IMG/VR virus record: IMGVR_UViG_3300037590_000079
Span: 32,001-96,000 of that record
Source: a virus
Taxonomy: Duplodnaviria; Caudoviricetes
Strand: one strand, 5' to 3'
Length of the DNA stretch: 64,000 bases
Shown here: one piece after another, positions 1 to 64,000 of the stretch
Numbering within the stretch: the first letter of the stretch is position 1
Layout: every line of letters starts with the position of its first letter
The notes under the pieces: model-generated
The model's database searches: none
What the model saw: the letters and a program-made list of their open reading frames with translations, nothing else
Told to the model about the DNA's origin: nothing
Position numbers and translations under genes: made by a program

Positions 1-2
1 CC

Positions 3-203
3 GTGATTGTGGAGCCCATCACGGCGCGGGACTGGGATATCTACGGCGGCCGTGCCGGGAACGTCCGGAACCAGCGAATGCTCGATCTCGGAAAGCCCGA
101 TCTCGTCGTCGCGTTTCCTGGGCGTTCCGGCACGTTCGACATGGTCTCGCGCGCCAGGGAAAATCAGATTCCGGTTATCAGGTGCTGGAGGGGAAAAAGG
201 TGA
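3..203 (+). CDS. SLOG/DUF2493 (YspA-related) protein, 5'-truncated
   Basis: W..YG..AG.VRN..ML....PD.VVAFPG..GT.DMV.RA motif; runs off the window start. Confidence 0.7.
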   Translation: MIVEPITARDWDIYGGRAGNVRNQRMLDLGKPDLVVAFPGRSGTFDMVSRARENQIPVIRCWRGKR

Positions 204-1291
204 GCATCATGAACCTCGACGATATCATCCGCGAGCTGGATTTCGAGTTCTTTCTGGAGCGCGAAAGCATCCCCTTCAAGTCGTCGCACGGCGTGTCGGG
301 CTTGCAGTTCAACATCAAGACCTGTCCCAATCCCGCTTGCGGCGATACCCGCTGGCGGACCTATTTCGGGAACGATACCGGTGCCGGAAACTGCTTCGTC
401 TGCGACAAGGGCTTCAACAAGCTGTCGTTCATCCACATGTATCTGGGCAGCCTGCAATGGCGCGACACGATCGCCTTTGCCAAGGACATTCTGCGTGATC
501 AGGGCTGGAGGCCGCGGCGCGAGGCCGTTGTCGCGACGACCGAGCACAATGTCGTTCTGCCGATCTCGCGGTCGATCCCGCTGGAAGACGGCTCGAATCT
601 CGCCTATCTCGAAAACCGTGGCTTCACGACCGATATCGCCCGCTACTTCTCTCTCATGTGGTGCGAATTCGGATGGTGGAAGTATCACAGGGACGGCCGG
701 GAGAAGATCCAGGATTTCTCGGGTCGCGTGATCGTTCCGGTATACGATCTCGACGGAGATCTGAAAACATTCCAGGGTCGCGACATCACAGGTGGAAGTG
801 ATCGCAAATACCTGTTTCCGGCCAGTCTGCCCGGAACCGGAAAATTCCTTCTGAACGCGCACAATTTCACCGCGACGGACAGTATCGTGATGGGCGAGGG
901 GGTTTTCGACGTCGCCGCGATCAAGATGGCGCTCGACGAGGATCCCGATCTGCGCAGGGTCGTTCCGGTGGGCTCGTTCGGCAAGCATCTCTCTTACGGC
1001 TCGATGGAAGGGGACGACCAGCTCGGCCGGTTCAATATTCTGAAATCGCGTGGCCTGAAATTCGTGACGATCATGTGGGACGGCGGGGCGAAGGAGATCG
1101 TGTCCGCGCTGAACGCGGCGAAGCTGATCAACAATATCGGCCTGACCGCGCGCCTGGCCTGTCTGCCGAAAGGGAAAGATCCCAACGAGGTCACGCCCGA
1201 TATCGTGCGCAGAGCCTATTACGAGGCGAGCGTGTGGACGCCGGCGCTAGATGTGCGGTGGCGCTTGAGAAATCCCTACGGGAAAGCGTGA
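200..1291 (+). CDS. Phage DNA primase (Zn finger + TOPRIM)
   Basis: CPNPAC..CFVC Zn ribbon; FQGRDI, KYLFP, MGEGVFD and GKDPNE motifs; GTG start overlapping the upstream stop, after a GAGGGG RBS. Confidence 0.85.
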   Translation: MSIMNLDDIIRELDFEFFLERESIPFKSSHGVSGLQFNIKTCPNPACGDTRWRTYFGNDTGAGNCFVCDKGFNKLSFIHMYLGSLQWRDTIAFAKDILRDQGWRPRREAVVATTEHNVVLPISRSIPLEDGSNLAYLENRGFTTDIARYFSLMWCEFGWWKYHRDGREKIQDFSGRVIVPVYDLDGDLKTFQGRDITGGSDRKYLFPASLPGTGKFLLNAHNFTATDSIVMGEGVFDVAAIKMALDEDPDLRRVVPVGSFGKHLSYGSMEGDDQLGRFNILKSRGLKFVTIMWDGGAKEIVSALNAAKLINNIGLTARLACLPKGKDPNEVTPDIVRRAYYEASVWTPALDVRWRLRNPYGKA

Positions 1292-1325
1292 TCCCGCGAC
1301 ACGCCGCGATCATTCCGTCGCGCTG

Positions 1326-1347
1326 TCTGCTATAAGTAACTTATGAC
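1326..1347 (+). promoter_or_regulatory. Extended -10 (TGCTATA) + 16-bp operator
   Basis: TCTGCTATAAGTAACTTATGAC; representative of about 27 operator copies (see findings). Confidence 0.7.
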
Positions 1348-1369
1348 TAAAGTTCGTTGAGGGAGCGAC

Positions 1370-1915
1370 ATGAGTGATCCGTATCCGATGGAGATCTGGG
1401 GCGTTTCTCTGGAGCACGAAAAGGGCACGAAAGCGTATGATATCAAGGTCGTTTCGTCCTCCGCGGGGCCTGCCATCGTAATCTTTCGGTGGGGAAAGGT
1501 CGGTGTGCGCGGTGACATTCTCGTCAAGCGCTTCGACACCTATACCGAGGCGAAAAGCGCGGCCGAGGCCAAGAAAAGGGAGAAAAAGACCAGGGGATAC
1601 GATCAGACCTCCATTTCGGAAGCAAAAGTGGTGAATGGAAGATTTTCTCTGGTCCAGGCCATCGGCCGTCCCACACTGGCCAAGCTCGATCCTGATGACA
1701 TCACGCATATCGATCCCGATTTCGACACAAAGGGCATGCGCAGGCGCGAGCCGCCTCGGCTCGACGAGGACGGTCGGCTGAATCAGCGCGCCCTGCGCGA
1801 TAAGGAGCTGCGCGAGAAAGAGGAGCTGCGAAAGTTCCGCGAGGAACAGCGCAGGAAAGAGGAGGATGAAGCCGAATCCTTCTACAGGAACAACCCGCTA
1901 TACGGAGCATTCTGA
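1370..1915 (+). CDS. WGR-domain-like protein with C-terminal YxxNPxxGxF tag
   Basis: FRWGKVG..G....F....A.....K..EK..RGY pattern typical of WGR domains; own promoter/operator and RBS. Confidence 0.6.
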   Translation: MSDPYPMEIWGVSLEHEKGTKAYDIKVVSSSAGPAIVIFRWGKVGVRGDILVKRFDTYTEAKSAAEAKKREKKTRGYDQTSISEAKVVNGRFSLVQAIGRPTLAKLDPDDITHIDPDFDTKGMRRREPPRLDEDGRLNQRALRDKELREKEELRKFREEQRRKEEDEAESFYRNNPLYGAF

Positions 1916-2439
1916 TGAGCCACTACCAGACGCTTTTCCCCGAAAACCAGCTCAGGATCATCTGCCCGATCTTCAATGCCGAAACGAAGTTCTCGGATTG
2001 CGTGAGGCTGCGCCACAAGGTCTGGCGGGGCGAGCGGCCGGCCGTGCGGCAGGGCTGCCAGGCGTGCATGTCGGCCGGGAAATGCCCGGTTGCCGTGATC
2101 GTTCAGCGCATGGCGATGGCACCGCTTTCCGCACCGATGCCCGACGATTATCACGCGAGCGAACCCCGGCGCGGCAAGCTGAAAGCGGATGTTCTCGAAC
2201 GCATCGCACCGGTGATCGTCACCGAACGCGTGATGGCGCGCTACTCGCTTTCCGACACCGAAATCTCGGCAATCACGTCGGCGAATGCGCGCATCAGCAA
2301 GCAGGCCGGCTCCGCACCCGAGCCCACGTCTTCCTCGCCTTCGCCGCGCAAGAAGCCCGCCAGGAAGCGCGCGCCCGACAATGCCGTCAACCAGGCTGCC
2401 GCGTCCGGCGACATGTCGGCCGCTCTGAACAAGGACTGA
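1915..2439 (+). CDS. Cys-rich hypothetical protein with C-terminal AAxxGDxSAAxNK motif
   Basis: TGATG coupling to upstream gene; CP...C...CQAC....KCP. Confidence 0.75.
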   Translation: MSHYQTLFPENQLRIICPIFNAETKFSDCVRLRHKVWRGERPAVRQGCQACMSAGKCPVAVIVQRMAMAPLSAPMPDDYHASEPRRGKLKADVLERIAPVIVTERVMARYSLSDTEISAITSANARISKQAGSAPEPTSSSPSPRKKPARKRAPDNAVNQAAASGDMSAALNKD

Positions 2440-2442
2440 CCC

Positions 2443-3900
2443 ATGAACGAATATCTCAAGATCCGCGAAATCGAGAGTGTCAACGGGCGCAACGCGAAGG
2501 AAGATCTGCTGCGGGAGCTTCTCGCGCTCAAATACGGTCCCTGGATCATCAAGCACGCCTATGATCCGTTCATCACATACGGCATCACTCCGCCGCATCC
2601 CGACAGTATCGAGCAGGGCGATCTGCAAATGAGTTTTCGCCCCGAGCTGGCGCAGGGCCTTCTGGACAATCTGAGGACGCGGAAGCTGACGGGCAGGGCC
2701 GCCGAAAAGGAAGTCCATGATGTCATGAAGGCGTTCGAGCGCGACGGGCGCGATCTGCTCTACCGGATCCTGTCGAAGGATTTGAAATGCGGTATCGGCA
2801 CCACGACGATCGGCAATGTGGCGCCCGAACTGCTTCCGTCCTTCGCCGTGATGCGCGCGCAGCCCTACGAGGAGCGGCACGTCAAGCGCTGGCCGGTCAA
2901 GGTCGAATACAAGCTCGACGGCCAGCGAAATACGTTCCTGTGCCGCAACGGCGAGGGCTCGTTCTTCACCCGCTCGGGCAAGCCCGTTCCGGCGCTCGAT
3001 TTCTTCGTGCCGACGCTGATCGATCTGGCGAAGCGCGCGCCGGGCCTGGATCCTGACCTGGCGCATGTTCTGTGGAACGACGAGAACGAGCCCGATTTCA
3101 TGCTCGATGGCGAGGCGATGATGGGTCTTTTTGCCGAGACAGGTGCTCTTCGGCGCAAGAACGCAAGCGCGGAAAATGCCGAACTGCACCTTTACGACAT
3201 CATGCCTTTCGAGGATTTCGATGCGCCGAAGATAAAGACCCCGCTCCATCTTCGGCGGGCGGCGCTTGAGAGGTTCGTTCGTATCGCGAAGAAGCTCCTG
3301 CACGATACCGACAGGTCTGAAATGATCCAGATCGTGCCGCAGTATTTCGCCAATAGCCACGAGGAGATCGACCGGCTGTTCCGGCGCTCGCAGGTCAAGA
3401 CCCTCGCATCCTATCTGGCACGCGGTGACGCGGCGCGCGAGCGCGATCTGCTCAAGACCACGCTGGACAAGGTCACTGGCAAGCCGAAGGTGCTCGAAGG
3501 CGTCATGATCAAGGATCCGGATGCACCCTACGAGAAGAAGAAATCGCGCGCCTGGATGAAACTCAAGGCCGAGGAAACCGAGGATCTTGAGATCGTTGAT
3601 GCCGAACCGGGCGCGGTCGGCACGAAATACGAGGACTGCCTCGGCGCGCTGGTCGTGGATCGTGCCGGCGTGCGCGTGAAGGTCGGTGGCGGGTTCTCCG
3701 ACGAGGAGCGCGTCCAGCTTTGGAAGGACTATCAGCACGACACGGCAAAATCCGCCGCGATAGAGCCGCTCTTGCTCGGGCGTCTGGTCGAGGTCGAGTT
3801 TCACGAGGTCACGCCCGATGGCTCGCTGCGTCATCCGCGCTTCGTGCGGTTTCGCGACGACAAGCAGGGCGAAATTGAAAGCAAGGAGGATGCGGCATGA
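2443..3900 (+). CDS. ATP-dependent DNA ligase
   Basis: EYKLDGQR (motif I), LDGE, YDI, EGVMIK, WMKLK; C-terminal OB fold ending SLRHPRF..FRDDK. Confidence 0.95.
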   Translation: MNEYLKIREIESVNGRNAKEDLLRELLALKYGPWIIKHAYDPFITYGITPPHPDSIEQGDLQMSFRPELAQGLLDNLRTRKLTGRAAEKEVHDVMKAFERDGRDLLYRILSKDLKCGIGTTTIGNVAPELLPSFAVMRAQPYEERHVKRWPVKVEYKLDGQRNTFLCRNGEGSFFTRSGKPVPALDFFVPTLIDLAKRAPGLDPDLAHVLWNDENEPDFMLDGEAMMGLFAETGALRRKNASAENAELHLYDIMPFEDFDAPKIKTPLHLRRAALERFVRIAKKLLHDTDRSEMIQIVPQYFANSHEEIDRLFRRSQVKTLASYLARGDAARERDLLKTTLDKVTGKPKVLEGVMIKDPDAPYEKKKSRAWMKLKAEETEDLEIVDAEPGAVGTKYEDCLGALVVDRAGVRVKVGGGFSDEERVQLWKDYQHDTAKSAAIEPLLLGRLVEVEFHEVTPDGSLRHPRFVRFRDDKQGEIESKEDAA

Positions 3901-5249
3901 GTTTCACCGGCAAGGATCTGATCGAGATGGGCTTCGAGCCCGGTCCCTGGTTCAAGGATGCGATCCAGGCGGGCAGCGACATGCGCGCACGCGGCGCAAG
4001 CGACGAGGAGATTGCACGGGTGCTCGCCAAGTATCGGCCGCCCGAGAAGATCGCGATGCGCGACAAGGAGACGATCGGCACCTATCGCACCTTTTTGCCG
4101 AGGCCGGTCAACGAGACCGAGCTTCGGAACGAGGAAGCGGTCCACAAGGCGATGGACGAGATCATGCGTGTGCCGACCGTCGAAGCCGCGGTCGTCATGC
4201 CCGACGCGTGCCCGGCCGGAACCATTCCTGTCGGCGGTGTCGTTGCGACCAGGGACACGATCCATCCGGGCTATCACAGCGCGGACGTGTGCTGCTCGAT
4301 GGCGGTCAGCGTGTTCGGGGGCGGTGTCGATCCGAAGCGCGCGCTCGACATCATCGAGGTCTTGACGCATTTCGGCCCGACGAAGCGCTCGGCGCGTCCC
4401 GTCGAGGTTGATCCCGATCTGATCGACTCGATGGAGGACAATGTCTTTCTCAGCGGACTTGAGACCGTCGCGGTTGAGCATTTCTCCACGCAGGGCGACG
4501 GCAATCACTTCTACTATGTCGGGCACCTGGAGAACTCGGGCCATCTGGCTGTTGTCAGTCACCACGGCAGCCGCGGGCTCGGTGCCAGGCTCTACAAGCG
4601 CGGCATGCAGGCGGCGCAGCGCGAGACGGCGAAGATCGCGCGCGGCGTGCCCAAGGGGCACGCCTGGCTCAACATCAATACCGATCTGGGCGATCAGTAT
4701 TGGGAGGCGCTTCGGATTGTCCGGGAATGGACGCGACAGAACCACTTCGCCGTTCATGACGCCCTGCGCAGCCTGCTCGGCGTGACACTGCTGGATCGCT
4801 TCTGGAATCCGCACAATTTCGTGTTCCGTCGGAACGGTCTGTTCATGCACGCCAAGGGGGCCACGCCGTCCTACACCGGGCACAGTCGCGACGACGACGG
4901 TCGCACGCTCATCCCGATGAACATGGCCGAGCCGATCCTCGTCACCCGGCACGCCGAGAACGACGCGGCGCTCGGCTTCGCACCGCACGGGGCAGGGCGC
5001 AACATGAGCCGCACGCAGTTCCTGCGCGAGAACATCCCCGAGACGCCGGAGCATATCGACACGCGCTTCGCCTGCGGCATTCCCGACCCTTCGGAGTTGC
5101 CGGCCGCCTACAAGAGCGCGCACACGATCACCAATGCCATCAAGCAGCACGACCTCGCGATCATCGAGGACAGGATTCTGCCCTACGGCTCGATCATGGC
5201 CGGTGACTGGGAGCGCGACGCACCGTGGAAGAAAAGGAGACAGGAATGA
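3897..5249 (+). CDS. rtcB: RtcB family RNA ligase
   Basis: MPDAC, IPVGGV, SADVCC, GDGNHF, HHGSRG, HNF, H.KGAT, PHGAGR and SELP.AYK motifs. Confidence 0.92.
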   Translation: MSFTGKDLIEMGFEPGPWFKDAIQAGSDMRARGASDEEIARVLAKYRPPEKIAMRDKETIGTYRTFLPRPVNETELRNEEAVHKAMDEIMRVPTVEAAVVMPDACPAGTIPVGGVVATRDTIHPGYHSADVCCSMAVSVFGGGVDPKRALDIIEVLTHFGPTKRSARPVEVDPDLIDSMEDNVFLSGLETVAVEHFSTQGDGNHFYYVGHLENSGHLAVVSHHGSRGLGARLYKRGMQAAQRETAKIARGVPKGHAWLNINTDLGDQYWEALRIVREWTRQNHFAVHDALRSLLGVTLLDRFWNPHNFVFRRNGLFMHAKGATPSYTGHSRDDDGRTLIPMNMAEPILVTRHAENDAALGFAPHGAGRNMSRTQFLRENIPETPEHIDTRFACGIPDPSELPAAYKSAHTITNAIKQHDLAIIEDRILPYGSIMAGDWERDAPWKKRRQE

Positions 5250-5518
5250 CTTTCGAGGAATGGCAGGGTAGATACGATCCGATCAAAAACATGATCGCCG
5301 ACGGGGAAAGCGCTTTCGACGGCGTCATGTTCGAGACCTTCGGCCCCGAGGTCGATTTCGTCCGGGCGCATCGCGACTCCCGCGTCTGGACGCTCGTCGA
5401 GACCGAGAATGGCAACGCGATCATCAATGGCTTTCACTACGTCAACCGGATCGGGTATTTCGTCACCCGCAACCCCTACATCGAGACGGCCCCGGTCGAG
5501 GTCGTCCTGGCCGACTGA
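5246..5518 (+). CDS. Hypothetical phage protein
   Basis: AGGAG RBS, ATGA overlap; 3' end overlaps convergent repC. Confidence 0.7.
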   Translation: MTFEEWQGRYDPIKNMIADGESAFDGVMFETFGPEVDFVRAHRDSRVWTLVETENGNAIINGFHYVNRIGYFVTRNPYIETAPVEVVLAD

Positions 5519-6588
5519 TGCCTTCGGCGCATCTCGGTGTCGATCTCGATCTTCCTCTCCGCGGCCATGCGCGTCATGGCCCGGAGATATCCGCCGAAAT
5601 TCCTGATCTGCTGTGCGCCCGGACTGGGGCGTGTCTGCATCTGCACCAGGTGATAGATCATCTTGGCCGCGCCTAGGTCGCCTAGCACGCCGCGCGCTTC
5701 CATCCAGCCGTCGCGACTGACCCCGAGGATGCCTCGGCACCGGCTTGCAAGGGCGAACACCTCGTCGTCGTTCTCCGGCCGGCCGATGATCTGCACGGCG
5801 TCCGGGCATGTCTCGCGCACCAGATCGGCCCCGGCGCATGTTCTGCGCCTGTTACAAGGATTCTCGGGGATATTGGTGTTGGTGTCTTTGTGGCGGCAAA
5901 TGTTGCCGCCAGTGGCGGATAACAGCACGGCCTCGATATCGGCGCGCAGTTCGGCCCAGGCACGCAGCGTCTCGTGCGGGATGACTTTCACGGAGCGTCG
6001 CGGGAGACGCTCAGCGAGCGCCTGGGTGCGCCTTTCGAGTTCTGACGTGTCGATGCTCGGGTGATCGCGCAGGAGCGCTCTCAGAGCTTCCTGTGCGCTC
6101 CTGCGGTGTATGGTGATGGTGTCCAGCGCCTCCTTGCGCTCGCGCTCCTGCGCCTGTCGCTGCGCGACGACCTCTTTGAACTCCGACATCCTGCTCAGAA
6201 GGGGCGTCAGGTCGAAACCGTAGGCGTCGGTGACGCGGCCCTGCCTGTCGCGCCGCGCAAATCGCTTGCCGTTCGGTGAGTCCCGCATGGTGATCAGCCC
6301 GAGCCCGACCAGCCGGCCGATCGCGTGCCGGATCGTTCGCTCGGCGATACCGGTGCGGCTTTGCAGCCAGTCGTTCGACGGCCAGACCAGGATCCTGTCC
6401 CGTATCGGCTCGCCGCCATAGGCCGCGCAGAGCTGGTCGAGCAGAAACCGGCAGCTCGCGGGCAGGTCGAGGGCGCGCGCGGCCATGCGTGCCGTCTCGA
6501 ACAGGTCGGATTTCTCACTGTGATGGGGAGTGGTTGTCGAATCTGCGACGGGCGACGCCTTGCGCCATCCGCTGTGTTGAACCTGCAT
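5476..6588 (-). CDS. repC: Plasmid replication initiator RepC (repABC family), without adjacent repAB
   Basis: VWPSN..L, LV.LGLI.MRDSPNGKRFARR, AYGFDLTPL and I.NFGGYLR motifs; AGAGG RBS before ATG at 6588. Confidence 0.9.
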   Translation of the reverse strand: MQVQHSGWRKASPVADSTTTPHHSEKSDLFETARMAARALDLPASCRFLLDQLCAAYGGEPIRDRILVWPSNDWLQSRTGIAERTIRHAIGRLVGLGLITMRDSPNGKRFARRDRQGRVTDAYGFDLTPLLSRMSEFKEVVAQRQAQERERKEALDTITIHRRSAQEALRALLRDHPSIDTSELERRTQALAERLPRRSVKVIPHETLRAWAELRADIEAVLLSATGGNICRHKDTNTNIPENPCNRRRTCAGADLVRETCPDAVQIIGRPENDDEVFALASRCRGILGVSRDGWMEARGVLGDLGAAKMIYHLVQMQTRPSPGAQQIRNFGGYLRAMTRMAAERKIEIDTEMRRRHQSARTTSTGAVSM

Positions 6589-6636
6589 GATGTGCCTCTT
6601 TGGACAAAGTTTTTCCGTCCCCTTCGAGAGAAGAGG

Positions 6637-6665
6637 TTGACTTTCCGCAGGTGATTCGAGATAAC
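6637..6665 (+). promoter_or_regulatory. Sigma70 promoter for counter-transcribed RNA
   Basis: TTGACT-17 bp-GATAAC, oriented opposite to repC in its leader. Confidence 0.6.
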
Positions 6666-6671
6666 CGTCTG

Positions 6672-6749
6672 TGACATTTGTTGGTTTTCTCGGACCACAC
6701 GCTCTAGGAAGGAACCTCAAGGCTGCAACCTTGGGGTTCTTTCACTTTC
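6672..6749 (+). ncRNA. Putative antisense ctRNA (inc-type copy-number regulator) of repC
   Basis: Short unit between that promoter and an intrinsic terminator (GAACCTCAAGG-ctgcaa-CCTTGGGGTTC-TTTCACTTT), antisense to the repC leader as in repABC replicons; 5' end inferred. Confidence 0.6.
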
Positions 6750-6903
6750 TGGCTCATCGTCGTGTCATGCGAATCTCCTTTTTCTTGTGGTGTGAGTCAT
6801 AGTGATGCCCTATATGCGCCTAGAAAGAAAGAGTATGGTGGGATGTGAGAGGTGTAACCACTAGGGATGGTTTATGTAAAGGGTTACTTACTTGTTGGTC
6901 GCA

Positions 6904-6931
6904 GATTCGCATAATCCATGTTATGTTAAAT
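6904..6931 (+). other. dif-like XerC/XerD recombination site
   Basis: GATTCGCATAA-TCCATG-TTATGTTAAAT; XerD arm identical to the E. coli dif arm, 6-bp spacer. Confidence 0.85.
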
Positions 6932-6989
6932 CTCAAATTGGATTGCACTTGTGCGCCGCATGAATTTATATACTTCCCCGTCCTGTAGA

Positions 6990-7016
6990 TGCTATAAATA
7001 GTTAGCGTTTACTTAC
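6990..7016 (+). promoter_or_regulatory. Repressor-gene promoter overlapped by an operator (reverse orientation)
   Basis: TGCTATAAATA then GTTAGCGTTTACTTAC (reverse complement GTAAGTAAACGCTAAC); a second site at 6876-6891. Confidence 0.65.
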
Positions 7017-7033
7017 GGCGCAAAGGGAGCGAT

Positions 7034-7396
7034 ATGGAACATATGGAATTCGAAAAATCACGGATCGCGCAGCTCGTGGATGAGCGCGTCCAGGAGCTGC
7101 GTGGTGTAAAGTCCCAGAAGGACATTGCCCGCGAGGCCGGCTACAAGAGCCAGAACATGATCACCATGATCAAGAACGGCGATACCAAGGTTTCGCTGGA
7201 TCGCGTTCCGGATCTTGCACGGGCGCTTGAGGTCAATCCGAAAGCCTTTCTTCTTCTGGCGATGGAGCAGTTCTACTCCGGCGACCTGATCAAGAAGATG
7301 ATGATCATTCTGGAAGTCGATGGCAGCGAGCCCATCAAGAAGGACTTTCGTCCCGAGGTTCGGGAAGATCCCGCGTCTACTACGTTCAGCCGCTGA
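7034..7396 (+). CDS. XRE/Cro-CI-type HTH transcriptional regulator (candidate master repressor)
   Basis: SQKDIAREAGY.SQNMITMIKNG..KVSLDRV..LARAL; two operator copies upstream. Confidence 0.8.
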   Translation: MEHMEFEKSRIAQLVDERVQELRGVKSQKDIAREAGYKSQNMITMIKNGDTKVSLDRVPDLARALEVNPKAFLLLAMEQFYSGDLIKKMMIILEVDGSEPIKKDFRPEVREDPASTTFSR

Positions 7397-7449
7397 TTTT
7401 CTGCTATAGTTGCAACTATCGAAAGATAGCGCAACTATGGGAGAATGTC

Positions 7450-7659
7450 ATGCGGGATGCAAATGTCGGTCTGTTCTGCGAGCAAGAGATCCTTGGCGAC
7501 GAGGATGCGACGAGTTTCGTCTGCGGTATGACCGACAAGAGTTCCATCTTCGTTGAAGGTGTCGAGGTCGTTCAGGGCAAGGATCCGAACGGCCGTTTCG
7601 TCATTGTCGTCTTGCCCGTCGCGGGCGAAAGTCTCCTTCTCTTCCCTTTTGCAGGGTGA
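7450..7659 (+). CDS. Small hypothetical protein
   Basis: GGAG RBS; own TGCTATA element. Confidence 0.6.
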   Translation: MRDANVGLFCEQEILGDEDATSFVCGMTDKSSIFVEGVEVVQGKDPNGRFVIVVLPVAGESLLLFPFAG

Positions 7660-7718
7660 TGCGCTGTCATGTTACAAATCATTGTAAGTAAACGATGATT
7701 TAGGACAGAGGGGAAAAC

Positions 7719-10019
7719 ATGAAGCGTGCGATCAGCGACCTTCGCGAGGTCATTCAGAAACTCGTTCCCATGCTTGCAGGCAAGGGCCTGCAAGTCACGC
7801 AGCGCGGCACGGACGCCTATGTTTCCGTCAATGCGCGCACGAAGAAGCCCGAGCGTGTCAACATTCCGAACATCCCGGATGACGCGCCCGATGATTTCGT
7901 GCGCGCCATCCAGGGCTTTATCGACCACGAGGTCGCGCATGTCCTGATCACCGACTGGGACGTCTACGGCGGCGATCCTGCGCCCACCGAGTCCGAGCTG
8001 CGCGATCCTGTCGTGCGGCGGCGGATGCACATGCACAACATCACCGAGGATACCATGATCGAGCGCGAGATCGTCAGGATCTTTCCTGGCGCGCGGCGTA
8101 ACATCGCGGATCTTCGGAAGCATTTCATCGAAAATGTCACCAAGAAGGCGCTCGCGTCCGCGAAGGATGACCGCGAGCGCTTCAACTATCTTCTCGTGCC
8201 TGCCGTGCGCGCTCTCGCAGGCCACACCGAGTTCGAGGACTTCATGGATAGCGAGGGGCTGTGGTCGGAGCCGATGGTCGATCACCTGGTCCAGTCGCTC
8301 AAGCCCGAGACCATCGATCTGCTCAAGAAATGCACCACGACGCGCGAGACCCTGACCGTCGCGGACGAGTTGATCGACATCCTGCACAAGAAGGTCCAGC
8401 CGCCCGAGCAGAACCAGCCGCAGCAGTCGGGCGGTCAGTCCCAGGACAAGCCCGATCAGGAGGCTGGTGAAGGCGACGGCGATGGTGAGCGCGATCACCA
8501 GGATCAGCCGGATGACGACGGCGATCAGGATCAGGACCAGTCGGGCGAAGCTGACGGTGATCAGGATCAGGACCAGTCGGACGAAAAGGAGGATGACGGC
8601 GATGGCGAGAACAGCGACGGGTCTGACGATGGCGACTCCGAAGAGAGCGATGATGATGGCGACGGGAACGGTTCTGGTGACGCCGATGCCTCCGAGGACG
8701 GCGACGAACAAGCCGATGGTGACGCTGCTGATGATGGCTCCGACGGAGATGAAGGAGCTGATGAACAGGGTGACGGTGATCAGTCCGAAGGCGGTGGAGG
8801 TGATGCTGGGGAGCCTGAAGATGATGGGGATGACGCAGGCGGGTCCGGTGATGGCGATGGATCTGACGGAGGTGACACAGGATCGTCTGATGGGAGTGAA
8901 CAGACAGACGAGGCCGGATCGAGCGTAGGCCAGGCCGGCGGCGATGTTGACGGCGACGGGGATTCCGCCGAGGCCACCAGCGACGCCTCCGAGTCCGAGG
9001 GCGGCGGATATGGCGATGGTGTCGGCAAGTCCATGTTCGATTACGACGACGACGCCTTCGAGAACGCTGCTCTTGGCGAGGCGATGGCCGCCGAGATTTC
9101 GCGCAAGAGCGCCGAGGTCATGAACGTCTCCGACTGGACCGCCTACACGCGCGACTGGGACGTGATCGATTACCTGGAGCCGCCCGAGAAGATGAACAAG
9201 TCGTGGGTGCCCAAGCTCGAAGAGGACGTGCGCAGCATGGTCGGCGTCATGCAGAAGGATGTCGAGCGTATGATGGCCTCGCAGAGCCATGTCGTGAACA
9301 TTCCCGGCCAGCGCAGCGGCCGGCTGCATTCGCCCTCGCTCTACCGCGTCGGTCAGGGCGATCCTCGTGTTTTCACGCAGCGCCAGGAGCATCACTCCAA
9401 GGCGACGGCCGTCAGTCTCGTGATCGACAATTCCGGCTCGATGCACGGCTCGAAGATGGATCTGGCGATGGTCTCGGGCTATGCTCTTTCTGCCACGCTT
9501 GAGCGTGTCGGGATCGCGCACGAGGTGCTCGGTTTCACGACCGGCAACTACGGCAACCTGCCCCAGAGCATCATCGACTCCATCAACAAGGAAGTGGTCG
9601 ATAACGCGGGGCTTTATGATCGGCTCACCCCGATCGTCATGCCGATCTACAAGGCGTTCAATGACAGGCTCGACGCGACCGTCAAGAAGCGCATGGCCTA
9701 CGCGCGCAATGCGCAGAAAGGACTGGCCACGAATATCGACGGCGAGTCCCTGCTGATCGCTGCCGAACGGATGCGCACGCGCACGGAGAAGCGCAAGGTG
9801 ATGATCGTCCTGTCGGATGGCCGGCCGGTCGGCGGGCCGCGCTCCGGCACCCATCTGCGCTCGACCGTCAAGCTGCTCAACGAGAGCGGCATCGAGACGG
9901 TCGGTGTCGGGATCATGGATCGGAACGTGATGTCCTACTACGACAATCACACCGTAATCGACTCCATCGACGAGCTGCCGGGCCGCGTCATGGGCGAGAT
10001 CAAGCGCATCCTTGCGTGA
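7719..10019 (+). CDS. CobT-like vWA protein (N-terminal HExxH region, long acidic linker, C-terminal vWA/MIDAS)
   Basis: DHEVAH, NITED; D/G/E-rich linker; DNSGSM MIDAS and VLSDGRP. Confidence 0.85.
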   Translation: MKRAISDLREVIQKLVPMLAGKGLQVTQRGTDAYVSVNARTKKPERVNIPNIPDDAPDDFVRAIQGFIDHEVAHVLITDWDVYGGDPAPTESELRDPVVRRRMHMHNITEDTMIEREIVRIFPGARRNIADLRKHFIENVTKKALASAKDDRERFNYLLVPAVRALAGHTEFEDFMDSEGLWSEPMVDHLVQSLKPETIDLLKKCTTTRETLTVADELIDILHKKVQPPEQNQPQQSGGQSQDKPDQEAGEGDGDGERDHQDQPDDDGDQDQDQSGEADGDQDQDQSDEKEDDGDGENSDGSDDGDSEESDDDGDGNGSGDADASEDGDEQADGDAADDGSDGDEGADEQGDGDQSEGGGGDAGEPEDDGDDAGGSGDGDGSDGGDTGSSDGSEQTDEAGSSVGQAGGDVDGDGDSAEATSDASESEGGGYGDGVGKSMFDYDDDAFENAALGEAMAAEISRKSAEVMNVSDWTAYTRDWDVIDYLEPPEKMNKSWVPKLEEDVRSMVGVMQKDVERMMASQSHVVNIPGQRSGRLHSPSLYRVGQGDPRVFTQRQEHHSKATAVSLVIDNSGSMHGSKMDLAMVSGYALSATLERVGIAHEVLGFTTGNYGNLPQSIIDSINKEVVDNAGLYDRLTPIVMPIYKAFNDRLDATVKKRMAYARNAQKGLATNIDGESLLIAAERMRTRTEKRKVMIVLSDGRPVGGPRSGTHLRSTVKLLNESGIETVGVGIMDRNVMSYYDNHTVIDSIDELPGRVMGEIKRILA

Positions 10020-10028
10020 TCGGGAAAT

Positions 10029-10070
10029 AGCACGGGGAGTCGATATCCCATTTGCTCCCCGTGCTGTTTT
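10029..10070 (+). terminator. Intrinsic terminator/attenuator between vWA and AAA genes
   Basis: AGCACGGGGAG...CTCCCCGTGCT followed by a T run. Confidence 0.6.
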
Positions 10071-10119
10071 TCAGTAAACACTAACTTACAAGCGAGCGAC
10101 AATTCAGAGGGGAAAATCA

Positions 10120-11379
10120 ATGTCAGACCAGAAAGCCGTCAACGAGGCGCAGGCCGAAAAAGTGCCCTCTTCGGAGGACAAGATCGTGTGCCATATCGAC
10201 AATGCTCGGGTGCATTCGATTCACAATCACATCCGGAACAACTATGCCGAGACGTGGACGGTCGAGCGCTACAAGGCCGAGTTTCCGGACGAGCCGCTTC
10301 TGTCGGACTACGCCAAGCACGTTCTGATGGAGCGCAAGCGCAAGCGCGAGGCCGAGGCTGCCGCCGTCGCGCCCTCGAACGCGGCCACGCCCGGCATGGT
10401 CAGTGCTGACGGTCAGTCGGTCACGCAGCCCGCGATGATCCAGGCCAACCTCAAGACCTTTCATGACGTGTTCGACCTGGGCGAGGCGCCCGCCGCGCGC
10501 AACGCGAACGGCAACCCGATCCAGATCGACGTGCTGAGCGGGCACAATCACGAGGGCATGGATTACCTTCCCGAGATCGACGAGGACTACGTGTTCAACA
10601 TCGACCTGCTCAAGAAGGTGATCATCGGCTTGCAGCTGAACATGCCGGTCTATCTCTGGGGCTATCACGGCACCGGCAAGACGACCATTCTGGAGCAGGC
10701 CAGTGCGCGCACCAAGCGGCCGTTCGTGCGTGTCCAGCACACCCTGAACATGCAGGAGTCGGATGTGCTTGGCCAGTGGACCGTGCGCGACGGCTCGACC
10801 GTGTTCCAGCTCGGGCCGCTTGCGATGGCGATGATCAACGGCTGGACCTACTGCGCGGACGAATACGACACCGCCATGCCGAACGTCACGACGGTCTATC
10901 AGCCCGTGCTTGAAGGCAAGCCGCTGCTGATCAAGGAAGCGCCGCCGCACTTCCGCAAGATCGTGCCGCATCCGCAGTTCCGCTTCTGCGCGACCGGCAA
11001 CACCAACGGCATCGGTGACGAGACCGGCCTCTATCAAGGCACGCTGATGCAGAACGCGGCGAACTACTCGCGCTTCCGCATCACCGAAGAGGTGCCCTAC
11101 ATGGAAGCGAATATCGAGACCGCCATCATCCAGGCGCGCGCCAAGATCGCGAAGAAGGATGCCGAGCGGATCGTGCGCTTCGCGAGGGATGTGCGCCAGA
11201 TGTTCATGGACGGCAAGATCTCCATGACCGTCAGCCCGCGCGAGTTGATCACGGCGGCTCAGCTCGGGCTGGCCTATGGCCGGAACTGGCGTATCGGTCT
11301 GGAACTCGCCTTCGTCAATCGTCTGAGCCGTGTCGATCGCCAGACTGTCGGTGAATACATGCAGAGGATCTTCGGCTGA
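10120..11379 (+). CDS. CobS/MoxR-like AAA+ ATPase
   Basis: GYHGTGKT Walker A, YCADEYD Walker B, ATGNT.G.GD..GLYQGT..QN.A..SRF, SPREL. Confidence 0.9.
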   Translation: MSDQKAVNEAQAEKVPSSEDKIVCHIDNARVHSIHNHIRNNYAETWTVERYKAEFPDEPLLSDYAKHVLMERKRKREAEAAAVAPSNAATPGMVSADGQSVTQPAMIQANLKTFHDVFDLGEAPAARNANGNPIQIDVLSGHNHEGMDYLPEIDEDYVFNIDLLKKVIIGLQLNMPVYLWGYHGTGKTTILEQASARTKRPFVRVQHTLNMQESDVLGQWTVRDGSTVFQLGPLAMAMINGWTYCADEYDTAMPNVTTVYQPVLEGKPLLIKEAPPHFRKIVPHPQFRFCATGNTNGIGDETGLYQGTLMQNAANYSRFRITEEVPYMEANIETAIIQARAKIAKKDAERIVRFARDVRQMFMDGKISMTVSPRELITAAQLGLAYGRNWRIGLELAFVNRLSRVDRQTVGEYMQRIFG

Positions 11380-12020
11380 TGCAGGAGAACTATGCAGATC
11401 CCAAGCGCAGCGAGCACCTTGTGCGTTCGCTGCGCGCGAAAGTCCAGCGAAGGCTCTCCTCGATCTCCACACCCGTCATGTCCGGCGAAGATATCGAACA
11501 GGAATTGTGGATCGCATGGTGCAAGGCGCGCGACAGCTTCGATCCTGATCGGGGCATCCCATTCGGGGCCTATGTGTGGCGCGGCATGATGCAGCATATC
11601 AACAGACAGATCGAGCGGCACATCAGTCGCTTCAAGGGACAGACCTTCGCGCTTTCGATCAACGCCGGTCGTCTGTCGGATGATGGTGAAATGAACGAGG
11701 GAATCCCCATCCCCGACAAGGATATCGGCCAGGAGGAGAAATCGATCCGGCGCAGCTGCTATCGCCGGGCCATCAAGAAGCTGTCGCCTGACGCGCGCAC
11801 CTTCGTTCGCATTCTGGACGAGCAGCCGCCCGAGATCCTTCAGGAAGTGATGCTTGCGACCGACAAGGAGGAACACGCGAAGAATATCGGCGCTCCCTTT
11901 GTCAATCCGCGCCGGATCACGTCGAAGATGGTCTTCGACCTCATGGGGCTGGATCGAAGCGAGCGCCGGGGAATTCTCAAGGAAGTCAAGGAGATGGGAG
12001 TCAATCTGTCCAATGAGTGA
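11379..12020 (+). CDS. Sigma-70 region 2-like protein (phage sigma/transcription factor)
   Basis: EDIEQELWIAWCKARDSFDPDRGIPFGAYV matches the sigma region 2 pattern. Confidence 0.6.
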   Translation: MQENYADPKRSEHLVRSLRAKVQRRLSSISTPVMSGEDIEQELWIAWCKARDSFDPDRGIPFGAYVWRGMMQHINRQIERHISRFKGQTFALSINAGRLSDDGEMNEGIPIPDKDIGQEEKSIRRSCYRRAIKKLSPDARTFVRILDEQPPEILQEVMLATDKEEHAKNIGAPFVNPRRITSKMVFDLMGLDRSERRGILKEVKEMGVNLSNE

Positions 12021-12558
12021 TGTAACAGACGTTCCTTATCTCGCGCCCGGCTGCTTCGGATCGGCGCTGATGTTTCGCGACGACGACATGGTCTGCAACG
12101 CCTGCCCCTTCAAGGAGCAGTGCGAGCCCGCGCACCAGCACGCGCTGTCGGAGCTGCGCAGGACTCTGGGCATCGTGCCGCCGAAAGCGAAGAAGGTCGC
12201 GCAGAAGCCCGAGGTCGTGACCGCGGGTGAGCGGCATCCCGAGCGCACCGTTCTGCCCAAGAAGGTTCAGGAGCTGCTCGCGCGGATCGATCGGGGCTCC
12301 TTCGATATCGTCGGCAGTATGAAACGGGGCGAAAATCCCTTCGTGGGCCGCAAGGGCTTCGGTTTCATGGCCGTTGCCTGCCACCTCGTGATCCGGCTCA
12401 AGAGACCCGTCACGCGCGAGATCATATCCTACGCGCTCATGAAGCGGAACAACTGGACCAAGGGCACGGCAGACGCGCACGCGCGCATGGCGATCCAGGC
12501 GCTGGAGCATGTCGGTGCGATCAAGAATACGGACGGTATTCTGACCGTCGCGAAATAA
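12013..12558 (+). CDS. Cys-cluster + putative winged-helix protein
   Basis: PGCFGS..CNACPF...C N-terminus; GTAxxH-x11-G C-terminal motif. Confidence 0.7.
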   Translation: MSDVTDVPYLAPGCFGSALMFRDDDMVCNACPFKEQCEPAHQHALSELRRTLGIVPPKAKKVAQKPEVVTAGERHPERTVLPKKVQELLARIDRGSFDIVGSMKRGENPFVGRKGFGFMAVACHLVIRLKRPVTREIISYALMKRNNWTKGTADAHARMAIQALEHVGAIKNTDGILTVAK

Positions 12559-12572
12559 GTAAGGGGAAACTA

Positions 12573-15500
12573 ATGCACTCCGTTCTTGCGGCCCGCACGG
12601 ATTTCTCGCTGGGCGAGTCCATTCTCACGACCGAAGATCTCGTCGAGGAGGCGGAACGTATCGGTCAGAAAACCATCGCCTTCTCGGACACGATGTCCCT
12701 TTCCGCCCTGATCGATCTTTCCGAGAAGGCGAAGGAGCACGAGATCGGGGTCATTCCCGGCGTGCGGTTGCGGATGACAGATGATCCCGGCTGGCGGCCG
12801 GGGCCGGGCGAGAAGAAGAAGCACATGCCGCGCGCCCACTTCATCAGTGCCTATGCGCTCACGGAAGCGGGGCTCAAGGCGCTCTTCCGGCTTCTGACGC
12901 TCGCCAACAGCGAGGCGCGCTTCTACTACGTGCCCAAGCTGGGCTGGAGCGACCTGTATGCCGAGCTGGACGCGATCGATGTAGGCGATCTTGCCTTCGT
13001 GATCGGCGACGAGCTGTCGGCGCTGGAGCATCCCGACGCAGAAGGAATCGCGAAGCGCATTTCCCAGGGCTCGGAGCATGTCTATGCCGGCATGGTCGCG
13101 ATCGACACGCCCTATTTCGGCCGGTGCAACCAGATTGCGGCGGGGCTGTGCGCGCTGCCCGGTGTCGAGCCGCTCGTCATTCGGCCCGCTCTCTACTGCA
13201 AGGGGCAGGCCGATGCGCAGGAGATCATGACGGGGATCTGCGAGGGCTCGAAGATCACGGATGGATGGTTTCGGTCGCGCTACAAGCGCGACCTGCACTT
13301 GCAGTCCTTTGGTGAGATGATGCCCGAGGTCAAGGCGTGCATCCTGCATCTGCGCCAGCGCGGCGTGGCCGACGCGAAGGAGATCTTCACCGCCGGGATG
13401 CAGAACACGGACGCCTTCGTGGACGCGGCGCGCTATCGCTGGGAGAAGATGCCCGTTTCCCTGCCCAGGATGGCCCCGGATGAGTTCCAGGCGGTCGTCG
13501 ATGAATGCCGCAAGGGCTGGAAGGAGCGATTCGCCGCCGAGGTGTTCGGACACAAGCCGGGCCAGAAGGAGCTCAACGAGGTCTACATGCCGCGGCTCAA
13601 ATACGAGCTGGGCATTCTCAAGGAGCTGGAGTTTTCCGGCTACTTTCTGCTGGTCCAGGAGATCGTTCAGTTCGCCAAGAAAAGCGACATCCTCGTCGGT
13701 CCCGGCCGTGGCTCCGTCGGTGGCTCGCTGGTCGCGTATCTGATGGGGATCACCGAGTGCGACCCCATCCGTTTCGAATTGATGTTCGAGCGCTTCATCA
13801 ACCCCGAGCGGATCGACCTGCCCGACGCCGACCTCGATTTCATGTCCGAGCGGCGGCACGAAGTGGTCGAATATCTCGTCTCGAAATACGGACGCTCGAA
13901 GGTCGGCGGCGTGTCGAATTATGGCAGGCTTGCCGCGGCTTCTGCAATTCGTGATGTCGGACGCATCATCGGCATTCCCGAGAAGGACTTCTCTGTCTCG
14001 AAGATGGTGCCCAAGAAGCACGGTGCGAATGTTCCCCTGCCCGAGTGCCGCGAGGCCGTTGCGGAGATTGATCAGTTCGCGCAGGCGTATTCAGAAATCT
14101 GGCCTGTCATGGAGCTGCTTGAAGGCAAGGTGCGCAACATGAGCCAGCACGCGGCCGGGCTGGTGATCGCGGGGGTCGATCTGTGCGACCGCGCGGTGAT
14201 CGAGAAGCGCAAGGATAACGAGGTGGTCTGCTGGGACAAGCGCACGGTCGAGAACATGGGGCTTGTCAAGATCGACATTCTCGGCCTGAGCAATCTCGAC
14301 CATATCGCGCTCGCGCTGGAATACATCTCGGAGCGGCACGGGCACAAGCCTGCCATCGGGCGCATCCCGCTCGACGACCCCGATGTGATCGACCGTTTCG
14401 CGCGGGGCAAGACAACGGGTATCTTCCAGTTCGAAAGCGGCGGCATGCGTGGTCTGCTCAAGGAGCTTGGTGCGGACGGAACGCTGTCTTTCGAGGAGAT
14501 CGCCGCGGCCAGTGCCCTCTATCGCCCCGGCCCGATGGAGTCGGGCATGATGGAGAGCTTTTCGCGCCGCAAGCAGGGCTACGAGCCGATCGAATACGAT
14601 CATCCGCTCATGGAGCCGATCCTGAAACCGACCTACGGTGTGATCGTCTACCAGGAGCAGGTCATGAAAATCTCCCAGGCGATCGCGGGCTATACCGGTC
14701 CGGAAGCGGATAACCTTCGCAAGATCATGGGGAAAAAGCTGCCCGAGAAGATGGCCAAGGAGCGCGACAAGTTCGTGCGCGGCTGCGTTGAAACCATCCA
14801 GTGCGTCGAGGAGTGGGCCGGTGCGCTTTTCGACAAGATCGAGGGCTTCGCGGGCTATGGCTTCAATCGCAGTCACTCGGTGGAGTATTCGCTGATTTCC
14901 TACCAGTCGATGTGGCTCAAGGTGCATTATCCGGTCGAATTCTACGCCGCAGCGCTTACGATCATGCCCGAGGAGAAGCTGCCCGGCCTGATCAAGGAGG
15001 CGGCGCAAGACGGCATCACCGTCGCGATGCCCGATATCAACAAATCGACGGATCGGTTCGAGATCGTGACCGACAAGTCGCTCGCTATTCCCTTTCAGCG
15101 CGTCAAGGGTATCTCCGAAAAGACGGCTGCCGCGATCATGCAGGCGCGTTCGAGCGGTCCTTTTTCCGACAAGGCGGATTTTCTCGCGCGTGTCGAGAAG
15201 CGGCGCTGCAACATCAGGCACCAGGATATTCTCGACAGGATCGGCGCCTTCGCGCGGATCGAGCCGGGCCAGCTTCCCGCAGACCATCCGGATCGTGTCA
15301 GGGATCAGATCGAGTTGATCCCCGGCCTTGTCACGGCCAACGTGATGATCGGGCGCGACATGCACCGTGACAAGCTGACGCGCGGAGAGCTGAGCAAGGT
15401 GGTCGATGAATACCGCGACCAGGCCGGTGACGCGTCGATGCCGGTCAAGCCGCATTTCGGTCGCAAGCCGCGCTTCATGATCGTGTCGGACGCCCCGAAC

Positions 15501-15917
15501 AACGAGGATGATCGCAACGGCGTCATGGGTTACGGGATGTCGAACAGTGCCGTGACCGAGGCGCTGGCCGAGGCGGGGCTCGACATGACTGCCGTCTACT
15601 GGACCGCCCTGTGCAAGGTGCCCAAGGCCGATCGCCAGGTTACGCCCGAGCAGATTGCGCTATACAGAAAGTATCTCGAAAGGGAAATCGACCTGTTGAA
15701 GCCGCCGATCATCGTCATGCTTGGGAGCGTGACCACGCGCTTCTTTCTGCCGGGCTTCAAGGGCAAGGCGTCGGACGCGGCCGGAAAGGTGGAATACAAT
15801 GCCGATTTCGACGCGAACCTGATCGTCGCGTTCTCGCCCGGTGAAATCTATCACGCGCCCGAGAAGCAGGAAAACATGAACGCGGTCTTTGCGAAGGTCG
15901 CGGAACTTCTGGACTGA
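12573..15917 (+). CDS. dnaE: DNA polymerase III alpha subunit with C-terminal uracil-DNA-glycosylase-like domain
   Basis: GPGRGS..GSLVAY..GIT, FERFINPER.DLPD.D.DF, KIDILGL, GIFQFES, YQEQVM, F.GYGFN.SH; last ~160 aa resemble a family-4 UDG fold. Confidence 0.95.
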   Translation: MHSVLAARTDFSLGESILTTEDLVEEAERIGQKTIAFSDTMSLSALIDLSEKAKEHEIGVIPGVRLRMTDDPGWRPGPGEKKKHMPRAHFISAYALTEAGLKALFRLLTLANSEARFYYVPKLGWSDLYAELDAIDVGDLAFVIGDELSALEHPDAEGIAKRISQGSEHVYAGMVAIDTPYFGRCNQIAAGLCALPGVEPLVIRPALYCKGQADAQEIMTGICEGSKITDGWFRSRYKRDLHLQSFGEMMPEVKACILHLRQRGVADAKEIFTAGMQNTDAFVDAARYRWEKMPVSLPRMAPDEFQAVVDECRKGWKERFAAEVFGHKPGQKELNEVYMPRLKYELGILKELEFSGYFLLVQEIVQFAKKSDILVGPGRGSVGGSLVAYLMGITECDPIRFELMFERFINPERIDLPDADLDFMSERRHEVVEYLVSKYGRSKVGGVSNYGRLAAASAIRDVGRIIGIPEKDFSVSKMVPKKHGANVPLPECREAVAEIDQFAQAYSEIWPVMELLEGKVRNMSQHAAGLVIAGVDLCDRAVIEKRKDNEVVCWDKRTVENMGLVKIDILGLSNLDHIALALEYISERHGHKPAIGRIPLDDPDVIDRFARGKTTGIFQFESGGMRGLLKELGADGTLSFEEIAAASALYRPGPMESGMMESFSRRKQGYEPIEYDHPLMEPILKPTYGVIVYQEQVMKISQAIAGYTGPEADNLRKIMGKKLPEKMAKERDKFVRGCVETIQCVEEWAGALFDKIEGFAGYGFNRSHSVEYSLISYQSMWLKVHYPVEFYAAALTIMPEEKLPGLIKEAAQDGITVAMPDINKSTDRFEIVTDKSLAIPFQRVKGISEKTAAAIMQARSSGPFSDKADFLARVEKRRCNIRHQDILDRIGAFARIEPGQLPADHPDRVRDQIELIPGLVTANVMIGRDMHRDKLTRGELSKVVDEYRDQAGDASMPVKPHFGRKPRFMIVSDAPNNEDDRNGVMGYGMSNSAVTEALAEAGLDMTAVYWTALCKVPKADRQVTPEQIALYRKYLEREIDLLKPPIIVMLGSVTTRFFLPGFKGKASDAAGKVEYNADFDANLIVAFSPGEIYHAPEKQENMNAVFAKVAELLD

Positions 15918-15933
15918 AAAGGATAAGTAAGCC

Positions 15934-16263
15934 ATGAGTGATAATACGAACGGCCGGTTCGTCTCGCCCTGCCCGCCGCCTACGGCGCATGAAAGCGAAG
16001 TGCTGACCATCCTCATCGAGGAGGCGGCCGAGGTGCAGCAGCGCGCCACCAAGATGCTGCGCTTCGGCGTCAAGGAGATGCAGCCCGGCCAGTCCCTGTC
16101 GAACCGCGCGCGTCTGTCCGATGAGGTCGGTGATCTGATGGCCATCATCGATATGGCGAAGGGCATCGGCCTGATCGACACCTTCAGGATCAACAAGGCG
16201 CGCGCCGAGAAATTCATCAAGCTGGACAAATACATGCAGACCAATCCGGAGACCGGGAAATGA
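15934..16263 (+). CDS. MazG-like NTP pyrophosphohydrolase
   Basis: EEAAEV...K..RFG ... DEVGDL. Confidence 0.7.
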   Translation: MSDNTNGRFVSPCPPPTAHESEVLTILIEEAAEVQQRATKMLRFGVKEMQPGQSLSNRARLSDEVGDLMAIIDMAKGIGLIDTFRINKARAEKFIKLDKYMQTNPETGK

Positions 16264-16790
16264 GCGAGAATGGCAAATACGAAATCCGCGACTTCATCGA
16301 CGCCGACCAGCTGCGCCGGGACATGGCCTTTTCGACCAATGACCTGACGAACGCCATGATGGAGCAGTCCTCGCTGTTCGCGCATTACGGTGTTCTGCAC
16401 GCCAAGGCGCAGCGCCAGGTGGACGCGGTCAAGATGCTGCTGGAGAGCACCGAGAGCGCCGTCTACAAGGCGCTGCGCAACAAGATGGAGTCGGATGGCA
16501 AGAAGCCGACCGAGGCGCTGCTCGACAAGATGGTGACGAGCCATCCGCGCGTGGTCGGAATGAAGCGTGCGCTCGCCGAAGCGCGGCAGGTCGAGGCAAT
16601 CGGCAAGACCGCCGTAGAGGGTTTCCGGCATCGGCGCGACATGCTCATCCAGCAAGGGCTGATCTCGCGTGAGGAGATGAAGGGCGAGGCGCGCATCGCC
16701 GAGCGCAACGCGCGCGACGACGCTTATGGCATGCAGAAGGAAAGCGTTCTCCAGCGCCTGCGCGAGCGGGATTCCGGCGCTGAAAATTGA
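16260..16790 (+). CDS. UvsY-like recombination mediator / coiled-coil protein
   Basis: Helical protein with K.TE..L..V and F.HRRDML; position before SSB and RecA. Confidence 0.5.
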   Translation: MSENGKYEIRDFIDADQLRRDMAFSTNDLTNAMMEQSSLFAHYGVLHAKAQRQVDAVKMLLESTESAVYKALRNKMESDGKKPTEALLDKMVTSHPRVVGMKRALAEARQVEAIGKTAVEGFRHRRDMLIQQGLISREEMKGEARIAERNARDDAYGMQKESVLQRLRERDSGAEN

Positions 16791-16923
16791 TCAGTAACCG
16801 CTGATTTTTTTTCGCACGCCCAGATAAGTCGTGCTATATATGATCTAGCTGTTTAGCTTGATAGCTAGCAGCAAGAACCCAAGCAGCCGTGATGGCAGCA
16901 GGAAGCAGAAAAGGAAGTGAAAA

Positions 16924-17838
16924 ATGGCACTTGATCCGCGCCTTCGTAAGATGGTCAGTCAGTCCAAGTCGAAATACAAGAGTAACGCCGGCGACATCCT
17001 CAAGCCCAAGGATGGGCGCAATCGCTATCGGCTGATCGCGCCGCGCCCCGAGCAGGCGAGCTGGGTTCCCGCCTCGTGCCAGTTCTGGGCGGATCTCGGT
17101 GTCCACTGGATCAAGCCCGCCGAAAACGCCAAGCCGATCGCTGTCGTCGGCGACCGCGAGATCGTCTACCAGGAGCCGAACCCGATCAACACCGCGATCA
17201 ACGCGGCCATCGATTCCGCCGTGGACGAGGAGTCGCAGGAGCTCTACAAGGGCTGGCGCTCGCGGCACACCGTGCTGGTCAACGTCGTGGATCGCGACAA
17301 CAACGACAACGAGGAGATCCTGGAACTCACGCGCAACACGTTCAGCGCCGTTCTGGATCTGATGGACATGTATGCCGAGGAGGGTCAGGATATCACCGAC
17401 CCGAACGAAGGCATCGATATCTTCATCACTCGCACCGGCAAGGGGCTCAACACCGAATACACGGTGTCGATCGCGCCGGGCAAGTCGCAGCCGATTCCCG
17501 AGGAAACCGTCACCAATGCCACGAACCTGTTCGAATTCATCGAGCAGAAATTCTTCCGCATGGGCGACGAGCAGAAGGCGCTGAACGCGATCCAGCAGAT
17601 CGCCGGCGTCGCGGTGCCCTCGCTGGAGAACAAGTCGGCAGCAAGCACGCCGACGGCGGCGCTGACCTCGTCGGCCGCGACTGTCGGTGACGCCGACGAG
17701 AGCGAGCCGGAAAAGGCCAAGGCCAAGCCCGAGACCCCGCCGCAGGCCGAGACCCAGGTTTCGGACGACGAGCTGGCAGCAAGCGGCATCGACGAAGAGG
17801 ATACCGATCAGATCCTCTCGGAGCTTGACGGAATCTGA
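16924..17838 (+). CDS. Phage single-stranded DNA-binding protein (gp32-like)
   Basis: G.NRYRL, HW, LVNV, DP.EG.D..I.R.GKGL.TEY; acidic tail DQILSELDGI; strong expression signals. Confidence 0.65.
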   Translation: MALDPRLRKMVSQSKSKYKSNAGDILKPKDGRNRYRLIAPRPEQASWVPASCQFWADLGVHWIKPAENAKPIAVVGDREIVYQEPNPINTAINAAIDSAVDEESQELYKGWRSRHTVLVNVVDRDNNDNEEILELTRNTFSAVLDLMDMYAEEGQDITDPNEGIDIFITRTGKGLNTEYTVSIAPGKSQPIPEETVTNATNLFEFIEQKFFRMGDEQKALNAIQQIAGVAVPSLENKSAASTPTAALTSSAATVGDADESEPEKAKAKPETPPQAETQVSDDELAASGIDEEDTDQILSELDGI

Positions 17839-17881
17839 TCGCGTAGTCCCCTCACGCGGTCAGGCCACGTTCGCGTGGCGC

Positions 17882-17917
17882 AACGGGGGTGGTTCGCTTG
17901 CCACCCCCGTTTTCTTT
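17882..17917 (+). terminator. Intrinsic terminator after SSB
   Basis: ACGGGGGTGG-loop-CCACCCCCGT-TTTCTTT. Confidence 0.8.
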
Positions 17918-17931
17918 CAAGCGAGGCTATC

Positions 17932-18867
17932 ATGAAAAACTACTTCCTCGTGGATGGCAACAGCCTCGGGCACTTCGCCAATGCAGGTGCGCGGCTGAGC
18001 ATCGGTGAGCTTCCCGTTCAGGCCATCTACAATTTCCTCAAGAACCTGCGCAGAAGCACCGCGCTCGCGCAGCACTATCGTTTCGCGGTGCTCTGGGACG
18101 GCGCGTCGTGGCGCAACATGGAATATCCCGAATACAAGGCAAATCGCGAGAAGAAGGACACGAAAAGTGAGCGCCATCTTCATGAAATGAAGGCGATGTA
18201 TCACAAGCAGCGTCCTTACATCCAGAAGGCGCTGCGTCTTCTCGGCGTGACCCAGGTCAAGGCCGCGAACATGGAGGCCGACGATCTCGCCGCGATCATG
18301 GCGGATCGCTACGCGCGCAACGGCCGGGTCGTTCTCTGGACAGGTGACAAGGACTGGATCCAGCTCGTTCAGCCCAATGTGATCTGGCGCGATTTCGCCA
18401 ATGACAGGCGTATCAATCACGAGAATTTCGAGGAAATGACCGGTGTGAAAACACCGCGGCAGTTCGTCGAGGTGAAGGCGCTGTCCGGCGATCAGGGTGA
18501 CAATATTGCCGGTGTCGGCGGTATCGGCGAGACGGGCGCGATCCAGTTCGTCAACAAGTTCGGCAGCTTTTCCGATTTCGTGAACATGGTCACGCTGGAA
18601 AAGAGCGTCGATTTCGAGAAGCTGCCGAAGAAATACAGGGCTCTGATCGAGGACGAAACGAAGGCGCTCAGGTTCCAGGCGAATCTTGATCTGGTCGATC
18701 TGCGCACGTCCATGCGTCCCGCGCCCGTCAACTTGCAGATCGACAAGGGCGAGCCGGATGCGGAGAGATTTCGCAAGCTGTGCGACCTGTTGCTGTTCGA
18801 ATCCATCACGCGTGATCTGGACGAATGGCTGTCGGTCTTTCCCGCCTGGAGAAAGGAGCCCTCATGA
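17932..18867 (+). CDS. 5'-3' exonuclease / flap endonuclease
   Basis: LVDGNS, WDG..WR...YPEYKANR, EADD, TGDKDW.Q, GD.GDNI.GV.GIGE. Confidence 0.92.
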   Translation: MKNYFLVDGNSLGHFANAGARLSIGELPVQAIYNFLKNLRRSTALAQHYRFAVLWDGASWRNMEYPEYKANREKKDTKSERHLHEMKAMYHKQRPYIQKALRLLGVTQVKAANMEADDLAAIMADRYARNGRVVLWTGDKDWIQLVQPNVIWRDFANDRRINHENFEEMTGVKTPRQFVEVKALSGDQGDNIAGVGGIGETGAIQFVNKFGSFSDFVNMVTLEKSVDFEKLPKKYRALIEDETKALRFQANLDLVDLRTSMRPAPVNLQIDKGEPDAERFRKLCDLLLFESITRDLDEWLSVFPAWRKEPS

Positions 18868-19118
18868 TTCCGATGCGCATTTCCAATGCCACGCGCATTC
18901 TTGCCGAAAACCAGGACGAGTATCACGCCCTCGCGATCCACGACCATCAGGACGCGCAGGGTAACAACGTGATGATCTCGCTCTGGGAGCCCACCCCGGC
19001 AGAGATCGAGCATATCAAGGCGGGTGGTCATATCCGGCTCGGTATTCTCGGCCGCATCCACCCGCCCGTTCACATCACCACGCAGGCGCCGCCTGCTGTC
19101 GAAGAAGGAGAGACGTAA
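18864..19118 (+). CDS. Small conserved-type phage protein
   Basis: AGGAG RBS; S.WEPT..E...I..GG.I.L.I.G..HPPV. Confidence 0.7.
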   Translation: MIPMRISNATRILAENQDEYHALAIHDHQDAQGNNVMISLWEPTPAEIEHIKAGGHIRLGILGRIHPPVHITTQAPPAVEEGET

Positions 19119-20197
19119 TGTCCAGACCCAAGGATATCGCAAGCGTTCTGGGAAGCGCGATCGGTGGCAATGACGAGGAGAGCACCGTCACGCAGTTTCT
19201 CGAAAGCGGGTTTCCGCCTCTGAACCACGCCAGCCATGCCGCCTGGGAAGGCTGCTTTCCGGTCGGCCGCATCTCCGAGATCGCCGGTCCGGCCTCGGCC
19301 GGCAAGACCGCCTTGTCCACCATCGCCATGATCAGTGCGCAGAAGGCGGGCGGTATCGCGTGCTTCATGGATCACGAGCGCAGCTTCCAGTTCACCCTGG
19401 CCAAGAAGCTCGGGCTCGACACGTCCGAAGGCCGCTTCGTCTACAAGAAGCCCAATACCTTCGAGCAGTCCATCGATATCTTCCACCGGGTCTGCTCGAC
19501 GGTGCGTGACGGGAAGCTGATCCCGAAAACCGCGCCGATCTGCTTCGTGTTCGACAGCCTTGCCGCGATGGTTCCTCAGTCGGTTCTGACTGACGCGAAA
19601 GGGAAAGAGCGCGACGCCAAGGACCGGAACATGAACGACAACACCGCCCTGGCGCGCGCCACGAGCGCACACTTTCCGGCCGTCTCGATGCTGACCGAGG
19701 AATACGATGTGGCGACCATCTTCCTTAACCAGATGCGCAACAAGATCGGCGTGATGTTCGGCGATCCGCGCAAGACCACCGGCGGCGACGCGCCCGAGTT
19801 CTACTTCGCGCAGCGGCTGTGGCTGTCGGCGAAGCAGATCAAGAAGGGCACCGAGGTGATCGGTAACGAGGTCACGGGCAAGTTCGTCAAGAACAAGGTC
19901 TCGCGGCCCTTCGTGTCGGCGTCCTGGCGCTTCATGTTCGAGGAGGACGGCTCCGGTCGCTTCGACCAGGAGCGCTCGATGATCGACTTCCTCGAAGGCG
20001 AGGGCATCCTTGAGCAGGGCTCGAAGGCCGGCACGGTGATCTGGGAGGGCAAGCAGCGCGGTCGGCAGGAGCTTGCCGACATGATCCGCTCGGCCAATGC
20101 CTTCGACCAGCTCAAGGCGCTTCTGCCGAAGGCATACGAGCCGAAGATCGTCGAGTCCGTTCCGAAAATGACGGAGGAAGCTGAAAAGCCCGGCTGA
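19118..20197 (+). CDS. recA: RecA/UvsX-like recombinase
   Basis: GRISEIAGPASAGKT, DHERS, FDSLAAM, FLNQMR.KIGVMFGDP..T.GG, KNKV.RP. Confidence 0.92.
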   Translation: MSRPKDIASVLGSAIGGNDEESTVTQFLESGFPPLNHASHAAWEGCFPVGRISEIAGPASAGKTALSTIAMISAQKAGGIACFMDHERSFQFTLAKKLGLDTSEGRFVYKKPNTFEQSIDIFHRVCSTVRDGKLIPKTAPICFVFDSLAAMVPQSVLTDAKGKERDAKDRNMNDNTALARATSAHFPAVSMLTEEYDVATIFLNQMRNKIGVMFGDPRKTTGGDAPEFYFAQRLWLSAKQIKKGTEVIGNEVTGKFVKNKVSRPFVSASWRFMFEEDGSGRFDQERSMIDFLEGEGILEQGSKAGTVIWEGKQRGRQELADMIRSANAFDQLKALLPKAYEPKIVESVPKMTEEAEKPG

Positions 20198-20254
20198 CCC
20201 TTCTCATGCGCGCCTGTTCTGCTATAACACCTGAAATAGCAGAACAGGCGTATC

Positions 20255-20782
20255 ATGAAGGTCATAAGCATCTGGCAGCCGTTCGCCTCTCTCGTCGTTC
20301 ATGGCTGCAAGGTTTTCGAAACACGAGGATGGCCCGCGCCGCAATCGCTGATCGGTCGAGAGCTGGGTATCGCCGCGACCAAGTCGATCAATCCCGCACA
20401 GCGCGCTCACTGCGCCCAGGAGAGCTTCCAGCTGTCTTATGCTGCTACTGCCCTGCCCGAGTGGGAAACGCTTCCCAGGGGCGCTCTGCTGGGCCATGTG
20501 ACGCTCTGCGCGGTCGAGGAGATCGACGAGGAGCTTCTGGAGAACGTCTCCGTGCATGAGCAGGCGTTCGGCTGGTGGGAGCCGGGTGGATACGCCTGGC
20601 GCCTGACGAACCCGGTGATCTACCCCGAGCCCGTTCCGATCCGCGGCAGGCAGGGCATCTTCGACTGGAACGGGAATCCGTATCATGTCGGATCTTCGGA
20701 GGATGAAGCAGGCCGCCAAGGAGCTGGTCCGGGGCGGCCGGACGAACCGGAGACTTTACGGCGGCATCTACGAGCTGTCTGA
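20255..20782 (+). CDS. ASCH-domain protein
   Basis: MK.ISIWQPFASL...G.K..ETR.W; P.P.RGRQGIF.W. Confidence 0.85.
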   Translation: MKVISIWQPFASLVVHGCKVFETRGWPAPQSLIGRELGIAATKSINPAQRAHCAQESFQLSYAATALPEWETLPRGALLGHVTLCAVEEIDEELLENVSVHEQAFGWWEPGGYAWRLTNPVIYPEPVPIRGRQGIFDWNGNPYHVGSSEDEAGRQGAGPGRPDEPETLRRHLRAV

Positions 20783-21101
20783 CGGCCGCAACGTCTACCT
20801 CGCCTATCGCTGGCGCAAGGAGATCTTCCTCAATGGCGAGAAATCCATCAACGCGGCCCTCGACAAGGGGGTCGCGTGCTGGGCGATGGACCAGGACACC
20901 CTGTTCAACATGCGGATCAGGATGATCGAGATCGTCGGGGTCTACATGCGCGACGAGCGCAATATCTACATCACCCGGCTGGAAAATTTCTTCGATACCG
21001 ACAAGTCCAGGATCATGAATTTCGAACGGCGGGGTGGTGCGTTGCAGCGATATCTTCCGCTGCAATATTTCGACATGCTCAAGGGAAGATCGAAGATTTA
21101 G
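20685..21101 (+). CDS. Hypothetical protein
   Basis: Phage-like codon usage; overlaps the ASCH 3' end, so start is uncertain. Confidence 0.6.
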   Translation: MSDLRRMKQAAKELVRGGRTNRRLYGGIYELSDGRNVYLAYRWRKEIFLNGEKSINAALDKGVACWAMDQDTLFNMRIRMIEIVGVYMRDERNIYITRLENFFDTDKSRIMNFERRGGALQRYLPLQYFDMLKGRSKI

Positions 21102-21129
21102 AAGTTCCCGCGATCATTTCGTCGCGTGT

Positions 21130-21156
21130 TCTGCTATAAAGTAAGTAAGACATGAC
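21130..21156 (+). promoter_or_regulatory. Extended -10 + operator
   Basis: TCTGCTATAAA-GTAAGTAAGACATGAC. Confidence 0.75.
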
Positions 21157-21169
21157 ATAAGAGGGGCTT

Positions 21170-21892
21170 ATGAAACAGGACAAGACAGGCCAGATCGTCG
21201 CCAATCCCAACAGCAATGGCCAGGAAATGATCAAGGCTATGGACTTCGCGATGAGGGTTCGTCCCGACCTGACCAAGTCGGTTCTTTCGAGGCTCCTCGC
21301 GTGGATGCGCGAGGATGGCGTTGTCGAGATGAAGAAGGGCGACGGTCTGGGTGTCGCCTATCACTTCGCGGAGCGCGACAAGGCCGCGTTCATGGCGTTC
21401 ATTCGTGACCAGAGAAACGTCGGTGTCGCGATCTCCGAAATCTGCAAGATGTCCTCGGGCAAGCCCATCATCGACGAGGAGATCGACGGTGTTCGTCTGA
21501 GGGCCGGAACGCGCGAGGAGGCGCGGGATCTCATTCGCATGGCGTTCGGCATCAACGAACAAATAACGGACGAGAAGAATGCCCTGATCGAGCGCGTGAA
21601 AAGTCGCGACGAGGTGATCGAGGCTCTCAAGAAGGAGCTTCGGAGGGCTGGAAGGACCAAGGACGAATATTGGCGGCGCGTGCGCATTGCCGAGCACGGC
21701 AACAAGGAGCGTGACGCGCAGATCAACAACCTGCAAGAGAATGTGGGCTCGCTGATCGAGCAGATGGCGGAACAGGGAATGCGGCCGCGTCTCAAGATCC
21801 GCTCCCCTGTCCCCCTTCCCAGGAAGAAAGCGCGCCCGTCGAAAAAGATGTGCGATGTTATCTCCGAGATCGAGAAGAGGATCATCAAGTGA
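21170..21892 (+). CDS. Hypothetical coiled-coil protein
   Basis: Promoter/operator and GAGGGG RBS upstream. Confidence 0.75.
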   Translation: MKQDKTGQIVANPNSNGQEMIKAMDFAMRVRPDLTKSVLSRLLAWMREDGVVEMKKGDGLGVAYHFAERDKAAFMAFIRDQRNVGVAISEICKMSSGKPIIDEEIDGVRLRAGTREEARDLIRMAFGINEQITDEKNALIERVKSRDEVIEALKKELRRAGRTKDEYWRRVRIAEHGNKERDAQINNLQENVGSLIEQMAEQGMRPRLKIRSPVPLPRKKARPSKKMCDVISEIEKRIIK

Positions 21893-22965
21893 CCTATGCA
21901 GTCGTTTCCGACATTCACGCGCACGCGTGGAACCTGTTCTCCACGACGCTCGACAGCGGCGTCAACTCCCGGCTCCAGGTTGTTCTGGACGAATTGCGCA
22001 GGACGGCATCGACGCTTCGCGCAAAGGGCGGAAAGTCCCTGATCGTCGCCGGCGACGTGTTTCACAAGCGCGAATTTCTCGACCAGGAGGTGCTCAATCC
22101 GGTGCGTGCCGTGTTCCGCGAAATCGCGGAGAGCGGTATCACGGTCGTGATCATCCCCGGCAATCACGATCTCAAGTCCGAGGAGACCTGCGAGCTGTCC
22201 AGCTCGGTGCAGAATTTACGCCAGAGCACCGCGAAGGGCTCGGTGCATGTCGTCAACGAGCCCAAGATGATCGCGCTGAACGGATACATTGTCGGCCTTG
22301 TGCCCTGGCGGCCGCGGCGCGAGGATCTTCTGGCCGACATGGAAGCGCTCTCGAAGCACGGCAAGGCGGCAGAGGCCGACGTGTTCATTCATGCCGGTAT
22401 CGACGGCGTGCTCTCGGGTGTGCCGGCGAACGGGCTGACGGCGTCGGATCTTGCGGCTTTCGGCTTCCGGCGCGTTTTCGCCGGGCATTATCATCATCAC
22501 AAGGACATGGGCAGCGGCGTCTATTCCATCGGCGCCACGACGCATCACAACTGGGGTGACATCGGCACGCTCGCAGGCTTTCTCACGGTCGATGAAAGCA
22601 GTGTCGAATTCCACGACACCCAGGCGCCGAAATTCATCGATATCTCCGGCATGTCCGAGGATGACATGGAGCTTGAAGTGCCCGGCAACTACGCGCGCTT
22701 CCGTGGCCCGCAGATGTCCCAGGAGGATATCAACGCGTTTCGCAGGCAGCTGCGGGACTGGGGTGCGAAAGGTGTTTCCATCGAGGTGCCGCGCGCAGTC
22801 GTCGCCGCACGCGCACCCGCGTCATCCGGCAAGTCCCTCGCGGAGTCGCTGCGCGATTTCGTCCGGCAGGACAAGAATGTCCCGCAGCATCTCGACCGCG
22901 ACAAGATCTCCGCGCGCGCCGAGGAGGTGCTGACGGAAGTCCAGAGCGTCACGGAGGATGCCTGA
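21889..22965 (+). CDS. SbcD/Mre11-like metallophosphoesterase nuclease
   Basis: SDIH, AGDVFH, PGNHD, GHYH motifs; GTGA coupling. Confidence 0.9.
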   Translation: MTYAVVSDIHAHAWNLFSTTLDSGVNSRLQVVLDELRRTASTLRAKGGKSLIVAGDVFHKREFLDQEVLNPVRAVFREIAESGITVVIIPGNHDLKSEETCELSSSVQNLRQSTAKGSVHVVNEPKMIALNGYIVGLVPWRPRREDLLADMEALSKHGKAAEADVFIHAGIDGVLSGVPANGLTASDLAAFGFRRVFAGHYHHHKDMGSGVYSIGATTHHNWGDIGTLAGFLTVDESSVEFHDTQAPKFIDISGMSEDDMELEVPGNYARFRGPQMSQEDINAFRRQLRDWGAKGVSIEVPRAVVAARAPASSGKSLAESLRDFVRQDKNVPQHLDRDKISARAEEVLTEVQSVTEDA

Positions 22966-23192
22966 TGGAGCAGTGGCACTGGAGCGAGTGGATCGCGCAT
23001 GACGACAAGGGCTGGCCCGAGGGCGTCGAGCCCGACGAGATCGTTCTCGCCGATATCGATGGCGACATCATGACGCCCATGCCGGCATGCCGGATTTCCT
23101 GGCACTGTCCGGGCGACCCGGTGCGCCGGTTCAGGCGGCGCATCTGGTCTGCGCCTGCACAGGCCGAAAAGACCCGCGAGCATTCCGTCTAA
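22965..23192 (+). CDS. Hypothetical protein
   Basis: TGATG coupling, GGAGG RBS. Confidence 0.6.
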   Translation: MEQWHWSEWIAHDDKGWPEGVEPDEIVLADIDGDIMTPMPACRISWHCPGDPVRRFRRRIWSAPAQAEKTREHSV

Positions 23193-23243
23193 GTATCTGT
23201 TATAAGTGACTAAATGCAGAGACAAGCAAGAGGGGAAAGTCTC

Positions 23244-23618
23244 ATGGCGCAGCTTTACGATATCAGCTTCACGACCTCGAAGATCGCGAGTGTCTACGAC
23301 GAGAAAGGCAATCTCACCACGCAGCGGTCGATGAACGAACCGATCCGGCTGACCGCCCTGCCCTACAGCACCGCCAAGGCGTATAGCGGCTGCGACAACT
23401 TCGAGATGGTTCCGCACGAGCCCGAGGCACGGCGTGGGCGCAAGACGCAGTCCGGCAGGGCCAAGTGGGGCGAGGCCGCGCCGCTCAAGACCGAGCGCGT
23501 GTCGAAGGGCAAGCGGACCGGCGAGATCACCGTGACCAAGGCGGGCAAGAACAGCGGCAAGTCGAGCGTGCAGCGCGCCGCCGAAACCGGCGATTATTCC
23601 GCCGCGATCAATAAGTAA
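23244..23618 (+). CDS. Hypothetical basic protein with C-terminal AAxxGDxSAAxNK motif
   Basis: GAGGGG RBS; C-terminus shared with 1915..2439. Confidence 0.75.
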   Translation: MAQLYDISFTTSKIASVYDEKGNLTTQRSMNEPIRLTALPYSTAKAYSGCDNFEMVPHEPEARRGRKTQSGRAKWGEAAPLKTERVSKGKRTGEITVTKAGKNSGKSSVQRAAETGDYSAAINK

Positions 23619-23630
23619 GGAGTGACGAAC

Positions 23631-23843
23631 ATGATCGATTCCCGAATGGTCGAGGAGATGGCCGACGCCGGCTACGCACCCGATTTCGACGATACCGATC
23701 CGTGGAAGCCGGAGAGCAATGTCGATGAACATCCCATCTACACCGTCGAGGAGTGGAAGATGGATGTCGCGCTCGACCAGACCCGGCTCGGATATCACGC
23801 CTACGTGAACAAGTGCCTGGCGCTTGAGGAAGCGGGGCGCTGA
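23631..23843 (+). CDS. Hypothetical protein
   Basis: AAGGAG RBS. Confidence 0.65.
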   Translation: MIDSRMVEEMADAGYAPDFDDTDPWKPESNVDEHPIYTVEEWKMDVALDQTRLGYHAYVNKCLALEEAGR

Positions 23844-24064
23844 TGAATGTCTCGGTTGAAATGGCGACCGGCTTCAAGCGTAACAAGGCGCGAGTGCTTC
23901 TCGATCCCGATCGCTTCAAGCGGATCGGAGATGCCGAAGTGACGCGCGCCGATGTCGAGCGCGAGCTGGGTGAGGAGGCGGCGCTGGCCTGGGAGGATGT
24001 GCAGGCTGCGCGGCGCTCCTATTGGCGGGCCGTCGAGCGCTATCTGGAACGGAGGCGCGTATGA
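23843..24064 (+). CDS. Hypothetical protein
   Basis: TGATG coupling. Confidence 0.6.
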
Positions 24065-24678
24065 TCACGGTAACGGCTTACACGGATGGATCGTGCAAGC
24101 GCAATCCCGGTGGTCCGGGTGGCTGGGGTGTCGTTCTGCGTGCGCGCAAGGACGGCGTTCTCGTCAAGGAAGCGGAGCTGCGCGGATATTCCTACTGCAC
24201 GACCAACAATCGCATGGAGTTGATGGCCGCGATCGTGGCGCTCGAAGCGCTTGAGCATCCGGCGCAGATCAAGGTCCATTCGGACAGCAAATACGTCATT
24301 GACGGCATCTCCAAGTGGATCAAGGGCTGGAAAGCCCGGAGGTGGCGCACGAAGGCCGGCAAGGAAGTGGCGAATGTCGATCTGTGGCAGCGGCTCTGGC
24401 GCGCGCAGATGCCCCACGATGTCACCTGGAAATGGGTCAAGGGTCACAACGGGCACGAGCAGAACGAGCGCGCCGACGAGATCGCCTTCGAGATGAGCGG
24501 CGTCGCCGCAGGTGTTGTGCCGATGCCGACCTGCACGGAATGCGGCACCTCGCTCGATCAGGTGCCGTTCAACGCATGCCGCGAGCATGATCGCTTCATG
24601 CGGTTCGACATGACGGAGATGGAAATCGAGCAGGCGGTCGAGGCCGCCACGGGCGAAACAATCGGGGAGTATATGTGA
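24061..24678 (+). CDS. rnhA: Ribonuclease HI with C-terminal Cys-containing extension
   Basis: [40 protein letters not shown]...NERAD. Confidence 0.93.
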
Positions 24679-24869
24679 TGAAAAGCGATCTTCTGGATCT
24701 GGACATGCAGATCCACGTCGAGACGGGCAAGGCGGTGCTCGCCTCGACCAGCGGTGAAAAGGACCAGGCCGTGTGGCTGCCGCTCTCGCAGATCGAGATC
24801 GAGCGCAAGGGCGATCTCGCGGTCGTGACGATGCCGGAATGGCTCGCGGTGGACAAGGAGCTGGTCTGA
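24678..24869 (+). CDS. Small hypothetical protein
   Basis: ET.KAVL...VWLP.SQIE...MPEWLA pattern common in phages. Confidence 0.65.
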   Translation: MKSDLLDLDMQIHVETGKAVLASTSGEKDQAVWLPLSQIEIERKGDLAVVTMPEWLAVDKELV

Positions 24870-25339
24870 TGGATACGCCGAAGCCCTTCGTGCCGATCGA
24901 CGTGTATTCCGAAAGGGACAACACTCGGCACGTCAACTGCTGCTGGTCGCCCGAGCGCGGCTTCTTCGAGCCGATTACCAATGTCAGTTTCGAGGATCTG
25001 CATCTGGAAGTGGTGGACTGGCACTACTCGCCGGTCACGCTTCTGCCCGGCGCGGTCGTGTCTCATCGCAAGCGTGGCACGAATTACACGGTCAAGGCCG
25101 TGTTCTTGGCCAACGCGATCACCGCTGTGAACGACACGACCGACGGAGAGACGATCACGCTGCAACCGGACGCGGGTCATCCTGATGCGCACCCGCCGCA
25201 CAGGGTCATGGTGCAGCGCTCGACCACCCGGCACTCACCCGAATGGGCGCTCTACGAGAACAAAGATGGCATGCTGTTCGCGCGTCCCCTGTCCGAGTTC
25301 ACCGAGGATCGCTTCAAGATCCTCTACAACGGAGCCTGA
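24869..25339 (+). CDS. Hypothetical protein (DUF1653-like C-terminal part)
   Basis: H.KRG..Y.V ... LY....G.LFARP..EF...RF. Confidence 0.55.
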   Translation: MDTPKPFVPIDVYSERDNTRHVNCCWSPERGFFEPITNVSFEDLHLEVVDWHYSPVTLLPGAVVSHRKRGTNYTVKAVFLANAITAVNDTTDGETITLQPDAGHPDAHPPHRVMVQRSTTRHSPEWALYENKDGMLFARPLSEFTEDRFKILYNGA

Positions 25340-25340
25340 C

Positions 25341-25640
25341 ATGGAAAGCATGGAGTTGACGCACGCGGTCGAGAATGGCCACATCGATTTTCGGATTGGC
25401 GCCGGCATCATCCATATCGACCTGATCTGGGTGGATGAGGATTCTCGCATCAGGGGTGTTGGCACCGATCTTCTTCTGAAAGTCCTGAGCCTTGCAGACA
25501 ATCTCGGCTTTTCTGTGGAGCTGGAGTCGCGCGGCGATATCGACCGGGCCGTGCTTCGCGCCTTCTACGAGAAGCACGGCTTCGTGATGGTCGATAACAC
25601 ACCCTGGATTCAGCTTATGCGCAGAGAGGTGCAACAATGA
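25341..25640 (+). CDS. GNAT acetyltransferase
   Basis: I.V....R.RGVGT.LL ... FYEKHGF. Confidence 0.75.
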   Translation: MESMELTHAVENGHIDFRIGAGIIHIDLIWVDEDSRIRGVGTDLLLKVLSLADNLGFSVELESRGDIDRAVLRAFYEKHGFVMVDNTPWIQLMRREVQQ

Positions 25641-27577
25641 AATTCCCCAAGCTCAAGATTGAAAATTTCCTGGCTATCACAGAGGCTGAAATAAGTCTTG
25701 CAGATAGGGGTTTGTGCCTTATCCAGGGCCGCAACGAGGCGGATAGCTCCGCAAAGTCGAACGGCGCCGGCAAGTCCTCGATCGCCGACGCACTGTGCTG
25801 GTGCTGGTTCGGCACGACGGCACGCGGCGAAAGCGGTGACGATGTGATCAACGCGGGCGTCGGCAAGGGGTGTCGCGTGACGTCCACGCTCGTCGATGGT
25901 GGGATCACCTACACCGCGACCCGGCATCGCAAGCACCCCAAGGGCAAGAACCGGCTCTGGCTGGAAATGGATGATGGGCTCAAGACGACCGATCTAACCA
26001 AGGGCACCGACAAGCTGACGCAGGAGGTGGCCAACAGGATCATCGGCGCGTCCCTCGACGTGTTCACGGGCTCGATCTACGCAGGCCAGGAGAAGATGCC
26101 CGACCTGCCGGCCATGACCGACAAGACGCTCAAGATGCTGATCGAGGAGGCGGCCGGCGTCACGCTGCTGGAGGAAGCCTACAGGAAGGCGCGCGACAAC
26201 CTCGCCGGCGCGCAGGCCGCGGTTGATCATGCCACGCGCGAGGCGGACGAAATCGGCCGCAAGATCGTGGATATCGACACGCAGATCACCGACGCGGCCC
26301 AGAGCGAGACGGACTGGGAAAGTGATCGCACCCGGCGCGTCGAGGAGAAGCAGAAGGAGGCGCGCGATCTGCTGGCGATCGTCAAGCGGATCGACGCCGA
26401 CATGAAGGGCTACGACCGGGCCGGTATCGAGGCCGAGATCGCGCGGATCGATGCCCGGATCGGATCGGTCTCGCAGGAAAGCGCCGAGTTGGCCCGGCTG
26501 AATCGCGAGGTGAACAGTATCGAGGTCGATCTCGAATACCACAATCGCAACTACCAGGGCGCGAAACGCAATCTGGACAATATCGAACGGCAGCTGAAAG
26601 ACGTGGAGGGCAAGATCGGCCAGCCCTGTCCCAAATGCGGCCGGCCGATCACCGAGCAGGAGATGGCCGCGACGAGAAATGCCCTTGAGAAGGACGCCGC
26701 CGAGGTCAGGGACGAGGCGAAGGCGCTCAAGGATCAGATCGAGTCCGTGGAGAGCGCGCGTCAGAAGGCCGCTCAGGCGCGTGACGCGTTTGAAGGGGGT
26801 ATGACCGATATCAGCGCCGAACAGCACTCACGCAAGCGCCAGGAGGCTCTGCTGGCCGATCTCAACGATCTGGAGAGTGACCGGAGGCTGCGCGTGACGC
26901 AGGCGAGGGCGCTCAAGCAATCTATCGAGGATATCAAGAGCGAGGCCAACCCCTATTCGGGCCGGGCGGAAAAACTGCGCGCCGAGAAGAAGCGCCAGGA
27001 GGCGCTGGCTGCCGATGCTGCGAAGATCGTGGCCGCGCGCCGCGAGAAATTCGAGATCGAGGAGCAGGTCGTGCGCGTGTTCAGCCCGGCCGGCGTCCGG
27101 GCGCGCGTTCTCGACGAGGTCACGCCGTTTCTCAACACGCAGACCGCGCGCTACCTCTCGGTGCTGTCCGACGGCAATCTCAGCGCCAACTGGACGACGC
27201 TCACGCCGGGCTCGAAACCCGGTGAGTTCAAGGAGAAGTTCTCCATCGAGGTGGCGAACGCGACGGGCGGCGGGAAATTCAAGCTGATCTCCGGCGGCGA
27301 GAAGCGCAAGGTCCGGATCGCGACGTCGATGGCCTTGCAGGATCTGGTGGCGACGCGCGCCTCGAAACCGATCGACCTGTTCATCGGTGACGAGATCGAC
27401 GATGCGCTCGACAGTTCCGGGCTTGAGCGGCTGATGATCATCCTGGAGGAGAAGGCGCGCGAGCGTGGCTCGGTTTTCGTGATCTCCCACAATGAGTTGT
27501 CGGATCACATCAGGCAGGTGCTTACGATCAAGAAAACCGCATCCGGCGAGACCGAGATCAGCGAGGTGGCGGTATGA
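25637..27577 (+). CDS. SbcC/Rad50-like ATPase
   Basis: SNGAGKS Walker A, coiled coil with CPKC zinc hook, SGGE signature, IGDEIDD.LD, ISH. Confidence 0.92.
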   Translation: MKFPKLKIENFLAITEAEISLADRGLCLIQGRNEADSSAKSNGAGKSSIADALCWCWFGTTARGESGDDVINAGVGKGCRVTSTLVDGGITYTATRHRKHPKGKNRLWLEMDDGLKTTDLTKGTDKLTQEVANRIIGASLDVFTGSIYAGQEKMPDLPAMTDKTLKMLIEEAAGVTLLEEAYRKARDNLAGAQAAVDHATREADEIGRKIVDIDTQITDAAQSETDWESDRTRRVEEKQKEARDLLAIVKRIDADMKGYDRAGIEAEIARIDARIGSVSQESAELARLNREVNSIEVDLEYHNRNYQGAKRNLDNIERQLKDVEGKIGQPCPKCGRPITEQEMAATRNALEKDAAEVRDEAKALKDQIESVESARQKAAQARDAFEGGMTDISAEQHSRKRQEALLADLNDLESDRRLRVTQARALKQSIEDIKSEANPYSGRAEKLRAEKKRQEALAADAAKIVAARREKFEIEEQVVRVFSPAGVRARVLDEVTPFLNTQTARYLSVLSDGNLSANWTTLTPGSKPGEFKEKFSIEVANATGGGKFKLISGGEKRKVRIATSMALQDLVATRASKPIDLFIGDEIDDALDSSGLERLMIILEEKARERGSVFVISHNELSDHIRQVLTIKKTASGETEISEVAV

Positions 27578-27789
27578 AGAAAACAGGACGCTATCGCTAT
27601 CGCGTGATGACCATCGGCTTTCTGTGCTTCCGGCGCCGGGTTGTCGTGTTGCAGGAGGAGATCGAGCGGCGCGAGATGCTCGCGCCCTATACGTTCGAAA
27701 AGGTTCGCCGGTGGGTGGATGCCGATCCGGAAAGCCTCATCGTCGCGCCTTTCCCTAATGACACCCTCTCTGAATCTGCTATAAGTTAA
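27574..27789 (+). CDS. Hypothetical protein
   Basis: ATGA coupling. Confidence 0.55.
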   Translation: MKKTGRYRYRVMTIGFLCFRRRVVVLQEEIERREMLAPYTFEKVRRWVDADPESLIVAPFPNDTLSESAIS

Positions 27790-27801
27790 GTCAGCACTGA
27801 C
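27775..27801 (+). promoter_or_regulatory. Extended -10 + operator
   Basis: TCTGCTATAAG-TTAAGTCAGCACTGAC. Confidence 0.75.
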
Positions 27802-27811
27802 GGAGGCACGC

Positions 27812-28276
27812 ATGGCAAAAAGCAAGACCAGGAGCAAGATGTCAGATCGCGAGATCGAGGTGATCGAGACCACTGCTATCGAGGTGGTCGAGACCCTGAG
27901 CGGTCACGAATTCGAGGTCGAAAGCGATATTGTGACGAGCGTCAAATACGCCGACGGGTCGTTCAGGAAAAAGACGCTGCCGACGGGGCTCAGCTTCTTC
28001 CTCGAATACGCTTATCTGGGCGCGCGCGGAAAGACGATTTTCGGGTTCGGCCCCGAGGACTCGCAGGAATACGATTACGCCGAGTTCTCCGAGGACGAGG
28101 TTGACAAGACCTTTCCGCTCGCAGGCGCCGTGCTGGCCAAGGCTCACAATCTCGAAACGGAGAATTTCGGGCAGGCGTTCGCCAAGATGCAGACCCAGGT
28201 CGCCGAGATCGTCGAATCCGAGGAAATCGAGGATGAGGAGATCTACAAGAACAACCCCATGTGCGGAGCATTTTGA
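27812..28276 (+). CDS. Acidic hypothetical protein with C-terminal YxxNPxxGxF tag
   Basis: Promoter/operator and GGAGG RBS; ends EDEEIYKNNPMCGAF. Confidence 0.8.
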   Translation: MAKSKTRSKMSDREIEVIETTAIEVVETLSGHEFEVESDIVTSVKYADGSFRKKTLPTGLSFFLEYAYLGARGKTIFGFGPEDSQEYDYAEFSEDEVDKTFPLAGAVLAKAHNLETENFGQAFAKMQTQVAEIVESEEIEDEEIYKNNPMCGAF

Positions 28277-28851
28277 TGGGAAAGATCAGGATTGCCGGTA
28301 TCGACGGCTCCAAGACTAATTTCGGAATTTCGCTCTTGTCGCTCGATACCGATACGATGGCGCTGTCCGTCGAGGACTTGATTCTCGTCAAGACCGAAAA
28401 GACCAAGGTTAAGCAGGTGCGCGCGTCGTCCGACAATCTGCGCCGCGCCCGCGAGATCTATCTCGTGACGCGCGAGGCTTTGAAGGGATGCGCCGCCGTG
28501 TTCGTGGAGGTTCCGAGCGGCGGGCAGTCGTATGACGCGGTGCTCGGCTTCGGCATCGTGATCGGTCTTTACGCCTCGTTGGAGCTGGAGCCGATCGAGG
28601 TCTCTCCGGCCGAGACCAAGAAGGCCGCCCTCGGCACGAGCACGGCGAGCAAGAGCGAGATGATCGAGTGGGCGGTCGAGAAGTTCCCCGAGGCGCCGTG
28701 GCGTATGCGCAAGCTCCACGGTGAAATGGTCCCCAAGAAGGACAACGAGCACCTGGCCGATGGCGTTGCTATTGCCCATGCCGGCATCATGCTTCCCTCG
28801 TTCCGGCAGACACTGTCGATCCTGGCCGCGAATTCCGCTGTCAGCGCCTGA
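28276..28851 (+). CDS. RuvC-like Holliday junction resolvase
   Basis: IAGIDGS..NFG, VEVP, P.ETKKA..G...ASK, EHLAD..AIA. Confidence 0.85.
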   Translation: MGKIRIAGIDGSKTNFGISLLSLDTDTMALSVEDLILVKTEKTKVKQVRASSDNLRRAREIYLVTREALKGCAAVFVEVPSGGQSYDAVLGFGIVIGLYASLELEPIEVSPAETKKAALGTSTASKSEMIEWAVEKFPEAPWRMRKLHGEMVPKKDNEHLADGVAIAHAGIMLPSFRQTLSILAANSAVSA

Positions 28852-28922
28852 TGTCAAGCCTTTTAATTCAGTCCTGACTGAATTACTGTGAGGGATCACA
28901 CCAAATCTAGTAGGGATGACCC

Positions 28923-31394
28923 ATGACTGACACATTCTTTTGCCGGGAATACTTTCCCGGAATGGGAGATGCTGTAGCCGATCGCACGATCAATCGGCGT
29001 ATCTTTACCGAGGAGCAGAAGGCCGCCCTGCCCGAGCCGCTGGTTCTCAATCCGGAAGATCCGCTCTTCAAGGAATGGAAGAACGCAGCCGATCTGTCCG
29101 AACATGCCGTTCGGCTCGACAATGAAGCGCCTTTCGTCACGAAAGAGCCCGAACTGCGCATCGAGAAATGGCGCGACGTCGCAGAGCGTGTCGCGCATGG
29201 GAACGCAAGCCTGCACCAGAGCGGCATGAAGGACGAGGGAAATCTGCGCGATCACCTGATGCGCGGCACCGTGCTTCTCTCCGGTCGTCACCTTCAGCAC
29301 GGCGACGCGAACCAGAAGAACAGGCCGATGGAGGTTCTGACCAACTGTGCCACATCGGCCTCGACCTTCATCCTGTTCTATCTGCTGCTCAACGGCTCCG
29401 GCGTCGGTCGCGCCTATGACGACAGCATGATGAAGGTGGACTGGACCAGGCTGCCGCATGTGAAGGTGGTGATCGACGGCAACTACCCGGATCGCGGCAT
29501 CATGGAGCCGCACTGGAACGGGGTCGAGATGGGTGAGCGGCCGAAGGTGCCGCATGTCATGACGCCGCAGGACGCGCGTGCGGGGTATTCCGAGGACATG
29601 GATCGCGTCACCTGGTTCGAGGTGCCCGACAGTCGCGGTGGCTGGGCACAGGCCCTGGAGATCATGGAGAACATGGCCTACGAGGGCCGCACCGACGAGG
29701 TGCTGGTGCTCGATTTCTCGAAGGTGCGGCCCTATGGCAGCCCGATCCGCGGCATGCAGAACCGCCCCTCTTCCGGCCCCGGCCCGCTGATGTATGCGAT
29801 CATGGAGATCGCCAAGCTGCGCGGCCGCGATATGGCGCCCTGGAAAGCGGCCATGTTCGCCGATCACTACGCCGCCGAGTGCGTGCTTGTCGGCGGTGCG
29901 CGCCGCGCCGCGCGCATGGCCACGAAGAACTGGCGCGATCCTGATATCCTGGAATTCATTCGGCTCAAGTGGACTCACGACCTGTGGAGCTCGAACAATT
30001 CCGTCACCATCGACGACGAGTTCCGTGAGCGCTGCAACAAGGTGCGCGACCTGATCAAGTATCGCACCACGCCGGTCTCGCGTGACGATCCGGACGCGCT
30101 GATCACCATCGCGAAGATGATGCGGCTCTCCAACGAGATCGATCATATCGACCTGCATGCCTGGACCGTGTTGATCAACATCGCCGACAGCGCCTTCCAG
30201 GGGCCGCATGGCGAGCCCGGCCGCGGCGAGCCCGGTATCATCAACCAGGATCGGCTCAAGGTGGATGACAGCGGCATCGAGGCGTATATCGACGGGCTCT
30301 ACGCGCGCTCGCTGGACTTCCAGGTCAGCGAGCGCTCCATGCCGATGATGCGCGACATGGCCCGCGAAATGCTCTCCGTGCGCTATACCATGATCACCAA
30401 CCCCTGCGGCGAGATCGCCCTGCTCATGCTCGGGGGATACTGTGTGATCGCCGACAACGTGCCCTTTCATGCGCGTGACGACGATGATGCCGAAAGCGCG
30501 TTCCGCGCCTCTGTGCGCGCCCTGATGCGCGTGAACACGATGGACTCGCTCTACAATCGCGAGGTCGCGCGCACCAATCGCATCGGCGTCGGGATCACCG
30601 GCTTTCACGAATGGGCCTATGATCGCTTCGGCTTCACCTGGCACGATCTGATCGACGAGGAGAAGTCGAAGAAGCTGTGGCTCACGCTGTCGCGTTTCAG
30701 GCGGGCGATCAGCGACGAGGCGCGCAAGTATGCCGAGGTGCTCGGCGTGACGGTGCCGCACACCGATACGACCTTCAAGCCGGCCGGCACCACGTCGAAG
30801 CTGTTCGGCCTGTCGGAAGGGGCACACCTGCCCTCGATGCGCTGGCTGCTTCGCTGGGTCCAGTTCCGCAACGACGATCCGCTGGTGCAGGAATACATCG
30901 CCAAGGGCTACCCGTCGAAGCAGCTCAAGTCCTATTCCGGCACCACGGTGATCGGCTTCCCGACCGCGCCGGCAATCACCCGGCTCGGCGGCGGGGAATG
31001 GGTCGTGACCGCGGCCGAGGCCACGCCTGCGGAGCAGTATGAGTTCCTGCGCCTGCTGGAGAAATACTGGATTCGCGGTGTTGACGAGAACGGTGAGCCG
31101 CTCGCAGAGGACCGCGGCAACCAGATCTCCTACACGCTGAAATACGATCCCGCAAAGGTCACTTTCGGCGATTACCTGGAGACGCTTATGAGCGGCCAGT
31201 TCTCGATCCGCTGCTGCTCGATCATGCCGCAGACCGACACGACCGGCTACGAGTATCAGCCCGAGGAGCCGATCAGCCAGGCAGAGTATGCCAGCCTGAT
31301 GGCGAATATCGACGATGGCATGAAAGAGGATATCGGCTTCGAGCATGTCGATTGCGCGTCCGGGGCGTGCCCGGTCGATTTTGCAGCCGAGTGA
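28923..31394 (+). CDS. nrdJ: Class II (adenosylcobalamin-dependent) ribonucleotide reductase
   Basis: TNC, VPDSR.GW, SSGPGPL, TNPCGEI, KPAGTTS; C-terminal C.SGACP. Confidence 0.88.
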   Translation: MTDTFFCREYFPGMGDAVADRTINRRIFTEEQKAALPEPLVLNPEDPLFKEWKNAADLSEHAVRLDNEAPFVTKEPELRIEKWRDVAERVAHGNASLHQSGMKDEGNLRDHLMRGTVLLSGRHLQHGDANQKNRPMEVLTNCATSASTFILFYLLLNGSGVGRAYDDSMMKVDWTRLPHVKVVIDGNYPDRGIMEPHWNGVEMGERPKVPHVMTPQDARAGYSEDMDRVTWFEVPDSRGGWAQALEIMENMAYEGRTDEVLVLDFSKVRPYGSPIRGMQNRPSSGPGPLMYAIMEIAKLRGRDMAPWKAAMFADHYAAECVLVGGARRAARMATKNWRDPDILEFIRLKWTHDLWSSNNSVTIDDEFRERCNKVRDLIKYRTTPVSRDDPDALITIAKMMRLSNEIDHIDLHAWTVLINIADSAFQGPHGEPGRGEPGIINQDRLKVDDSGIEAYIDGLYARSLDFQVSERSMPMMRDMAREMLSVRYTMITNPCGEIALLMLGGYCVIADNVPFHARDDDDAESAFRASVRALMRVNTMDSLYNREVARTNRIGVGITGFHEWAYDRFGFTWHDLIDEEKSKKLWLTLSRFRRAISDEARKYAEVLGVTVPHTDTTFKPAGTTSKLFGLSEGAHLPSMRWLLRWVQFRNDDPLVQEYIAKGYPSKQLKSYSGTTVIGFPTAPAITRLGGGEWVVTAAEATPAEQYEFLRLLEKYWIRGVDENGEPLAEDRGNQISYTLKYDPAKVTFGDYLETLMSGQFSIRCCSIMPQTDTTGYEYQPEEPISQAEYASLMANIDDGMKEDIGFEHVDCASGACPVDFAAE

Positions 31395-31400
31395 TCATCG

Positions 31401-31431
31401 AGAGGGCGGCTTGCGGGCCGCCCTTTTCTTT
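31401..31431 (+). terminator. Intrinsic terminator
   Basis: AGGGCGGC-loop-GCCGCCCT-TTTCTTT. Confidence 0.65.
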
Positions 31432-31446
31432 CTGCACGGAGAGGTC

Positions 31447-31692
31447 ATGTCACCCGTCATCCATGTTATTTCGAAGCGGAACTGCTCCTATTGCGCACTG
31501 GCAAAGGGCGTTCTGCGAAAGCACGGACTTCGCTTCGAGGAGAAGATCCTCGAAACCAACACCGATATCATCTCGTTTCTGGAATCCGGCCTCAAGACCG
31601 TGCCGCAGATCTACGTGAACGGCAGCAATATCGGTGGATACGAGGATCTTCTGCACTGGATCGAACAGCGCGAAACCGAGGCTGCGCGTTGA
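31447..31692 (+). CDS. Glutaredoxin / NrdH-like redoxin
   Basis: CSYC, TVPQI, IGGY. Confidence 0.9.
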   Translation: MSPVIHVISKRNCSYCALAKGVLRKHGLRFEEKILETNTDIISFLESGLKTVPQIYVNGSNIGGYEDLLHWIEQRETEAAR

Positions 31693-31757
31693 CTTTCTGC
31701 GATCAGTCAGGCATTACTTATCCGAATTTCGGACTTCACACATGAGGAGATCTTCCA

Positions 31758-32468
31758 ATGGACCTGAGTAACAATCACTACATTCCCGAGGGTGCCGTGA
31801 CCGCGCCGCTCGGGGCGCTGCGCGAGGGTCGGCTGGGTGCTCCGCGCACCATCACCGGCGGCGGGCAGAAGCACATCGTGGATATCCAGTTCACCGGCCG
31901 CCCGGTCGTCGGCGACACGCTGACCATCAACGGCGTCACCTGGACCTTCATCGCGAATGGCGGCTCGCCGGCGGGCAACGAGATCGCGCTCGGCACGACC
32001 CTGGCTACCGACCTCGACGCCATGATTGCCGCGCTCAACGGCTCGGCAGATGGCGACGTGGCTGCATTCACCTATACCGAGGACGGCAGCGACACGCTGA
32101 CCGCGACGGCCGATGCGAACGCAGCCTATACCGACGACGCCTTCGCTGCCGATGTCGATGCGGGTGCGACCGTGACCGTTGCGGATGACGGCCGGGCCGA
32201 TACCGAGATCACCAACAAGACCTGCAACATCGCGCTCAAGACCGACTTGGTGAGTCAGAACCAGGCGTTTACCCTCGCCGACGGCATGGAGTTCGAGCTG
32301 AAATCCATCGTCGCCACGGGCACGCCGGGTGGGAACTTCGTGATCACCCCGGATAATATCGACGGCGGCACCACGCTGACCTTCGACGCGGATGGGGAAT
32401 ACGCGGTAATGCAGTTCCTCGGTGGCAGCTGGCGCGTGCTTGCTGCGGCCGACGGTGTTCTCGGCTGA
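31758..32468 (+). CDS. Beta-rich, T/G/A/D-rich protein; putative virion decoration/structural protein
   Basis: GDTLTINGVTWTF...NEI..G....T......ALN.S motif of the kind seen in phage structural and flagellin-like domains; own RBS and terminator. Confidence 0.55.
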   Translation: MDLSNNHYIPEGAVTAPLGALREGRLGAPRTITGGGQKHIVDIQFTGRPVVGDTLTINGVTWTFIANGGSPAGNEIALGTTLATDLDAMIAALNGSADGDVAAFTYTEDGSDTLTATADANAAYTDDAFAADVDAGATVTVADDGRADTEITNKTCNIALKTDLVSQNQAFTLADGMEFELKSIVATGTPGGNFVITPDNIDGGTTLTFDADGEYAVMQFLGGSWRVLAAADGVLG

Positions 32469-32492
32469 TATCGCGCGACACCACATGACACG

Positions 32493-32524
32493 AAAGGGGG
32501 CGGTTCACCCGCCCTTTTTCTTTT
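32493..32524 (+). terminator. Intrinsic terminator
   Basis: GC hairpin (GGGCGG/CCGCCC) followed by TTTTTCTTTT. Confidence 0.75.
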
Positions 32525-32550
32525 CGAAAACGCGATTCCCCGACACGATT

Positions 32551-32577
32551 TCTGCTATAAAGTAAGCATCAACTGAT
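32551..32577 (+). promoter_or_regulatory. Extended -10 + operator
   Basis: TCTGCTATAAA-GTAAGCATCAACTGAT. Confidence 0.75.
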
Positions 32578-32594
32578 ATCTGATAGGGGTCGAA

Positions 32595-32741
32595 ATGATC
32601 GGGCGCATTCTCTGCTTTTTCGGGCTGCACAAGTGGTCTGAGTTTCACTCGAAGCCGACCTCGACAAGTGCCTTTCGGCATTGCAGGCGCAGGAACTGTT
32701 TCACCACGCAGAAGATCGTAGCCCGTAGGCCCTGGTTGTAA
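32595..32741 (+). CDS. 48-aa DUF1660-like Cys/His mini-protein (not in ORF track)
   Basis: MIGRILCFFGLHKW...CRRRNC; AGGGG RBS; directly after promoter/operator. Confidence 0.65.
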   Translation: MIGRILCFFGLHKWSEFHSKPTSTSAFRHCRRRNCFTTQKIVARRPWL

Positions 32742-32756
32742 TCGAGAAGGAAGAAA

Positions 32757-33707
32757 ATGACCGTTCACACACATCCCGACCAGCCCCAGATGCAGGCCGA
32801 GGTAATTCTTGCCTCGCTTAATCAGGAGATGCCCGACGAGGCGCCGCTCGTCACGATGCGGCTGCGCTATCCGCGGTTCATTCATGCCGAGGTCATGACG
32901 CACCGGGTGTTCGGCCGCAACGCGCGGAGTTCGCGCGCCGTGCCTGTCAAGCGCATGATCGAGGAGATCGAGGAAAACCCCGTCGTGCCCTGGCACTGGG
33001 GCAAGAACCAGCGGGGTATGCAGGCCGACACGGAGTGCGACGCGAAGGTGTTGATCGACTGGGATCACGAGATCGGTCACGAGAACTGGGTGGCGCGCGA
33101 GGACGCCTGGCGCGAAGCGCGTGATCATGCGGTGCGCATTGCGCGCGGCTTCTCGGACGCAGGCTACCACAAGCAGGTGGTCAACCGGCTGCTGGAGCCC
33201 TTCATGTGGATCGACGTGCTGATCACCGCGAACCGCTGGCAGAATTTCCTCTGGCTGCGCGACCACAAGGATGCCGAGCCGCATCTGCGTGACCTCGCGG
33301 TGCTGGTCAAGCGGGCGCTCGGTGACGCGGAGATGCAGAATCTGGCGCCTGGATACTGGCACCTGCCCTACATCGCGCCCGAGGAGTATCGCAACGGTTC
33401 CTGGAAGAATTTCGAGGAGCGGGTCGAGTTTCTCTCCAAGATCAGCGCCGCTCGCTGCGCCCGGATCTCCTACACGCCCTTCGACGGCGACGCTTCCTAC
33501 GAGCGGGAGCTGGAGCGCTACAACATGCTGGTCACGTCCGAGCGTGTGCATGCCTCGCCGCTGGAGCATCAGGCGATGCCTGACGAGTGCGTCCTGTGTC
33601 CGACCACGGGCGCGCGTGAGCGCTGGATGAACCCCGAGAAGCACGGCAACCTGCCCGGCTGGATCCAGGCGCGCAAGCTGGTGCCGAACGAGGCCAAGCA
33701 TGGCTGA
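32757..33707 (+). CDS. thyX: Flavin-dependent thymidylate synthase (ThyX/Thy1), phage type
   Basis: RFIHAE.MTHR.F.RN..SSRA.P, HKQ..NRLLEPF, SAARCAR.SY, HASP.EH. Confidence 0.8.
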   Translation: MTVHTHPDQPQMQAEVILASLNQEMPDEAPLVTMRLRYPRFIHAEVMTHRVFGRNARSSRAVPVKRMIEEIEENPVVPWHWGKNQRGMQADTECDAKVLIDWDHEIGHENWVAREDAWREARDHAVRIARGFSDAGYHKQVVNRLLEPFMWIDVLITANRWQNFLWLRDHKDAEPHLRDLAVLVKRALGDAEMQNLAPGYWHLPYIAPEEYRNGSWKNFEERVEFLSKISAARCARISYTPFDGDASYERELERYNMLVTSERVHASPLEHQAMPDECVLCPTTGARERWMNPEKHGNLPGWIQARKLVPNEAKHG

Positions 33708-33918
33708 TGGACAGGTGATAGCCGGAGCCAGGATCAAGCATGACGAGAACGGTCATGACGGCCCCGGCTACTACTATCAGATCATCGACGAGAGCGGAAA
33801 CGAGGTCGGCGGCCCTGTCGGCCCCTTCTCGACACAAGACGAGGCGGAGGAAAATGTCCACGCCGCAATCCGGATCATGATCGAGAACATGGTCCGGGAA
33901 GAGCTGGGACTGGAGTGA
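33700..33918 (+). CDS. Hypothetical protein
   Basis: Overlapping start/stop coupling. Confidence 0.6.
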   Translation: MADGQVIAGARIKHDENGHDGPGYYYQIIDESGNEVGGPVGPFSTQDEAEENVHAAIRIMIENMVREELGLE

Positions 33919-34361
33919 GCATGAATACCATCAATATCAAGACCGTTCGCGTGGATGCACGGCTGCCGAAATACGCCACCGAAGGAGCAGCGGGTGCGGA
34001 TGTTCACGCCTGCCTGCTCGAACCCGTGGTGATCCCTTCCGGGAAATGGCACCTGATCCCTACGGGTCTTGTTGCGGACATTCCGCGCGATATCGAGATC
34101 CAGGTGCGCCCGCGCAGCGGCCTGGCCAACAAGTTCGGTGTCACGGTTCTGAACGCGCCCGGCACCATCGACAGCGACTATCGCGGCGAAATCATGGTGA
34201 TGCTGATCAATCACGGCAAGAATGATTTTATGGTCACGCACGGGGACCGGATCGCGCAGTTGGTGGTGGCCCCGGCGCCCCAGACGGCTTTTGTCGCGAC
34301 CGGCGGGTCCGTCAGTGCAACGGCGCGCGGCGCCGGCGGGTTCGGTTCCACGGGAGCTTGA
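33915..34361 (+). CDS. dut: dUTP diphosphatase
   Basis: AGAD, RSGLA, GTIDSDYRGE, RIAQ, RGAGGFGSTG. Confidence 0.96.
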   Translation: MSMNTINIKTVRVDARLPKYATEGAAGADVHACLLEPVVIPSGKWHLIPTGLVADIPRDIEIQVRPRSGLANKFGVTVLNAPGTIDSDYRGEIMVMLINHGKNDFMVTHGDRIAQLVVAPAPQTAFVATGGSVSATARGAGGFGSTGA

Positions 34362-34984
34362 TTATGATCTACGGGCTGACAGGAGCGAGCGGCGTCGGCA
34401 AGAGCACCCTTGCCAATCTCGTCGCCGACTCGCTCGACATTACCTATCTCGTGACATCCGTCACCGAAAGCGCACGCCGGCATGGCTACGACCCGGTGCG
34501 TCCCATGACGCTCGACCAGCGGATAGACCTTCAGTTTCACCTGCTCGACGACCATGCCAAGATGATCGACGTGACTCCTTCTCCGATGATCACGGACAGG
34601 ACACCGATCGATTTCATCGGCTACATGATCGCGGAAATCGACATGCAGAGCCACGAGCGCCTGTCGAGCGAGAACATGACCCGCGTCAGCTCCTACGTGG
34701 AAAGCTGCCTTGCGCTGGCCTGCAAGCGCTACGATTTCCTCTTTCATCTTGCACCCCTGCCCTTCTACGAGCAGGCGGAAACACGCCCCGTCGAAAACGT
34801 CGCCTATCAGTGTCATGTCGATCTGGTTTTGCGCGGGGCGTTGCAAAGGCTGAACGGGCGGTGCCCGGCCGCGATCCTGAACACGACCGATCTGGATGAG
34901 CGGCAGGAATTCGTTCACAACACCATCGTTCAGCGGCTCGATTGTTTCGAGCGTCAGCGCAGAACCCATCGCAGGATTCACTGA
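34358..34984 (+). CDS. P-loop nucleotide kinase-like (AAA_28-type)
   Basis: GASGVGKST, ITDRTPID. Confidence 0.75.
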   Translation: MIMIYGLTGASGVGKSTLANLVADSLDITYLVTSVTESARRHGYDPVRPMTLDQRIDLQFHLLDDHAKMIDVTPSPMITDRTPIDFIGYMIAEIDMQSHERLSSENMTRVSSYVESCLALACKRYDFLFHLAPLPFYEQAETRPVENVAYQCHVDLVLRGALQRLNGRCPAAILNTTDLDERQEFVHNTIVQRLDCFERQRRTHRRIH

Positions 34985-35016
34985 CCGCGAAATCCCGCGA
35001 TCACCCCGCGATCGTT

Positions 35017-35047
35017 TCTGCTATAAAGTAAGTAAGCGCACACTAAA
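35017..35047 (+). promoter_or_regulatory. Extended -10 + operator
   Basis: TCTGCTATAAA-GTAAGTAAGCGCACACTAAA. Confidence 0.7.
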
Positions 35048-35062
35048 GAAAGGAACACGCTT

Positions 35063-35599
35063 ATGGCCTCCAAGGCACAGATGCTGGCCACGCTCCAGCG
35101 GATTATCGATTTCTCGGATCACGACTACCCGACCGATGGCGAGGCGCTCAAGGCTGTCGTCGAGATGGCGAGCGAGTGTCTCACCGAGAAGAAGGTCAAT
35201 TCCTTCGACGAGAAGGTCAAGGAGCTGACCAAGTTCATCATGGCCGGGAACTTCAACCTGCTGTTCGAAAGCCACGAGGATATCGCGGCCAGCCTCAACA
35301 GCGCGGGCATCCTGTCGCCGTCCGGCAAGCAGTGGACCAGGACGAACGTGTCGAAGATCCTCAAGCCGGTGCGCGAGGCCGTGACCGAGCGCATGAACAG
35401 TGTCGCGGAGAATCCGGAGGCCGAACAGCCGGATCCTGCCGAGCCCACCACGCGCACCGAGGCGAAGCGGCGCAACGTCGCCGATGAAGGGATCGAGATG
35501 GGCGAGGTGGAGCCGGGCGAGATCGGCGGTGCCGGCGGTGAAGATGCCGACGATGAAGTCGGTGATCTCGAAGCCCTCGACGATCTCGAAGCCATCTGA
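35063..35599 (+). CDS. Protein with serine-recombinase-type DNA-binding segment and acidic tail
   Basis: IA.SLN.AG..SPSGK.WT...V..IL; no catalytic domain. Confidence 0.6.
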   Translation: MASKAQMLATLQRIIDFSDHDYPTDGEALKAVVEMASECLTEKKVNSFDEKVKELTKFIMAGNFNLLFESHEDIAASLNSAGILSPSGKQWTRTNVSKILKPVREAVTERMNSVAENPEAEQPDPAEPTTRTEAKRRNVADEGIEMGEVEPGEIGGAGGEDADDEVGDLEALDDLEAI

Positions 35600-35655
35600 A
35601 GGTCTCGATCGACGGGAAGGGGTGTCACGCCCCTTCCCAAGCCCAGGAGGAATTC

Positions 35656-36270
35656 ATGGCTGAACGCATCAAGGACGCGGACGTCTGCATCTATCTTGCG
35701 AACGGAGGCGTCTACTACCCGCTCAACCCCAGGATGGCGGATGTCAGCATCCATGCCATCGCGCACATGCTCGCGACCAAGGCGCGCTGGAACGGGGCCA
35801 CGCAGCACAAGCACTATCCGGAGCGGATGCTCTACTCCGTGGCAGAGCACTCCATCTACGTCTCGGAATACGTCGAGAAGGAGCTCAAGCGCCCCGAGCT
35901 GGCGCTGGCCGCTCTGCTGCACGACGCGACCGAGCACGTCACCGGCGACATCCTGAGTGTTCTCAAGAAGAGCCAGACGCTTGCGCCCGTGATCGAGCCC
36001 ATCGAGAGCGAGAACAACGCCGTCATTGCCGCCGTTTTCGGCGTCAATACCCTGATGAACAAGGCCATCGAAATCGCGGATATGGCCGTGGCACGCGCGG
36101 AATACGAGCAGATCGTGATCAAGCCTGTCGGCGGCAAGATGAACGATCCGCGGCACGCAGAGCCGGTCAAGGCGGCCAGGGTCGATATCCAGATGCTCTC
36201 GCCCTACGAGGCGAAGGCGCTGTTCATCAGGCGCTTCAACAAGGTCATGAAGGCGAAGAGGGCGGCATGA
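35656..36270 (+). CDS. HD-domain 5'-deoxynucleotidase (YfdR/YfbR-like)
   Basis: IAH.L....RWNG, YSVAEHS, LLHDA.E...GDI. Confidence 0.85.
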   Translation: MAERIKDADVCIYLANGGVYYPLNPRMADVSIHAIAHMLATKARWNGATQHKHYPERMLYSVAEHSIYVSEYVEKELKRPELALAALLHDATEHVTGDILSVLKKSQTLAPVIEPIESENNAVIAAVFGVNTLMNKAIEIADMAVARAEYEQIVIKPVGGKMNDPRHAEPVKAARVDIQMLSPYEAKALFIRRFNKVMKAKRAA

Positions 36271-36494
36271 CGGGGTTCGATCCTTCCGGGGAATGGCCTA
36301 CGCATCGCGCCGAGCTGAGCCGCAAATCGACCAGTGTTCTCGAACACTGGTCGAACGCGTATGACAAGGGAAAGATCTCCAAGAGGGAATTCTACATCCT
36401 CGTGACCGTGCTTTACGACACGACATCCGGGCTCGTCGAGAAGGACATCTCCGACCTGCTCGCTGAAATCCACAAGGATCTGCGCAGGAAGTGA
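36267..36494 (+). CDS. Hypothetical protein
   Basis: ATGA coupling. Confidence 0.6.
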   Translation: MTGFDPSGEWPTHRAELSRKSTSVLEHWSNAYDKGKISKREFYILVTVLYDTTSGLVEKDISDLLAEIHKDLRRK

Positions 36495-36559
36495 TCGTGT
36501 CCTTCGGCACATCCCTGCCGCTCGCATCCTGCACTAACCTGCCGATATCCGCGTCACGA

Positions 36560-36585
36560 TCTGCTATAAGTAAGTAAGAAATGAC
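36560..36585 (+). promoter_or_regulatory. Extended -10 + operator (rIIA promoter)
   Basis: TCTGCTATAA-GTAAGTAAGAAATGAC. Confidence 0.75.
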
Positions 36586-36602
36586 GTAAAGAAGGGGAAG
36601 TC

Positions 36603-39056
36603 ATGAAGGTCTCGCAAATTCAGGATTACGACACGCACGCAATCGTCGGCGGCGGGCTCGCGCAGTCCTTTCGCATGGCCGAGACGGCGGAGTTTTTCAC
36701 TGTTCTGTCCGACACGCTCTACACCAACAAGAAGCGCGCCATGATCCGCGAGATCGTGTGCAATGCCTGGGACGCCCATCTCATGCTCGGCAAGGCGGAT
36801 GTTCCCATCGAGATCGAGGTCGGCGAGGCCGAGGTTGTCGTGCGCGATTACGGCCCTGGGATTCCGCACGACAAGATCGTGGATGTCTACTGCGTCTACG
36901 GCGCATCGACCAAGGTTCATGACGACGAGCAGACCGGCGGTTTCGGGCTCGGCTCGAAGGCGCCTTTCGCCTACAGCGATCACTTCACCGTCGAAAACTG
37001 CCACGCCGGCCTGCGCACCGTTTACGCGATCTCGCGCGGAAGCTCGGAGACGGAAGGTCGGCCCGATATTCGCGAGATGGTCTCGGTTCCCACGGACAAG
37101 ACCGGCGTGACCGTGACCGTTCCGGTGCAGAAAAAGTCGGATGCGTGGGAGTTCACCCGGATCACGAAGAACGTGATCCGGCAGGGCGGAATGCGCGCCT
37201 TGATCAACTCGGAAGAATTCGTGGGGCTGGACTACAAGAGCGTGCGCGAAAAGGGATTCGGCTATATGACCGAACAGACCGCATACGAGATCGGCCTGAC
37301 GGAGGCGAATGTCTACTGTCTTTACGGCACGGTGCTTTACCCGGTCTCGGCCTCCGACGACCGGATCAACGAACTGATCTCGGATATCGATATGGAGATC
37401 AATCCTGACACGCGTTATAGGGGTCACTCTGTCAAGGCCGTGACGATCTTGTCGGCGCGGCCTCACAGTGTCGGTGTCACTCCTTCGCGCGAAGCGCTCT
37501 CCTACACGGACAGAACCGTTAATACGCTGAAAAGGCTTCTGAAAAAGGCTATCTTCGAGATCAGGGCCGCAAAGAGAATGGCGGAAGACGCCGTTCGGGA
37601 AAAGTATCTTTCGGGCGAGGATTTCAGCAAAAAGCCGTGGCGTCTCAATCCTGATCGGGGAAATCATGGTCTGAAAGAGGTCATTCGCGAGTGCAGAAAG
37701 GATCACGGGCTTTGGTTCACCGAAACCGATGCCATGAACCGGTCGCCCGAAATCCTGACGGATCAGATGGATATCGGAACGAGCGTTATGCTCAGGAAGG
37801 ACGGCTTCTCGATCCTGTCCCTCAATGATCGCAGCCTTTTCTTCAAGCAGATTTCCAGGTTTGCGCCGCATCGCAAGCGGGCAGCCAGGATCTTCATGGC
37901 GAAGCGCTCTCGTCCCTTCTTCCGTTCGGACCCCTGGCGGCAGGCCCTGCTGCGCGAGGAAAAGCGGAAGATGGCTCGTATCACCCGTGATCTTGTCGAT
38001 TTGCAGAAGGTCGCAATTCTTCGGCATGAACGCGGGCACGAAGCCGCGAAAAGCGTGCTTATCAAGCGCGCGAGCGACGAGCCGGTCAGTCCCGTGATCG
38101 TGATCTCCGAAAAGAGATTTCAGGCGGAGGAGTTCATCAAGCAAAGGGACGAACTCGGTCAGGATACCGTTCTCGGCTCTCCTGATTACTCCCGTGAAAT
38201 CTGGTTTTTCAGCGTTCTGATGAACCCGGATGACCAGGCTGCTATGAAAAAGATCCGCGAGCGCGCGGAGAAATTCGGCTATAGCGTTCATGTTGTGGAA
38301 AAGGTGAAAAACAGTCGGCCCTCCAAACCGAAGCGGACCGAAAAAGCCTATCCCACCTTCCTTCACCTGAATGACTATTGCAGTAATCGGAATCTTCCGA
38401 AAGCGGAACTTAGCGAAAAGGATGTGACGCACTACATTTACGAGCCGCTCGGTATGCAGGCCGTTTCGACCTGGGGAGACATTTCCCTTTTCAAGGACCA
38501 TCTGAGAAAAGCATACGGCACGAATATCGCCCTTGTCACCAGGGAGAGCGACAGGAAAAGGATCGAAAAGACGGTCGCGGTCGATCTCGTCGCCGTTCTG
38601 CGCGATCAATTTCTCGGAGCCATGAAGCACAAGGACTTCGCGCTTGCCTGGGCCATCATGACGGAATACGCGTTCGATGAATGCGATTCGAGGTTCTCCA
38701 ATCATTCGAGTTCGGTTCAGGGGTATATAACACTCAAGATCGCCAATAAAGAACCCGCTTATATCCCCGATATCTTCAAGCGGCATGTCGTGAACAGGAA
38801 CAGGCTTCTGGAGTATCTGCGTCTTGCGCGTCTTTTCGAGGAAACTCCGAGATCGCTGAAAAACTCCATGAAAATCGAGCCGAATATGGCCGAGTTCCGG
38901 GATAAAAGGAGTTCGGTTATCGAGAAAATCGGCAAGGACGAGAGGATGAAAAAGATCAGCCTCTACCTCTCGCTCTGCAAGTCCTCATACCACATGAGCG
39001 AAAACCACATCCGCGCAATCGCGAAGATCGCGGTCAACATCGACAAGGTCTTGTAA
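36603..39056 (+). CDS. rIIA: RIIA-like protein (N-terminal GHKL ATPase)
   Basis: LSD.LY..K..A.IREI.CNA.DAH, RDYGPGI, STK, GGFGLGSK.PFAY; followed by rIIB. Confidence 0.85.
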   Translation: MKVSQIQDYDTHAIVGGGLAQSFRMAETAEFFTVLSDTLYTNKKRAMIREIVCNAWDAHLMLGKADVPIEIEVGEAEVVVRDYGPGIPHDKIVDVYCVYGASTKVHDDEQTGGFGLGSKAPFAYSDHFTVENCHAGLRTVYAISRGSSETEGRPDIREMVSVPTDKTGVTVTVPVQKKSDAWEFTRITKNVIRQGGMRALINSEEFVGLDYKSVREKGFGYMTEQTAYEIGLTEANVYCLYGTVLYPVSASDDRINELISDIDMEINPDTRYRGHSVKAVTILSARPHSVGVTPSREALSYTDRTVNTLKRLLKKAIFEIRAAKRMAEDAVREKYLSGEDFSKKPWRLNPDRGNHGLKEVIRECRKDHGLWFTETDAMNRSPEILTDQMDIGTSVMLRKDGFSILSLNDRSLFFKQISRFAPHRKRAARIFMAKRSRPFFRSDPWRQALLREEKRKMARITRDLVDLQKVAILRHERGHEAAKSVLIKRASDEPVSPVIVISEKRFQAEEFIKQRDELGQDTVLGSPDYSREIWFFSVLMNPDDQAAMKKIRERAEKFGYSVHVVEKVKNSRPSKPKRTEKAYPTFLHLNDYCSNRNLPKAELSEKDVTHYIYEPLGMQAVSTWGDISLFKDHLRKAYGTNIALVTRESDRKRIEKTVAVDLVAVLRDQFLGAMKHKDFALAWAIMTEYAFDECDSRFSNHSSSVQGYITLKIANKEPAYIPDIFKRHVVNRNRLLEYLRLARLFEETPRSLKNSMKIEPNMAEFRDKRSSVIEKIGKDERMKKISLYLSLCKSSYHMSENHIRAIAKIAVNIDKVL

Positions 39057-39068
39057 GGAGGAAGTGAA

Positions 39069-40409
39069 ATGAAAAAGGTGAAGGTGAAATCGGCAATCGC
39101 TGGCAGGGCTGGCGTGACGCTCTATCTCGAAAACGGAGATCAGATGAACCTGCCCGCCAATTCCTGGCGGACGGCGGAGATCATGAACAAGGTCTCCGCG
39201 CCCCTGGCGCGGGGTGAAATCGTCTCCATCGATATCGAGTCCTATTCGGCGCACAAGATCGTCGAGGAGCAGTCCGGCGGGCTGATCCGCTTCGTCAAGC
39301 GCAAGCTGCGCTCCATTCTCGGCAGTAGCGCGAACGAAACGGCCGAGGAGAAGGTCATGGCCTACGTCAACGGCCGGGAGCTGCATGGCATCGAGAACAT
39401 CGAGCGCCATATCGAGGCCGCTGTGCGCAGCGGCAATACCGAGAACGTGCGGAACTTCATCGCGCGGATGAGCAAGGTCGCGGAAAAGCGCGGCCACAGC
39501 GTCCAGGATGCGCTCGAATTCATGCGCCACGCGGATCTGCCGATCGCCCAGGACGGCTCGATCATCGCCTACAAGATGCTCCGGAAGAGATACTCCGACG
39601 GAAAATCTTTCTTCGTGGACTGCCACACCGGCCGGGTTGCTCAGCGTGTCGGCTCGAAGGTGCAGATGGCGGACAACATGGTCGATCCCGACCGCAGGAA
39701 AGAGTGCTCGAACGGGCTGCATATCGCGCGGCGCAGCTATCTGAGAGGATTCGGCGGTGACGCGATTGTGCTGGTTAAGATCGAGCCGGAAGATGTGATC
39801 GCTGTGCCCGAATACGACAACAGCAAGATGCGCGTCTGCGCCTATCACATCATCGCCGACGTGACCGATCTGGCCTTCTCCACGCTCAAGAGCAACAAGC
39901 CCATGACCGAAGAGCCGAGCCTTGCGAAACTGCTTGGTGAAGTGCTGGCGGGCAAGCACGCGCCGGTGAGCGAATTCGTCACGATCCGGGGGCAGAACGG
40001 AACCGATATCGAGGTCACGAGCGCCAATCCTGAATCCCGGAGCGCGCAGAAGGACGTGAAAGCGAAACCCGTCTATGCGCTCGACGACGAGCAGAACAAT
40101 GGGCCGTCCTACGATATCAAGGAGCTGCGCGAAAAAACGGAGAAGGAGCGCGCGAAGGCGAAGGCCGAGAGCGAGAAGAAGCCCGATCCGGCCGATCCCG
40201 AGCCCGAGAAGAAGGCTCCGGAGAAGCGCGCAAAGGCGAAGGACGAGAGCGAGAAGAAGGCTACGAAGGAGCAGCCTCGCAAGAAGGTGCCCAAGAACAT
40301 GCGCGATGCCATCGATTTCGTGCGGAGCGGCGGGTCGAAGCGCGAGGCCGAGAAGCGCTTCAAGGTGTGTCGCAAGACGCTCACGCGGCGCATGAACGAA
40401 GGCTATTGA
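39069..40409 (+). CDS. rIIB: RIIB-like protein
   Basis: DLPI..DG.I.AYK, D.HTG, VDPD....CS.GLH, VKI.P.DV.AVP, KMRVC.Y. Confidence 0.85.
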   Translation: MKKVKVKSAIAGRAGVTLYLENGDQMNLPANSWRTAEIMNKVSAPLARGEIVSIDIESYSAHKIVEEQSGGLIRFVKRKLRSILGSSANETAEEKVMAYVNGRELHGIENIERHIEAAVRSGNTENVRNFIARMSKVAEKRGHSVQDALEFMRHADLPIAQDGSIIAYKMLRKRYSDGKSFFVDCHTGRVAQRVGSKVQMADNMVDPDRRKECSNGLHIARRSYLRGFGGDAIVLVKIEPEDVIAVPEYDNSKMRVCAYHIIADVTDLAFSTLKSNKPMTEEPSLAKLLGEVLAGKHAPVSEFVTIRGQNGTDIEVTSANPESRSAQKDVKAKPVYALDDEQNNGPSYDIKELREKTEKERAKAKAESEKKPDPADPEPEKKAPEKRAKAKDESEKKATKEQPRKKVPKNMRDAIDFVRSGGSKREAEKRFKVCRKTLTRRMNEGY

Positions 40410-40485
40410 TCTGCGCGGTGAAGTAAGTAACCATTGACTGTGCCCGGTAGCATGCCGGGCACAGTCGCATCGCGAAAGGATCGAT

Positions 40486-41022
40486 ATGGGAAAGTTCCCG
40501 AAGGACAAGTGGATCGTGAGCGCGCTCAAGCGCGGCTACCTGGTCGCTCGCAAGGACGGATCGATCTATCGCGCCAAGTCGGCAACGAAAGAAGGCGTGG
40601 TCAACAAGGAGAAGGGCTACCAGCTCGTCAAGTATCGCACCCATCCACCGACCGGCCGGGTCTATTTCAACATGACCTGGCGCGGCTTCAAGAAGTCCGT
40701 TCTGGTCAACAGGGTGATCGCGCTGCGCTTTCTGCCCAACCCGGAAAACCTGCCGCAGGTCAATCACAAGAACGGTGACAAGGCCAATAACGCGCTCGAC
40801 AACCTCGAATGGTCGTCCGGGTCCGACAACGAGAAGCACGCGCACCGCACAGGGCTCAAGAGCGGCCGCGGGAGCGCCAACAGCAACGCCAAGCTGACTG
40901 TCACCGACGTTTACGCGATACGCGCCTCAGACGAGCCTGTGAGCGCTCTGGCGGCCCGCTACGGTGTCAGTCGCTCGACCATTATCAACGTCAGAACAGG
41001 AAAGACCTGGAGCCATGTATAG
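40486..41022 (+). CDS. HNH endonuclease
   Basis: VNHKNGDKANN..DNLEW; G..N..AKLT and HTH tail. Confidence 0.88.
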   Translation: MGKFPKDKWIVSALKRGYLVARKDGSIYRAKSATKEGVVNKEKGYQLVKYRTHPPTGRVYFNMTWRGFKKSVLVNRVIALRFLPNPENLPQVNHKNGDKANNALDNLEWSSGSDNEKHAHRTGLKSGRGSANSNAKLTVTDVYAIRASDEPVSALAARYGVSRSTIINVRTGKTWSHV

Positions 41023-41185
41023 AGCCATTCTGAAACTCTTGTTCAATTCCCGCCTGAGCCTTTTCGACATGACGATTCTGCTCGTCCTTCCCCATGTCGT
41101 GATGGCTTATGACAACTACTGGCTTTTCGCACTCTACATTCCCGCGGCGATATTCTCGGCTTATGTCGCGAACAAGATCCCGTGA
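41015..41185 (+). CDS. Small membrane protein
   Basis: Two hydrophobic segments. Confidence 0.5.
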   Translation: MYRAILKLLFNSRLSLFDMTILLVLPHVVMAYDNYWLFALYIPAAIFSAYVANKIP

Positions 41186-41202
41186 CGGCCCCGTTCGCTG
41201 CG

Positions 41203-41226
41203 CGCTATAAGTAAGTCAGCACATAC
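41203..41226 (+). promoter_or_regulatory. -10 + operator
   Basis: CGCTATAA-GTAAGTCAGCACATAC. Confidence 0.7.
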
Positions 41227-41236
41227 GGAGGCAGAC

Positions 41237-41803
41237 ATGAACGGCATGATCATCGCCGGGTTCGATCTCGAAACGACAGGGCTGCTCTCGCCCGATCACC
41301 GCATCGTGGAGATCTACCTCGATCTCTGGCGCGACGGAAAGCGGATCTGGAAGTTCGAGCAACGGATCAATCCGCAGAGGGCGATTGCCGCGGATGCGCA
41401 GCGCGTTCACGGGATCACCAACGCCGACCTGATCGGCAAGCCGACCTTCGAGCAGGTGGCACCCGTTATCTCGAAAGCGCTGCGCAAGGCGCATGTCGTG
41501 GTCGCGCATAACGGCGAGGAATTCGACTGGCCGTTCCTTGAGCAGGAGATGAAGCGCGCCGCGATCGCCCTGCCGCGCGTCCCGCTTTTCGACACCATGA
41601 AACGCGGCATCTGGGCGACCCCGCACGGCAAGAACCCGAGCCTCATGGAGCTGTGTTTCGCCTGCGGCGTGGAATACGACCCGGCCAAGGCGCACGCCGC
41701 GAGTTATGACGTCGAGGTCATGATCGAATGCCTGCGCAAGGGCATCGAGTGGAATTTCTTCGATCTCACCGATTGCACGGAAGGGAATAACGTCGCCGCG
41801 TGA
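41237..41803 (+). CDS. DEDDh 3'-5' exonuclease (DnaQ/epsilon-like)
   Basis: FDLETTG, VHGI, AHN..FD, AH.A.YD. Confidence 0.92.
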   Translation: MNGMIIAGFDLETTGLLSPDHRIVEIYLDLWRDGKRIWKFEQRINPQRAIAADAQRVHGITNADLIGKPTFEQVAPVISKALRKAHVVVAHNGEEFDWPFLEQEMKRAAIALPRVPLFDTMKRGIWATPHGKNPSLMELCFACGVEYDPAKAHAASYDVEVMIECLRKGIEWNFFDLTDCTEGNNVAA

Positions 41804-41903
41804 CGTGCCGCGACAACCCAGCCGATTTCCTTAAATCTTTGATGTATAAAGAAAATACAAGACAAAGCGACAAGGCAGATAAATAGCAGAAGGAGTAATC
41901 GCT

Positions 41904-42719
41904 ATGCCCGAACACACCCAGGAAGCGCAAGATCAGGATATCGACACCGCGCTCGCCGATCTCGACAGCATGGGCGACGTCCGTGACGACGAGATCGAGG
42001 AGATCGACGCCGCCGCGATCGAGGAGATCGAAGAGGTCGAGGAGGAGCAGAACGACTCCGAAGAAACCCAGGAGGCCGGTGCCGACGACGATGCCGACGA
42101 CGATGCCGACGAGACCCAGGAGGCCGGCACGGACGACACGGTCAGCGACGAGGATCTTGCCGATCTGGAGATGCAGATCGACAAGGAGGAGGCTTACGCG
42201 AGCCAGACCAGCGCCGACATCGACACCGAGCCCCAGGGCACGGTCGCGAAGAAGCCGAAGAAGGCAGCCGGTGGCGGCGGCACGCGCGCGTCGGTCGATA
42301 TCGACTCCCTCGACGCCAAGCACTTCGTCCTCAAGGGCGATCCGGCCTCGATGGACCAGACGCAGATCGACCAGGCGAAGGCCGACGTGCTCAAGTCGAA
42401 GCCCGCGCAGAAGAAGGTCGCGGAGAAATTCGTCAACACGTTCCAGTCGATGGCCGCAGGCAAGGCGCCCTCGAAATATGTCGTGCAGGCGATGGAGCAC
42501 CTGGACGCGGCCGGTGGCACGACCGACACGGCGGCGCTTGTCGCGGCCTTCAAGGCGTCCGGCCTCGGTGATGGCACCGCGCGCTCGCAGACCGGCCAGA
42601 TCATGGTGCTCTTCCCGGTGCTCGGCATCGCGAAGCGCTCGGGCAAGACCCTGACCGCCTGCGACGACAGCAACGTCGCCGCCTACGTGCGCACCTTCTT
42701 CAAGACGCCGGCCAGCTGA
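41904..42719 (+). CDS. Protein with highly acidic N-terminus and putative winged-helix C-terminus
   Basis: About 110 aa D/E-rich region; GTARSQ..Q...LF..LGI. Confidence 0.8.
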   Translation: MPEHTQEAQDQDIDTALADLDSMGDVRDDEIEEIDAAAIEEIEEVEEEQNDSEETQEAGADDDADDDADETQEAGTDDTVSDEDLADLEMQIDKEEAYASQTSADIDTEPQGTVAKKPKKAAGGGGTRASVDIDSLDAKHFVLKGDPASMDQTQIDQAKADVLKSKPAQKKVAEKFVNTFQSMAAGKAPSKYVVQAMEHLDAAGGTTDTAALVAAFKASGLGDGTARSQTGQIMVLFPVLGIAKRSGKTLTACDDSNVAAYVRTFFKTPAS

Positions 42720-43050
42720 ACGAGGATCGTCGGCGCGTCCCTGCCTCGACGCGCCGACGGAACTGCGCGCTGCCGGTCTTTCAAGTTCCGCCGGCAGCGC
42801 GCCTTTTGAAAGGCTTCGAAGATGATGATCCTGTTTCTGATCATGGTGCTGGGCGTGCCGCCGCCTGTCCCGATGATCATCCGGAATCCCCGGCCCGGCG
42901 CAAGATACAAGGTGCCTTGGCGGGGTTATGCCGACACGACACAGATGCGCGCCGACGCGATCCGTCGAGTTGAGGTCTTGATATGGATCGAGCGCAAAAC
43001 GTGAAAGGGCCAGGTGTGTCGGCGCCTGGCCCGTATTTCAGGACACAAGC

Positions 43051-43431
43051 ATGGAAAATCGCGAACATCGTATCGAGAACCTGACGAAAATCGGCAGCGT
43101 GGCTTTCGACCTGGGCGCACCGCTCGAAAAGGCGGAGCAGATCCATCAGGCCATCGCCTATGTCGAGAACAAGGAGGGCCTGACGCCTTGGCAGCTGCGT
43201 GTGCTGGACGAGGCACGCGCCGATCTCAACGAGGCTCTGGCCGAGACCGGCATCCAGCTGGGCGAGCGCGAGCTGGCCGCTGTGCTGGCGGGCCTGCGGC
43301 TTGTCCAGGCGGAAATGGGGCGCGGAGAGTTCCTGCCCCAGGGCGTGCATTCCATCTTCGACGACGACGGCACGATCACCCCGCTCGACACGGACGAGAT
43401 CGACGCCCTCTGCGAGCGCATCAACGGCTGA
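43051..43431 (+). CDS. Hypothetical protein
   Basis: Codon usage, RBS. Confidence 0.7.
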   Translation: MENREHRIENLTKIGSVAFDLGAPLEKAEQIHQAIAYVENKEGLTPWQLRVLDEARADLNEALAETGIQLGERELAAVLAGLRLVQAEMGRGEFLPQGVHSIFDDDGTITPLDTDEIDALCERING

Positions 43432-43443
43432 AAGGAGATCGTC

Positions 43444-43803
43444 ATGCCGGTATACGAGGTCGAGGTCGCGCGCACCGACCATTTCAGTGTCACCGTCGAG
43501 GCGGATGACGAGTCCCAGGCGCGCGACATGGCGTGCGAGACGCTCGCCCATATGGAAGATCCGGTGAATTCCGATCTTTTCTCGCACTGCGACGGGTTCG
43601 AAAGCTGCGGCTGCGAGCTGGTGAACGAAATGACGCTGGATGACGCCAAGGATGCCTGGCGGGCCGGGAAGTCGAAGCGGACGGCGGCCGCCTACATGAC
43701 GGCGCTCATGGAATACGAGAACGAGGGCATGATCGGCGACGAGACCTTTCGCAACGGGCTCGCCGAGATCATGAACTGGATGGAGAAGGAAACGTCCGGA
43801 TGA
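43444..43803 (+). CDS. Hypothetical protein
   Basis: AAGGAG RBS. Confidence 0.7.
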   Translation: MPVYEVEVARTDHFSVTVEADDESQARDMACETLAHMEDPVNSDLFSHCDGFESCGCELVNEMTLDDAKDAWRAGKSKRTAAAYMTALMEYENEGMIGDETFRNGLAEIMNWMEKETSG

Positions 43804-44096
43804 CAAGAACGCGCGAGGAGAACGCCGCCGATCTGGCGGCCGAGGAGCAGGCGGAGAACGAGCTTGTTACGCGGGCGGCGCCCTACTGGGCGTGGCAGAT
43901 CATCGACGACCTGCTGATGCGCGCAGAGACCGATCTGGATCACGAGGGTGATCTGATCGTGCCCGGCTCGGAAGGACCGGATGACGAAGTCTTGGCTCTG
44001 CGTGCCGCCAATATCGCGATGATCCGCGCCACCGAGACCGAGGATCAGCCGATCTCGCGCCGCGAAATCGACGCCCTGCTGCGCCAGTCCGGTTGA
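43800..44096 (+). CDS. Hypothetical protein
   Basis: ATGA coupling. Confidence 0.7.
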   Translation: MTRTREENAADLAAEEQAENELVTRAAPYWAWQIIDDLLMRAETDLDHEGDLIVPGSEGPDDEVLALRAANIAMIRATETEDQPISRREIDALLRQSG

Positions 44097-44193
44097 TCAC
44101 CACGACCATCAGAATGCTATACGTTGCACAATACATCCTTTTTGCGACATGCTAACGTGTAGCAGATGCAGAGAAAGACAGAAGGAGACACTA

Positions 44194-44454
44194 TTGGAAC
44201 TGCTCTATATCGGATCGATCGTTACCATTCTCGGAATGCAGGGGCCTGACGGCCTGCCGACCGTGACGGTCGATCATGTCCACATCGGCACGGAGGAATT
44301 CTGCTACGAGTGGCGCGATGCCTTCTACAGCGACGTGCCGCGATCGGTCGATCCCGTCACGGGTTCTTCCATCATCGCGACCTTCTTCGAATGCACGCCC
44401 TACCCGCCGGACAAGCTGATCGAGGCCGTCGAGGAGTTTCGCTCCAAGAGCTAA
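44194..44454 (+). CDS. Hypothetical (possibly secreted/membrane) protein, TTG start
   Basis: AAGGAG RBS before TTG; TGCTAT element upstream. Confidence 0.55.
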   Translation: MELLYIGSIVTILGMQGPDGLPTVTVDHVHIGTEEFCYEWRDAFYSDVPRSVDPVTGSSIIATFFECTPYPPDKLIEAVEEFRSKS

Positions 44455-44636
44455 TCATCCACTCCGGCGATGTCGATGTAAGACCTCTGAGCGAGCATCC
44501 TGATCGAGGGACAGGCTTTCGAGACCTGCTCGCTGGCTTCTTCGTGACCGTTTGCGACAAGGTGACTGGCGATCGCTTTTGCGATCTCTGCGGAGAGATC
44601 GTCAATCTTATCGAGAACCTCGAACCTGTGTGACAT
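44451..44636 (-). CDS. Small hypothetical protein on the minus strand
   Basis: GAGGG RBS and an operator copy (44647-44662) directly upstream. Confidence 0.5.
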   Translation of the reverse strand: MSHRFEVLDKIDDLSAEIAKAIASHLVANGHEEASEQVSKACPSIRMLAQRSYIDIAGVDD

Positions 44637-44813
44637 GACACCCTCGTTCAGTCATTAATGACATTAGAAACAGTGGTTATCGAGTCGGAAACAATAGGTC
44701 AACACCCCTAACACCAAAAGGAAAATCGTGATTTTCCTTTTGCGCGCAGAAAGCATCCTTTGCGCTTTCGCTATATAGAAAGCGTGAAACATGACAGACA
44801 AGGAAGGCCCACA

Positions 44814-45137
44814 ATGTCGAAAGTGAACATGATGAACCTGCCCTCGAAAGAGGAGAGCAACCCCATCGAGGAAGGTGACGGGGTGATCATCATTAAGCCG
44901 AACGGCGACATCAAGACCATGTCCTACGGCGTGGACAAGGATCTGGTGAAGGCCGTCAGCCGCAAGGATCCGGACAAGATGAACGAGCAGGAGCAGGCCA
45001 TCTTCCTCCAGGGATACATGATGTTCCTTCTCACGATGGCGGCAAGCAGCAATGAAATCATGAAGATGCTCGCGGATATCGCCGACCAGGCCGAGTTGTC
45101 CGGTGACACGGATAAATTCGTGAACCAGATGCACTGA
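44814..45137 (+). CDS. Hypothetical protein
   Basis: RBS, GCTATA promoter. Confidence 0.7.
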   Translation: MSKVNMMNLPSKEESNPIEEGDGVIIIKPNGDIKTMSYGVDKDLVKAVSRKDPDKMNEQEQAIFLQGYMMFLLTMAASSNEIMKMLADIADQAELSGDTDKFVNQMH

Positions 45138-45144
45138 GGCCGAT

Positions 45145-45384
45145 ATGGCGAACGGTTACAGCAAAAAGAGGGTGGCCTTCGCGGCGGAGGTCTTTCTTTC
45201 GGAGATGCGGCACAGGGCTGCGCGCACGGGGGCACATGTTTCGATCGGGCGGCTGAAGGATTATCCGCCCGATCAGAGATCCGCCGTGATCGCCAGTGTC
45301 GAGCGCGCCCTCAACTCGCTCGACACCAGTCACGACGAAGCCTTCGGAAAGTGGGCGGAAAAGCAGCCGGGCGATCTGTCCTGA
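45145..45384 (+). CDS. Hypothetical protein
   Basis: GAGG RBS. Confidence 0.6.
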   Translation: MANGYSKKRVAFAAEVFLSEMRHRAARTGAHVSIGRLKDYPPDQRSAVIASVERALNSLDTSHDEAFGKWAEKQPGDLS

Positions 45385-45388
45385 TTTG

Positions 45389-45413
45389 CGCTATATAGTA
45401 AGTAAGCCCTGAC
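45389..45413 (+). promoter_or_regulatory. -10 + operator
   Basis: CGCTATATA-GTAAGTAAGCCCTGAC. Confidence 0.7.
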
Positions 45414-45431
45414 GAACGAGAGGAGAGGAAA

Positions 45432-45671
45432 ATGTCGGCAAGGATGATGAAACTGATCGAGAGCGATCTCGCCCGCGAAGGGAAGAGGCTGAGCGACACC
45501 AAGGTCTGCATGATCCTGACGGAAGGATCCGAGTTGAGGTGCAGGATCGAGAGTATCGATATCGCCAATGGCTCGATGAAGGTGACGCACGAGCAAAGCC
45601 GGACACGGGGCTATGTGATGATGGCGCACGTCATAGCCGTCCAGATCGCGCCCGAGGATGATCATGGGTAA
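45432..45671 (+). CDS. Hypothetical protein
   Basis: Promoter/operator and strong RBS. Confidence 0.65.
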   Translation: MSARMMKLIESDLAREGKRLSDTKVCMILTEGSELRCRIESIDIANGSMKVTHEQSRTRGYVMMAHVIAVQIAPEDDHG

Positions 45672-45891
45672 GAGGCGAATAACCAAGGCAATGCGTGAAT
45701 TCATCAAGCAGCTGAGCGGCATCACCGACGAGTTCGAACTGGACGAAAGCCGAAGGCATCCGAGGATCACATTCTGCGGAAACAGAGGCCAATCCGTCGT
45801 AACCCTTTCGAAAACCCCATCGGACAGACATGCGGTGAAAAACGCGCTCGCGCAGTGCCGAAGAGCCGCGGAGAAAGCGGGCGTGATATGA
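45664..45891 (+). CDS. HicA-like small protein
   Basis: RRHP.I ... V.LSKTPSD.HA.KN....RR. Confidence 0.5.
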   Translation: MGKRRITKAMREFIKQLSGITDEFELDESRRHPRITFCGNRGQSVVTLSKTPSDRHAVKNALAQCRRAAEKAGVI

Positions 45892-46301
45892 CACCGAGCA
45901 AGAAGGAATTCGAGCGGTTACTCCAGCAGCAGTCGCTCATGGATCACATCCGGGATTCGTTCCAATATACCACTCAGAACAGCCTGATGTTGCCATCAAT
46001 GCGCGCAGGCAAGACGACGGCGACGGTGCAGGCTCTCCAGAAGATGAACCAGGACAGGAGAATGCAGGACTTCGCCAGTTCGGTCCAGACATTGCCCTCT
46101 TCGACAACCGACACGTCAAAAGTCCTGGAGGAGATGAACCGGATCGCGAAGTCCTTCAAGAACACCAAGATTCATGGTCGGGAACTCACCAACATCTTCA
46201 TTGATGAATGGACGGATATGCCCCGTGACCAGCAGAAAGACGAGATCGAGGACGAGGATGAGGACTTCTATCGTCACAATCCTGACTGCGGTCGCTTCTG
46301 A
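45888..46301 (+). CDS. Mini-protein with Walker A/B-like motifs and C-terminal YxxNPxxGxF tag
   Basis: RAGKTT, IHGRELTNIFIDEW; ends EDEDFYRHNPDCGRF. Confidence 0.7.
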   Translation: MTPSKKEFERLLQQQSLMDHIRDSFQYTTQNSLMLPSMRAGKTTATVQALQKMNQDRRMQDFASSVQTLPSSTTDTSKVLEEMNRIAKSFKNTKIHGRELTNIFIDEWTDMPRDQQKDEIEDEDEDFYRHNPDCGRF

Positions 46302-46355
46302 CCTGATCTTCCCGCGAGAAATCCGTCTTGCGATCTGATAATATCTAAGTAAGCA

Positions 46356-46574
46356 ATGAGAGAAGGGAAAATCGTGATTAGCGAGCAGGAAGCATTTACA
46401 TGGCTGTTTCGGCAAATCGTGCCCGGCGCCGAAAACGCCGTTGTTCACGATTTCCATGTCGGCGATGAGGATGAGCCCAATATCATCATGCGGGCGATGG
46501 TTGATGGCGAGATTGTCACGAAGATGATCGCCAAAGTCTGGATCAAGGAAGATATGGCACACTGCTGCCAGTGA
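46356..46574 (+). CDS. Hypothetical protein
   Basis: After operator; start uncertain. Confidence 0.55.
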   Translation: MREGKIVISEQEAFTWLFRQIVPGAENAVVHDFHVGDEDEPNIIMRAMVDGEIVTKMIAKVWIKEDMAHCCQ

Positions 46575-46585
46575 GAGGAGAGATC

Positions 46586-47089
46586 ATGCAAGAACACGGA
46601 ATTCACCTGCTTGAGGGAAGCGGCCCCTGCCCCTTCTGCACCCTGAACCTTCTGTGCAAGCCCACGCCGGAACAGGTGCAGGCGCTCGCGGAGATCATCG
46701 AGCGCAACGATCCGTCCGACCCCGATGTGGCCGAGTGCCTGCACGACGGCGATCCGGTCGTGTTCGAAAACATCCTGGACGGATGCCTGCCGGGTGAGAT
46801 CGGCTACTACCTCCAGAACAACGGCCTGCCCTACAGCTGGGCCTGGAGCCCGTGCGACAAGATGGGCGCGTTCGTGGGCGGCGGCATGGAGCTGTGGAAC
46901 CCCGAAAAGGGCTCCTACACCTTCCTGACGCACGAGGAACAGATCGTTCTGCCGCTCACCAAGGCGGTCAATCCCGCACTGGTGCAGGAAGCGTGCGACT
47001 GGCTCGGCTGGCTGGAAGCGCGCATCGACGAGAAGGGTGCCGAGCATCGGCGCTCGAACGAAACCTCCGAGAAAAAGGAAACGGAATGA
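46586..47089 (+). CDS. Hypothetical protein
   Basis: AGGAG RBS. Confidence 0.7.
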   Translation: MQEHGIHLLEGSGPCPFCTLNLLCKPTPEQVQALAEIIERNDPSDPDVAECLHDGDPVVFENILDGCLPGEIGYYLQNNGLPYSWAWSPCDKMGAFVGGGMELWNPEKGSYTFLTHEEQIVLPLTKAVNPALVQEACDWLGWLEARIDEKGAEHRRSNETSEKKETE

Positions 47090-47421
47090 GGACTTTTCGC
47101 TTTATGGGTGCCGCAACGGGCCTTCTGATCTTCCTGGCCGCGATTCTTGCTGGTCCGGTCCTTCACTTTGCGACGATGAAGGAGATCCAGTTCACCGTCA
47201 CCGAGAAGGAGCGGGTGACGAACAGGGATGAAAGTTACTACCTGATCTTCACCGACGGCGAGGTGTTCGAGAACACCGATACCCTGCTTTCGCTCAAGTT
47301 CAACTCCTCGGATATCTACGGCCGGCTCAAGGTCGGCGAGACGTGCCGCGCGACGGTCAACTGGTTTCGCGTGCCGTTCCTGAGCATGTATCGCAACATC
47401 ATCTCCGCGGATTGCGCGTGA
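47086..47421 (+). CDS. Membrane-anchored/secreted phage protein
   Basis: N-terminal transmembrane helix; YLIFTD..VFENTD...KFNSSD.Y..L; R.PFLS.Y.NII. Confidence 0.75.
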   Translation: MRTFRFMGAATGLLIFLAAILAGPVLHFATMKEIQFTVTEKERVTNRDESYYLIFTDGEVFENTDTLLSLKFNSSDIYGRLKVGETCRATVNWFRVPFLSMYRNIISADCA

Positions 47422-47536
47422 CCGCGTGATTCAGTAAGGGGTGATAGAAATATCACCCCTTAACTACCCGCCCGACATCCGATTTTCGATTTGCTACATT
47501 GCAAGTGTCAGTAAGCACATATTGAGGGAAAACAGA

Positions 47537-47851
47537 ATGAGTTTCGAGAAACTGCCTCCGAACGAACGGCGCGCGATCAACTCGATCCTCGATGCCATCA
47601 AGGATCTGGACGACGAGGAACCCGTCAAGGTCGAGGTGTTCGGCGAGCGCGAGCGCGACTACGCCGGCGGCTTCGACCGCGCGAAGATCCTCGCGCATAT
47701 CGGCAACACCGACGTCACCGACCTGCGCCTGTTCAGCACGCAGATCAACGGCCAGATCACCATGCTGCACGGCGAGGGTGACGATTTCATCCAGGATATC
47801 TCGGGCGAGACCGAGGCCGACCTGGAGAAGATCGAGAGGCTGCTGCCATGA
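47537..47851 (+). CDS. Hypothetical protein
   Basis: Promoter/operator, GAGGG RBS. Confidence 0.7.
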   Translation: MSFEKLPPNERRAINSILDAIKDLDDEEPVKVEVFGERERDYAGGFDRAKILAHIGNTDVTDLRLFSTQINGQITMLHGEGDDFIQDISGETEADLEKIERLLP

Positions 47852-48063
47852 GCCTGATGAAGATGATCAATGCCGCCTTCGAGAGCGAGGATGGCGCCGG
47901 ATTTACGCTCAATATCTGGCTACAAGGCGGTGCCCATCTGCGCAACGTCGCCATCAGGCCGCACCGCCCTGATGCCTCGTGTCTGATCGGCGAGTTCCAG
48001 GAAACGGGTAACCCGGTCTGGGTGCGCCTCAGAGACATCGCGGCGCTGGAGATCGAGTGGTGA
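47848..48063 (+). CDS. Hypothetical protein
   Basis: ATGA coupling. Confidence 0.6.
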   Translation: MSLMKMINAAFESEDGAGFTLNIWLQGGAHLRNVAIRPHRPDASCLIGEFQETGNPVWVRLRDIAALEIEW

Positions 48064-48428
48064 GGGATCTGCTCGACACCCTGCCCGACGAGGCCGCGCA
48101 GCGCCGCGAGGCGATCTTCATGCGTGTGATGAGCCGCGTGGCGATCGATCCCGCGCTGACCTTCGACGGCACGCCCTGCTGGACATGGCAAGGACCGACC
48201 AGTGGCGACGGCCGCGGCGGCGGCTATCCCAGGATGTGTCTCGACGGCCAGACCGTAGCGGTTCACCGGGTCATGTATATCAACGCCTTCGGTTACGTGC
48301 CGGGCAAGAAGCAGATCGACCACAAGTGTCGGAACCGCTGCTGCGTGAACCCCAATCACCTGGAAAAGGTGACGCACAGAATGAACCAGAAACGGCGTGC
48401 CGCGGCGCGCAATGCAGAAGGGGAATGA
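48057..48428 (+). CDS. HNH endonuclease
   Basis: CWTWQG, GY, VHRV.Y, IDHKC.NR.CVNP.HLE.VT...N. Confidence 0.85.
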   Translation: MVRDLLDTLPDEAAQRREAIFMRVMSRVAIDPALTFDGTPCWTWQGPTSGDGRGGGYPRMCLDGQTVAVHRVMYINAFGYVPGKKQIDHKCRNRCCVNPNHLEKVTHRMNQKRRAAARNAEGE

Positions 48429-48910
48429 CCATGAAAATCAAATTGAAGAACATCCGGCACAACGCGGCCATGTCCGAGGAGACGCACTGCTTCTCGGCAT
48501 CGCTCTATGTGGACGGCGTCAAGATCGGCACGATCGGCAATCGTGGCCACGGGGGCTGCGACGAGTTTCACGGCGATCGCGACGCCTACGCGCGCGCCGA
48601 CACCTGGTGCCGTGCCAATCTGCCCAAGTGGGGCACTGAGTATGACGAGAAATGGCGCGACACCGACCTGGAAATGCACATCTGCGACCTCGTCAACCGG
48701 CACCTGATCCGCCAGGACATGAAGCGGATGATGCGCACCAAGATCCTGTTCGTCGAGAACGGCAATCTGATGCAGGTCAGCTACAAGGGCACGCGCAAGA
48801 TCGACCAGCGGCACATCGACAATTTCAGGCAGCGCCACCCCGGCGTCGTGCCGCTCAACGACATGCCCGAGGACAAGGCGCTGGAGACGTTCCGCGCCCA
48901 CGCAGCCTGA
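48425..48910 (+). CDS. Conserved-type hypothetical phage protein
   Basis: LKNI.H...SEET.CF.ASLYVDG.......N.G.GG. Confidence 0.75.
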   Translation: MTMKIKLKNIRHNAAMSEETHCFSASLYVDGVKIGTIGNRGHGGCDEFHGDRDAYARADTWCRANLPKWGTEYDEKWRDTDLEMHICDLVNRHLIRQDMKRMMRTKILFVENGNLMQVSYKGTRKIDQRHIDNFRQRHPGVVPLNDMPEDKALETFRAHAA

Positions 48911-48935
48911 ACCACCTGCCAGAAAGGAAAACGCC

Positions 48936-49436
48936 ATGAAGGCCGAAATGAGAATCGGGCTGATCGATTACGACGAAGAGGAGCCTGGCCCGCTGTCCTC
49001 GACCACCCGGATCGATCTGGAAGTGGAGAACGACGGCATCATGATGCAGATGCCCGATGATCGCCAGGACGACAGCACCTATCCCCGCGGCGTCAAGATC
49101 GAGGTCAACTCCGATGGCGAACTGTGCGTCCTCAGCTACGCTCTCGACACCGAAGAGCCGCTACGCGTCCGGCTGCCCCGCGACGGTGGCTTCATCACCG
49201 AGGATCTCGGCGACGAGAACAATGACGTGGTGAACGAGACCGAGCGTCTGCGCCGGCAGGTCGAGGCACTGGAGGCACTGCGGCCGGTCTGGGCGCAGGG
49301 GCACACGAATGACGGCCTCGCGGCGCAGACCTTCGGCAACGCGCTCTCGGAAATCTGGCGGCTTCTCGGCGTTCGGGATCAGACCGGAGCCGTCGCCGCG
49401 ATCCGCGACCTGCAACACAAGAACGGAGAGTGCTGA
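48936..49436 (+). CDS. Hypothetical protein
   Basis: AAGGA RBS. Confidence 0.7.
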   Translation: MKAEMRIGLIDYDEEEPGPLSSTTRIDLEVENDGIMMQMPDDRQDDSTYPRGVKIEVNSDGELCVLSYALDTEEPLRVRLPRDGGFITEDLGDENNDVVNETERLRRQVEALEALRPVWAQGHTNDGLAAQTFGNALSEIWRLLGVRDQTGAVAAIRDLQHKNGEC

Positions 49437-50053
49437 TGGGGATCCGTATCAGGAACTGCGTGGGCTGGGGCCTCGATCTCACCGGGCTCGACAAGACCGT
49501 GATCGGCAATCACGACCGGATCGAAAGCGAGGATCGGTTCAATCGCTGGCGCGCGGATGTGGAAAGCTACGCCATCGCCAATAACGATCTGATGGAAAAG
49601 ATGATGCTCAAGTCGGCGGACAAGGTGGGTCGCGCCACTTCGCTTGCCGACATGATCGTGATGGACGAGGAGTTCGGGCTCGCCGACAAGGCGCTTTTCG
49701 TTCCAATCGGCTATCACAAGACGTGGATCCGCTACGGCGATCTCCTCGATATCTTCGAATACGAGGCGATGCACGATCACAAGAGCCCGGACTGGATGAC
49801 GCCTGAGTGGATCGAGAAGCCGGGCACGCTCTACCCGTTCATCGGCCTGATGTGCGCGAATCCGAACAAGCCGCTCGGTTACGAGGAGTTCTGGGAGCCC
49901 TGCTACCTGGATCGCGCGGAAACTCGTGACGCTATTCCCAAGGCACCGGCGCATCTGTGGTTTCTGATCAAGCATCTGGAGCTGGTGCCGCAGGAGCAGG
50001 TCGCGGATGTGTTCCTGCGGCTGCGGCCGACCTTCTACAGGTATTTCTCCTGA
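49436..50053 (+). CDS. Hypothetical protein
   Basis: TGATG coupling. Confidence 0.75.
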   Translation: MGIRIRNCVGWGLDLTGLDKTVIGNHDRIESEDRFNRWRADVESYAIANNDLMEKMMLKSADKVGRATSLADMIVMDEEFGLADKALFVPIGYHKTWIRYGDLLDIFEYEAMHDHKSPDWMTPEWIEKPGTLYPFIGLMCANPNKPLGYEEFWEPCYLDRAETRDAIPKAPAHLWFLIKHLELVPQEQVADVFLRLRPTFYRYFS

Positions 50054-50355
50054 TGCCCTGGGTCGTGAAGGACGGCATGGCCGAGTGGTTCGACTGGGAC
50101 AGCGACGCCCTCGACGGCACGTCCCAGTGGTATGGCACGCTTGCAGGCGCTGTAGCGCACGCAGGAGTGCAGGCAACGGCCTTCGCGCACCCCTGCAAGG
50201 CCGAGACCCTTTACGACGCTCACAGGGCGCTCACAGAGCGTCTCTGGGTGCCCGTCGGTGTCATGCTCGACTATCGCATCGCCGCGATCCCGAACCGGCT
50301 CGTGCTGCCGCCCTGCTCAGCTGCCGACATAACCCAGACACAGGGCGCGTCTTGA
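50053..50355 (+). CDS. Hypothetical protein
   Basis: TGATG coupling. Confidence 0.55.
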   Translation: MPWVVKDGMAEWFDWDSDALDGTSQWYGTLAGAVAHAGVQATAFAHPCKAETLYDAHRALTERLWVPVGVMLDYRIAAIPNRLVLPPCSAADITQTQGAS

Positions 50356-50382
50356 TCTGCTATATTGTAAGTAAGCAGTGAG
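50356..50382 (+). promoter_or_regulatory. Extended -10 + operator
   Basis: TCTGCTATATT-GTAAGTAAGCAGTGAG. Confidence 0.75.
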
Positions 50383-50396
50383 AGAAGGAGCGCGAC

Positions 50397-50594
50397 ATGA
50401 AACTGGAAGATCTCAAGGAAGGCGACGTGGTGAAGGTCGATGATGGCTTTCCCTGCATCGACGCCTTCGTCGAAAAGCGGGTTCACATCGACGCGTGGGG
50501 CAATCTCTACGTGTTCTGCAAGAAGGGCAAGCACCTCCTGGACAGCCAGGAAGATGTGGATGGCGAACTGATCGGCATCTCGAAGGCGGCCTGA
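50397..50594 (+). CDS. Hypothetical protein
   Basis: Promoter/operator, AAGGAG RBS. Confidence 0.7.
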   Translation: MKLEDLKEGDVVKVDDGFPCIDAFVEKRVHIDAWGNLYVFCKKGKHLLDSQEDVDGELIGISKAA

Positions 50595-50692
50595 TGTGCA
50601 TTCCCCGTCTGCACTACGAAATCCTGTGCGCGATCTGGGGTGAGGCGCTGGTGCGGATGTTCTACCGCCCTGCCCGGCCCGGCGCGTTCTGA
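50594..50692 (+). CDS. 32-aa micropeptide ending FYRPARPGAF
   Basis: TGATG coupling to the upstream gene. Confidence 0.4.
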   Translation: MCIPRLHYEILCAIWGEALVRMFYRPARPGAF

Positions 50693-50763
50693 TCCGTCAT
50701 GACCTGCGACCCCTGCGACGACTGGTCGGCACACGACCTGCGCAAGATCAAGAGGAGATACCC

Positions 50764-50991
50764 ATGAGCGACTACAGCCAGGCCCTGCGCACCCTCAACG
50801 ACGCGGTCTACGCGGCGACGCGTGCGGCCGCGGCCGCGAACCAGCGTGCCGACCAGGAGCGGCTCGCTCGTATGGCACGCGAGATCGACGACATGGTGGA
50901 CGGGCGCGCGAGCGCGCTGCGCGCGCGCCGAATGAACGCCGAGCTGTCCGCCGCGGAGCGCGACCTTCTGCACCTGAAAGGCATGGCCTGA
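50764..50991 (+). CDS. Hypothetical protein
   Basis: GAGGAG RBS. Confidence 0.65.
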   Translation: MSDYSQALRTLNDAVYAATRAAAAANQRADQERLARMAREIDDMVDGRASALRARRMNAELSAAERDLLHLKGMA

Positions 50992-51155
50992 TGGGCCTGC
51001 GCCAGGAAATGGAGGACTTCGAGGCGGCGATCGCTGCGGGAAAGGTCAAGGAATGGCGCGCAGGCGAGTGGTCGCCGCGCCGCGACTACCCCACCGATCC
51101 GAGCGCGCGCGAAGGACTCAGCACGCCGCAGATGGAACGCCTGAGAGGAGACTGA
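50991..51155 (+). CDS. 54-aa hypothetical protein (not in ORF track)
   Basis: TGATG coupling; fills the gap before 51160. Confidence 0.55.
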   Translation: MGLRQEMEDFEAAIAAGKVKEWRAGEWSPRRDYPTDPSAREGLSTPQMERLRGD

Positions 51156-51159
51156 CGCC

Positions 51160-51609
51160 ATGAGCGAACGCACCGCGACGCTGACCCTGACGAAACACCA
51201 GCTCGGCGCGATCGAGACGGCGCTGCATGACCTGCACGAAGCCGCCAAGGAGTGCGACCCGGAGATGGTCGAGACCGGCTACGGCCAGGCGACCGCCAAC
51301 TCCATCGGTCTGCTGGGCATGACGGTGACACGCGCCCTGGACCAGCTCACCTACGGATGCGTCGATTGCGCCGTGAACACCAAAGAGATCAAGGAATACT
51401 ACAACGTCCACGACTTCGTCTGGGCGAAATCCGGTCTCGGTGCGCATGACGGCATGCTCTGCATCGGCTGTCTCGAAAAGCGCATCGGTCGACCCCTGGA
51501 ACCCGAAGATTTCACCGGAGCACCGATCAACATGATGAACAATATATCGGAGCGCATGCGCGCCCGACTCGGCAATCACAACATTGAGAAGGAGGCGTCA
51601 TGCCGCTGA
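51160..51609 (+). CDS. Hypothetical Zn-finger protein
   Basis: CVDC...EYY.V.D.VW...LCIGCLE.R.GR.L...DF. Confidence 0.7.
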   Translation: MSERTATLTLTKHQLGAIETALHDLHEAAKECDPEMVETGYGQATANSIGLLGMTVTRALDQLTYGCVDCAVNTKEIKEYYNVHDFVWAKSGLGAHDGMLCIGCLEKRIGRPLEPEDFTGAPINMMNNISERMRARLGNHNIEKEASCR

Positions 51610-51821
51610 TCTATCGGATGTTCGATGAGGATTCGAAGCGCGCCTGGATTGCTTTCAGCGACCGGCGTGACCCCGAACCGCATCAGCCGCACTGCATGCG
51701 CGTCGTGATAACCGGAACACGGCGCCGTGCCGCGCATGATCGCGTCGGCGTCGTGGGCCGCACACCCACCGAGGCGCTCTACCGCCTTCGCAAGATCGAG
51801 GAGAAGATGAAATGCCGCTGA
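51600..51821 (+). CDS. Hypothetical protein
   Basis: AAGGAGG RBS. Confidence 0.6.
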   Translation: MPLIYRMFDEDSKRAWIAFSDRRDPEPHQPHCMRVVITGTRRRAAHDRVGVVGRTPTEALYRLRKIEEKMKCR

Positions 51822-52198
51822 TCTACCAGCACCGCATCTACCGCAAGGATCTGCGCGCGAACCCGCACATCCTCTATGTGTTCGGCGACAACGTGAAACG
51901 CGTCGGCCTGGGCGGCCAGGCGCGCGAAATGCGCGGTGAGCAGAACGCCGTCGGTATCGCGACGAAATGGGAACCCGACACGCGTCCCGCGTCGTATTTC
52001 AGCGACCGGCTGATCGAGCGGGAAAAGGAGATCATCCTCAACGATCTCCTGCCGGTGATGGCCGCGCTGATGAAGGGCGAAGTCGTGATCTGGCCGCTCG
52101 ACGGCATCGGCACCGGCCTGAGCGCCATGCCCGATCGCGCACCGCAGACCTGGGCATGGCTCGAAGAAGTGCGCAAGATGATGGAGAAAACGGCATGA
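51812..52198 (+). CDS. Conserved-type phage protein
   Basis: YVFGDN....G.GGQA..MRGE.NAVGI.TK; P.DGIGTGL. Confidence 0.75.
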   Translation: MPLIYQHRIYRKDLRANPHILYVFGDNVKRVGLGGQAREMRGEQNAVGIATKWEPDTRPASYFSDRLIEREKEIILNDLLPVMAALMKGEVVIWPLDGIGTGLSAMPDRAPQTWAWLEEVRKMMEKTA

Positions 52199-52710
52199 TC
52201 TTCAACACCGAAACCAGCGTGATCTTCGATATCGACGGAACGGTCGCGGATATTTCGCACAGGCTGCATTTCATAGACGGCTCGAAAGGCGAGAAGGACT
52301 GGGACAGCTTCTTCGCCGAAGAGAACCTGATCAAGGACAAGCCAATCCCGGAGACCTGGGCGATCCTGGCCGCGATCCTGCGGGTTCATCATCCGCGGGT
52401 GCTCTTTGTTACGGGGCGGCCCGAGCGCCAGCGACATGCGACCTACAGGTGGCTGACAGACGCCAACTGCAAACATCGCCATCTCGCCGCACATTACTGG
52501 CGGTTCGAGCACCACAACAATACCCCGCTGCTGTTCATGCGCAGCGACACCGACAGACGGCCCAGTCACGAGGTGAAAGAGGATCTGGTCAGGCGGGTGC
52601 GCGCGAGCGGATTCAATCCGCGGATCGCGTTCGAGGATCGCAAGCAGGATGCGGATATGTGGCGCCGCAACGGGCTGATCTGCTACCAGGTGGCCGAGGG
52701 GGATTACTGA
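52195..52710 (+). CDS. HAD phosphatase (polynucleotide kinase-phosphatase/PseT phosphatase-like)
   Basis: FDIDGT, VTGRPE, LFMR...D.RP...VK, FEDR, QVA.GDY. Confidence 0.85.
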   Translation: MIFNTETSVIFDIDGTVADISHRLHFIDGSKGEKDWDSFFAEENLIKDKPIPETWAILAAILRVHHPRVLFVTGRPERQRHATYRWLTDANCKHRHLAAHYWRFEHHNNTPLLFMRSDTDRRPSHEVKEDLVRRVRASGFNPRIAFEDRKQDADMWRRNGLICYQVAEGDY

Positions 52711-52711
52711 C

Positions 52712-52909
52712 ATGAAGACGGTAATCAAGCCTTGCCCCTTTTGCGGAGCCAAGCCGCACAAAAATCTTGGCAAGGTCTGGCATGACCAGCTCCACGGAGA
52801 AAAGCATCAGGATACCATCATCGCCTGTCCGCACCTGTGCGCCTCGATGCGGGGTAGTGAGGACGCGGTAATAGAGCGCTGGAATACCCGTGTCGAAGGA
52901 GATCGCTGA
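52712..52909 (+). CDS. Lar-like restriction-alleviation Zn protein
   Basis: KPCPFCG ... C..C ... A.I.RWNTR. Confidence 0.6.
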   Translation: MKTVIKPCPFCGAKPHKNLGKVWHDQLHGEKHQDTIIACPHLCASMRGSEDAVIERWNTRVEGDR

Positions 52910-52910
52910 C

Positions 52911-53102
52911 ATGCCCGCCAACACCGGAAGCACCATCTACGTCGATACGGTCAGCATGATCGACGGCATGATCGAGGAGATTCGGGGCTATCGCGCGACC
53001 GAACATACCGAGGCGTGGCTCGTCTACCTGTTCTCCTGCGAGACGATCCGGATTCCGACGCACCGCGTCGCGATGGTCGTGACAACAGAGGAGAGAACCT
53101 GA
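52911..53102 (+). CDS. Hypothetical protein
   Basis: AAGGAG RBS. Confidence 0.6.
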   Translation: MPANTGSTIYVDTVSMIDGMIEEIRGYRATEHTEAWLVYLFSCETIRIPTHRVAMVVTTEERT

Positions 53103-53284
53103 TGAAGAAATCGACCAAGAAAACCGGTCGGATCGGCCGCTTTCTGTGCCGCATCGGCATGCATAAGTGGGGACCGAAGTTTCCCGCCGTGCGCACCCTG
53201 CACGGCATGAGCCTCTGGGGCACGCAGGCGCAGGACTGTCAGCGCGAAGGATGCAGCTACAGGCTCTGGCACTGGCCGTCGTGA
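53102..53284 (+). CDS. DUF1660-like Cys/His mini-protein
   Basis: IGRFLCRIGMHKW...CQREGC; similar to 32595..32741. Confidence 0.6.
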   Translation: MKKSTKKTGRIGRFLCRIGMHKWGPKFPAVRTLHGMSLWGTQAQDCQREGCSYRLWHWPS

Positions 53285-53352
53285 TCGCGAGCGAGACAGG
53301 ACCGGCCGGGCGTGCTATACTTCGGTCAGCGGTGACTGAGTAGGATTGCACC

Positions 53353-53577
53353 ATGTTCGACTTTCTCACACGGATCGGCCTGCCCTGGGAGAAAGTTGCA
53401 CCCGCGTGGTTACGCGGCACATCCCGTCTCATCCACAACGCCATCTGGAAAGATATGGATCAGGATCTCTGCTCGCGCGCCGTCTGGAAGGGCTGGAAGC
53501 GCTGGATACGCACCTTCGGGGTCGAGCACTGCGTGGACAGTTTCCTGCACTATCACGGCAAGAAAAAGAGCCGCTAG
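53353..53577 (+). CDS. Hypothetical protein
   Basis: TGCTATA element and operator upstream. Confidence 0.6.
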   Translation: MFDFLTRIGLPWEKVAPAWLRGTSRLIHNAIWKDMDQDLCSRAVWKGWKRWIRTFGVEHCVDSFLHYHGKKKSR

Positions 53578-53639
53578 TATCCTGCCGTAAACCGCAAGTC
53601 GCTGTTCTACAATGAGAAATAGCAACTTGTGGAGGATCT

Positions 53640-53939
53640 ATGTTCATATACGCGGACAACAGGCAGCCCTTCTCGGGCAGCATCAACGTGTGGAACTGGG
53701 ACGGCACCAAGAAGTTCCTCGAACACTACGACAACTACCTCTTGCTGCACCTCTTCGCCACCGAGGGCACGCGCGCAGAGCGCGCCCAGGCGGAAAAGGA
53801 AATCGCGATCTGCGAGCGTAAGATGCGGTTCTGGCGGCGTCACCCGAAATTCGACAGCGACGTGGCGCAGAAGGAGATCGAGACGCGCGTGCAGCAATGG
53901 AAGGGCCGTCTTGCGAAGATTCCCAGGGCCGGCCTGTAA
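53640..53939 (+). CDS. Hypothetical protein
   Basis: GGAGG RBS. Confidence 0.7.
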   Translation: MFIYADNRQPFSGSINVWNWDGTKKFLEHYDNYLLLHLFATEGTRAERAQAEKEIAICERKMRFWRRHPKFDSDVAQKEIETRVQQWKGRLAKIPRAGL

Positions 53940-54021
53940 GCGCCGCAAGAACCCAGCCGTAAGCCTCTGATTTCTTTGCTAATTTGTGAGCATAACGCAA
54001 GCAGAGACAAGGAGTGAAATC

Positions 54022-54465
54022 ATGAGGGTGCTCAGCAAGGGCCGCGTCTGGGACAAGGAGGCGATCCAGGCGCTGATCGACAACAACGACCAGGCGGTCG
54101 CACGCGCGCTGATGGTCGTATACGCAAATCAGACCGACGACGAGCGCGCCCAATGCACGACGCGCCACGTCAACAACGTGGGTTTCACCTCGCACGACGC
54201 GGAAGCGCTCACCGATATCGCGCAGAAGTGGAAGCGCTGGGGTCGCTGGGCATCTGCGCGCCAGTGCAACTTCGTGCGCCGCAAGGTGCGCAAGTATCAC
54301 CGCCAGATCCTCGAACACATCCTGTCGATCGATCCCGAGGCGCGCAAGATCGACGCGCGCGAGGCCAAGCAGATCGCGCAGAGCGAGGACGCGCCGCAGG
54401 TGTCGCCGCAAAGCAACACAACCGAAAACGAACCGCTGACCGATTTCCATCGCTTCGCGATGTAA
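54022..54465 (+). CDS. Conserved-type hypothetical phage protein
   Basis: V.RAL...Y..QT.DE....T...N.VGF...DA..L; KY.RQ. Confidence 0.75.
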   Translation: MRVLSKGRVWDKEAIQALIDNNDQAVARALMVVYANQTDDERAQCTTRHVNNVGFTSHDAEALTDIAQKWKRWGRWASARQCNFVRRKVRKYHRQILEHILSIDPEARKIDAREAKQIAQSEDAPQVSPQSNTTENEPLTDFHRFAM

Positions 54466-54493
54466 GTAGGCACTGAGTGAAAAGGAAAAGACC

Positions 54494-54733
54494 ATGACTA
54501 TTCTGAACGCTGACCCATCTCCGAACCATCACTACCAGGTGGACGGATTGACTGAGCCAGGCGGTCTGGATGGGCCAGGCATGCGCGAGAGCGATCCCGA
54601 AATAGGCGTGTATCCGCCTTTCGCGATCTTCATGCCTGGCCCGCAAGACTATCTGCCCGGCACGTTCGAAACCCGTGAGGAGGCGGAAACGATCTGCGCC
54701 ACCCTGAATAACGCATGTGGAGAGCAGCCATGA
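54494..54733 (+). CDS. Hypothetical protein
   Basis: RBS, operator upstream. Confidence 0.6.
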   Translation: MTILNADPSPNHHYQVDGLTEPGGLDGPGMRESDPEIGVYPPFAIFMPGPQDYLPGTFETREEAETICATLNNACGEQP

Positions 54734-55161
54734 GCGTCACGATCTACCCCGCCTCGGTGCAGGATCATCACATGGTGGATGGGCAGCTGATGCCCGTCTA
54801 CGGCCCCGTCGTGGATTTCGACAGCATGGAGATGTTCGTTCTCAAGGACATGCCCGACGATCAGCTCCAGGAGGTCGAGGATCCGTTCCGGATCAACGAG
54901 AAATTCGTGCCCGGCGCCGGTATCCACATGAGTTCGGGCAACGTCTGGAGCCTGTTCAAGAGCCTCGGCCTCGATCCGAGCGAGAACCGGTTCGACGTCG
55001 AGACCGTCTACTGCGCCATCGAGGAGTTCGGGCACGCCACGATCAAAGCCGCCCGGTCGATCGACGAGGCGCTCTACCTGGCCGACCGCATCAGCTCCTT
55101 GCGCGCCATGATTCACCTCGCGCGCAAGCACAACGCCACCGCCATCGTCATCGCTGGCTGA
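54730..55161 (+). CDS. Hypothetical protein
   Basis: ATGA coupling. Confidence 0.7.
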   Translation: MSVTIYPASVQDHHMVDGQLMPVYGPVVDFDSMEMFVLKDMPDDQLQEVEDPFRINEKFVPGAGIHMSSGNVWSLFKSLGLDPSENRFDVETVYCAIEEFGHATIKAARSIDEALYLADRISSLRAMIHLARKHNATAIVIAG

Positions 55162-55173
55162 AAGGAGAAAGCC

Positions 55174-55803
55174 ATGTTCATCGAATGCACCTTCGTGCCC
55201 CAAGCCTGGATCAGGGACAACGCCGTGTCGGTCGATCCCGAAGGACCGACCAGATGGTTCATACCGATGGCCGAGGTCACGCAACTGACCGGCGTCACCG
55301 ACATGAACAAGATGGACGACGATCCGTTCGCCCGTGACGAACTGCGCCGGTCCAGGCACGCGCCGCAGTGGATCAAGGACTGGAGCGGTCCGTTCGAGAT
55401 CGAATGGGTGATCAAAAACGGATTCAGCCTGCGCGAGACCTTTCGCACCGATCAGGATCACAAGAGATATGACAACGAACCGTTCAAGATCATCGGCATG
55501 TGGGTGGATCCGGACGTTGGCGGAGATCATCCTGAACCGCGCTTCGTGATCCAGTTCGCCGACGGCGCGATCCACGATCAAGTCAACCCGGAGTGCATTT
55601 TCGAGGGTTTCGATGAACCGTTCGACCGCTGGTGCGAAACGACGAGCGAGCCCTGCATCGAGAAGATGAAGGAGGATATCGTCAGCGACTGGTTCGACAC
55701 CTGCATGCAGGATCGCGACTTCCTGAACGGCATTCTCCAGCAATACGTCGAGACCTACAGCGACGAGGATATCCGTCGCTCCCACCGCGACGCCTTTCAG
55801 TGA
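55174..55803 (+). CDS. Hypothetical (mosaic) protein
   Basis: AAGGAG RBS. Confidence 0.7.
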   Translation: MFIECTFVPQAWIRDNAVSVDPEGPTRWFIPMAEVTQLTGVTDMNKMDDDPFARDELRRSRHAPQWIKDWSGPFEIEWVIKNGFSLRETFRTDQDHKRYDNEPFKIIGMWVDPDVGGDHPEPRFVIQFADGAIHDQVNPECIFEGFDEPFDRWCETTSEPCIEKMKEDIVSDWFDTCMQDRDFLNGILQQYVETYSDEDIRRSHRDAFQ

Positions 55804-55814
55804 AGGAGAAAACC

Positions 55815-56222
55815 ATGACACGCCAAGAGGCATTCAACGCCACCGCCCGCCATCTGCTCACCACGCGCAGCCCGAGCGGCTACATGGTGGGCGACCACTT
55901 CCTGTGCGTCTACTCGGGTTCGGGCTGCGCATTGCGGCCGTTCATCCCCGACACGCCGACGGCCCTAGACTGGGACTGCATCGGTGCGATCGCGGACATG
56001 CGCGCGATGAACGATACGCCCGCCACCGTGCCCGACTTCATCAGCGAGGACTGGGATTTCTTCGAGAGCCTCCAGGACGCGCATGACAAGCCCGCCATGA
56101 AAGTCAATGGCGACGCAGCCAAGTGGCTGCCGAAATGGAAAGACGCGATGCGCGCGGTCGCGCAGAAATACCGCCTCGACCCCTCGATCCTCGACGAAAG
56201 CGAAACGGAGACGCACGCATGA
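55815..56222 (+). CDS. Hypothetical protein, probable paralog of 57356..57976
   Basis: QE.F.....LL, C.Y, CA...IPD, Q.AHD, MR..A..Y.L. Confidence 0.7.
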   Translation: MTRQEAFNATARHLLTTRSPSGYMVGDHFLCVYSGSGCALRPFIPDTPTALDWDCIGAIADMRAMNDTPATVPDFISEDWDFFESLQDAHDKPAMKVNGDAAKWLPKWKDAMRAVAQKYRLDPSILDESETETHA

Positions 56223-56629
56223 CACCCTATCTCGAAGTCCGCGGAGGCAACATCGAAATCAGCGACCTGAACGATCCGCTGATCAAGCTGCTCGCCAAAT
56301 GCGGCACCGCCGAAGAAGCCGCCGAGTGGCTCTACACGAACCGGCACATGACCTGGATGAACAGCTCCTCGATGGACTTCTCCGACGAATACGGCTGGCC
56401 CACCGACAACGCACGCGGCGACGTGATCGAGGCACTGGAAAGGCGCCGCACGCGCGATCACGTCTGCAAGGTCTGCAAGACCTGCGGCTCCGAGGATGTC
56501 TGGATCGACGCCAATGCCGAATGGGATGTCGAGGAGCAGTGCTGGGATCTCAAGAGCACTTTCGACGCCGCGTGGTGCGATACCTGCGGCGGCGAAACCA
56601 CGATCATCGACAAGAGGAGGGATAAATGA
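56219..56629 (+). CDS. Hypothetical Zn-ribbon protein
   Basis: C.TCGSEDV..DA.A.WD...Q.W; WCDTC. Confidence 0.7.
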   Translation: MTPYLEVRGGNIEISDLNDPLIKLLAKCGTAEEAAEWLYTNRHMTWMNSSSMDFSDEYGWPTDNARGDVIEALERRRTRDHVCKVCKTCGSEDVWIDANAEWDVEEQCWDLKSTFDAAWCDTCGGETTIIDKRRDK

Positions 56630-56850
56630 GCAAAATCTGCAACCTCGGCGACCGGATCCGGCTCACGCATATGGGTGAAGACCCCGATCCGATCCCTGTC
56701 GGCGCCACCGGCACCGTAACCAGTATCACCGATATGCGCACCTGGGTCCAGATCGGTGTCAAGTGGGATATCAACCGCTCGCTGTATCTCTCCTGGCCCA
56801 CCGATCGCTTCGAAATCATCGAGCGGGCGGACGATCCCGCCCGCTCTTGA
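56626..56850 (+). CDS. DUF4314-like protein
   Basis: GDRIRL..M..DP.PIP.G..GTV..I; QI.V.WD..RSL. Confidence 0.7.
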   Translation: MSKICNLGDRIRLTHMGEDPDPIPVGATGTVTSITDMRTWVQIGVKWDINRSLYLSWPTDRFEIIERADDPARS

Positions 56851-56882
56851 CCGTCACGATCCGCACGTAATCCGTCGTCGCA

Positions 56883-56904
56883 TCTGCTATAAATAAGCAC
56901 TGAC
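56883..56904 (+). promoter_or_regulatory. Extended -10 + operator
   Basis: TCTGCTATAAATAAGCACTGAC. Confidence 0.7.
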
Positions 56905-56931
56905 ACAAGCGCAAAACGGGAGACGCACAAA

Positions 56932-57321
56932 ATGGACCTCAAGCAAGTCGCCGTCGAATTCATCGAGAAAGACCACGCGCGGAACACGCAAACACCGAAG
57001 ATCCGAGTGATCTATTTCGTGACGGAACAGGAGATCTCGGCAGACTATGGCAGCCCCTGCTGGCGCGTCGAGAACATCATCGAATTCGAAGCCGCCGAGA
57101 TCGAGCGGGTGATCGAATACATGCGCGCCCTGGAGAAATCGGGACGCTGCTCGGCCGCGACGATCTTTCAGGACATCATCATTGCGCGGAACACCGCGCG
57201 GGGCGCACGCGTCACAATCGAGCGCTGCGGCGACAACTCGCCGATGCACGACGCCGCGCCGGTGCTCGCCGCCATGCACGCCCAGTGGCTGCGCGACATG
57301 CTCGAAACCGCGAAAGCGTAA
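56932..57321 (+). CDS. Hypothetical protein
   Basis: Promoter/operator, GGAG RBS. Confidence 0.7.
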   Translation: MDLKQVAVEFIEKDHARNTQTPKIRVIYFVTEQEISADYGSPCWRVENIIEFEAAEIERVIEYMRALEKSGRCSAATIFQDIIIARNTARGARVTIERCGDNSPMHDAAPVLAAMHAQWLRDMLETAKA

Positions 57322-57355
57322 CCCGCCACCTCGCGAGAAACGAAAGGATCACGTC

Positions 57356-57976
57356 ATGCAGAAGACCTACCAGGAAGTTTTCGATTTCGTCGTCGAGAGG
57401 CTGCTCCAGCAGGGCAAGCGCGCCATGCGGAAATCCGGCGGCGAAACGCTCTGCGCCCTGCGCGGCGAAGGAAACACCAAGTGCGCCATCGGCCATCTCA
57501 TTCCCGACGAGGACTACACCGCGGAGCTGGAAGATTTCAGCACCATTCATAACATCGAAGGTGAAAACTCGCTTAGCCGCGGCATGAGAAAAGTCCTGGA
57601 AAAGAACCTCGGCGAGATCACCGAGGAAGATGCGATCTTCCTGCATGAGTTCCAGTTCGCACATGATGTGCAGGAAGAAGGACGTAGTCTCCGCGAGACA
57701 ATGCGCCTTTTCGCGAAAGCCTACAATCTCGACACCAAGGTGCTCGACACCAATCCCGGAAAGGAACAGCACATGATCATCATCGGCACAGAACAGACGC
57801 CTACCACCGAATACCCCGCACAGATCGTGGAAGCGGCCAAGCTGGTCGTCACGGCGAACACCCAGGGCGGCTACGATATTCTCAAGGACGAGCTGGGCGT
57901 CATGCAGCACATCAACGACACCTGCGGCGCCATCGACATGCTCGACCTCAAGCGCAATATCGGCGTCTACCTCTGA
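57356..57976 (+). CDS. Hypothetical protein
   Basis: QEVFD.V...LL.QG..A; C..R....KCAIG.LIPDE.Y; Q.AHD. Confidence 0.7.
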   Translation: MQKTYQEVFDFVVERLLQQGKRAMRKSGGETLCALRGEGNTKCAIGHLIPDEDYTAELEDFSTIHNIEGENSLSRGMRKVLEKNLGEITEEDAIFLHEFQFAHDVQEEGRSLRETMRLFAKAYNLDTKVLDTNPGKEQHMIIIGTEQTPTTEYPAQIVEAAKLVVTANTQGGYDILKDELGVMQHINDTCGAIDMLDLKRNIGVYL

Positions 57977-58002
57977 CACCACAATTCACGCACGAAACGG
58001 AC

Positions 58003-58030
58003 AAAGCCGGTGCATCAGCATCGGCTTTTC
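58003..58030 (+). terminator. Terminator ending the small-gene array
   Basis: AAAGCCGGTGC-loop-GCATCGGCTTTT. Confidence 0.55.
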
Positions 58031-58094
58031 CACGTCTGCACACCGCACGGGATCAACCGATAACGACGCCCCTTGCACGTTTCCACGGGTTTCC

Positions 58095-58213
58095 GAATGT
58101 AAACATTCACACTCATCCATGTTCACATTTTCCGCGAAATCTCCGTAAAATAAGAGGATCGAATGTTTGCATCTTCCGAAAACCAGGATGGCAAATGTTC
58201 CGGATGTAAACAT
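58095..58213. repeat. Phased quasi-palindromic 10-mers ATGT-NN-(A/G)CAT
   Basis: ATGTAAACAT 58097, ATGTTCACAT 58119, ATGTTTGCAT 58163, ATGTAAACAT 58204. Confidence 0.7.
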
Positions 58214-59015
58214 GCAGATCGAGGAAAATCAGGAACTTAGCCTCCCGGCACACCCGAAAAACAGCCTTTTTAGGTGTAACACGTAAGAGAACAGGACAGA
58301 AGCGGATACCTGAAAACCGTCAGAAGCGCTGAGAAGCGCACACAGTGCGCCTAAGCACTCACGACGAGCACCGACAGCTTAAAAGAGTCGGACAGCATCA
58401 GGTGAAGCGCACAGCGAGCCCCAGACGCATAGACACCTGCTGGGCAGCACGCACAGACGCGCCGACAGCGTAAAAGCAGCACGGGAACGCGTAGAGACGA
58501 CACAGAGCCGGAAGAGGTGCGTGAGAAGATAGGAGATGCAGAGACGCACAGAGAGGTCGAGCGACAGAGAGCCGAGAGAGAAAGCGTTAAGAAGAGGGTA
58601 AGAGGAGAAGAGGGGAGGATCATTATAGGAGGATTGGGTGAGACCACACTTCCCCGCAACACACCGCACCGCCCCGGATCTCCCGAACTCCTCAAGACGC
58701 CGTCCGAAGCCGCGGCACACCGACACGAAGCGTGCGAAACCAGACGACACCCTCGCTCTGCTGTGCTACTGTGCTAGTGAGAGACAACGCGTGTCCGGAC
58801 GCGTTCGTGCTGAAAGGCACACTGTTTTGCGTTGCGCATCACGAGACCGGACCGGATGATGCTAACTCCAGGAGCGTGAGCACCGTCTCACGCTCCTTTT
58901 TCTTTCGCCTGACCTGTGCCGGAGAATGTGTCGCGGAAATGGGAGCTTTGGTGCATCATTAAGAACTTATCTAAAGAAGGTATCTAAGAGTATTATATAT
59001 AAAGATACAGCGCGG

Positions 59016-59172
59016 CTCGGGAAAAGGGAGTTTTCAGACCTCTTCCGGAAAGCCACAAAACGCACGAAAACCCTGTAAAATCAGCGTCTAAACACCTCTC
59101 CCGGCCAAGTCCTCACTGCCGGACCAGGATTCCGATCGCCGTGCTTCCTCGGGAAAAGGGAGCTTTCAGACC
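59016..59172 (+). repeat. 25-bp direct repeat (24/25 identical) next to an AT-rich tract
   Basis: CTCGGGAAAAGGGAG(T/C)TTTCAGACC at 59016 and 59148; partial copy near 58935. Confidence 0.8.
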
Positions 59173-59209
59173 CCGCGGCGCTGAAAGCCGCGCCACTCAT
59201 TTCCTTGAA

Positions 59210-59222
59210 AATCAAGGACTTG
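59210..59222 (+). promoter_or_regulatory. IHF-consensus site (second match at 58227-58239)
   Basis: AATCAAGGACTTG matches WATCAANNNNTTR; AATCAGGAACTTA matches WATCARNNNNTTR. Confidence 0.5.
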
Positions 59223-59670
59223 AAGATGATCCGCCCCTAATAGGAGCTCAAGCGTCCGGTCCTGGCCGGGTTAGGAATGGCTGGGTATACACGCAAAGGC
59301 ATTTGCGGGTGTGGCGCGCTCCAGACCCTGAGCCACACCCCTCGGTATACCGAGACCCGCCGGTATACCGAGGATCTCCCGCGGCACGGATGTGAGCCCG
59401 GAGGGACGGCAAGGCACAGAGAGGCATCCGGAGGGATCGCTGGCCCGGCAAAAGCGGTGCGGATTGCCACGGCTCGCCCTCCCGGTGCAAATCCTGACGC
59501 CCTGCCCTCTTTCCGCTCGATTTCGACGCACCCGACGGATCGGCTCGTCCCGCGCGCTCCCTGTCCGATGCCGATCGATGCCTGCCGCTATCCTTCGCAG
59601 CGTGTCGTATTGTGCAAGTGTGATCGCGACAAGCGCGACACGCGAAAGCAAAGCAGAAAGGAAATGTCAC

Positions 59671-60309
59671 ATGGCACAGAACGACAAAGTCACCGAAAAG
59701 ACCTTCGCGGAGATCATCGCAGATGTGAGCGCCGGCCGCACCAAGAAGCGGATCAGCGATTTCGAGACCGCCTTCGACGCGCGCATGGCGCACGAGACGC
59801 AGAAGGCCGCCGGCAACACCTCGATCCAGAAGGTGCTGAAGGCCGAGAAGGCGAAGCTGACCACGCCCGCCCTTGCCGCGCTGAGCCTCGCCGCCGAGAT
59901 GAGCCCGGACTTCGTCAACCGCGTCAGCCGAGGCGACGCCCGTTTCAACGTCTACGCCATCAAGAAGATCACGGACCTGATGAACGGTCTCAACGGCCAG
60001 GCCATGCGGAACGCGATCAACATCGCCATCATCAAGTCGATGCTGGCCTGCGAGAAGGCGGGCGTGCCCTTCACCGGCCAGATCGCGCAGGCCGCGGTCT
60101 CCGACAAGCTGCCGCTCAAGAAGGAACTCGACGCGATCATGACGCGGCACAATGTCGGTGCGAGCACGGCACCGACGCAGGCGTCCTCGACGATGAACGC
60201 CCTGATGATGACCGGCGTGGCGCGCAACACGGGCACGACGCGCAACCCGGTCTACGAACTCAAGGCGACGCCGCAGACCGAGGTGCTGCGCACGATGTTC
60301 GCCGCGTAA
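59671..60309 (+). CDS. Putative winged-helix DNA-binding protein
   Basis: AAAGGA RBS; STAPTQ....M.AL...GV motif shared with 12013 and 41904. Confidence 0.75.
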   Translation: MAQNDKVTEKTFAEIIADVSAGRTKKRISDFETAFDARMAHETQKAAGNTSIQKVLKAEKAKLTTPALAALSLAAEMSPDFVNRVSRGDARFNVYAIKKITDLMNGLNGQAMRNAINIAIIKSMLACEKAGVPFTGQIAQAAVSDKLPLKKELDAIMTRHNVGASTAPTQASSTMNALMMTGVARNTGTTRNPVYELKATPQTEVLRTMFAA

Positions 60310-60814
60310 CACCGCAGAGACGCTGAGCGAGCCCGTGAGTGCGTTCGGGCTCACTCAGCACCCTGACACCGAAAAAGCGCTCAGGCGCACTCAGTGAAGC
60401 GCACAGCGCCTCTCAGGCACAACAAGGGAGACACCCGTCCATGACCTGGCCCTAGCGAGACACCGATGATCAGCGCCACAGACACACGCGCACCAGGCAC
60501 GACCTGAATTGAAGCCCACCGGGCGACAGGGGAGCACGAGACGTCTGACACCGTCCGCTCCCCTTTTTCGCGTCTGTGCGTGTGCCGCGGGCTGCCGCGG
60601 GACTGGTTGATCCGGGGAATGGATAGGGTGACAGGGACACGCCGGGAGGCGCGTATGGCAACAATCTTTCGTTCGTCTCCGAGGAGCTGGCAACTTTTGC
60701 AAAGCGGCGTGCCCAAGGTGCGGCGGCTCCCTGCACGCGCCTTCAGAGCCCTGCCGCATCCCGGCTGCGCGCTTGCTACTGTGAAGATACGCAACGCAAG
60801 ACGGAGAAAGCGAC

Positions 60815-61102
60815 ATGATGGATTATCACGAGGCGGCAGCGCAGTGGGAGCAGCTTTGCGAAGGCAGCGAGCTGCTCCGGATCTATATCGAGAACGTCGA
60901 GGTGCGCGAGGATCGCATCGTCTACAATTTCGACGGGCACATGAAGTGCGTGCTGTTCTGGAACACGGAGATCGGCAAGTGGGTCGAGCGCGGCGACGTG
61001 CGCGGCGACGAGGATCTGGTGACGATCGAGCGCGGCATTATCGCGAACACGCTGATCGAGGTGCGCGACAGGCTTGAGGAGGAGCTGCGCGACCCGCTCT
61101 GA
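60815..61102 (+). CDS. Hypothetical protein
   Basis: TGCTAC promoter, GGAG RBS. Confidence 0.7.
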   Translation: MMDYHEAAAQWEQLCEGSELLRIYIENVEVREDRIVYNFDGHMKCVLFWNTEIGKWVERGDVRGDEDLVTIERGIIANTLIEVRDRLEEELRDPL

Positions 61103-61343
61103 GAGCGCTCTGAAGGCGGGGCCGGGAATGGCATCGTCTTCAGGGACCGGCCGATCCGGGAATGGCTGGCTCCGGGCGTGTGGATGGCAGGATGGACGGG
61201 TATACCGATCCGCGGTCAATTGCGGGGCGCCGGATCCCTGCCCGGCCCTGCACCGACCGTCGCGTGCCTGGCGTCACCGCGCGCAAACCGCATCTCGCTC
61301 TGCTATGTGTGAGACACGCAACACGAAGCAGAAAGAGAGAACC

Positions 61344-61736
61344 ATGCAGATCGCAGAACCGCAGAACCTCGAACTCAAGACCTATCTCAAGAACCTGTTC
61401 GATCTGACCGAAGATGATGCGCGCGAGATCGCGCTCGACCTCGAACAGGTCATGCGCGGTGATACCGAGAGCACCCGGTATTTCGAGACGAAGAAACCGC
61501 AGCATACGGTTCGTATCAGTGACGAACTCGCACAGCGCATCGCGAACCATGTCGCAGACCTGCTCGACCGCGAGCTGCCCACTTCCATCGAGATCCCGGC
61601 CACTGACCGCGGTGTCATTCTCGACCGCGTGTCGCAGAGTTGCCGCGCGCACCTCGAAACCCACTGGGCGAAAGACGCGAGTGCGACCTTCTGCGACGCA
61701 CCTGACGACCACGACATACCGTCGCGCACCGCGTGA
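61344..61736 (+). CDS. Hypothetical protein
   Basis: TGCTAT promoter; leader GCAGAAAGAGAGAACCATG. Confidence 0.7.
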   Translation: MQIAEPQNLELKTYLKNLFDLTEDDAREIALDLEQVMRGDTESTRYFETKKPQHTVRISDELAQRIANHVADLLDRELPTSIEIPATDRGVILDRVSQSCRAHLETHWAKDASATFCDAPDDHDIPSRTA

Positions 61737-61811
61737 AAACCTGATCGAGACGTGTCAGTGTAGCAATGTGTCTACACTGACACGCAACGCAGAACCTGAA
61801 AGGAACTCATC

Positions 61812-62135
61812 ATGACCGCAGAACGTCAACTCGAAACGATCCTCGATGGCCTCAAGCCGCTCGACGCCGAAAAGGCGCTCGACGGCGATCTCAGCGAGCG
61901 CTTCTCGGCCGTCGTCGGCCAGACCTTCTTGATCGACGTGATCCTCGTCGATACCGAGCACTACCCGGACGTGTCCGTGGTTCTCGATATCTATCGTCGT
62001 GAAGGCACGCACAACATTCACGACGACTTCCGCGGTCTGAGCGATCACGTCGGCCTCTACGCGGTCCGGTCGCTGCACGACGCCGTCATGCGCATCGCGT
62101 CCGCGGTCGTCGTTCACGAAGATACCGTGATCTGA
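61812..62135 (+). CDS. Hypothetical protein
   Basis: AAAGGA RBS. Confidence 0.7.
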   Translation: MTAERQLETILDGLKPLDAEKALDGDLSERFSAVVGQTFLIDVILVDTEHYPDVSVVLDIYRREGTHNIHDDFRGLSDHVGLYAVRSLHDAVMRIASAVVVHEDTVI

Positions 62136-62204
62136 GCGCCGCGAACGACCTGTGTGCGCCGCGGCGCACACAGGCATCAGCAAGGCAGACAGAAAGAGAT
62201 AGCT

Positions 62205-62390
62205 ATGACCGACATCAACCGCATGAAAACCGGCCAGCGCGTCAAGATCGATCACCCCTTCTACGGCCAGCGCGTCGTCACGATCGAGGATTTCGACGGC
62301 CCCAAGGGCAGCACCGTGAACGATACCGGCCTTTGCACGATCGACGGCGCGCGCGTATGGTTCGATCAGGACATGATCGTCAGCGCCTGA
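62205..62390 (+). CDS. Hypothetical protein
   Basis: Shared leader GCAGACAGAAAGAGA. Confidence 0.65.
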   Translation: MTDINRMKTGQRVKIDHPFYGQRVVTIEDFDGPKGSTVNDTGLCTIDGARVWFDQDMIVSA

Positions 62391-62395
62391 TGCGC

Positions 62396-63011
62396 ACCAA
62401 GGGCGAGCAAGGCGCTCGCCCTTGGGACCGACGGGCCTGCACGCGCCGTCACATACCTGCCGAAAACCTCGAAACGCGTCGCTATTCTGACTGCACTCGC
62501 AACGCAGACAGAAAGAGAGAACCATGCTTTACGTGACCGAGAAAGACCTGCTTCACATCAAGAACGAAGACCTGCACGGTCCTGTCGTCGAGTGCCTCGG
62601 CCTCTTCGACGCTGTTCAGCGTCTGTGCAAGTCGCGCCTCACGAACGACGACCGCATCATGCTCTGGAGCCTTCACGACGCCTATGTCGATCACGAGCAG
62701 CGCGACGCCGTCTCGCGCCATGAGGCGCTGCTGATCATCGAGAGCATGATGCGCCTCATGCCTGTGACGGTCTTGCGCGAGCACAACAACGCGCTCGAAT
62801 ATCTGCACCTCGGCCTCGACGAGGCGCAGTCGCACGACGCGATCAACGGTTTTGTGTGGTGCAGCACGTATCTGCCTTTCGACAAGAGCGCGCCGTGCGC
62901 GACCTGCATCGCAGACGAGAGCGCCTTTCCGGAACTGATCGCGATGATCGAGGGCGCGCTCAACATCGAGTGACGAGAACCGAGGGCGAGCAAGGCGCTC
63001 GCCCTCGGGAC
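62396..63011 (+). repeat. Two copies of a 3'-UTR hairpin with a compensatory base pair
   Basis: ACC(A/G)AGGGCGAGC-AAGGC-GCTCGCCCT(T/C)GGGAC at 62396 and 62979. Confidence 0.8.
62524..62973 (+). CDS. Hypothetical protein
   Basis: Shared leader GCAGACAGAAAGAGAGAACCATG. Confidence 0.7.
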   Translation: MLYVTEKDLLHIKNEDLHGPVVECLGLFDAVQRLCKSRLTNDDRIMLWSLHDAYVDHEQRDAVSRHEALLIIESMMRLMPVTVLREHNNALEYLHLGLDEAQSHDAINGFVWCSTYLPFDKSAPCATCIADESAFPELIAMIEGALNIE

Positions 63012-63110
63012 GCGCCGGTGCGGGGCCACGGAAACGAATGGCCGCGCAGGGAGAGGTTCTGCAAGGGCTCTGACGGGCCGCGCGTCCCGCGGGCAGCCCT
63101 CCCGGCACGC

Positions 63111-63141
63111 AAGAAAAAGGGCGTGCGTCACGCACGCCCTT
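63111..63141 (-). terminator. Terminator for the minus-strand genes (convergent boundary)
   Basis: AAGGGCGTGCG-TCA-CGCACGCCCTT with a T-tract on the minus strand. Confidence 0.7.
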
Positions 63142-63151
63142 CTCGTCTCGC

Positions 63152-63505
63152 TTACGCGACCTCGGGCACGAGCGCGCGCTGACGTGCCTTCTCGCGCCGC
63201 CGGCGCCACACCTTCGCCCAGTAGCGCCCTTTGCGCGCCTTCATCTTCTCGCGCATCGCGATGCGCAGATCGTGCCGCTTCGCGCTGATATAGGCGCAGG
63301 CCGCTTCCACCTGGTCGTCGTGCAGCCCCGCTTCCTCGAAGAGCCGCTCGATGCGCGCTTCGAGCGACCGCGCGCTCGCAGCGCACGCATCGCGCGCCTT
63401 GTCGCTCACGCTCTGCGAGCCCCTTTCGATGCCGCGCAGATCGCGTTCCTCACGCGCGATCTTGTCGAGAATGACACGCTGCCGGATTTCGAAGTCGGTT
63501 TTCAT
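63152..63505 (-). CDS. Basic hypothetical protein
   Basis: AAAGGA RBS on the minus strand. Confidence 0.65.
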   Translation of the reverse strand: MKTDFEIRQRVILDKIAREERDLRGIERGSQSVSDKARDACAASARSLEARIERLFEEAGLHDDQVEAACAYISAKRHDLRIAMREKMKARKGRYWAKVWRRRREKARQRALVPEVA

Positions 63506-63565
63506 AGCAAGTTCCTTTCTCTGCTTTGCTTGCATCTTTAGCTTTGCAGCTATCTGAGCGGATAG

Positions 63566-63727
63566 CTATCGGTATGCAGCGGCTTGCTCAGGCGTCATCA
63601 GGCCGAGAAGGACAGAGGTGTCGGCGGGAGCGACGGTCACGGCGATCATCAGCGCCATCAGGAGCACGCCGGCGACGAGCACGGCCAGGCCGCTGAGCAG
63701 TTCGAGCAGTTCCTCCAGCACGCTCAC
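63566..63727 (-). CDS. Small membrane protein
   Basis: AGGAGG RBS, GTGA coupling, one transmembrane helix. Confidence 0.55.
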   Translation of the reverse strand: MSVLEELLELLSGLAVLVAGVLLMALMIAVTVAPADTSVLLGLMTPEQAAAYR

Positions 63728-63912
63728 GCCTCCTTTGCCTGAAGGGCGCTCAGCGAGCCGCGCAGACGCCGCAGCAGCGCGATTTCCTGCCGCACCAGCG
63801 GGCGCATGATCGCGTGCGCGTTGCGACCGCGAAGCCACACTCTGACGCGCGATTCCTGCGCGCTGATCGCGCCGATGAGGCGCTGCTTCTCGATTTCGTG
63901 ACGGTTTTGCAT
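63724..63912 (-). CDS. Hypothetical protein
   Basis: Purine-rich leader; operator copy upstream (63942-63957). Confidence 0.6.
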   Translation of the reverse strand: MQNRHEIEKQRLIGAISAQESRVRVWLRGRNAHAIMRPLVRQEIALLRRLRGSLSALQAKEA

Positions 63913-64000
63913 GGTAGTCTCGCTCTCTGCTTGCGTTTTCAGTAAGTTATGAATGACACGCGTAGAGACGGATTGCGGCAGGCATCGACAGGTGCGCGCA

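Follow-up and report, generated by a model that had tools for sequence, protein, structure and literature searches.

A C-terminal tag shared by unrelated proteins in a family of alphaproteobacterial phages and phage-plasmids

In bacteriophage T4, the C-terminal tails of gp43, gp33, and gp55 bind the sliding clamp gp45, and this logic of a hub that reads C-terminal peptides is well known for clamps. For SSB, it is the hub that bears the C-terminal tail and the clients that bear the pockets. Terminal peptides are found in other settings too: T4 directs unrelated proteins to the capsid by means of a common targeting peptide, and exposed aromatic-rich C termini, such as that of SulA, are typical of Lon and HslUV signals. 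Two further systems are relevant here: WGR domains, which sense DNA nicks or ends and relay the signal to a neighboring domain, and MoxR AAA+/VWA pairs, among them CobS-CobT-CobN and CbbQ-CbbO. Many phages are annotated with CobS/CobT; however, we know of no function for these proteins in phages and of no defined client motif for MoxR AAA+/VWA systems. Most proteins of large phages are without known function, and many of the proteins described below are ORFans. A shared address label would sort such clients into one functional set and provide a handle on their common partner and role.

The shared C terminus and its carriers

The window analyzed here is a 64,000-nucleotide stretch of a 109,661-bp genome, that of a Rhizobium-type phage-plasmid of ~110 kb. 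Translation placed the sequence [FI]Y[RK]xNPx[YC]G[AR]F at the extreme C terminus, directly before the stop codon, of three plus-strand ORFs, in agreement with the initial annotation, which had noticed the same stop-abutting motif on three dissimilar proteins (hereafter, clients). Client 1 (1370–1915) is a WGR-domain protein of 181 amino acids, whose tag FYRNNPLYGAF comprises residues 171 to 181 (1880–1915, stop codon included). Client 2 (27812–28276), a protein of 154 amino acids without known domain, ends with IYKNNPMCGAF at residues 144 to 154 (28241–28276 with the stop codon). Client 3 (45888–46301) is 137 amino acids long, or 148 if the alternative start at 45855 is used, and carries FYRHNPDCGRF at residues 127 to 137 (46266–46301, again with the stop codon). 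The tags are preceded by ..EEDEAES, ..EEIEDEE, and ..EDEDED, respectively. Six-frame scans of the window (2804 stop-bounded segments) and of the whole genome detected Y..NP..G.F before a stop in these three ORFs only, all on the plus strand. In 300 shufflings of the C-terminal 40 residues in 2190 segments, the chance expectation was 0.000 as compared to the three tags seen.

The codons of the three tags differ at synonymous sites, and glycine and arginine codons vary freely between tags of one genome. Thus, the likeness of the tags is kept by selection at the protein level and not by a DNA repeat, which bears out the earlier interpretation. The bodies of the clients gave BLASTP E values above 0.3 against each other, and hhalign aligned only their last 9 to 17 columns, that is, the tail. 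Judged by these sequence comparisons, the three bodies are unrelated, and homology over their whole length is absent.

Two parts of the initial annotation did not hold. It had treated the acidic stretch as half of the motif; however, positions −23 to −12 have a mean net charge of −6 here, whereas in nine relatives the value is about −1 to +1. By this comparison, the acidic run is a trait of this lineage and lies outside the general motif. It had also proposed a 32–amino acid plus-strand ORF (50594–50692), ending with FYRPARPGAF, as a weaker fourth member. We found no support for this candidate, in which the register is off by one residue, N-P is missing, and proline replaces the aromatic residue at −4; no homolog was found in the nine relatives.

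Word-index searches returned one relative for client 2 and none for client 1; homologs had to be sought with tblastn and a full-scale HMMER search. In 9 of the 10 genomes, the client 1 ortholog carries the tag. Client 2 has no Pfam, PHROG, or ESM Atlas match, and its AF2 model, built from a two-sequence alignment, was poor (pLDDT 47); its orthologs are tagged in nine genomes, as is JGI protein P0005. The motif is kept in orthologs, the families of clients 1 and 2 retaining it in 9 of 10 genomes at 25 to 45% identity. Client 3 gave no tblastn match in phage and plasmid collections, and its family (BLASTP family 3) was seen only by BLASTP among relatives. All members of this family, from six genomes, are tagged; alignment shows that client 3 is shortened relative to the others, which measure 159 to 243 amino acids. 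The gene of client 1 belongs to a primase-WGR-ligase module, and that of client 2 lies between SbcC-like and RuvC-like genes.

The tag carriers are ~110-kb alphaproteobacterial siphophages and phage-plasmids, including RHEph10, RHph_X66, and pLM21S1. Many different bodies end with the tag: the 10 genomes together contain 55 tagged ORFs, which BLASTP groups into ~24 body families. The number of tagged proteins per genome ranges from three here to as many as eight in relatives. The motif has the core [NH]-P-x-[FYW]-G-x-[FW]-COOH, and tyrosine is frequent at −10. In five related records, [FY]GxF before a stop gave 36 matches in the forward direction, none in reverse, and 6 in the control, and the motif is essentially confined to C termini. 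The linkers ahead of it are often proline-rich and flexible. The tag also ends 131 of 149 representatives (50%-identity clusters) of a family of short, free-standing WGR proteins of 145 to 195 amino acids. The nearest ESM Atlas clusters of this family are 67 to 83% viral; the motif defines a large, mostly viral protein family. A logo of 140 tails showed L/N/T at −5, W/F/Y at −4, glycine at −3 in all 140, and M/R/A/L/S at −2.

The tails had no match in Pfam or PHROGs, and literature text searches with tail strings and phage names retrieved no description of the motif, consistent with the earlier remark that it is not a described family. The tag has the features of a short linear motif: it is short, sits on unrelated bodies after a linker, is conserved in orthologs, and is position-specific. 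The tail is a genuine motif of this kind, maintained by selection, and we consider it fairly probable that its function is docking.

Genome-specific flavors of the tag

The tag comes in flavors that differ between genomes. Here, it reads [YC]G[AR]F and follows an acidic run; in the RHEph10 clade, it is NPN[FY]GRF, and four other relatives carry WG[VILM]F (G001), WG[SL]F (G002), FG[MI]F (G003), or WG[AS]W (L064). An IMG/VR scan for NPNFGRF before a stop gave matches confined to this phage family. When tags of two non-homologous families were compared, 5.0 of 7 residues matched within a genome versus 4.0 of 7 between genomes (P = 3/720, exact; 9/20000). Phages X66 and N1_10 have unlike flavors, although both infect the same host species, R. 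phaseoli. The matching of tags within genomes fits a single co-evolving, phage-encoded reader, and the tags most likely plug all clients into one such partner. Docking to one reader is, in our estimate, better supported than not, and we infer from the same comparisons that the reader is encoded by the phage. The shared flavor could, however, partly stem from stricter constraint instead of co-evolution. Co-variation within genomes provides a clean natural experiment for studying the co-evolution of a hub with many unrelated clients.

The initial annotation had suggested that the tagged proteins are clients of one receptor, such as a CobS/CobT-like pair, a protease, the replisome, or the virion. 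The concerted variation of the tags fits the first part of this claim, while we found no specific evidence for any of the receptors it named. The reader could not be singled out by intersecting gene content across the 10 tag-bearing genomes, which have about 50 core genes in common.

Other C-terminal signals are present in these phages. Between 11 and 25 genes per genome end with -AA in the relatives, as compared to ~1.5 expected; in this genome, 3 of 139 genes do. Separately, a second C-terminal tag occurs in this genome, A-A-x-T-G-D-[LM]-x-A-A-[IL]-N. Considered with the tag described here, it suggests that addressing by terminal peptides is perhaps a common and little-described layer of phage cell biology.

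The WGR protein as a candidate reader

Client 1 belongs to the WGR domain family PF05406 (E = 1.8e-10, 41.2 bits; gathering score, 22). Its AF2 model had a mean pLDDT of 95.7 and a pTM of 0.81, and Foldseek matched it to the WGR domains of PARP2, PARP3, and PARP1 (probability 0.99 to 1.0, E 2e-3 to 1e-1). The protein consists of a WGR fold (residues 1 to 115), a conserved extension, a helix (139 to 173), and the tag, and the helix and tag are also found in the other short WGR proteins. WGR domains occur fused to ATP-dependent ligases (PMC7470946); here, the ligase gene is located two genes downstream of the WGR gene.

The tail of client 1 is predicted to be ordered (mean pLDDT 92 for residues 171 to 180) and, from pLDDT and covariation, to lie on the protein's own WGR domain, near residues 47 and 101-102. 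Residue 47 (codon 1508–1510), an arginine here and F or W in most relatives, sits in the hairpin loop after the W-G-K motif and is a candidate pocket residue for tag position −4. By APC-corrected mutual information (MIp), the pair formed by residue 47 and tail −4 ranked 12 of 9870, among pairs consistent with predicted hairpins; residues 101-102 (nucleotides 1670–1675) are also coupled with residue 47. The contingency counts for this pair were W/W 30, W/FY 2, F/FY 47, and F/W 8. In the 10 genomes, residue 47 is tryptophan only in G001 and G002, and tryptophan occupies −4 in 11 of the 12 tags there versus none of 43 elsewhere. This covariation could be phylogenetic: an independent-pairs test, underpowered here, supported one pair only, and a sister relationship between G001 and G002 is possible. 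Alternatively, residue 47 and the tail might each touch a third partner or DNA. In the alignment, the G001 WGR protein lacks most of segment 113 to 135 and retains the tag.

From pLDDT and covariation, we tentatively propose that the WGR protein may itself hold a tag-binding pocket, a reading to which we give clearly less than even odds; among the candidate readers, it is the best and most specific lead. In the mechanism that we envisage, the tag, carried on a flexible proline/glutamate-rich or charged helical linker, ends unrelated proteins of the early and replication modules, and one phage-encoded partner would read all tagged proteins of its phage. Such a single partner would account for the joint drift of the tags within a genome. 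The proposed partner is the WGR protein, which also carries the tag more constantly than any other client. The pocket that receives its own tail would bind those of the other clients in trans, and the WGR protein would gather the tagged clients at DNA nicks or ends. In its full form, with the WGR protein as a nick- or end-sensing hub whose own tag fills the pocket at rest until DNA binding or competition frees that pocket for the recruitment of three to eight tagged clients, the scheme is speculative, and we regard it as rather doubtful. If it were true, the recruits would include client 2, encoded between SbcC-like and RuvC-like genes, which would be brought to DNA breaks. Together with the second tag and the -AA endings, it would also mean that much of the early proteome is run by C-terminal address labels.

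Other candidate readers and comparison with known systems

The CobS/CobT-like MoxR AAA+/VWA pair encoded at 7719–10019 and 10120–11379 would be another kind of reader, using the tail as a handle for gripping clients, with the terminal carboxylate or aromatics at the MIDAS face of the VWA domain or with the tail threading into the AAA+ pore. Such pairs are dedicated remodelers with a small docking surface near the MIDAS, and CobT and CobS are core genes in all 10 tag-bearing genomes, a status shared by about 50 others. A precedent comes from cobaltochelatase, whose client CobN uses the final helices of its C-terminal domain to dock on CobT beside the MIDAS (bioRxiv 10.64898/2026.07.21.739949). 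CobS/CobT is annotated in many phages, whereas NPNFGRF before a stop, one flavor of the tag, was limited in an IMG/VR scan to this phage family. We consider this pair an unlikely reader.

Similarly, the tag could be a degron, its exposed aromatic C terminus marking early proteins for a host AAA+ protease, whether Lon, HslUV, ClpXP, or FtsH, that limits their lifetime. The phage family clearly employs C-terminal signals, as the -AA endings of the relatives demonstrate, and X66 is annotated with an HslV-family peptidase. However, the HslV-like gene is absent from G001, G002, and G003, which carry four to seven tags each, and this also speaks against the protease suggested initially. Moreover, flavors differ between phages of the same host species, the WGR tail is predicted to be ordered and not exposed, and the separate -AA signal is already present on other proteins. 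A degron is thus quite improbable. In its more specific form, a ClpX ssrA-like degron ending with -[LV]-A-A-COOH, the tag resembles -LAA/-AA in being a C-terminal signal common to unrelated proteins, but we rejected this identification as all tags end with G-x-[FW] and none with -AA. The HbYX proteasome-activator motif, a hydrophobic-Tyr-X C terminus of ATPases or activators, was also rejected: the penultimate residue of the tag is variable and never a conserved tyrosine, the carriers are not ATPases, and three tagged genomes lack the HslV-like gene.

The modules encoding the three constant clients, devoted to replication and recombination, would fit a motif that binds a hub of these processes: the host beta clamp, the gp32-like SSB, a RecA-like recombinase, or a DnaB-like helicase. 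We found little in favor of such a hub, which appears very unlikely. The genome showed no match to the sliding clamp families PF00712 and PF02916 at E ≤ 1, which weakens the earlier suggestion of the replisome; three core hypothetical proteins had no Pfam or PDB sequence match, and a very divergent clamp could still escape detection. The phage DnaE proteins of the 10 genomes contain no tag-like or QxxLF motif, internal or terminal, and a conserved host clamp would leave the phage-specific flavors unexplained.

Last, the absence of any common reader, with the tag acting as an intramolecular cap spread among proteins (as the predicted packing of the WGR tail on its own protein might suggest) or as a capsid-targeting label with the T4 peptide as precedent, is highly improbable, since ~24 unrelated bodies cannot share one cap site, linkers are often proline-rich and flexible, the tags on unrelated clients vary together in each genome, and the client genes lie in early and replication regions outside the head module. 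The T4 capsid-targeting sequence itself was rejected as an identity for the tag, being an N-terminal peptide of virion-internal proteins that the prohead protease cleaves, where the tag is strictly C-terminal.

Among known systems, the gp45-binding tails of T4 are, like the tag, short hydrophobic or aromatic peptides that form the very C terminus of unrelated DNA-metabolism proteins, and they share with it one phage-encoded hub, which here is presumed. In contrast to them, the tag has no L-D-F-L type motif, no clamp is detectable, and the best candidate hub is the WGR protein, itself tagged. The beta-clamp motif QL[SD]LF/QxxLxF, with glutamine first and hydrophobic Leu/Phe at −4, −2, and −1, is likewise a penta- or hexapeptide, often C-terminal, that ends with phenylalanine and enters a hydrophobic pocket. 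The tag differs in its invariant glycine at −3, its variable −2 position (leucine in QL[SD]LF), its N-P turn, and its phage-specific flavors; with no conserved glutamine in the 140-tail logo and none of it in phage DnaE, we rejected this identity. The SSB tip DDDIPF and the tails of T7 gp2.5 and gp4 also present phenylalanine and a free carboxylate after a flexible, here acidic, segment. However, the analogy with SSB drawn in the initial annotation is lineage-specific, and the tag was rejected as an SSB-Ct tail: it is borne by many non-SSB clients, the acidity is confined to this lineage, and the gp32-like phage SSB (PF08804) has an acidic tip of its own, D-[IV]-L-x-[ED]-L-D-x-[ILV]. With PARP1, PARP2, and PARP3, client 1 shares the WGR fold, as seen by Pfam and Foldseek, but it is free-standing and lacks the PARP catalytic domain. 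WGR domains are known mainly from PARPs, and the tag suggests a way in which one that stands alone might signal without a catalytic domain: if the WGR protein were indeed the hub, it would be a PARP-like allosteric sensor in which peptide exchange replaces ADP-ribosylation as the signal.

The shared tag and its carriers

The window covers bases 32001-96000 of a single virus record of 109,661 bp with 61% G+C. The element is syntenic with the Rhizobium siphophages RHph_X66 (X66), RHEph10, and RHph_N1_10 and with three plasmids, pLM21S1, P. qamdonense p5, and pRlX6. Such relatives have been described as phage-plasmids with repC, parA, and parB (PMC7969092, PMC12509600). Mapped on the X66 annotation and Pfam, the gene order of the window starts with primase, a WGR protein (tagged), a Cys-rich protein, an ATP-dependent ligase, and RtcB, followed by RepC and an XRE-family regulator, a CobT-like VWA protein and a CobS-like AAA+ protein, and a sigma factor and a DnaE fused to a UDG domain. 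Further downstream lie a gp32-like SSB, a 5'-3' exonuclease, and a RecA-like protein; SbcD, SbcC, client 2 (tagged), and a RuvC-like protein; and RNR, ThyX, dUTPase, rIIA/rIIB, epsilon exonuclease, and a small-ORFan region including client 3 (tagged). The DnaE-type polymerase (12573-15917) has PHP, palm, fingers, and HhH domains, and its usual OB/tau-binding C terminus is replaced by a uracil-DNA-glycosylase-superfamily domain (residues 964-1101); this fusion region is alignable in all ten genomes.

The WGR protein (1370..1915), client 2 (27812..28276), and client 3 (45888..46301) all carry an acidic run and then, ending exactly at the stop codon, the sequence [FI]-Y-[RK]-x-N-P-x-[YC]-G-[AR]-F. 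The translations agreed with the initial annotation, which had claimed a common acidic-YxxNPxxGxF tag, and, as it had also stated, the eleven tag codons differ synonymously among the three ORFs. The bodies are unrelated by BLASTP. Profile-profile comparison confined the alignment of the three clients to the last 9-17 columns, with E=2.9e-8 over 17 columns for the WGR protein and client 2. In 300 rounds of shuffling applied to the C-terminal 40 residues of each of the 2190 segments of >=25 aa, the expected number of matches was 0.000. No further match to Y..NP..G.F$ was found in the window (2804 stop-bounded segments, all frames) or in the remainder of the whole genome. A 32-aa ORF (50594-50692), proposed earlier as a possible fourth member, departs from the motif and has no homologue in nine relatives.

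Compared with its orthologues, client 3 lacks 20-100 residues (loci L003:10817-11479 and L026:2415-2966 of related records, and others). Because MAFFT aligns an internal R-D-P-R-[HN]-P-N-P-x-A-G conserved in these orthologues to the tag of client 3, the latter may have been rebuilt in this genome after an internal deletion or truncation.

Conservation and concerted variation of the tag

Five related records contained 36 forward matches to the degenerate pattern [FY]-G-x-F-stop, as compared to 0 in reverse and 6 for the control. Whole-record scans identified 55 tagged ORFs in 10 genomes (2-8 per genome), and BLASTP grouping of their bodies yielded about 24 families. The motif search suggested by the initial annotation showed that different bodies carry the tag. 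It is also kept in orthologues, as the WGR and client-2 families are tagged in 9/10 genomes; pRlX6 has lost the stop of the WGR gene and contains client 2 as a fragment. The client 3 family is the third, tagged in six genomes. In coding ORFs, the motif sits at the C terminus with few exceptions, behind linkers that are charged and helical or Pro/Glu-rich. The acidic run, included in the original definition of the tag, holds for the three ORFs of this genome (mean net charge -6) but not elsewhere (about -1). Apart from the WGR protein and one PhoH, whose tagged end may be due to chance, the clients had no Pfam/PHROG matches.

Aberrant or truncated ends in pRlX6 (loci L036-L042) affect several core genes, namely those for gp32, DnaB, SbcD, CobS, the 5'-3' exonuclease, the WGR protein, and client 2. 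This plasmid may be decaying, or its record may contain frameshift errors.

When 1.84 billion representatives were scanned in full with HMMER, 171 proteins related to the WGR client were detected (E<=1e-3). The tag ends 131 of the best 149 of these 171 (145-195 aa), and several more of the 149 carry it plus one extra residue. Among 140 WGR-family tails, counted back from the stop, glycine at -3 was invariant (140/140), while -1 was mostly F (122) or W (17) and -4 was W (57), F (56), or Y (27). Proline was found at -6 in 105/140, asparagine at -7 in 88/140, and tyrosine at -10 in 51/140; position -5 was L or N, and -2 was M, R, A, L, or S. The nearest ESM Atlas clusters were 67-83% viral, and the fetched loci from IMG/VR and GTDB lie on contigs of 106-130 kb, among them one from Ancylobacter and one from a betaproteobacterial MAG.

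The flavour of the tag differs genome by genome. It is [YC]G[AR]F in this genome, N-P-N-[FY]-G-R-F in the RHEph10 clade, and x-[FY]-G-[AG]-F in the X66 clade, while the genomes G001, G002, and G003 carry W-G-[VILM]-F, W-G-[SL]-F, and F-G-[MI]-F, respectively, and locus L064 carries W-G-[AS]-W. X66 and N1_10 have different flavours and the same host species. Over the last seven residues, WGR and client-2 tags agreed at 5.0/7 positions within a genome as compared to 4.0/7 with genomes permuted (P=3/720, exact, six lineages; 9/20000, nine genomes). The free variation of codon usage within the tags makes recent gene conversion unlikely. Such concerted flavours are what a single co-evolving, phage-encoded reader binding all tags of one phage would produce.

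Candidate readers of the tag

Modelled by AF2 with a 146-sequence alignment, the WGR protein had a mean pLDDT of 95.7 and a pTM of 0.81, and its body resembles the PARP2/3/1 WGR domains. The tag (residues 171-180) is coil by DSSP with a mean pLDDT of 92; thus, the model predicts a packed tail and not a free one. APC-corrected mutual information over 140 sequences coupled tail position -4 with body residue 47 (rank 12 of 9870, z 4.8), placing the pair among those fitting predicted contacts in hairpins and between sheet and helix. A further coupling links residue 47 to residues 101-102. Across the family, Trp47 occurs with Trp at -4 in 30/32 cases and Phe47 with F or Y at -4 in 47/55. Among complete genomes, residue 47 is Trp in G001 and G002 only, where 11/12 tags have Trp at -4 as compared to 0/43 elsewhere. 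An independent-pairs test of the coupling returned one supported pair, too few for power. The simplest reading is that the WGR protein carries a tag pocket and is itself the candidate reader. Its own tail would occupy the pocket in cis, and the tails of other clients would bind there in trans; all mechanistic steps beyond the sequence statistics are ones that we infer.

The same coupling could possibly reflect a third partner touching both residue 47 and the tail. Gene content does not narrow the choice, because about 50 core genes are common to all tag-bearing genomes, with the candidate readers CobS/CobT, gp32, the RecA-like protein, and DnaB all among them. The CobS/CobT pair stays in play as a rival reader, since in true cobaltochelatase the docking site of CobN on CobT lies close to the MIDAS (bioRxiv 10.64898/2026.07.21.739949). 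Other candidates lose ground: the HslV-like peptidase is absent from G001-G003; no sliding clamp was found by Pfam in this genome (PF02916 and PF00712, E<=1) or by PDB sequence matching of three core hypothetical proteins; and the phage DnaE has no tag-related motif.

Other terminal peptides and comparison with known systems

A second C-terminal tag, A-A-x-[ST]-G-D-[MY]-S-A-A-[LI]-N-K(..), is found on three unrelated proteins of this genome: the Cys-rich protein that follows the WGR protein (1915-2439), a protein between SbcD and SbcC (23244-23618), and, ahead of the window, a protein encoded behind the capsid gene (genome 9235-9876). Four proteins carry it in X66 (T-G-D-L-A-A-A-[IL]) and two in RHEph10. 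Endings in -Ala-Ala (ClpX ssrA-type) occur in 11-25 genes per genome in relatives (loci L001-L042 and L065-L082) against ~1.5 expected, including ligase, RecA, epsilon, 5'-3' exonuclease, RuvC, SbcC, and UvsW. This genome has 3/139 such genes (2443-3900 and 41237-41803 being the only two within the window), so that most of its orthologues seem to have lost the ending. The gp32-like SSB (PF08804; 16924-17838) has an acidic amphipathic tip, D-[IV]-L-x-[ED]-L-D-x-[ILV], conserved in 9/10 genomes, possibly a third docking peptide of the hub-borne kind. Beyond the window, two adjacent ORFs (genome 101266-101439 and 101452-102780), probably in the tail-fibre region, have similar ends, ..[IL]-D-G-G-[NT]-F-stop. 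Before it, a core 290-330-aa protein (genome 2262-3146, with orthologues; annotated in X66 as ABC ATP-binding protein) has an invariant internal S-P-[LM]-Y-G-[VL]-[WF], which is tag-like and constant across tag flavours.

In PARPs, WGR domains sense nicks and ends, and some bacterial ATP-dependent ligases carry a fused WGR domain (PMC7470946); here, a ligase gene is found two genes downstream of the WGR gene. Literature text searches found no description of the tag motif. In its logic, with one C-terminal peptide on many clients and one hub, the tag resembles T4 gp45-binding tails and bacterial clamp-binding motifs; however, it lacks the defining features of both, as well as those of the SSB tip, the ssrA degron, the HbYX motif, and the T4 capsid-targeting sequence. 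The tag is a variant of a known principle, with a concrete and testable candidate reader.
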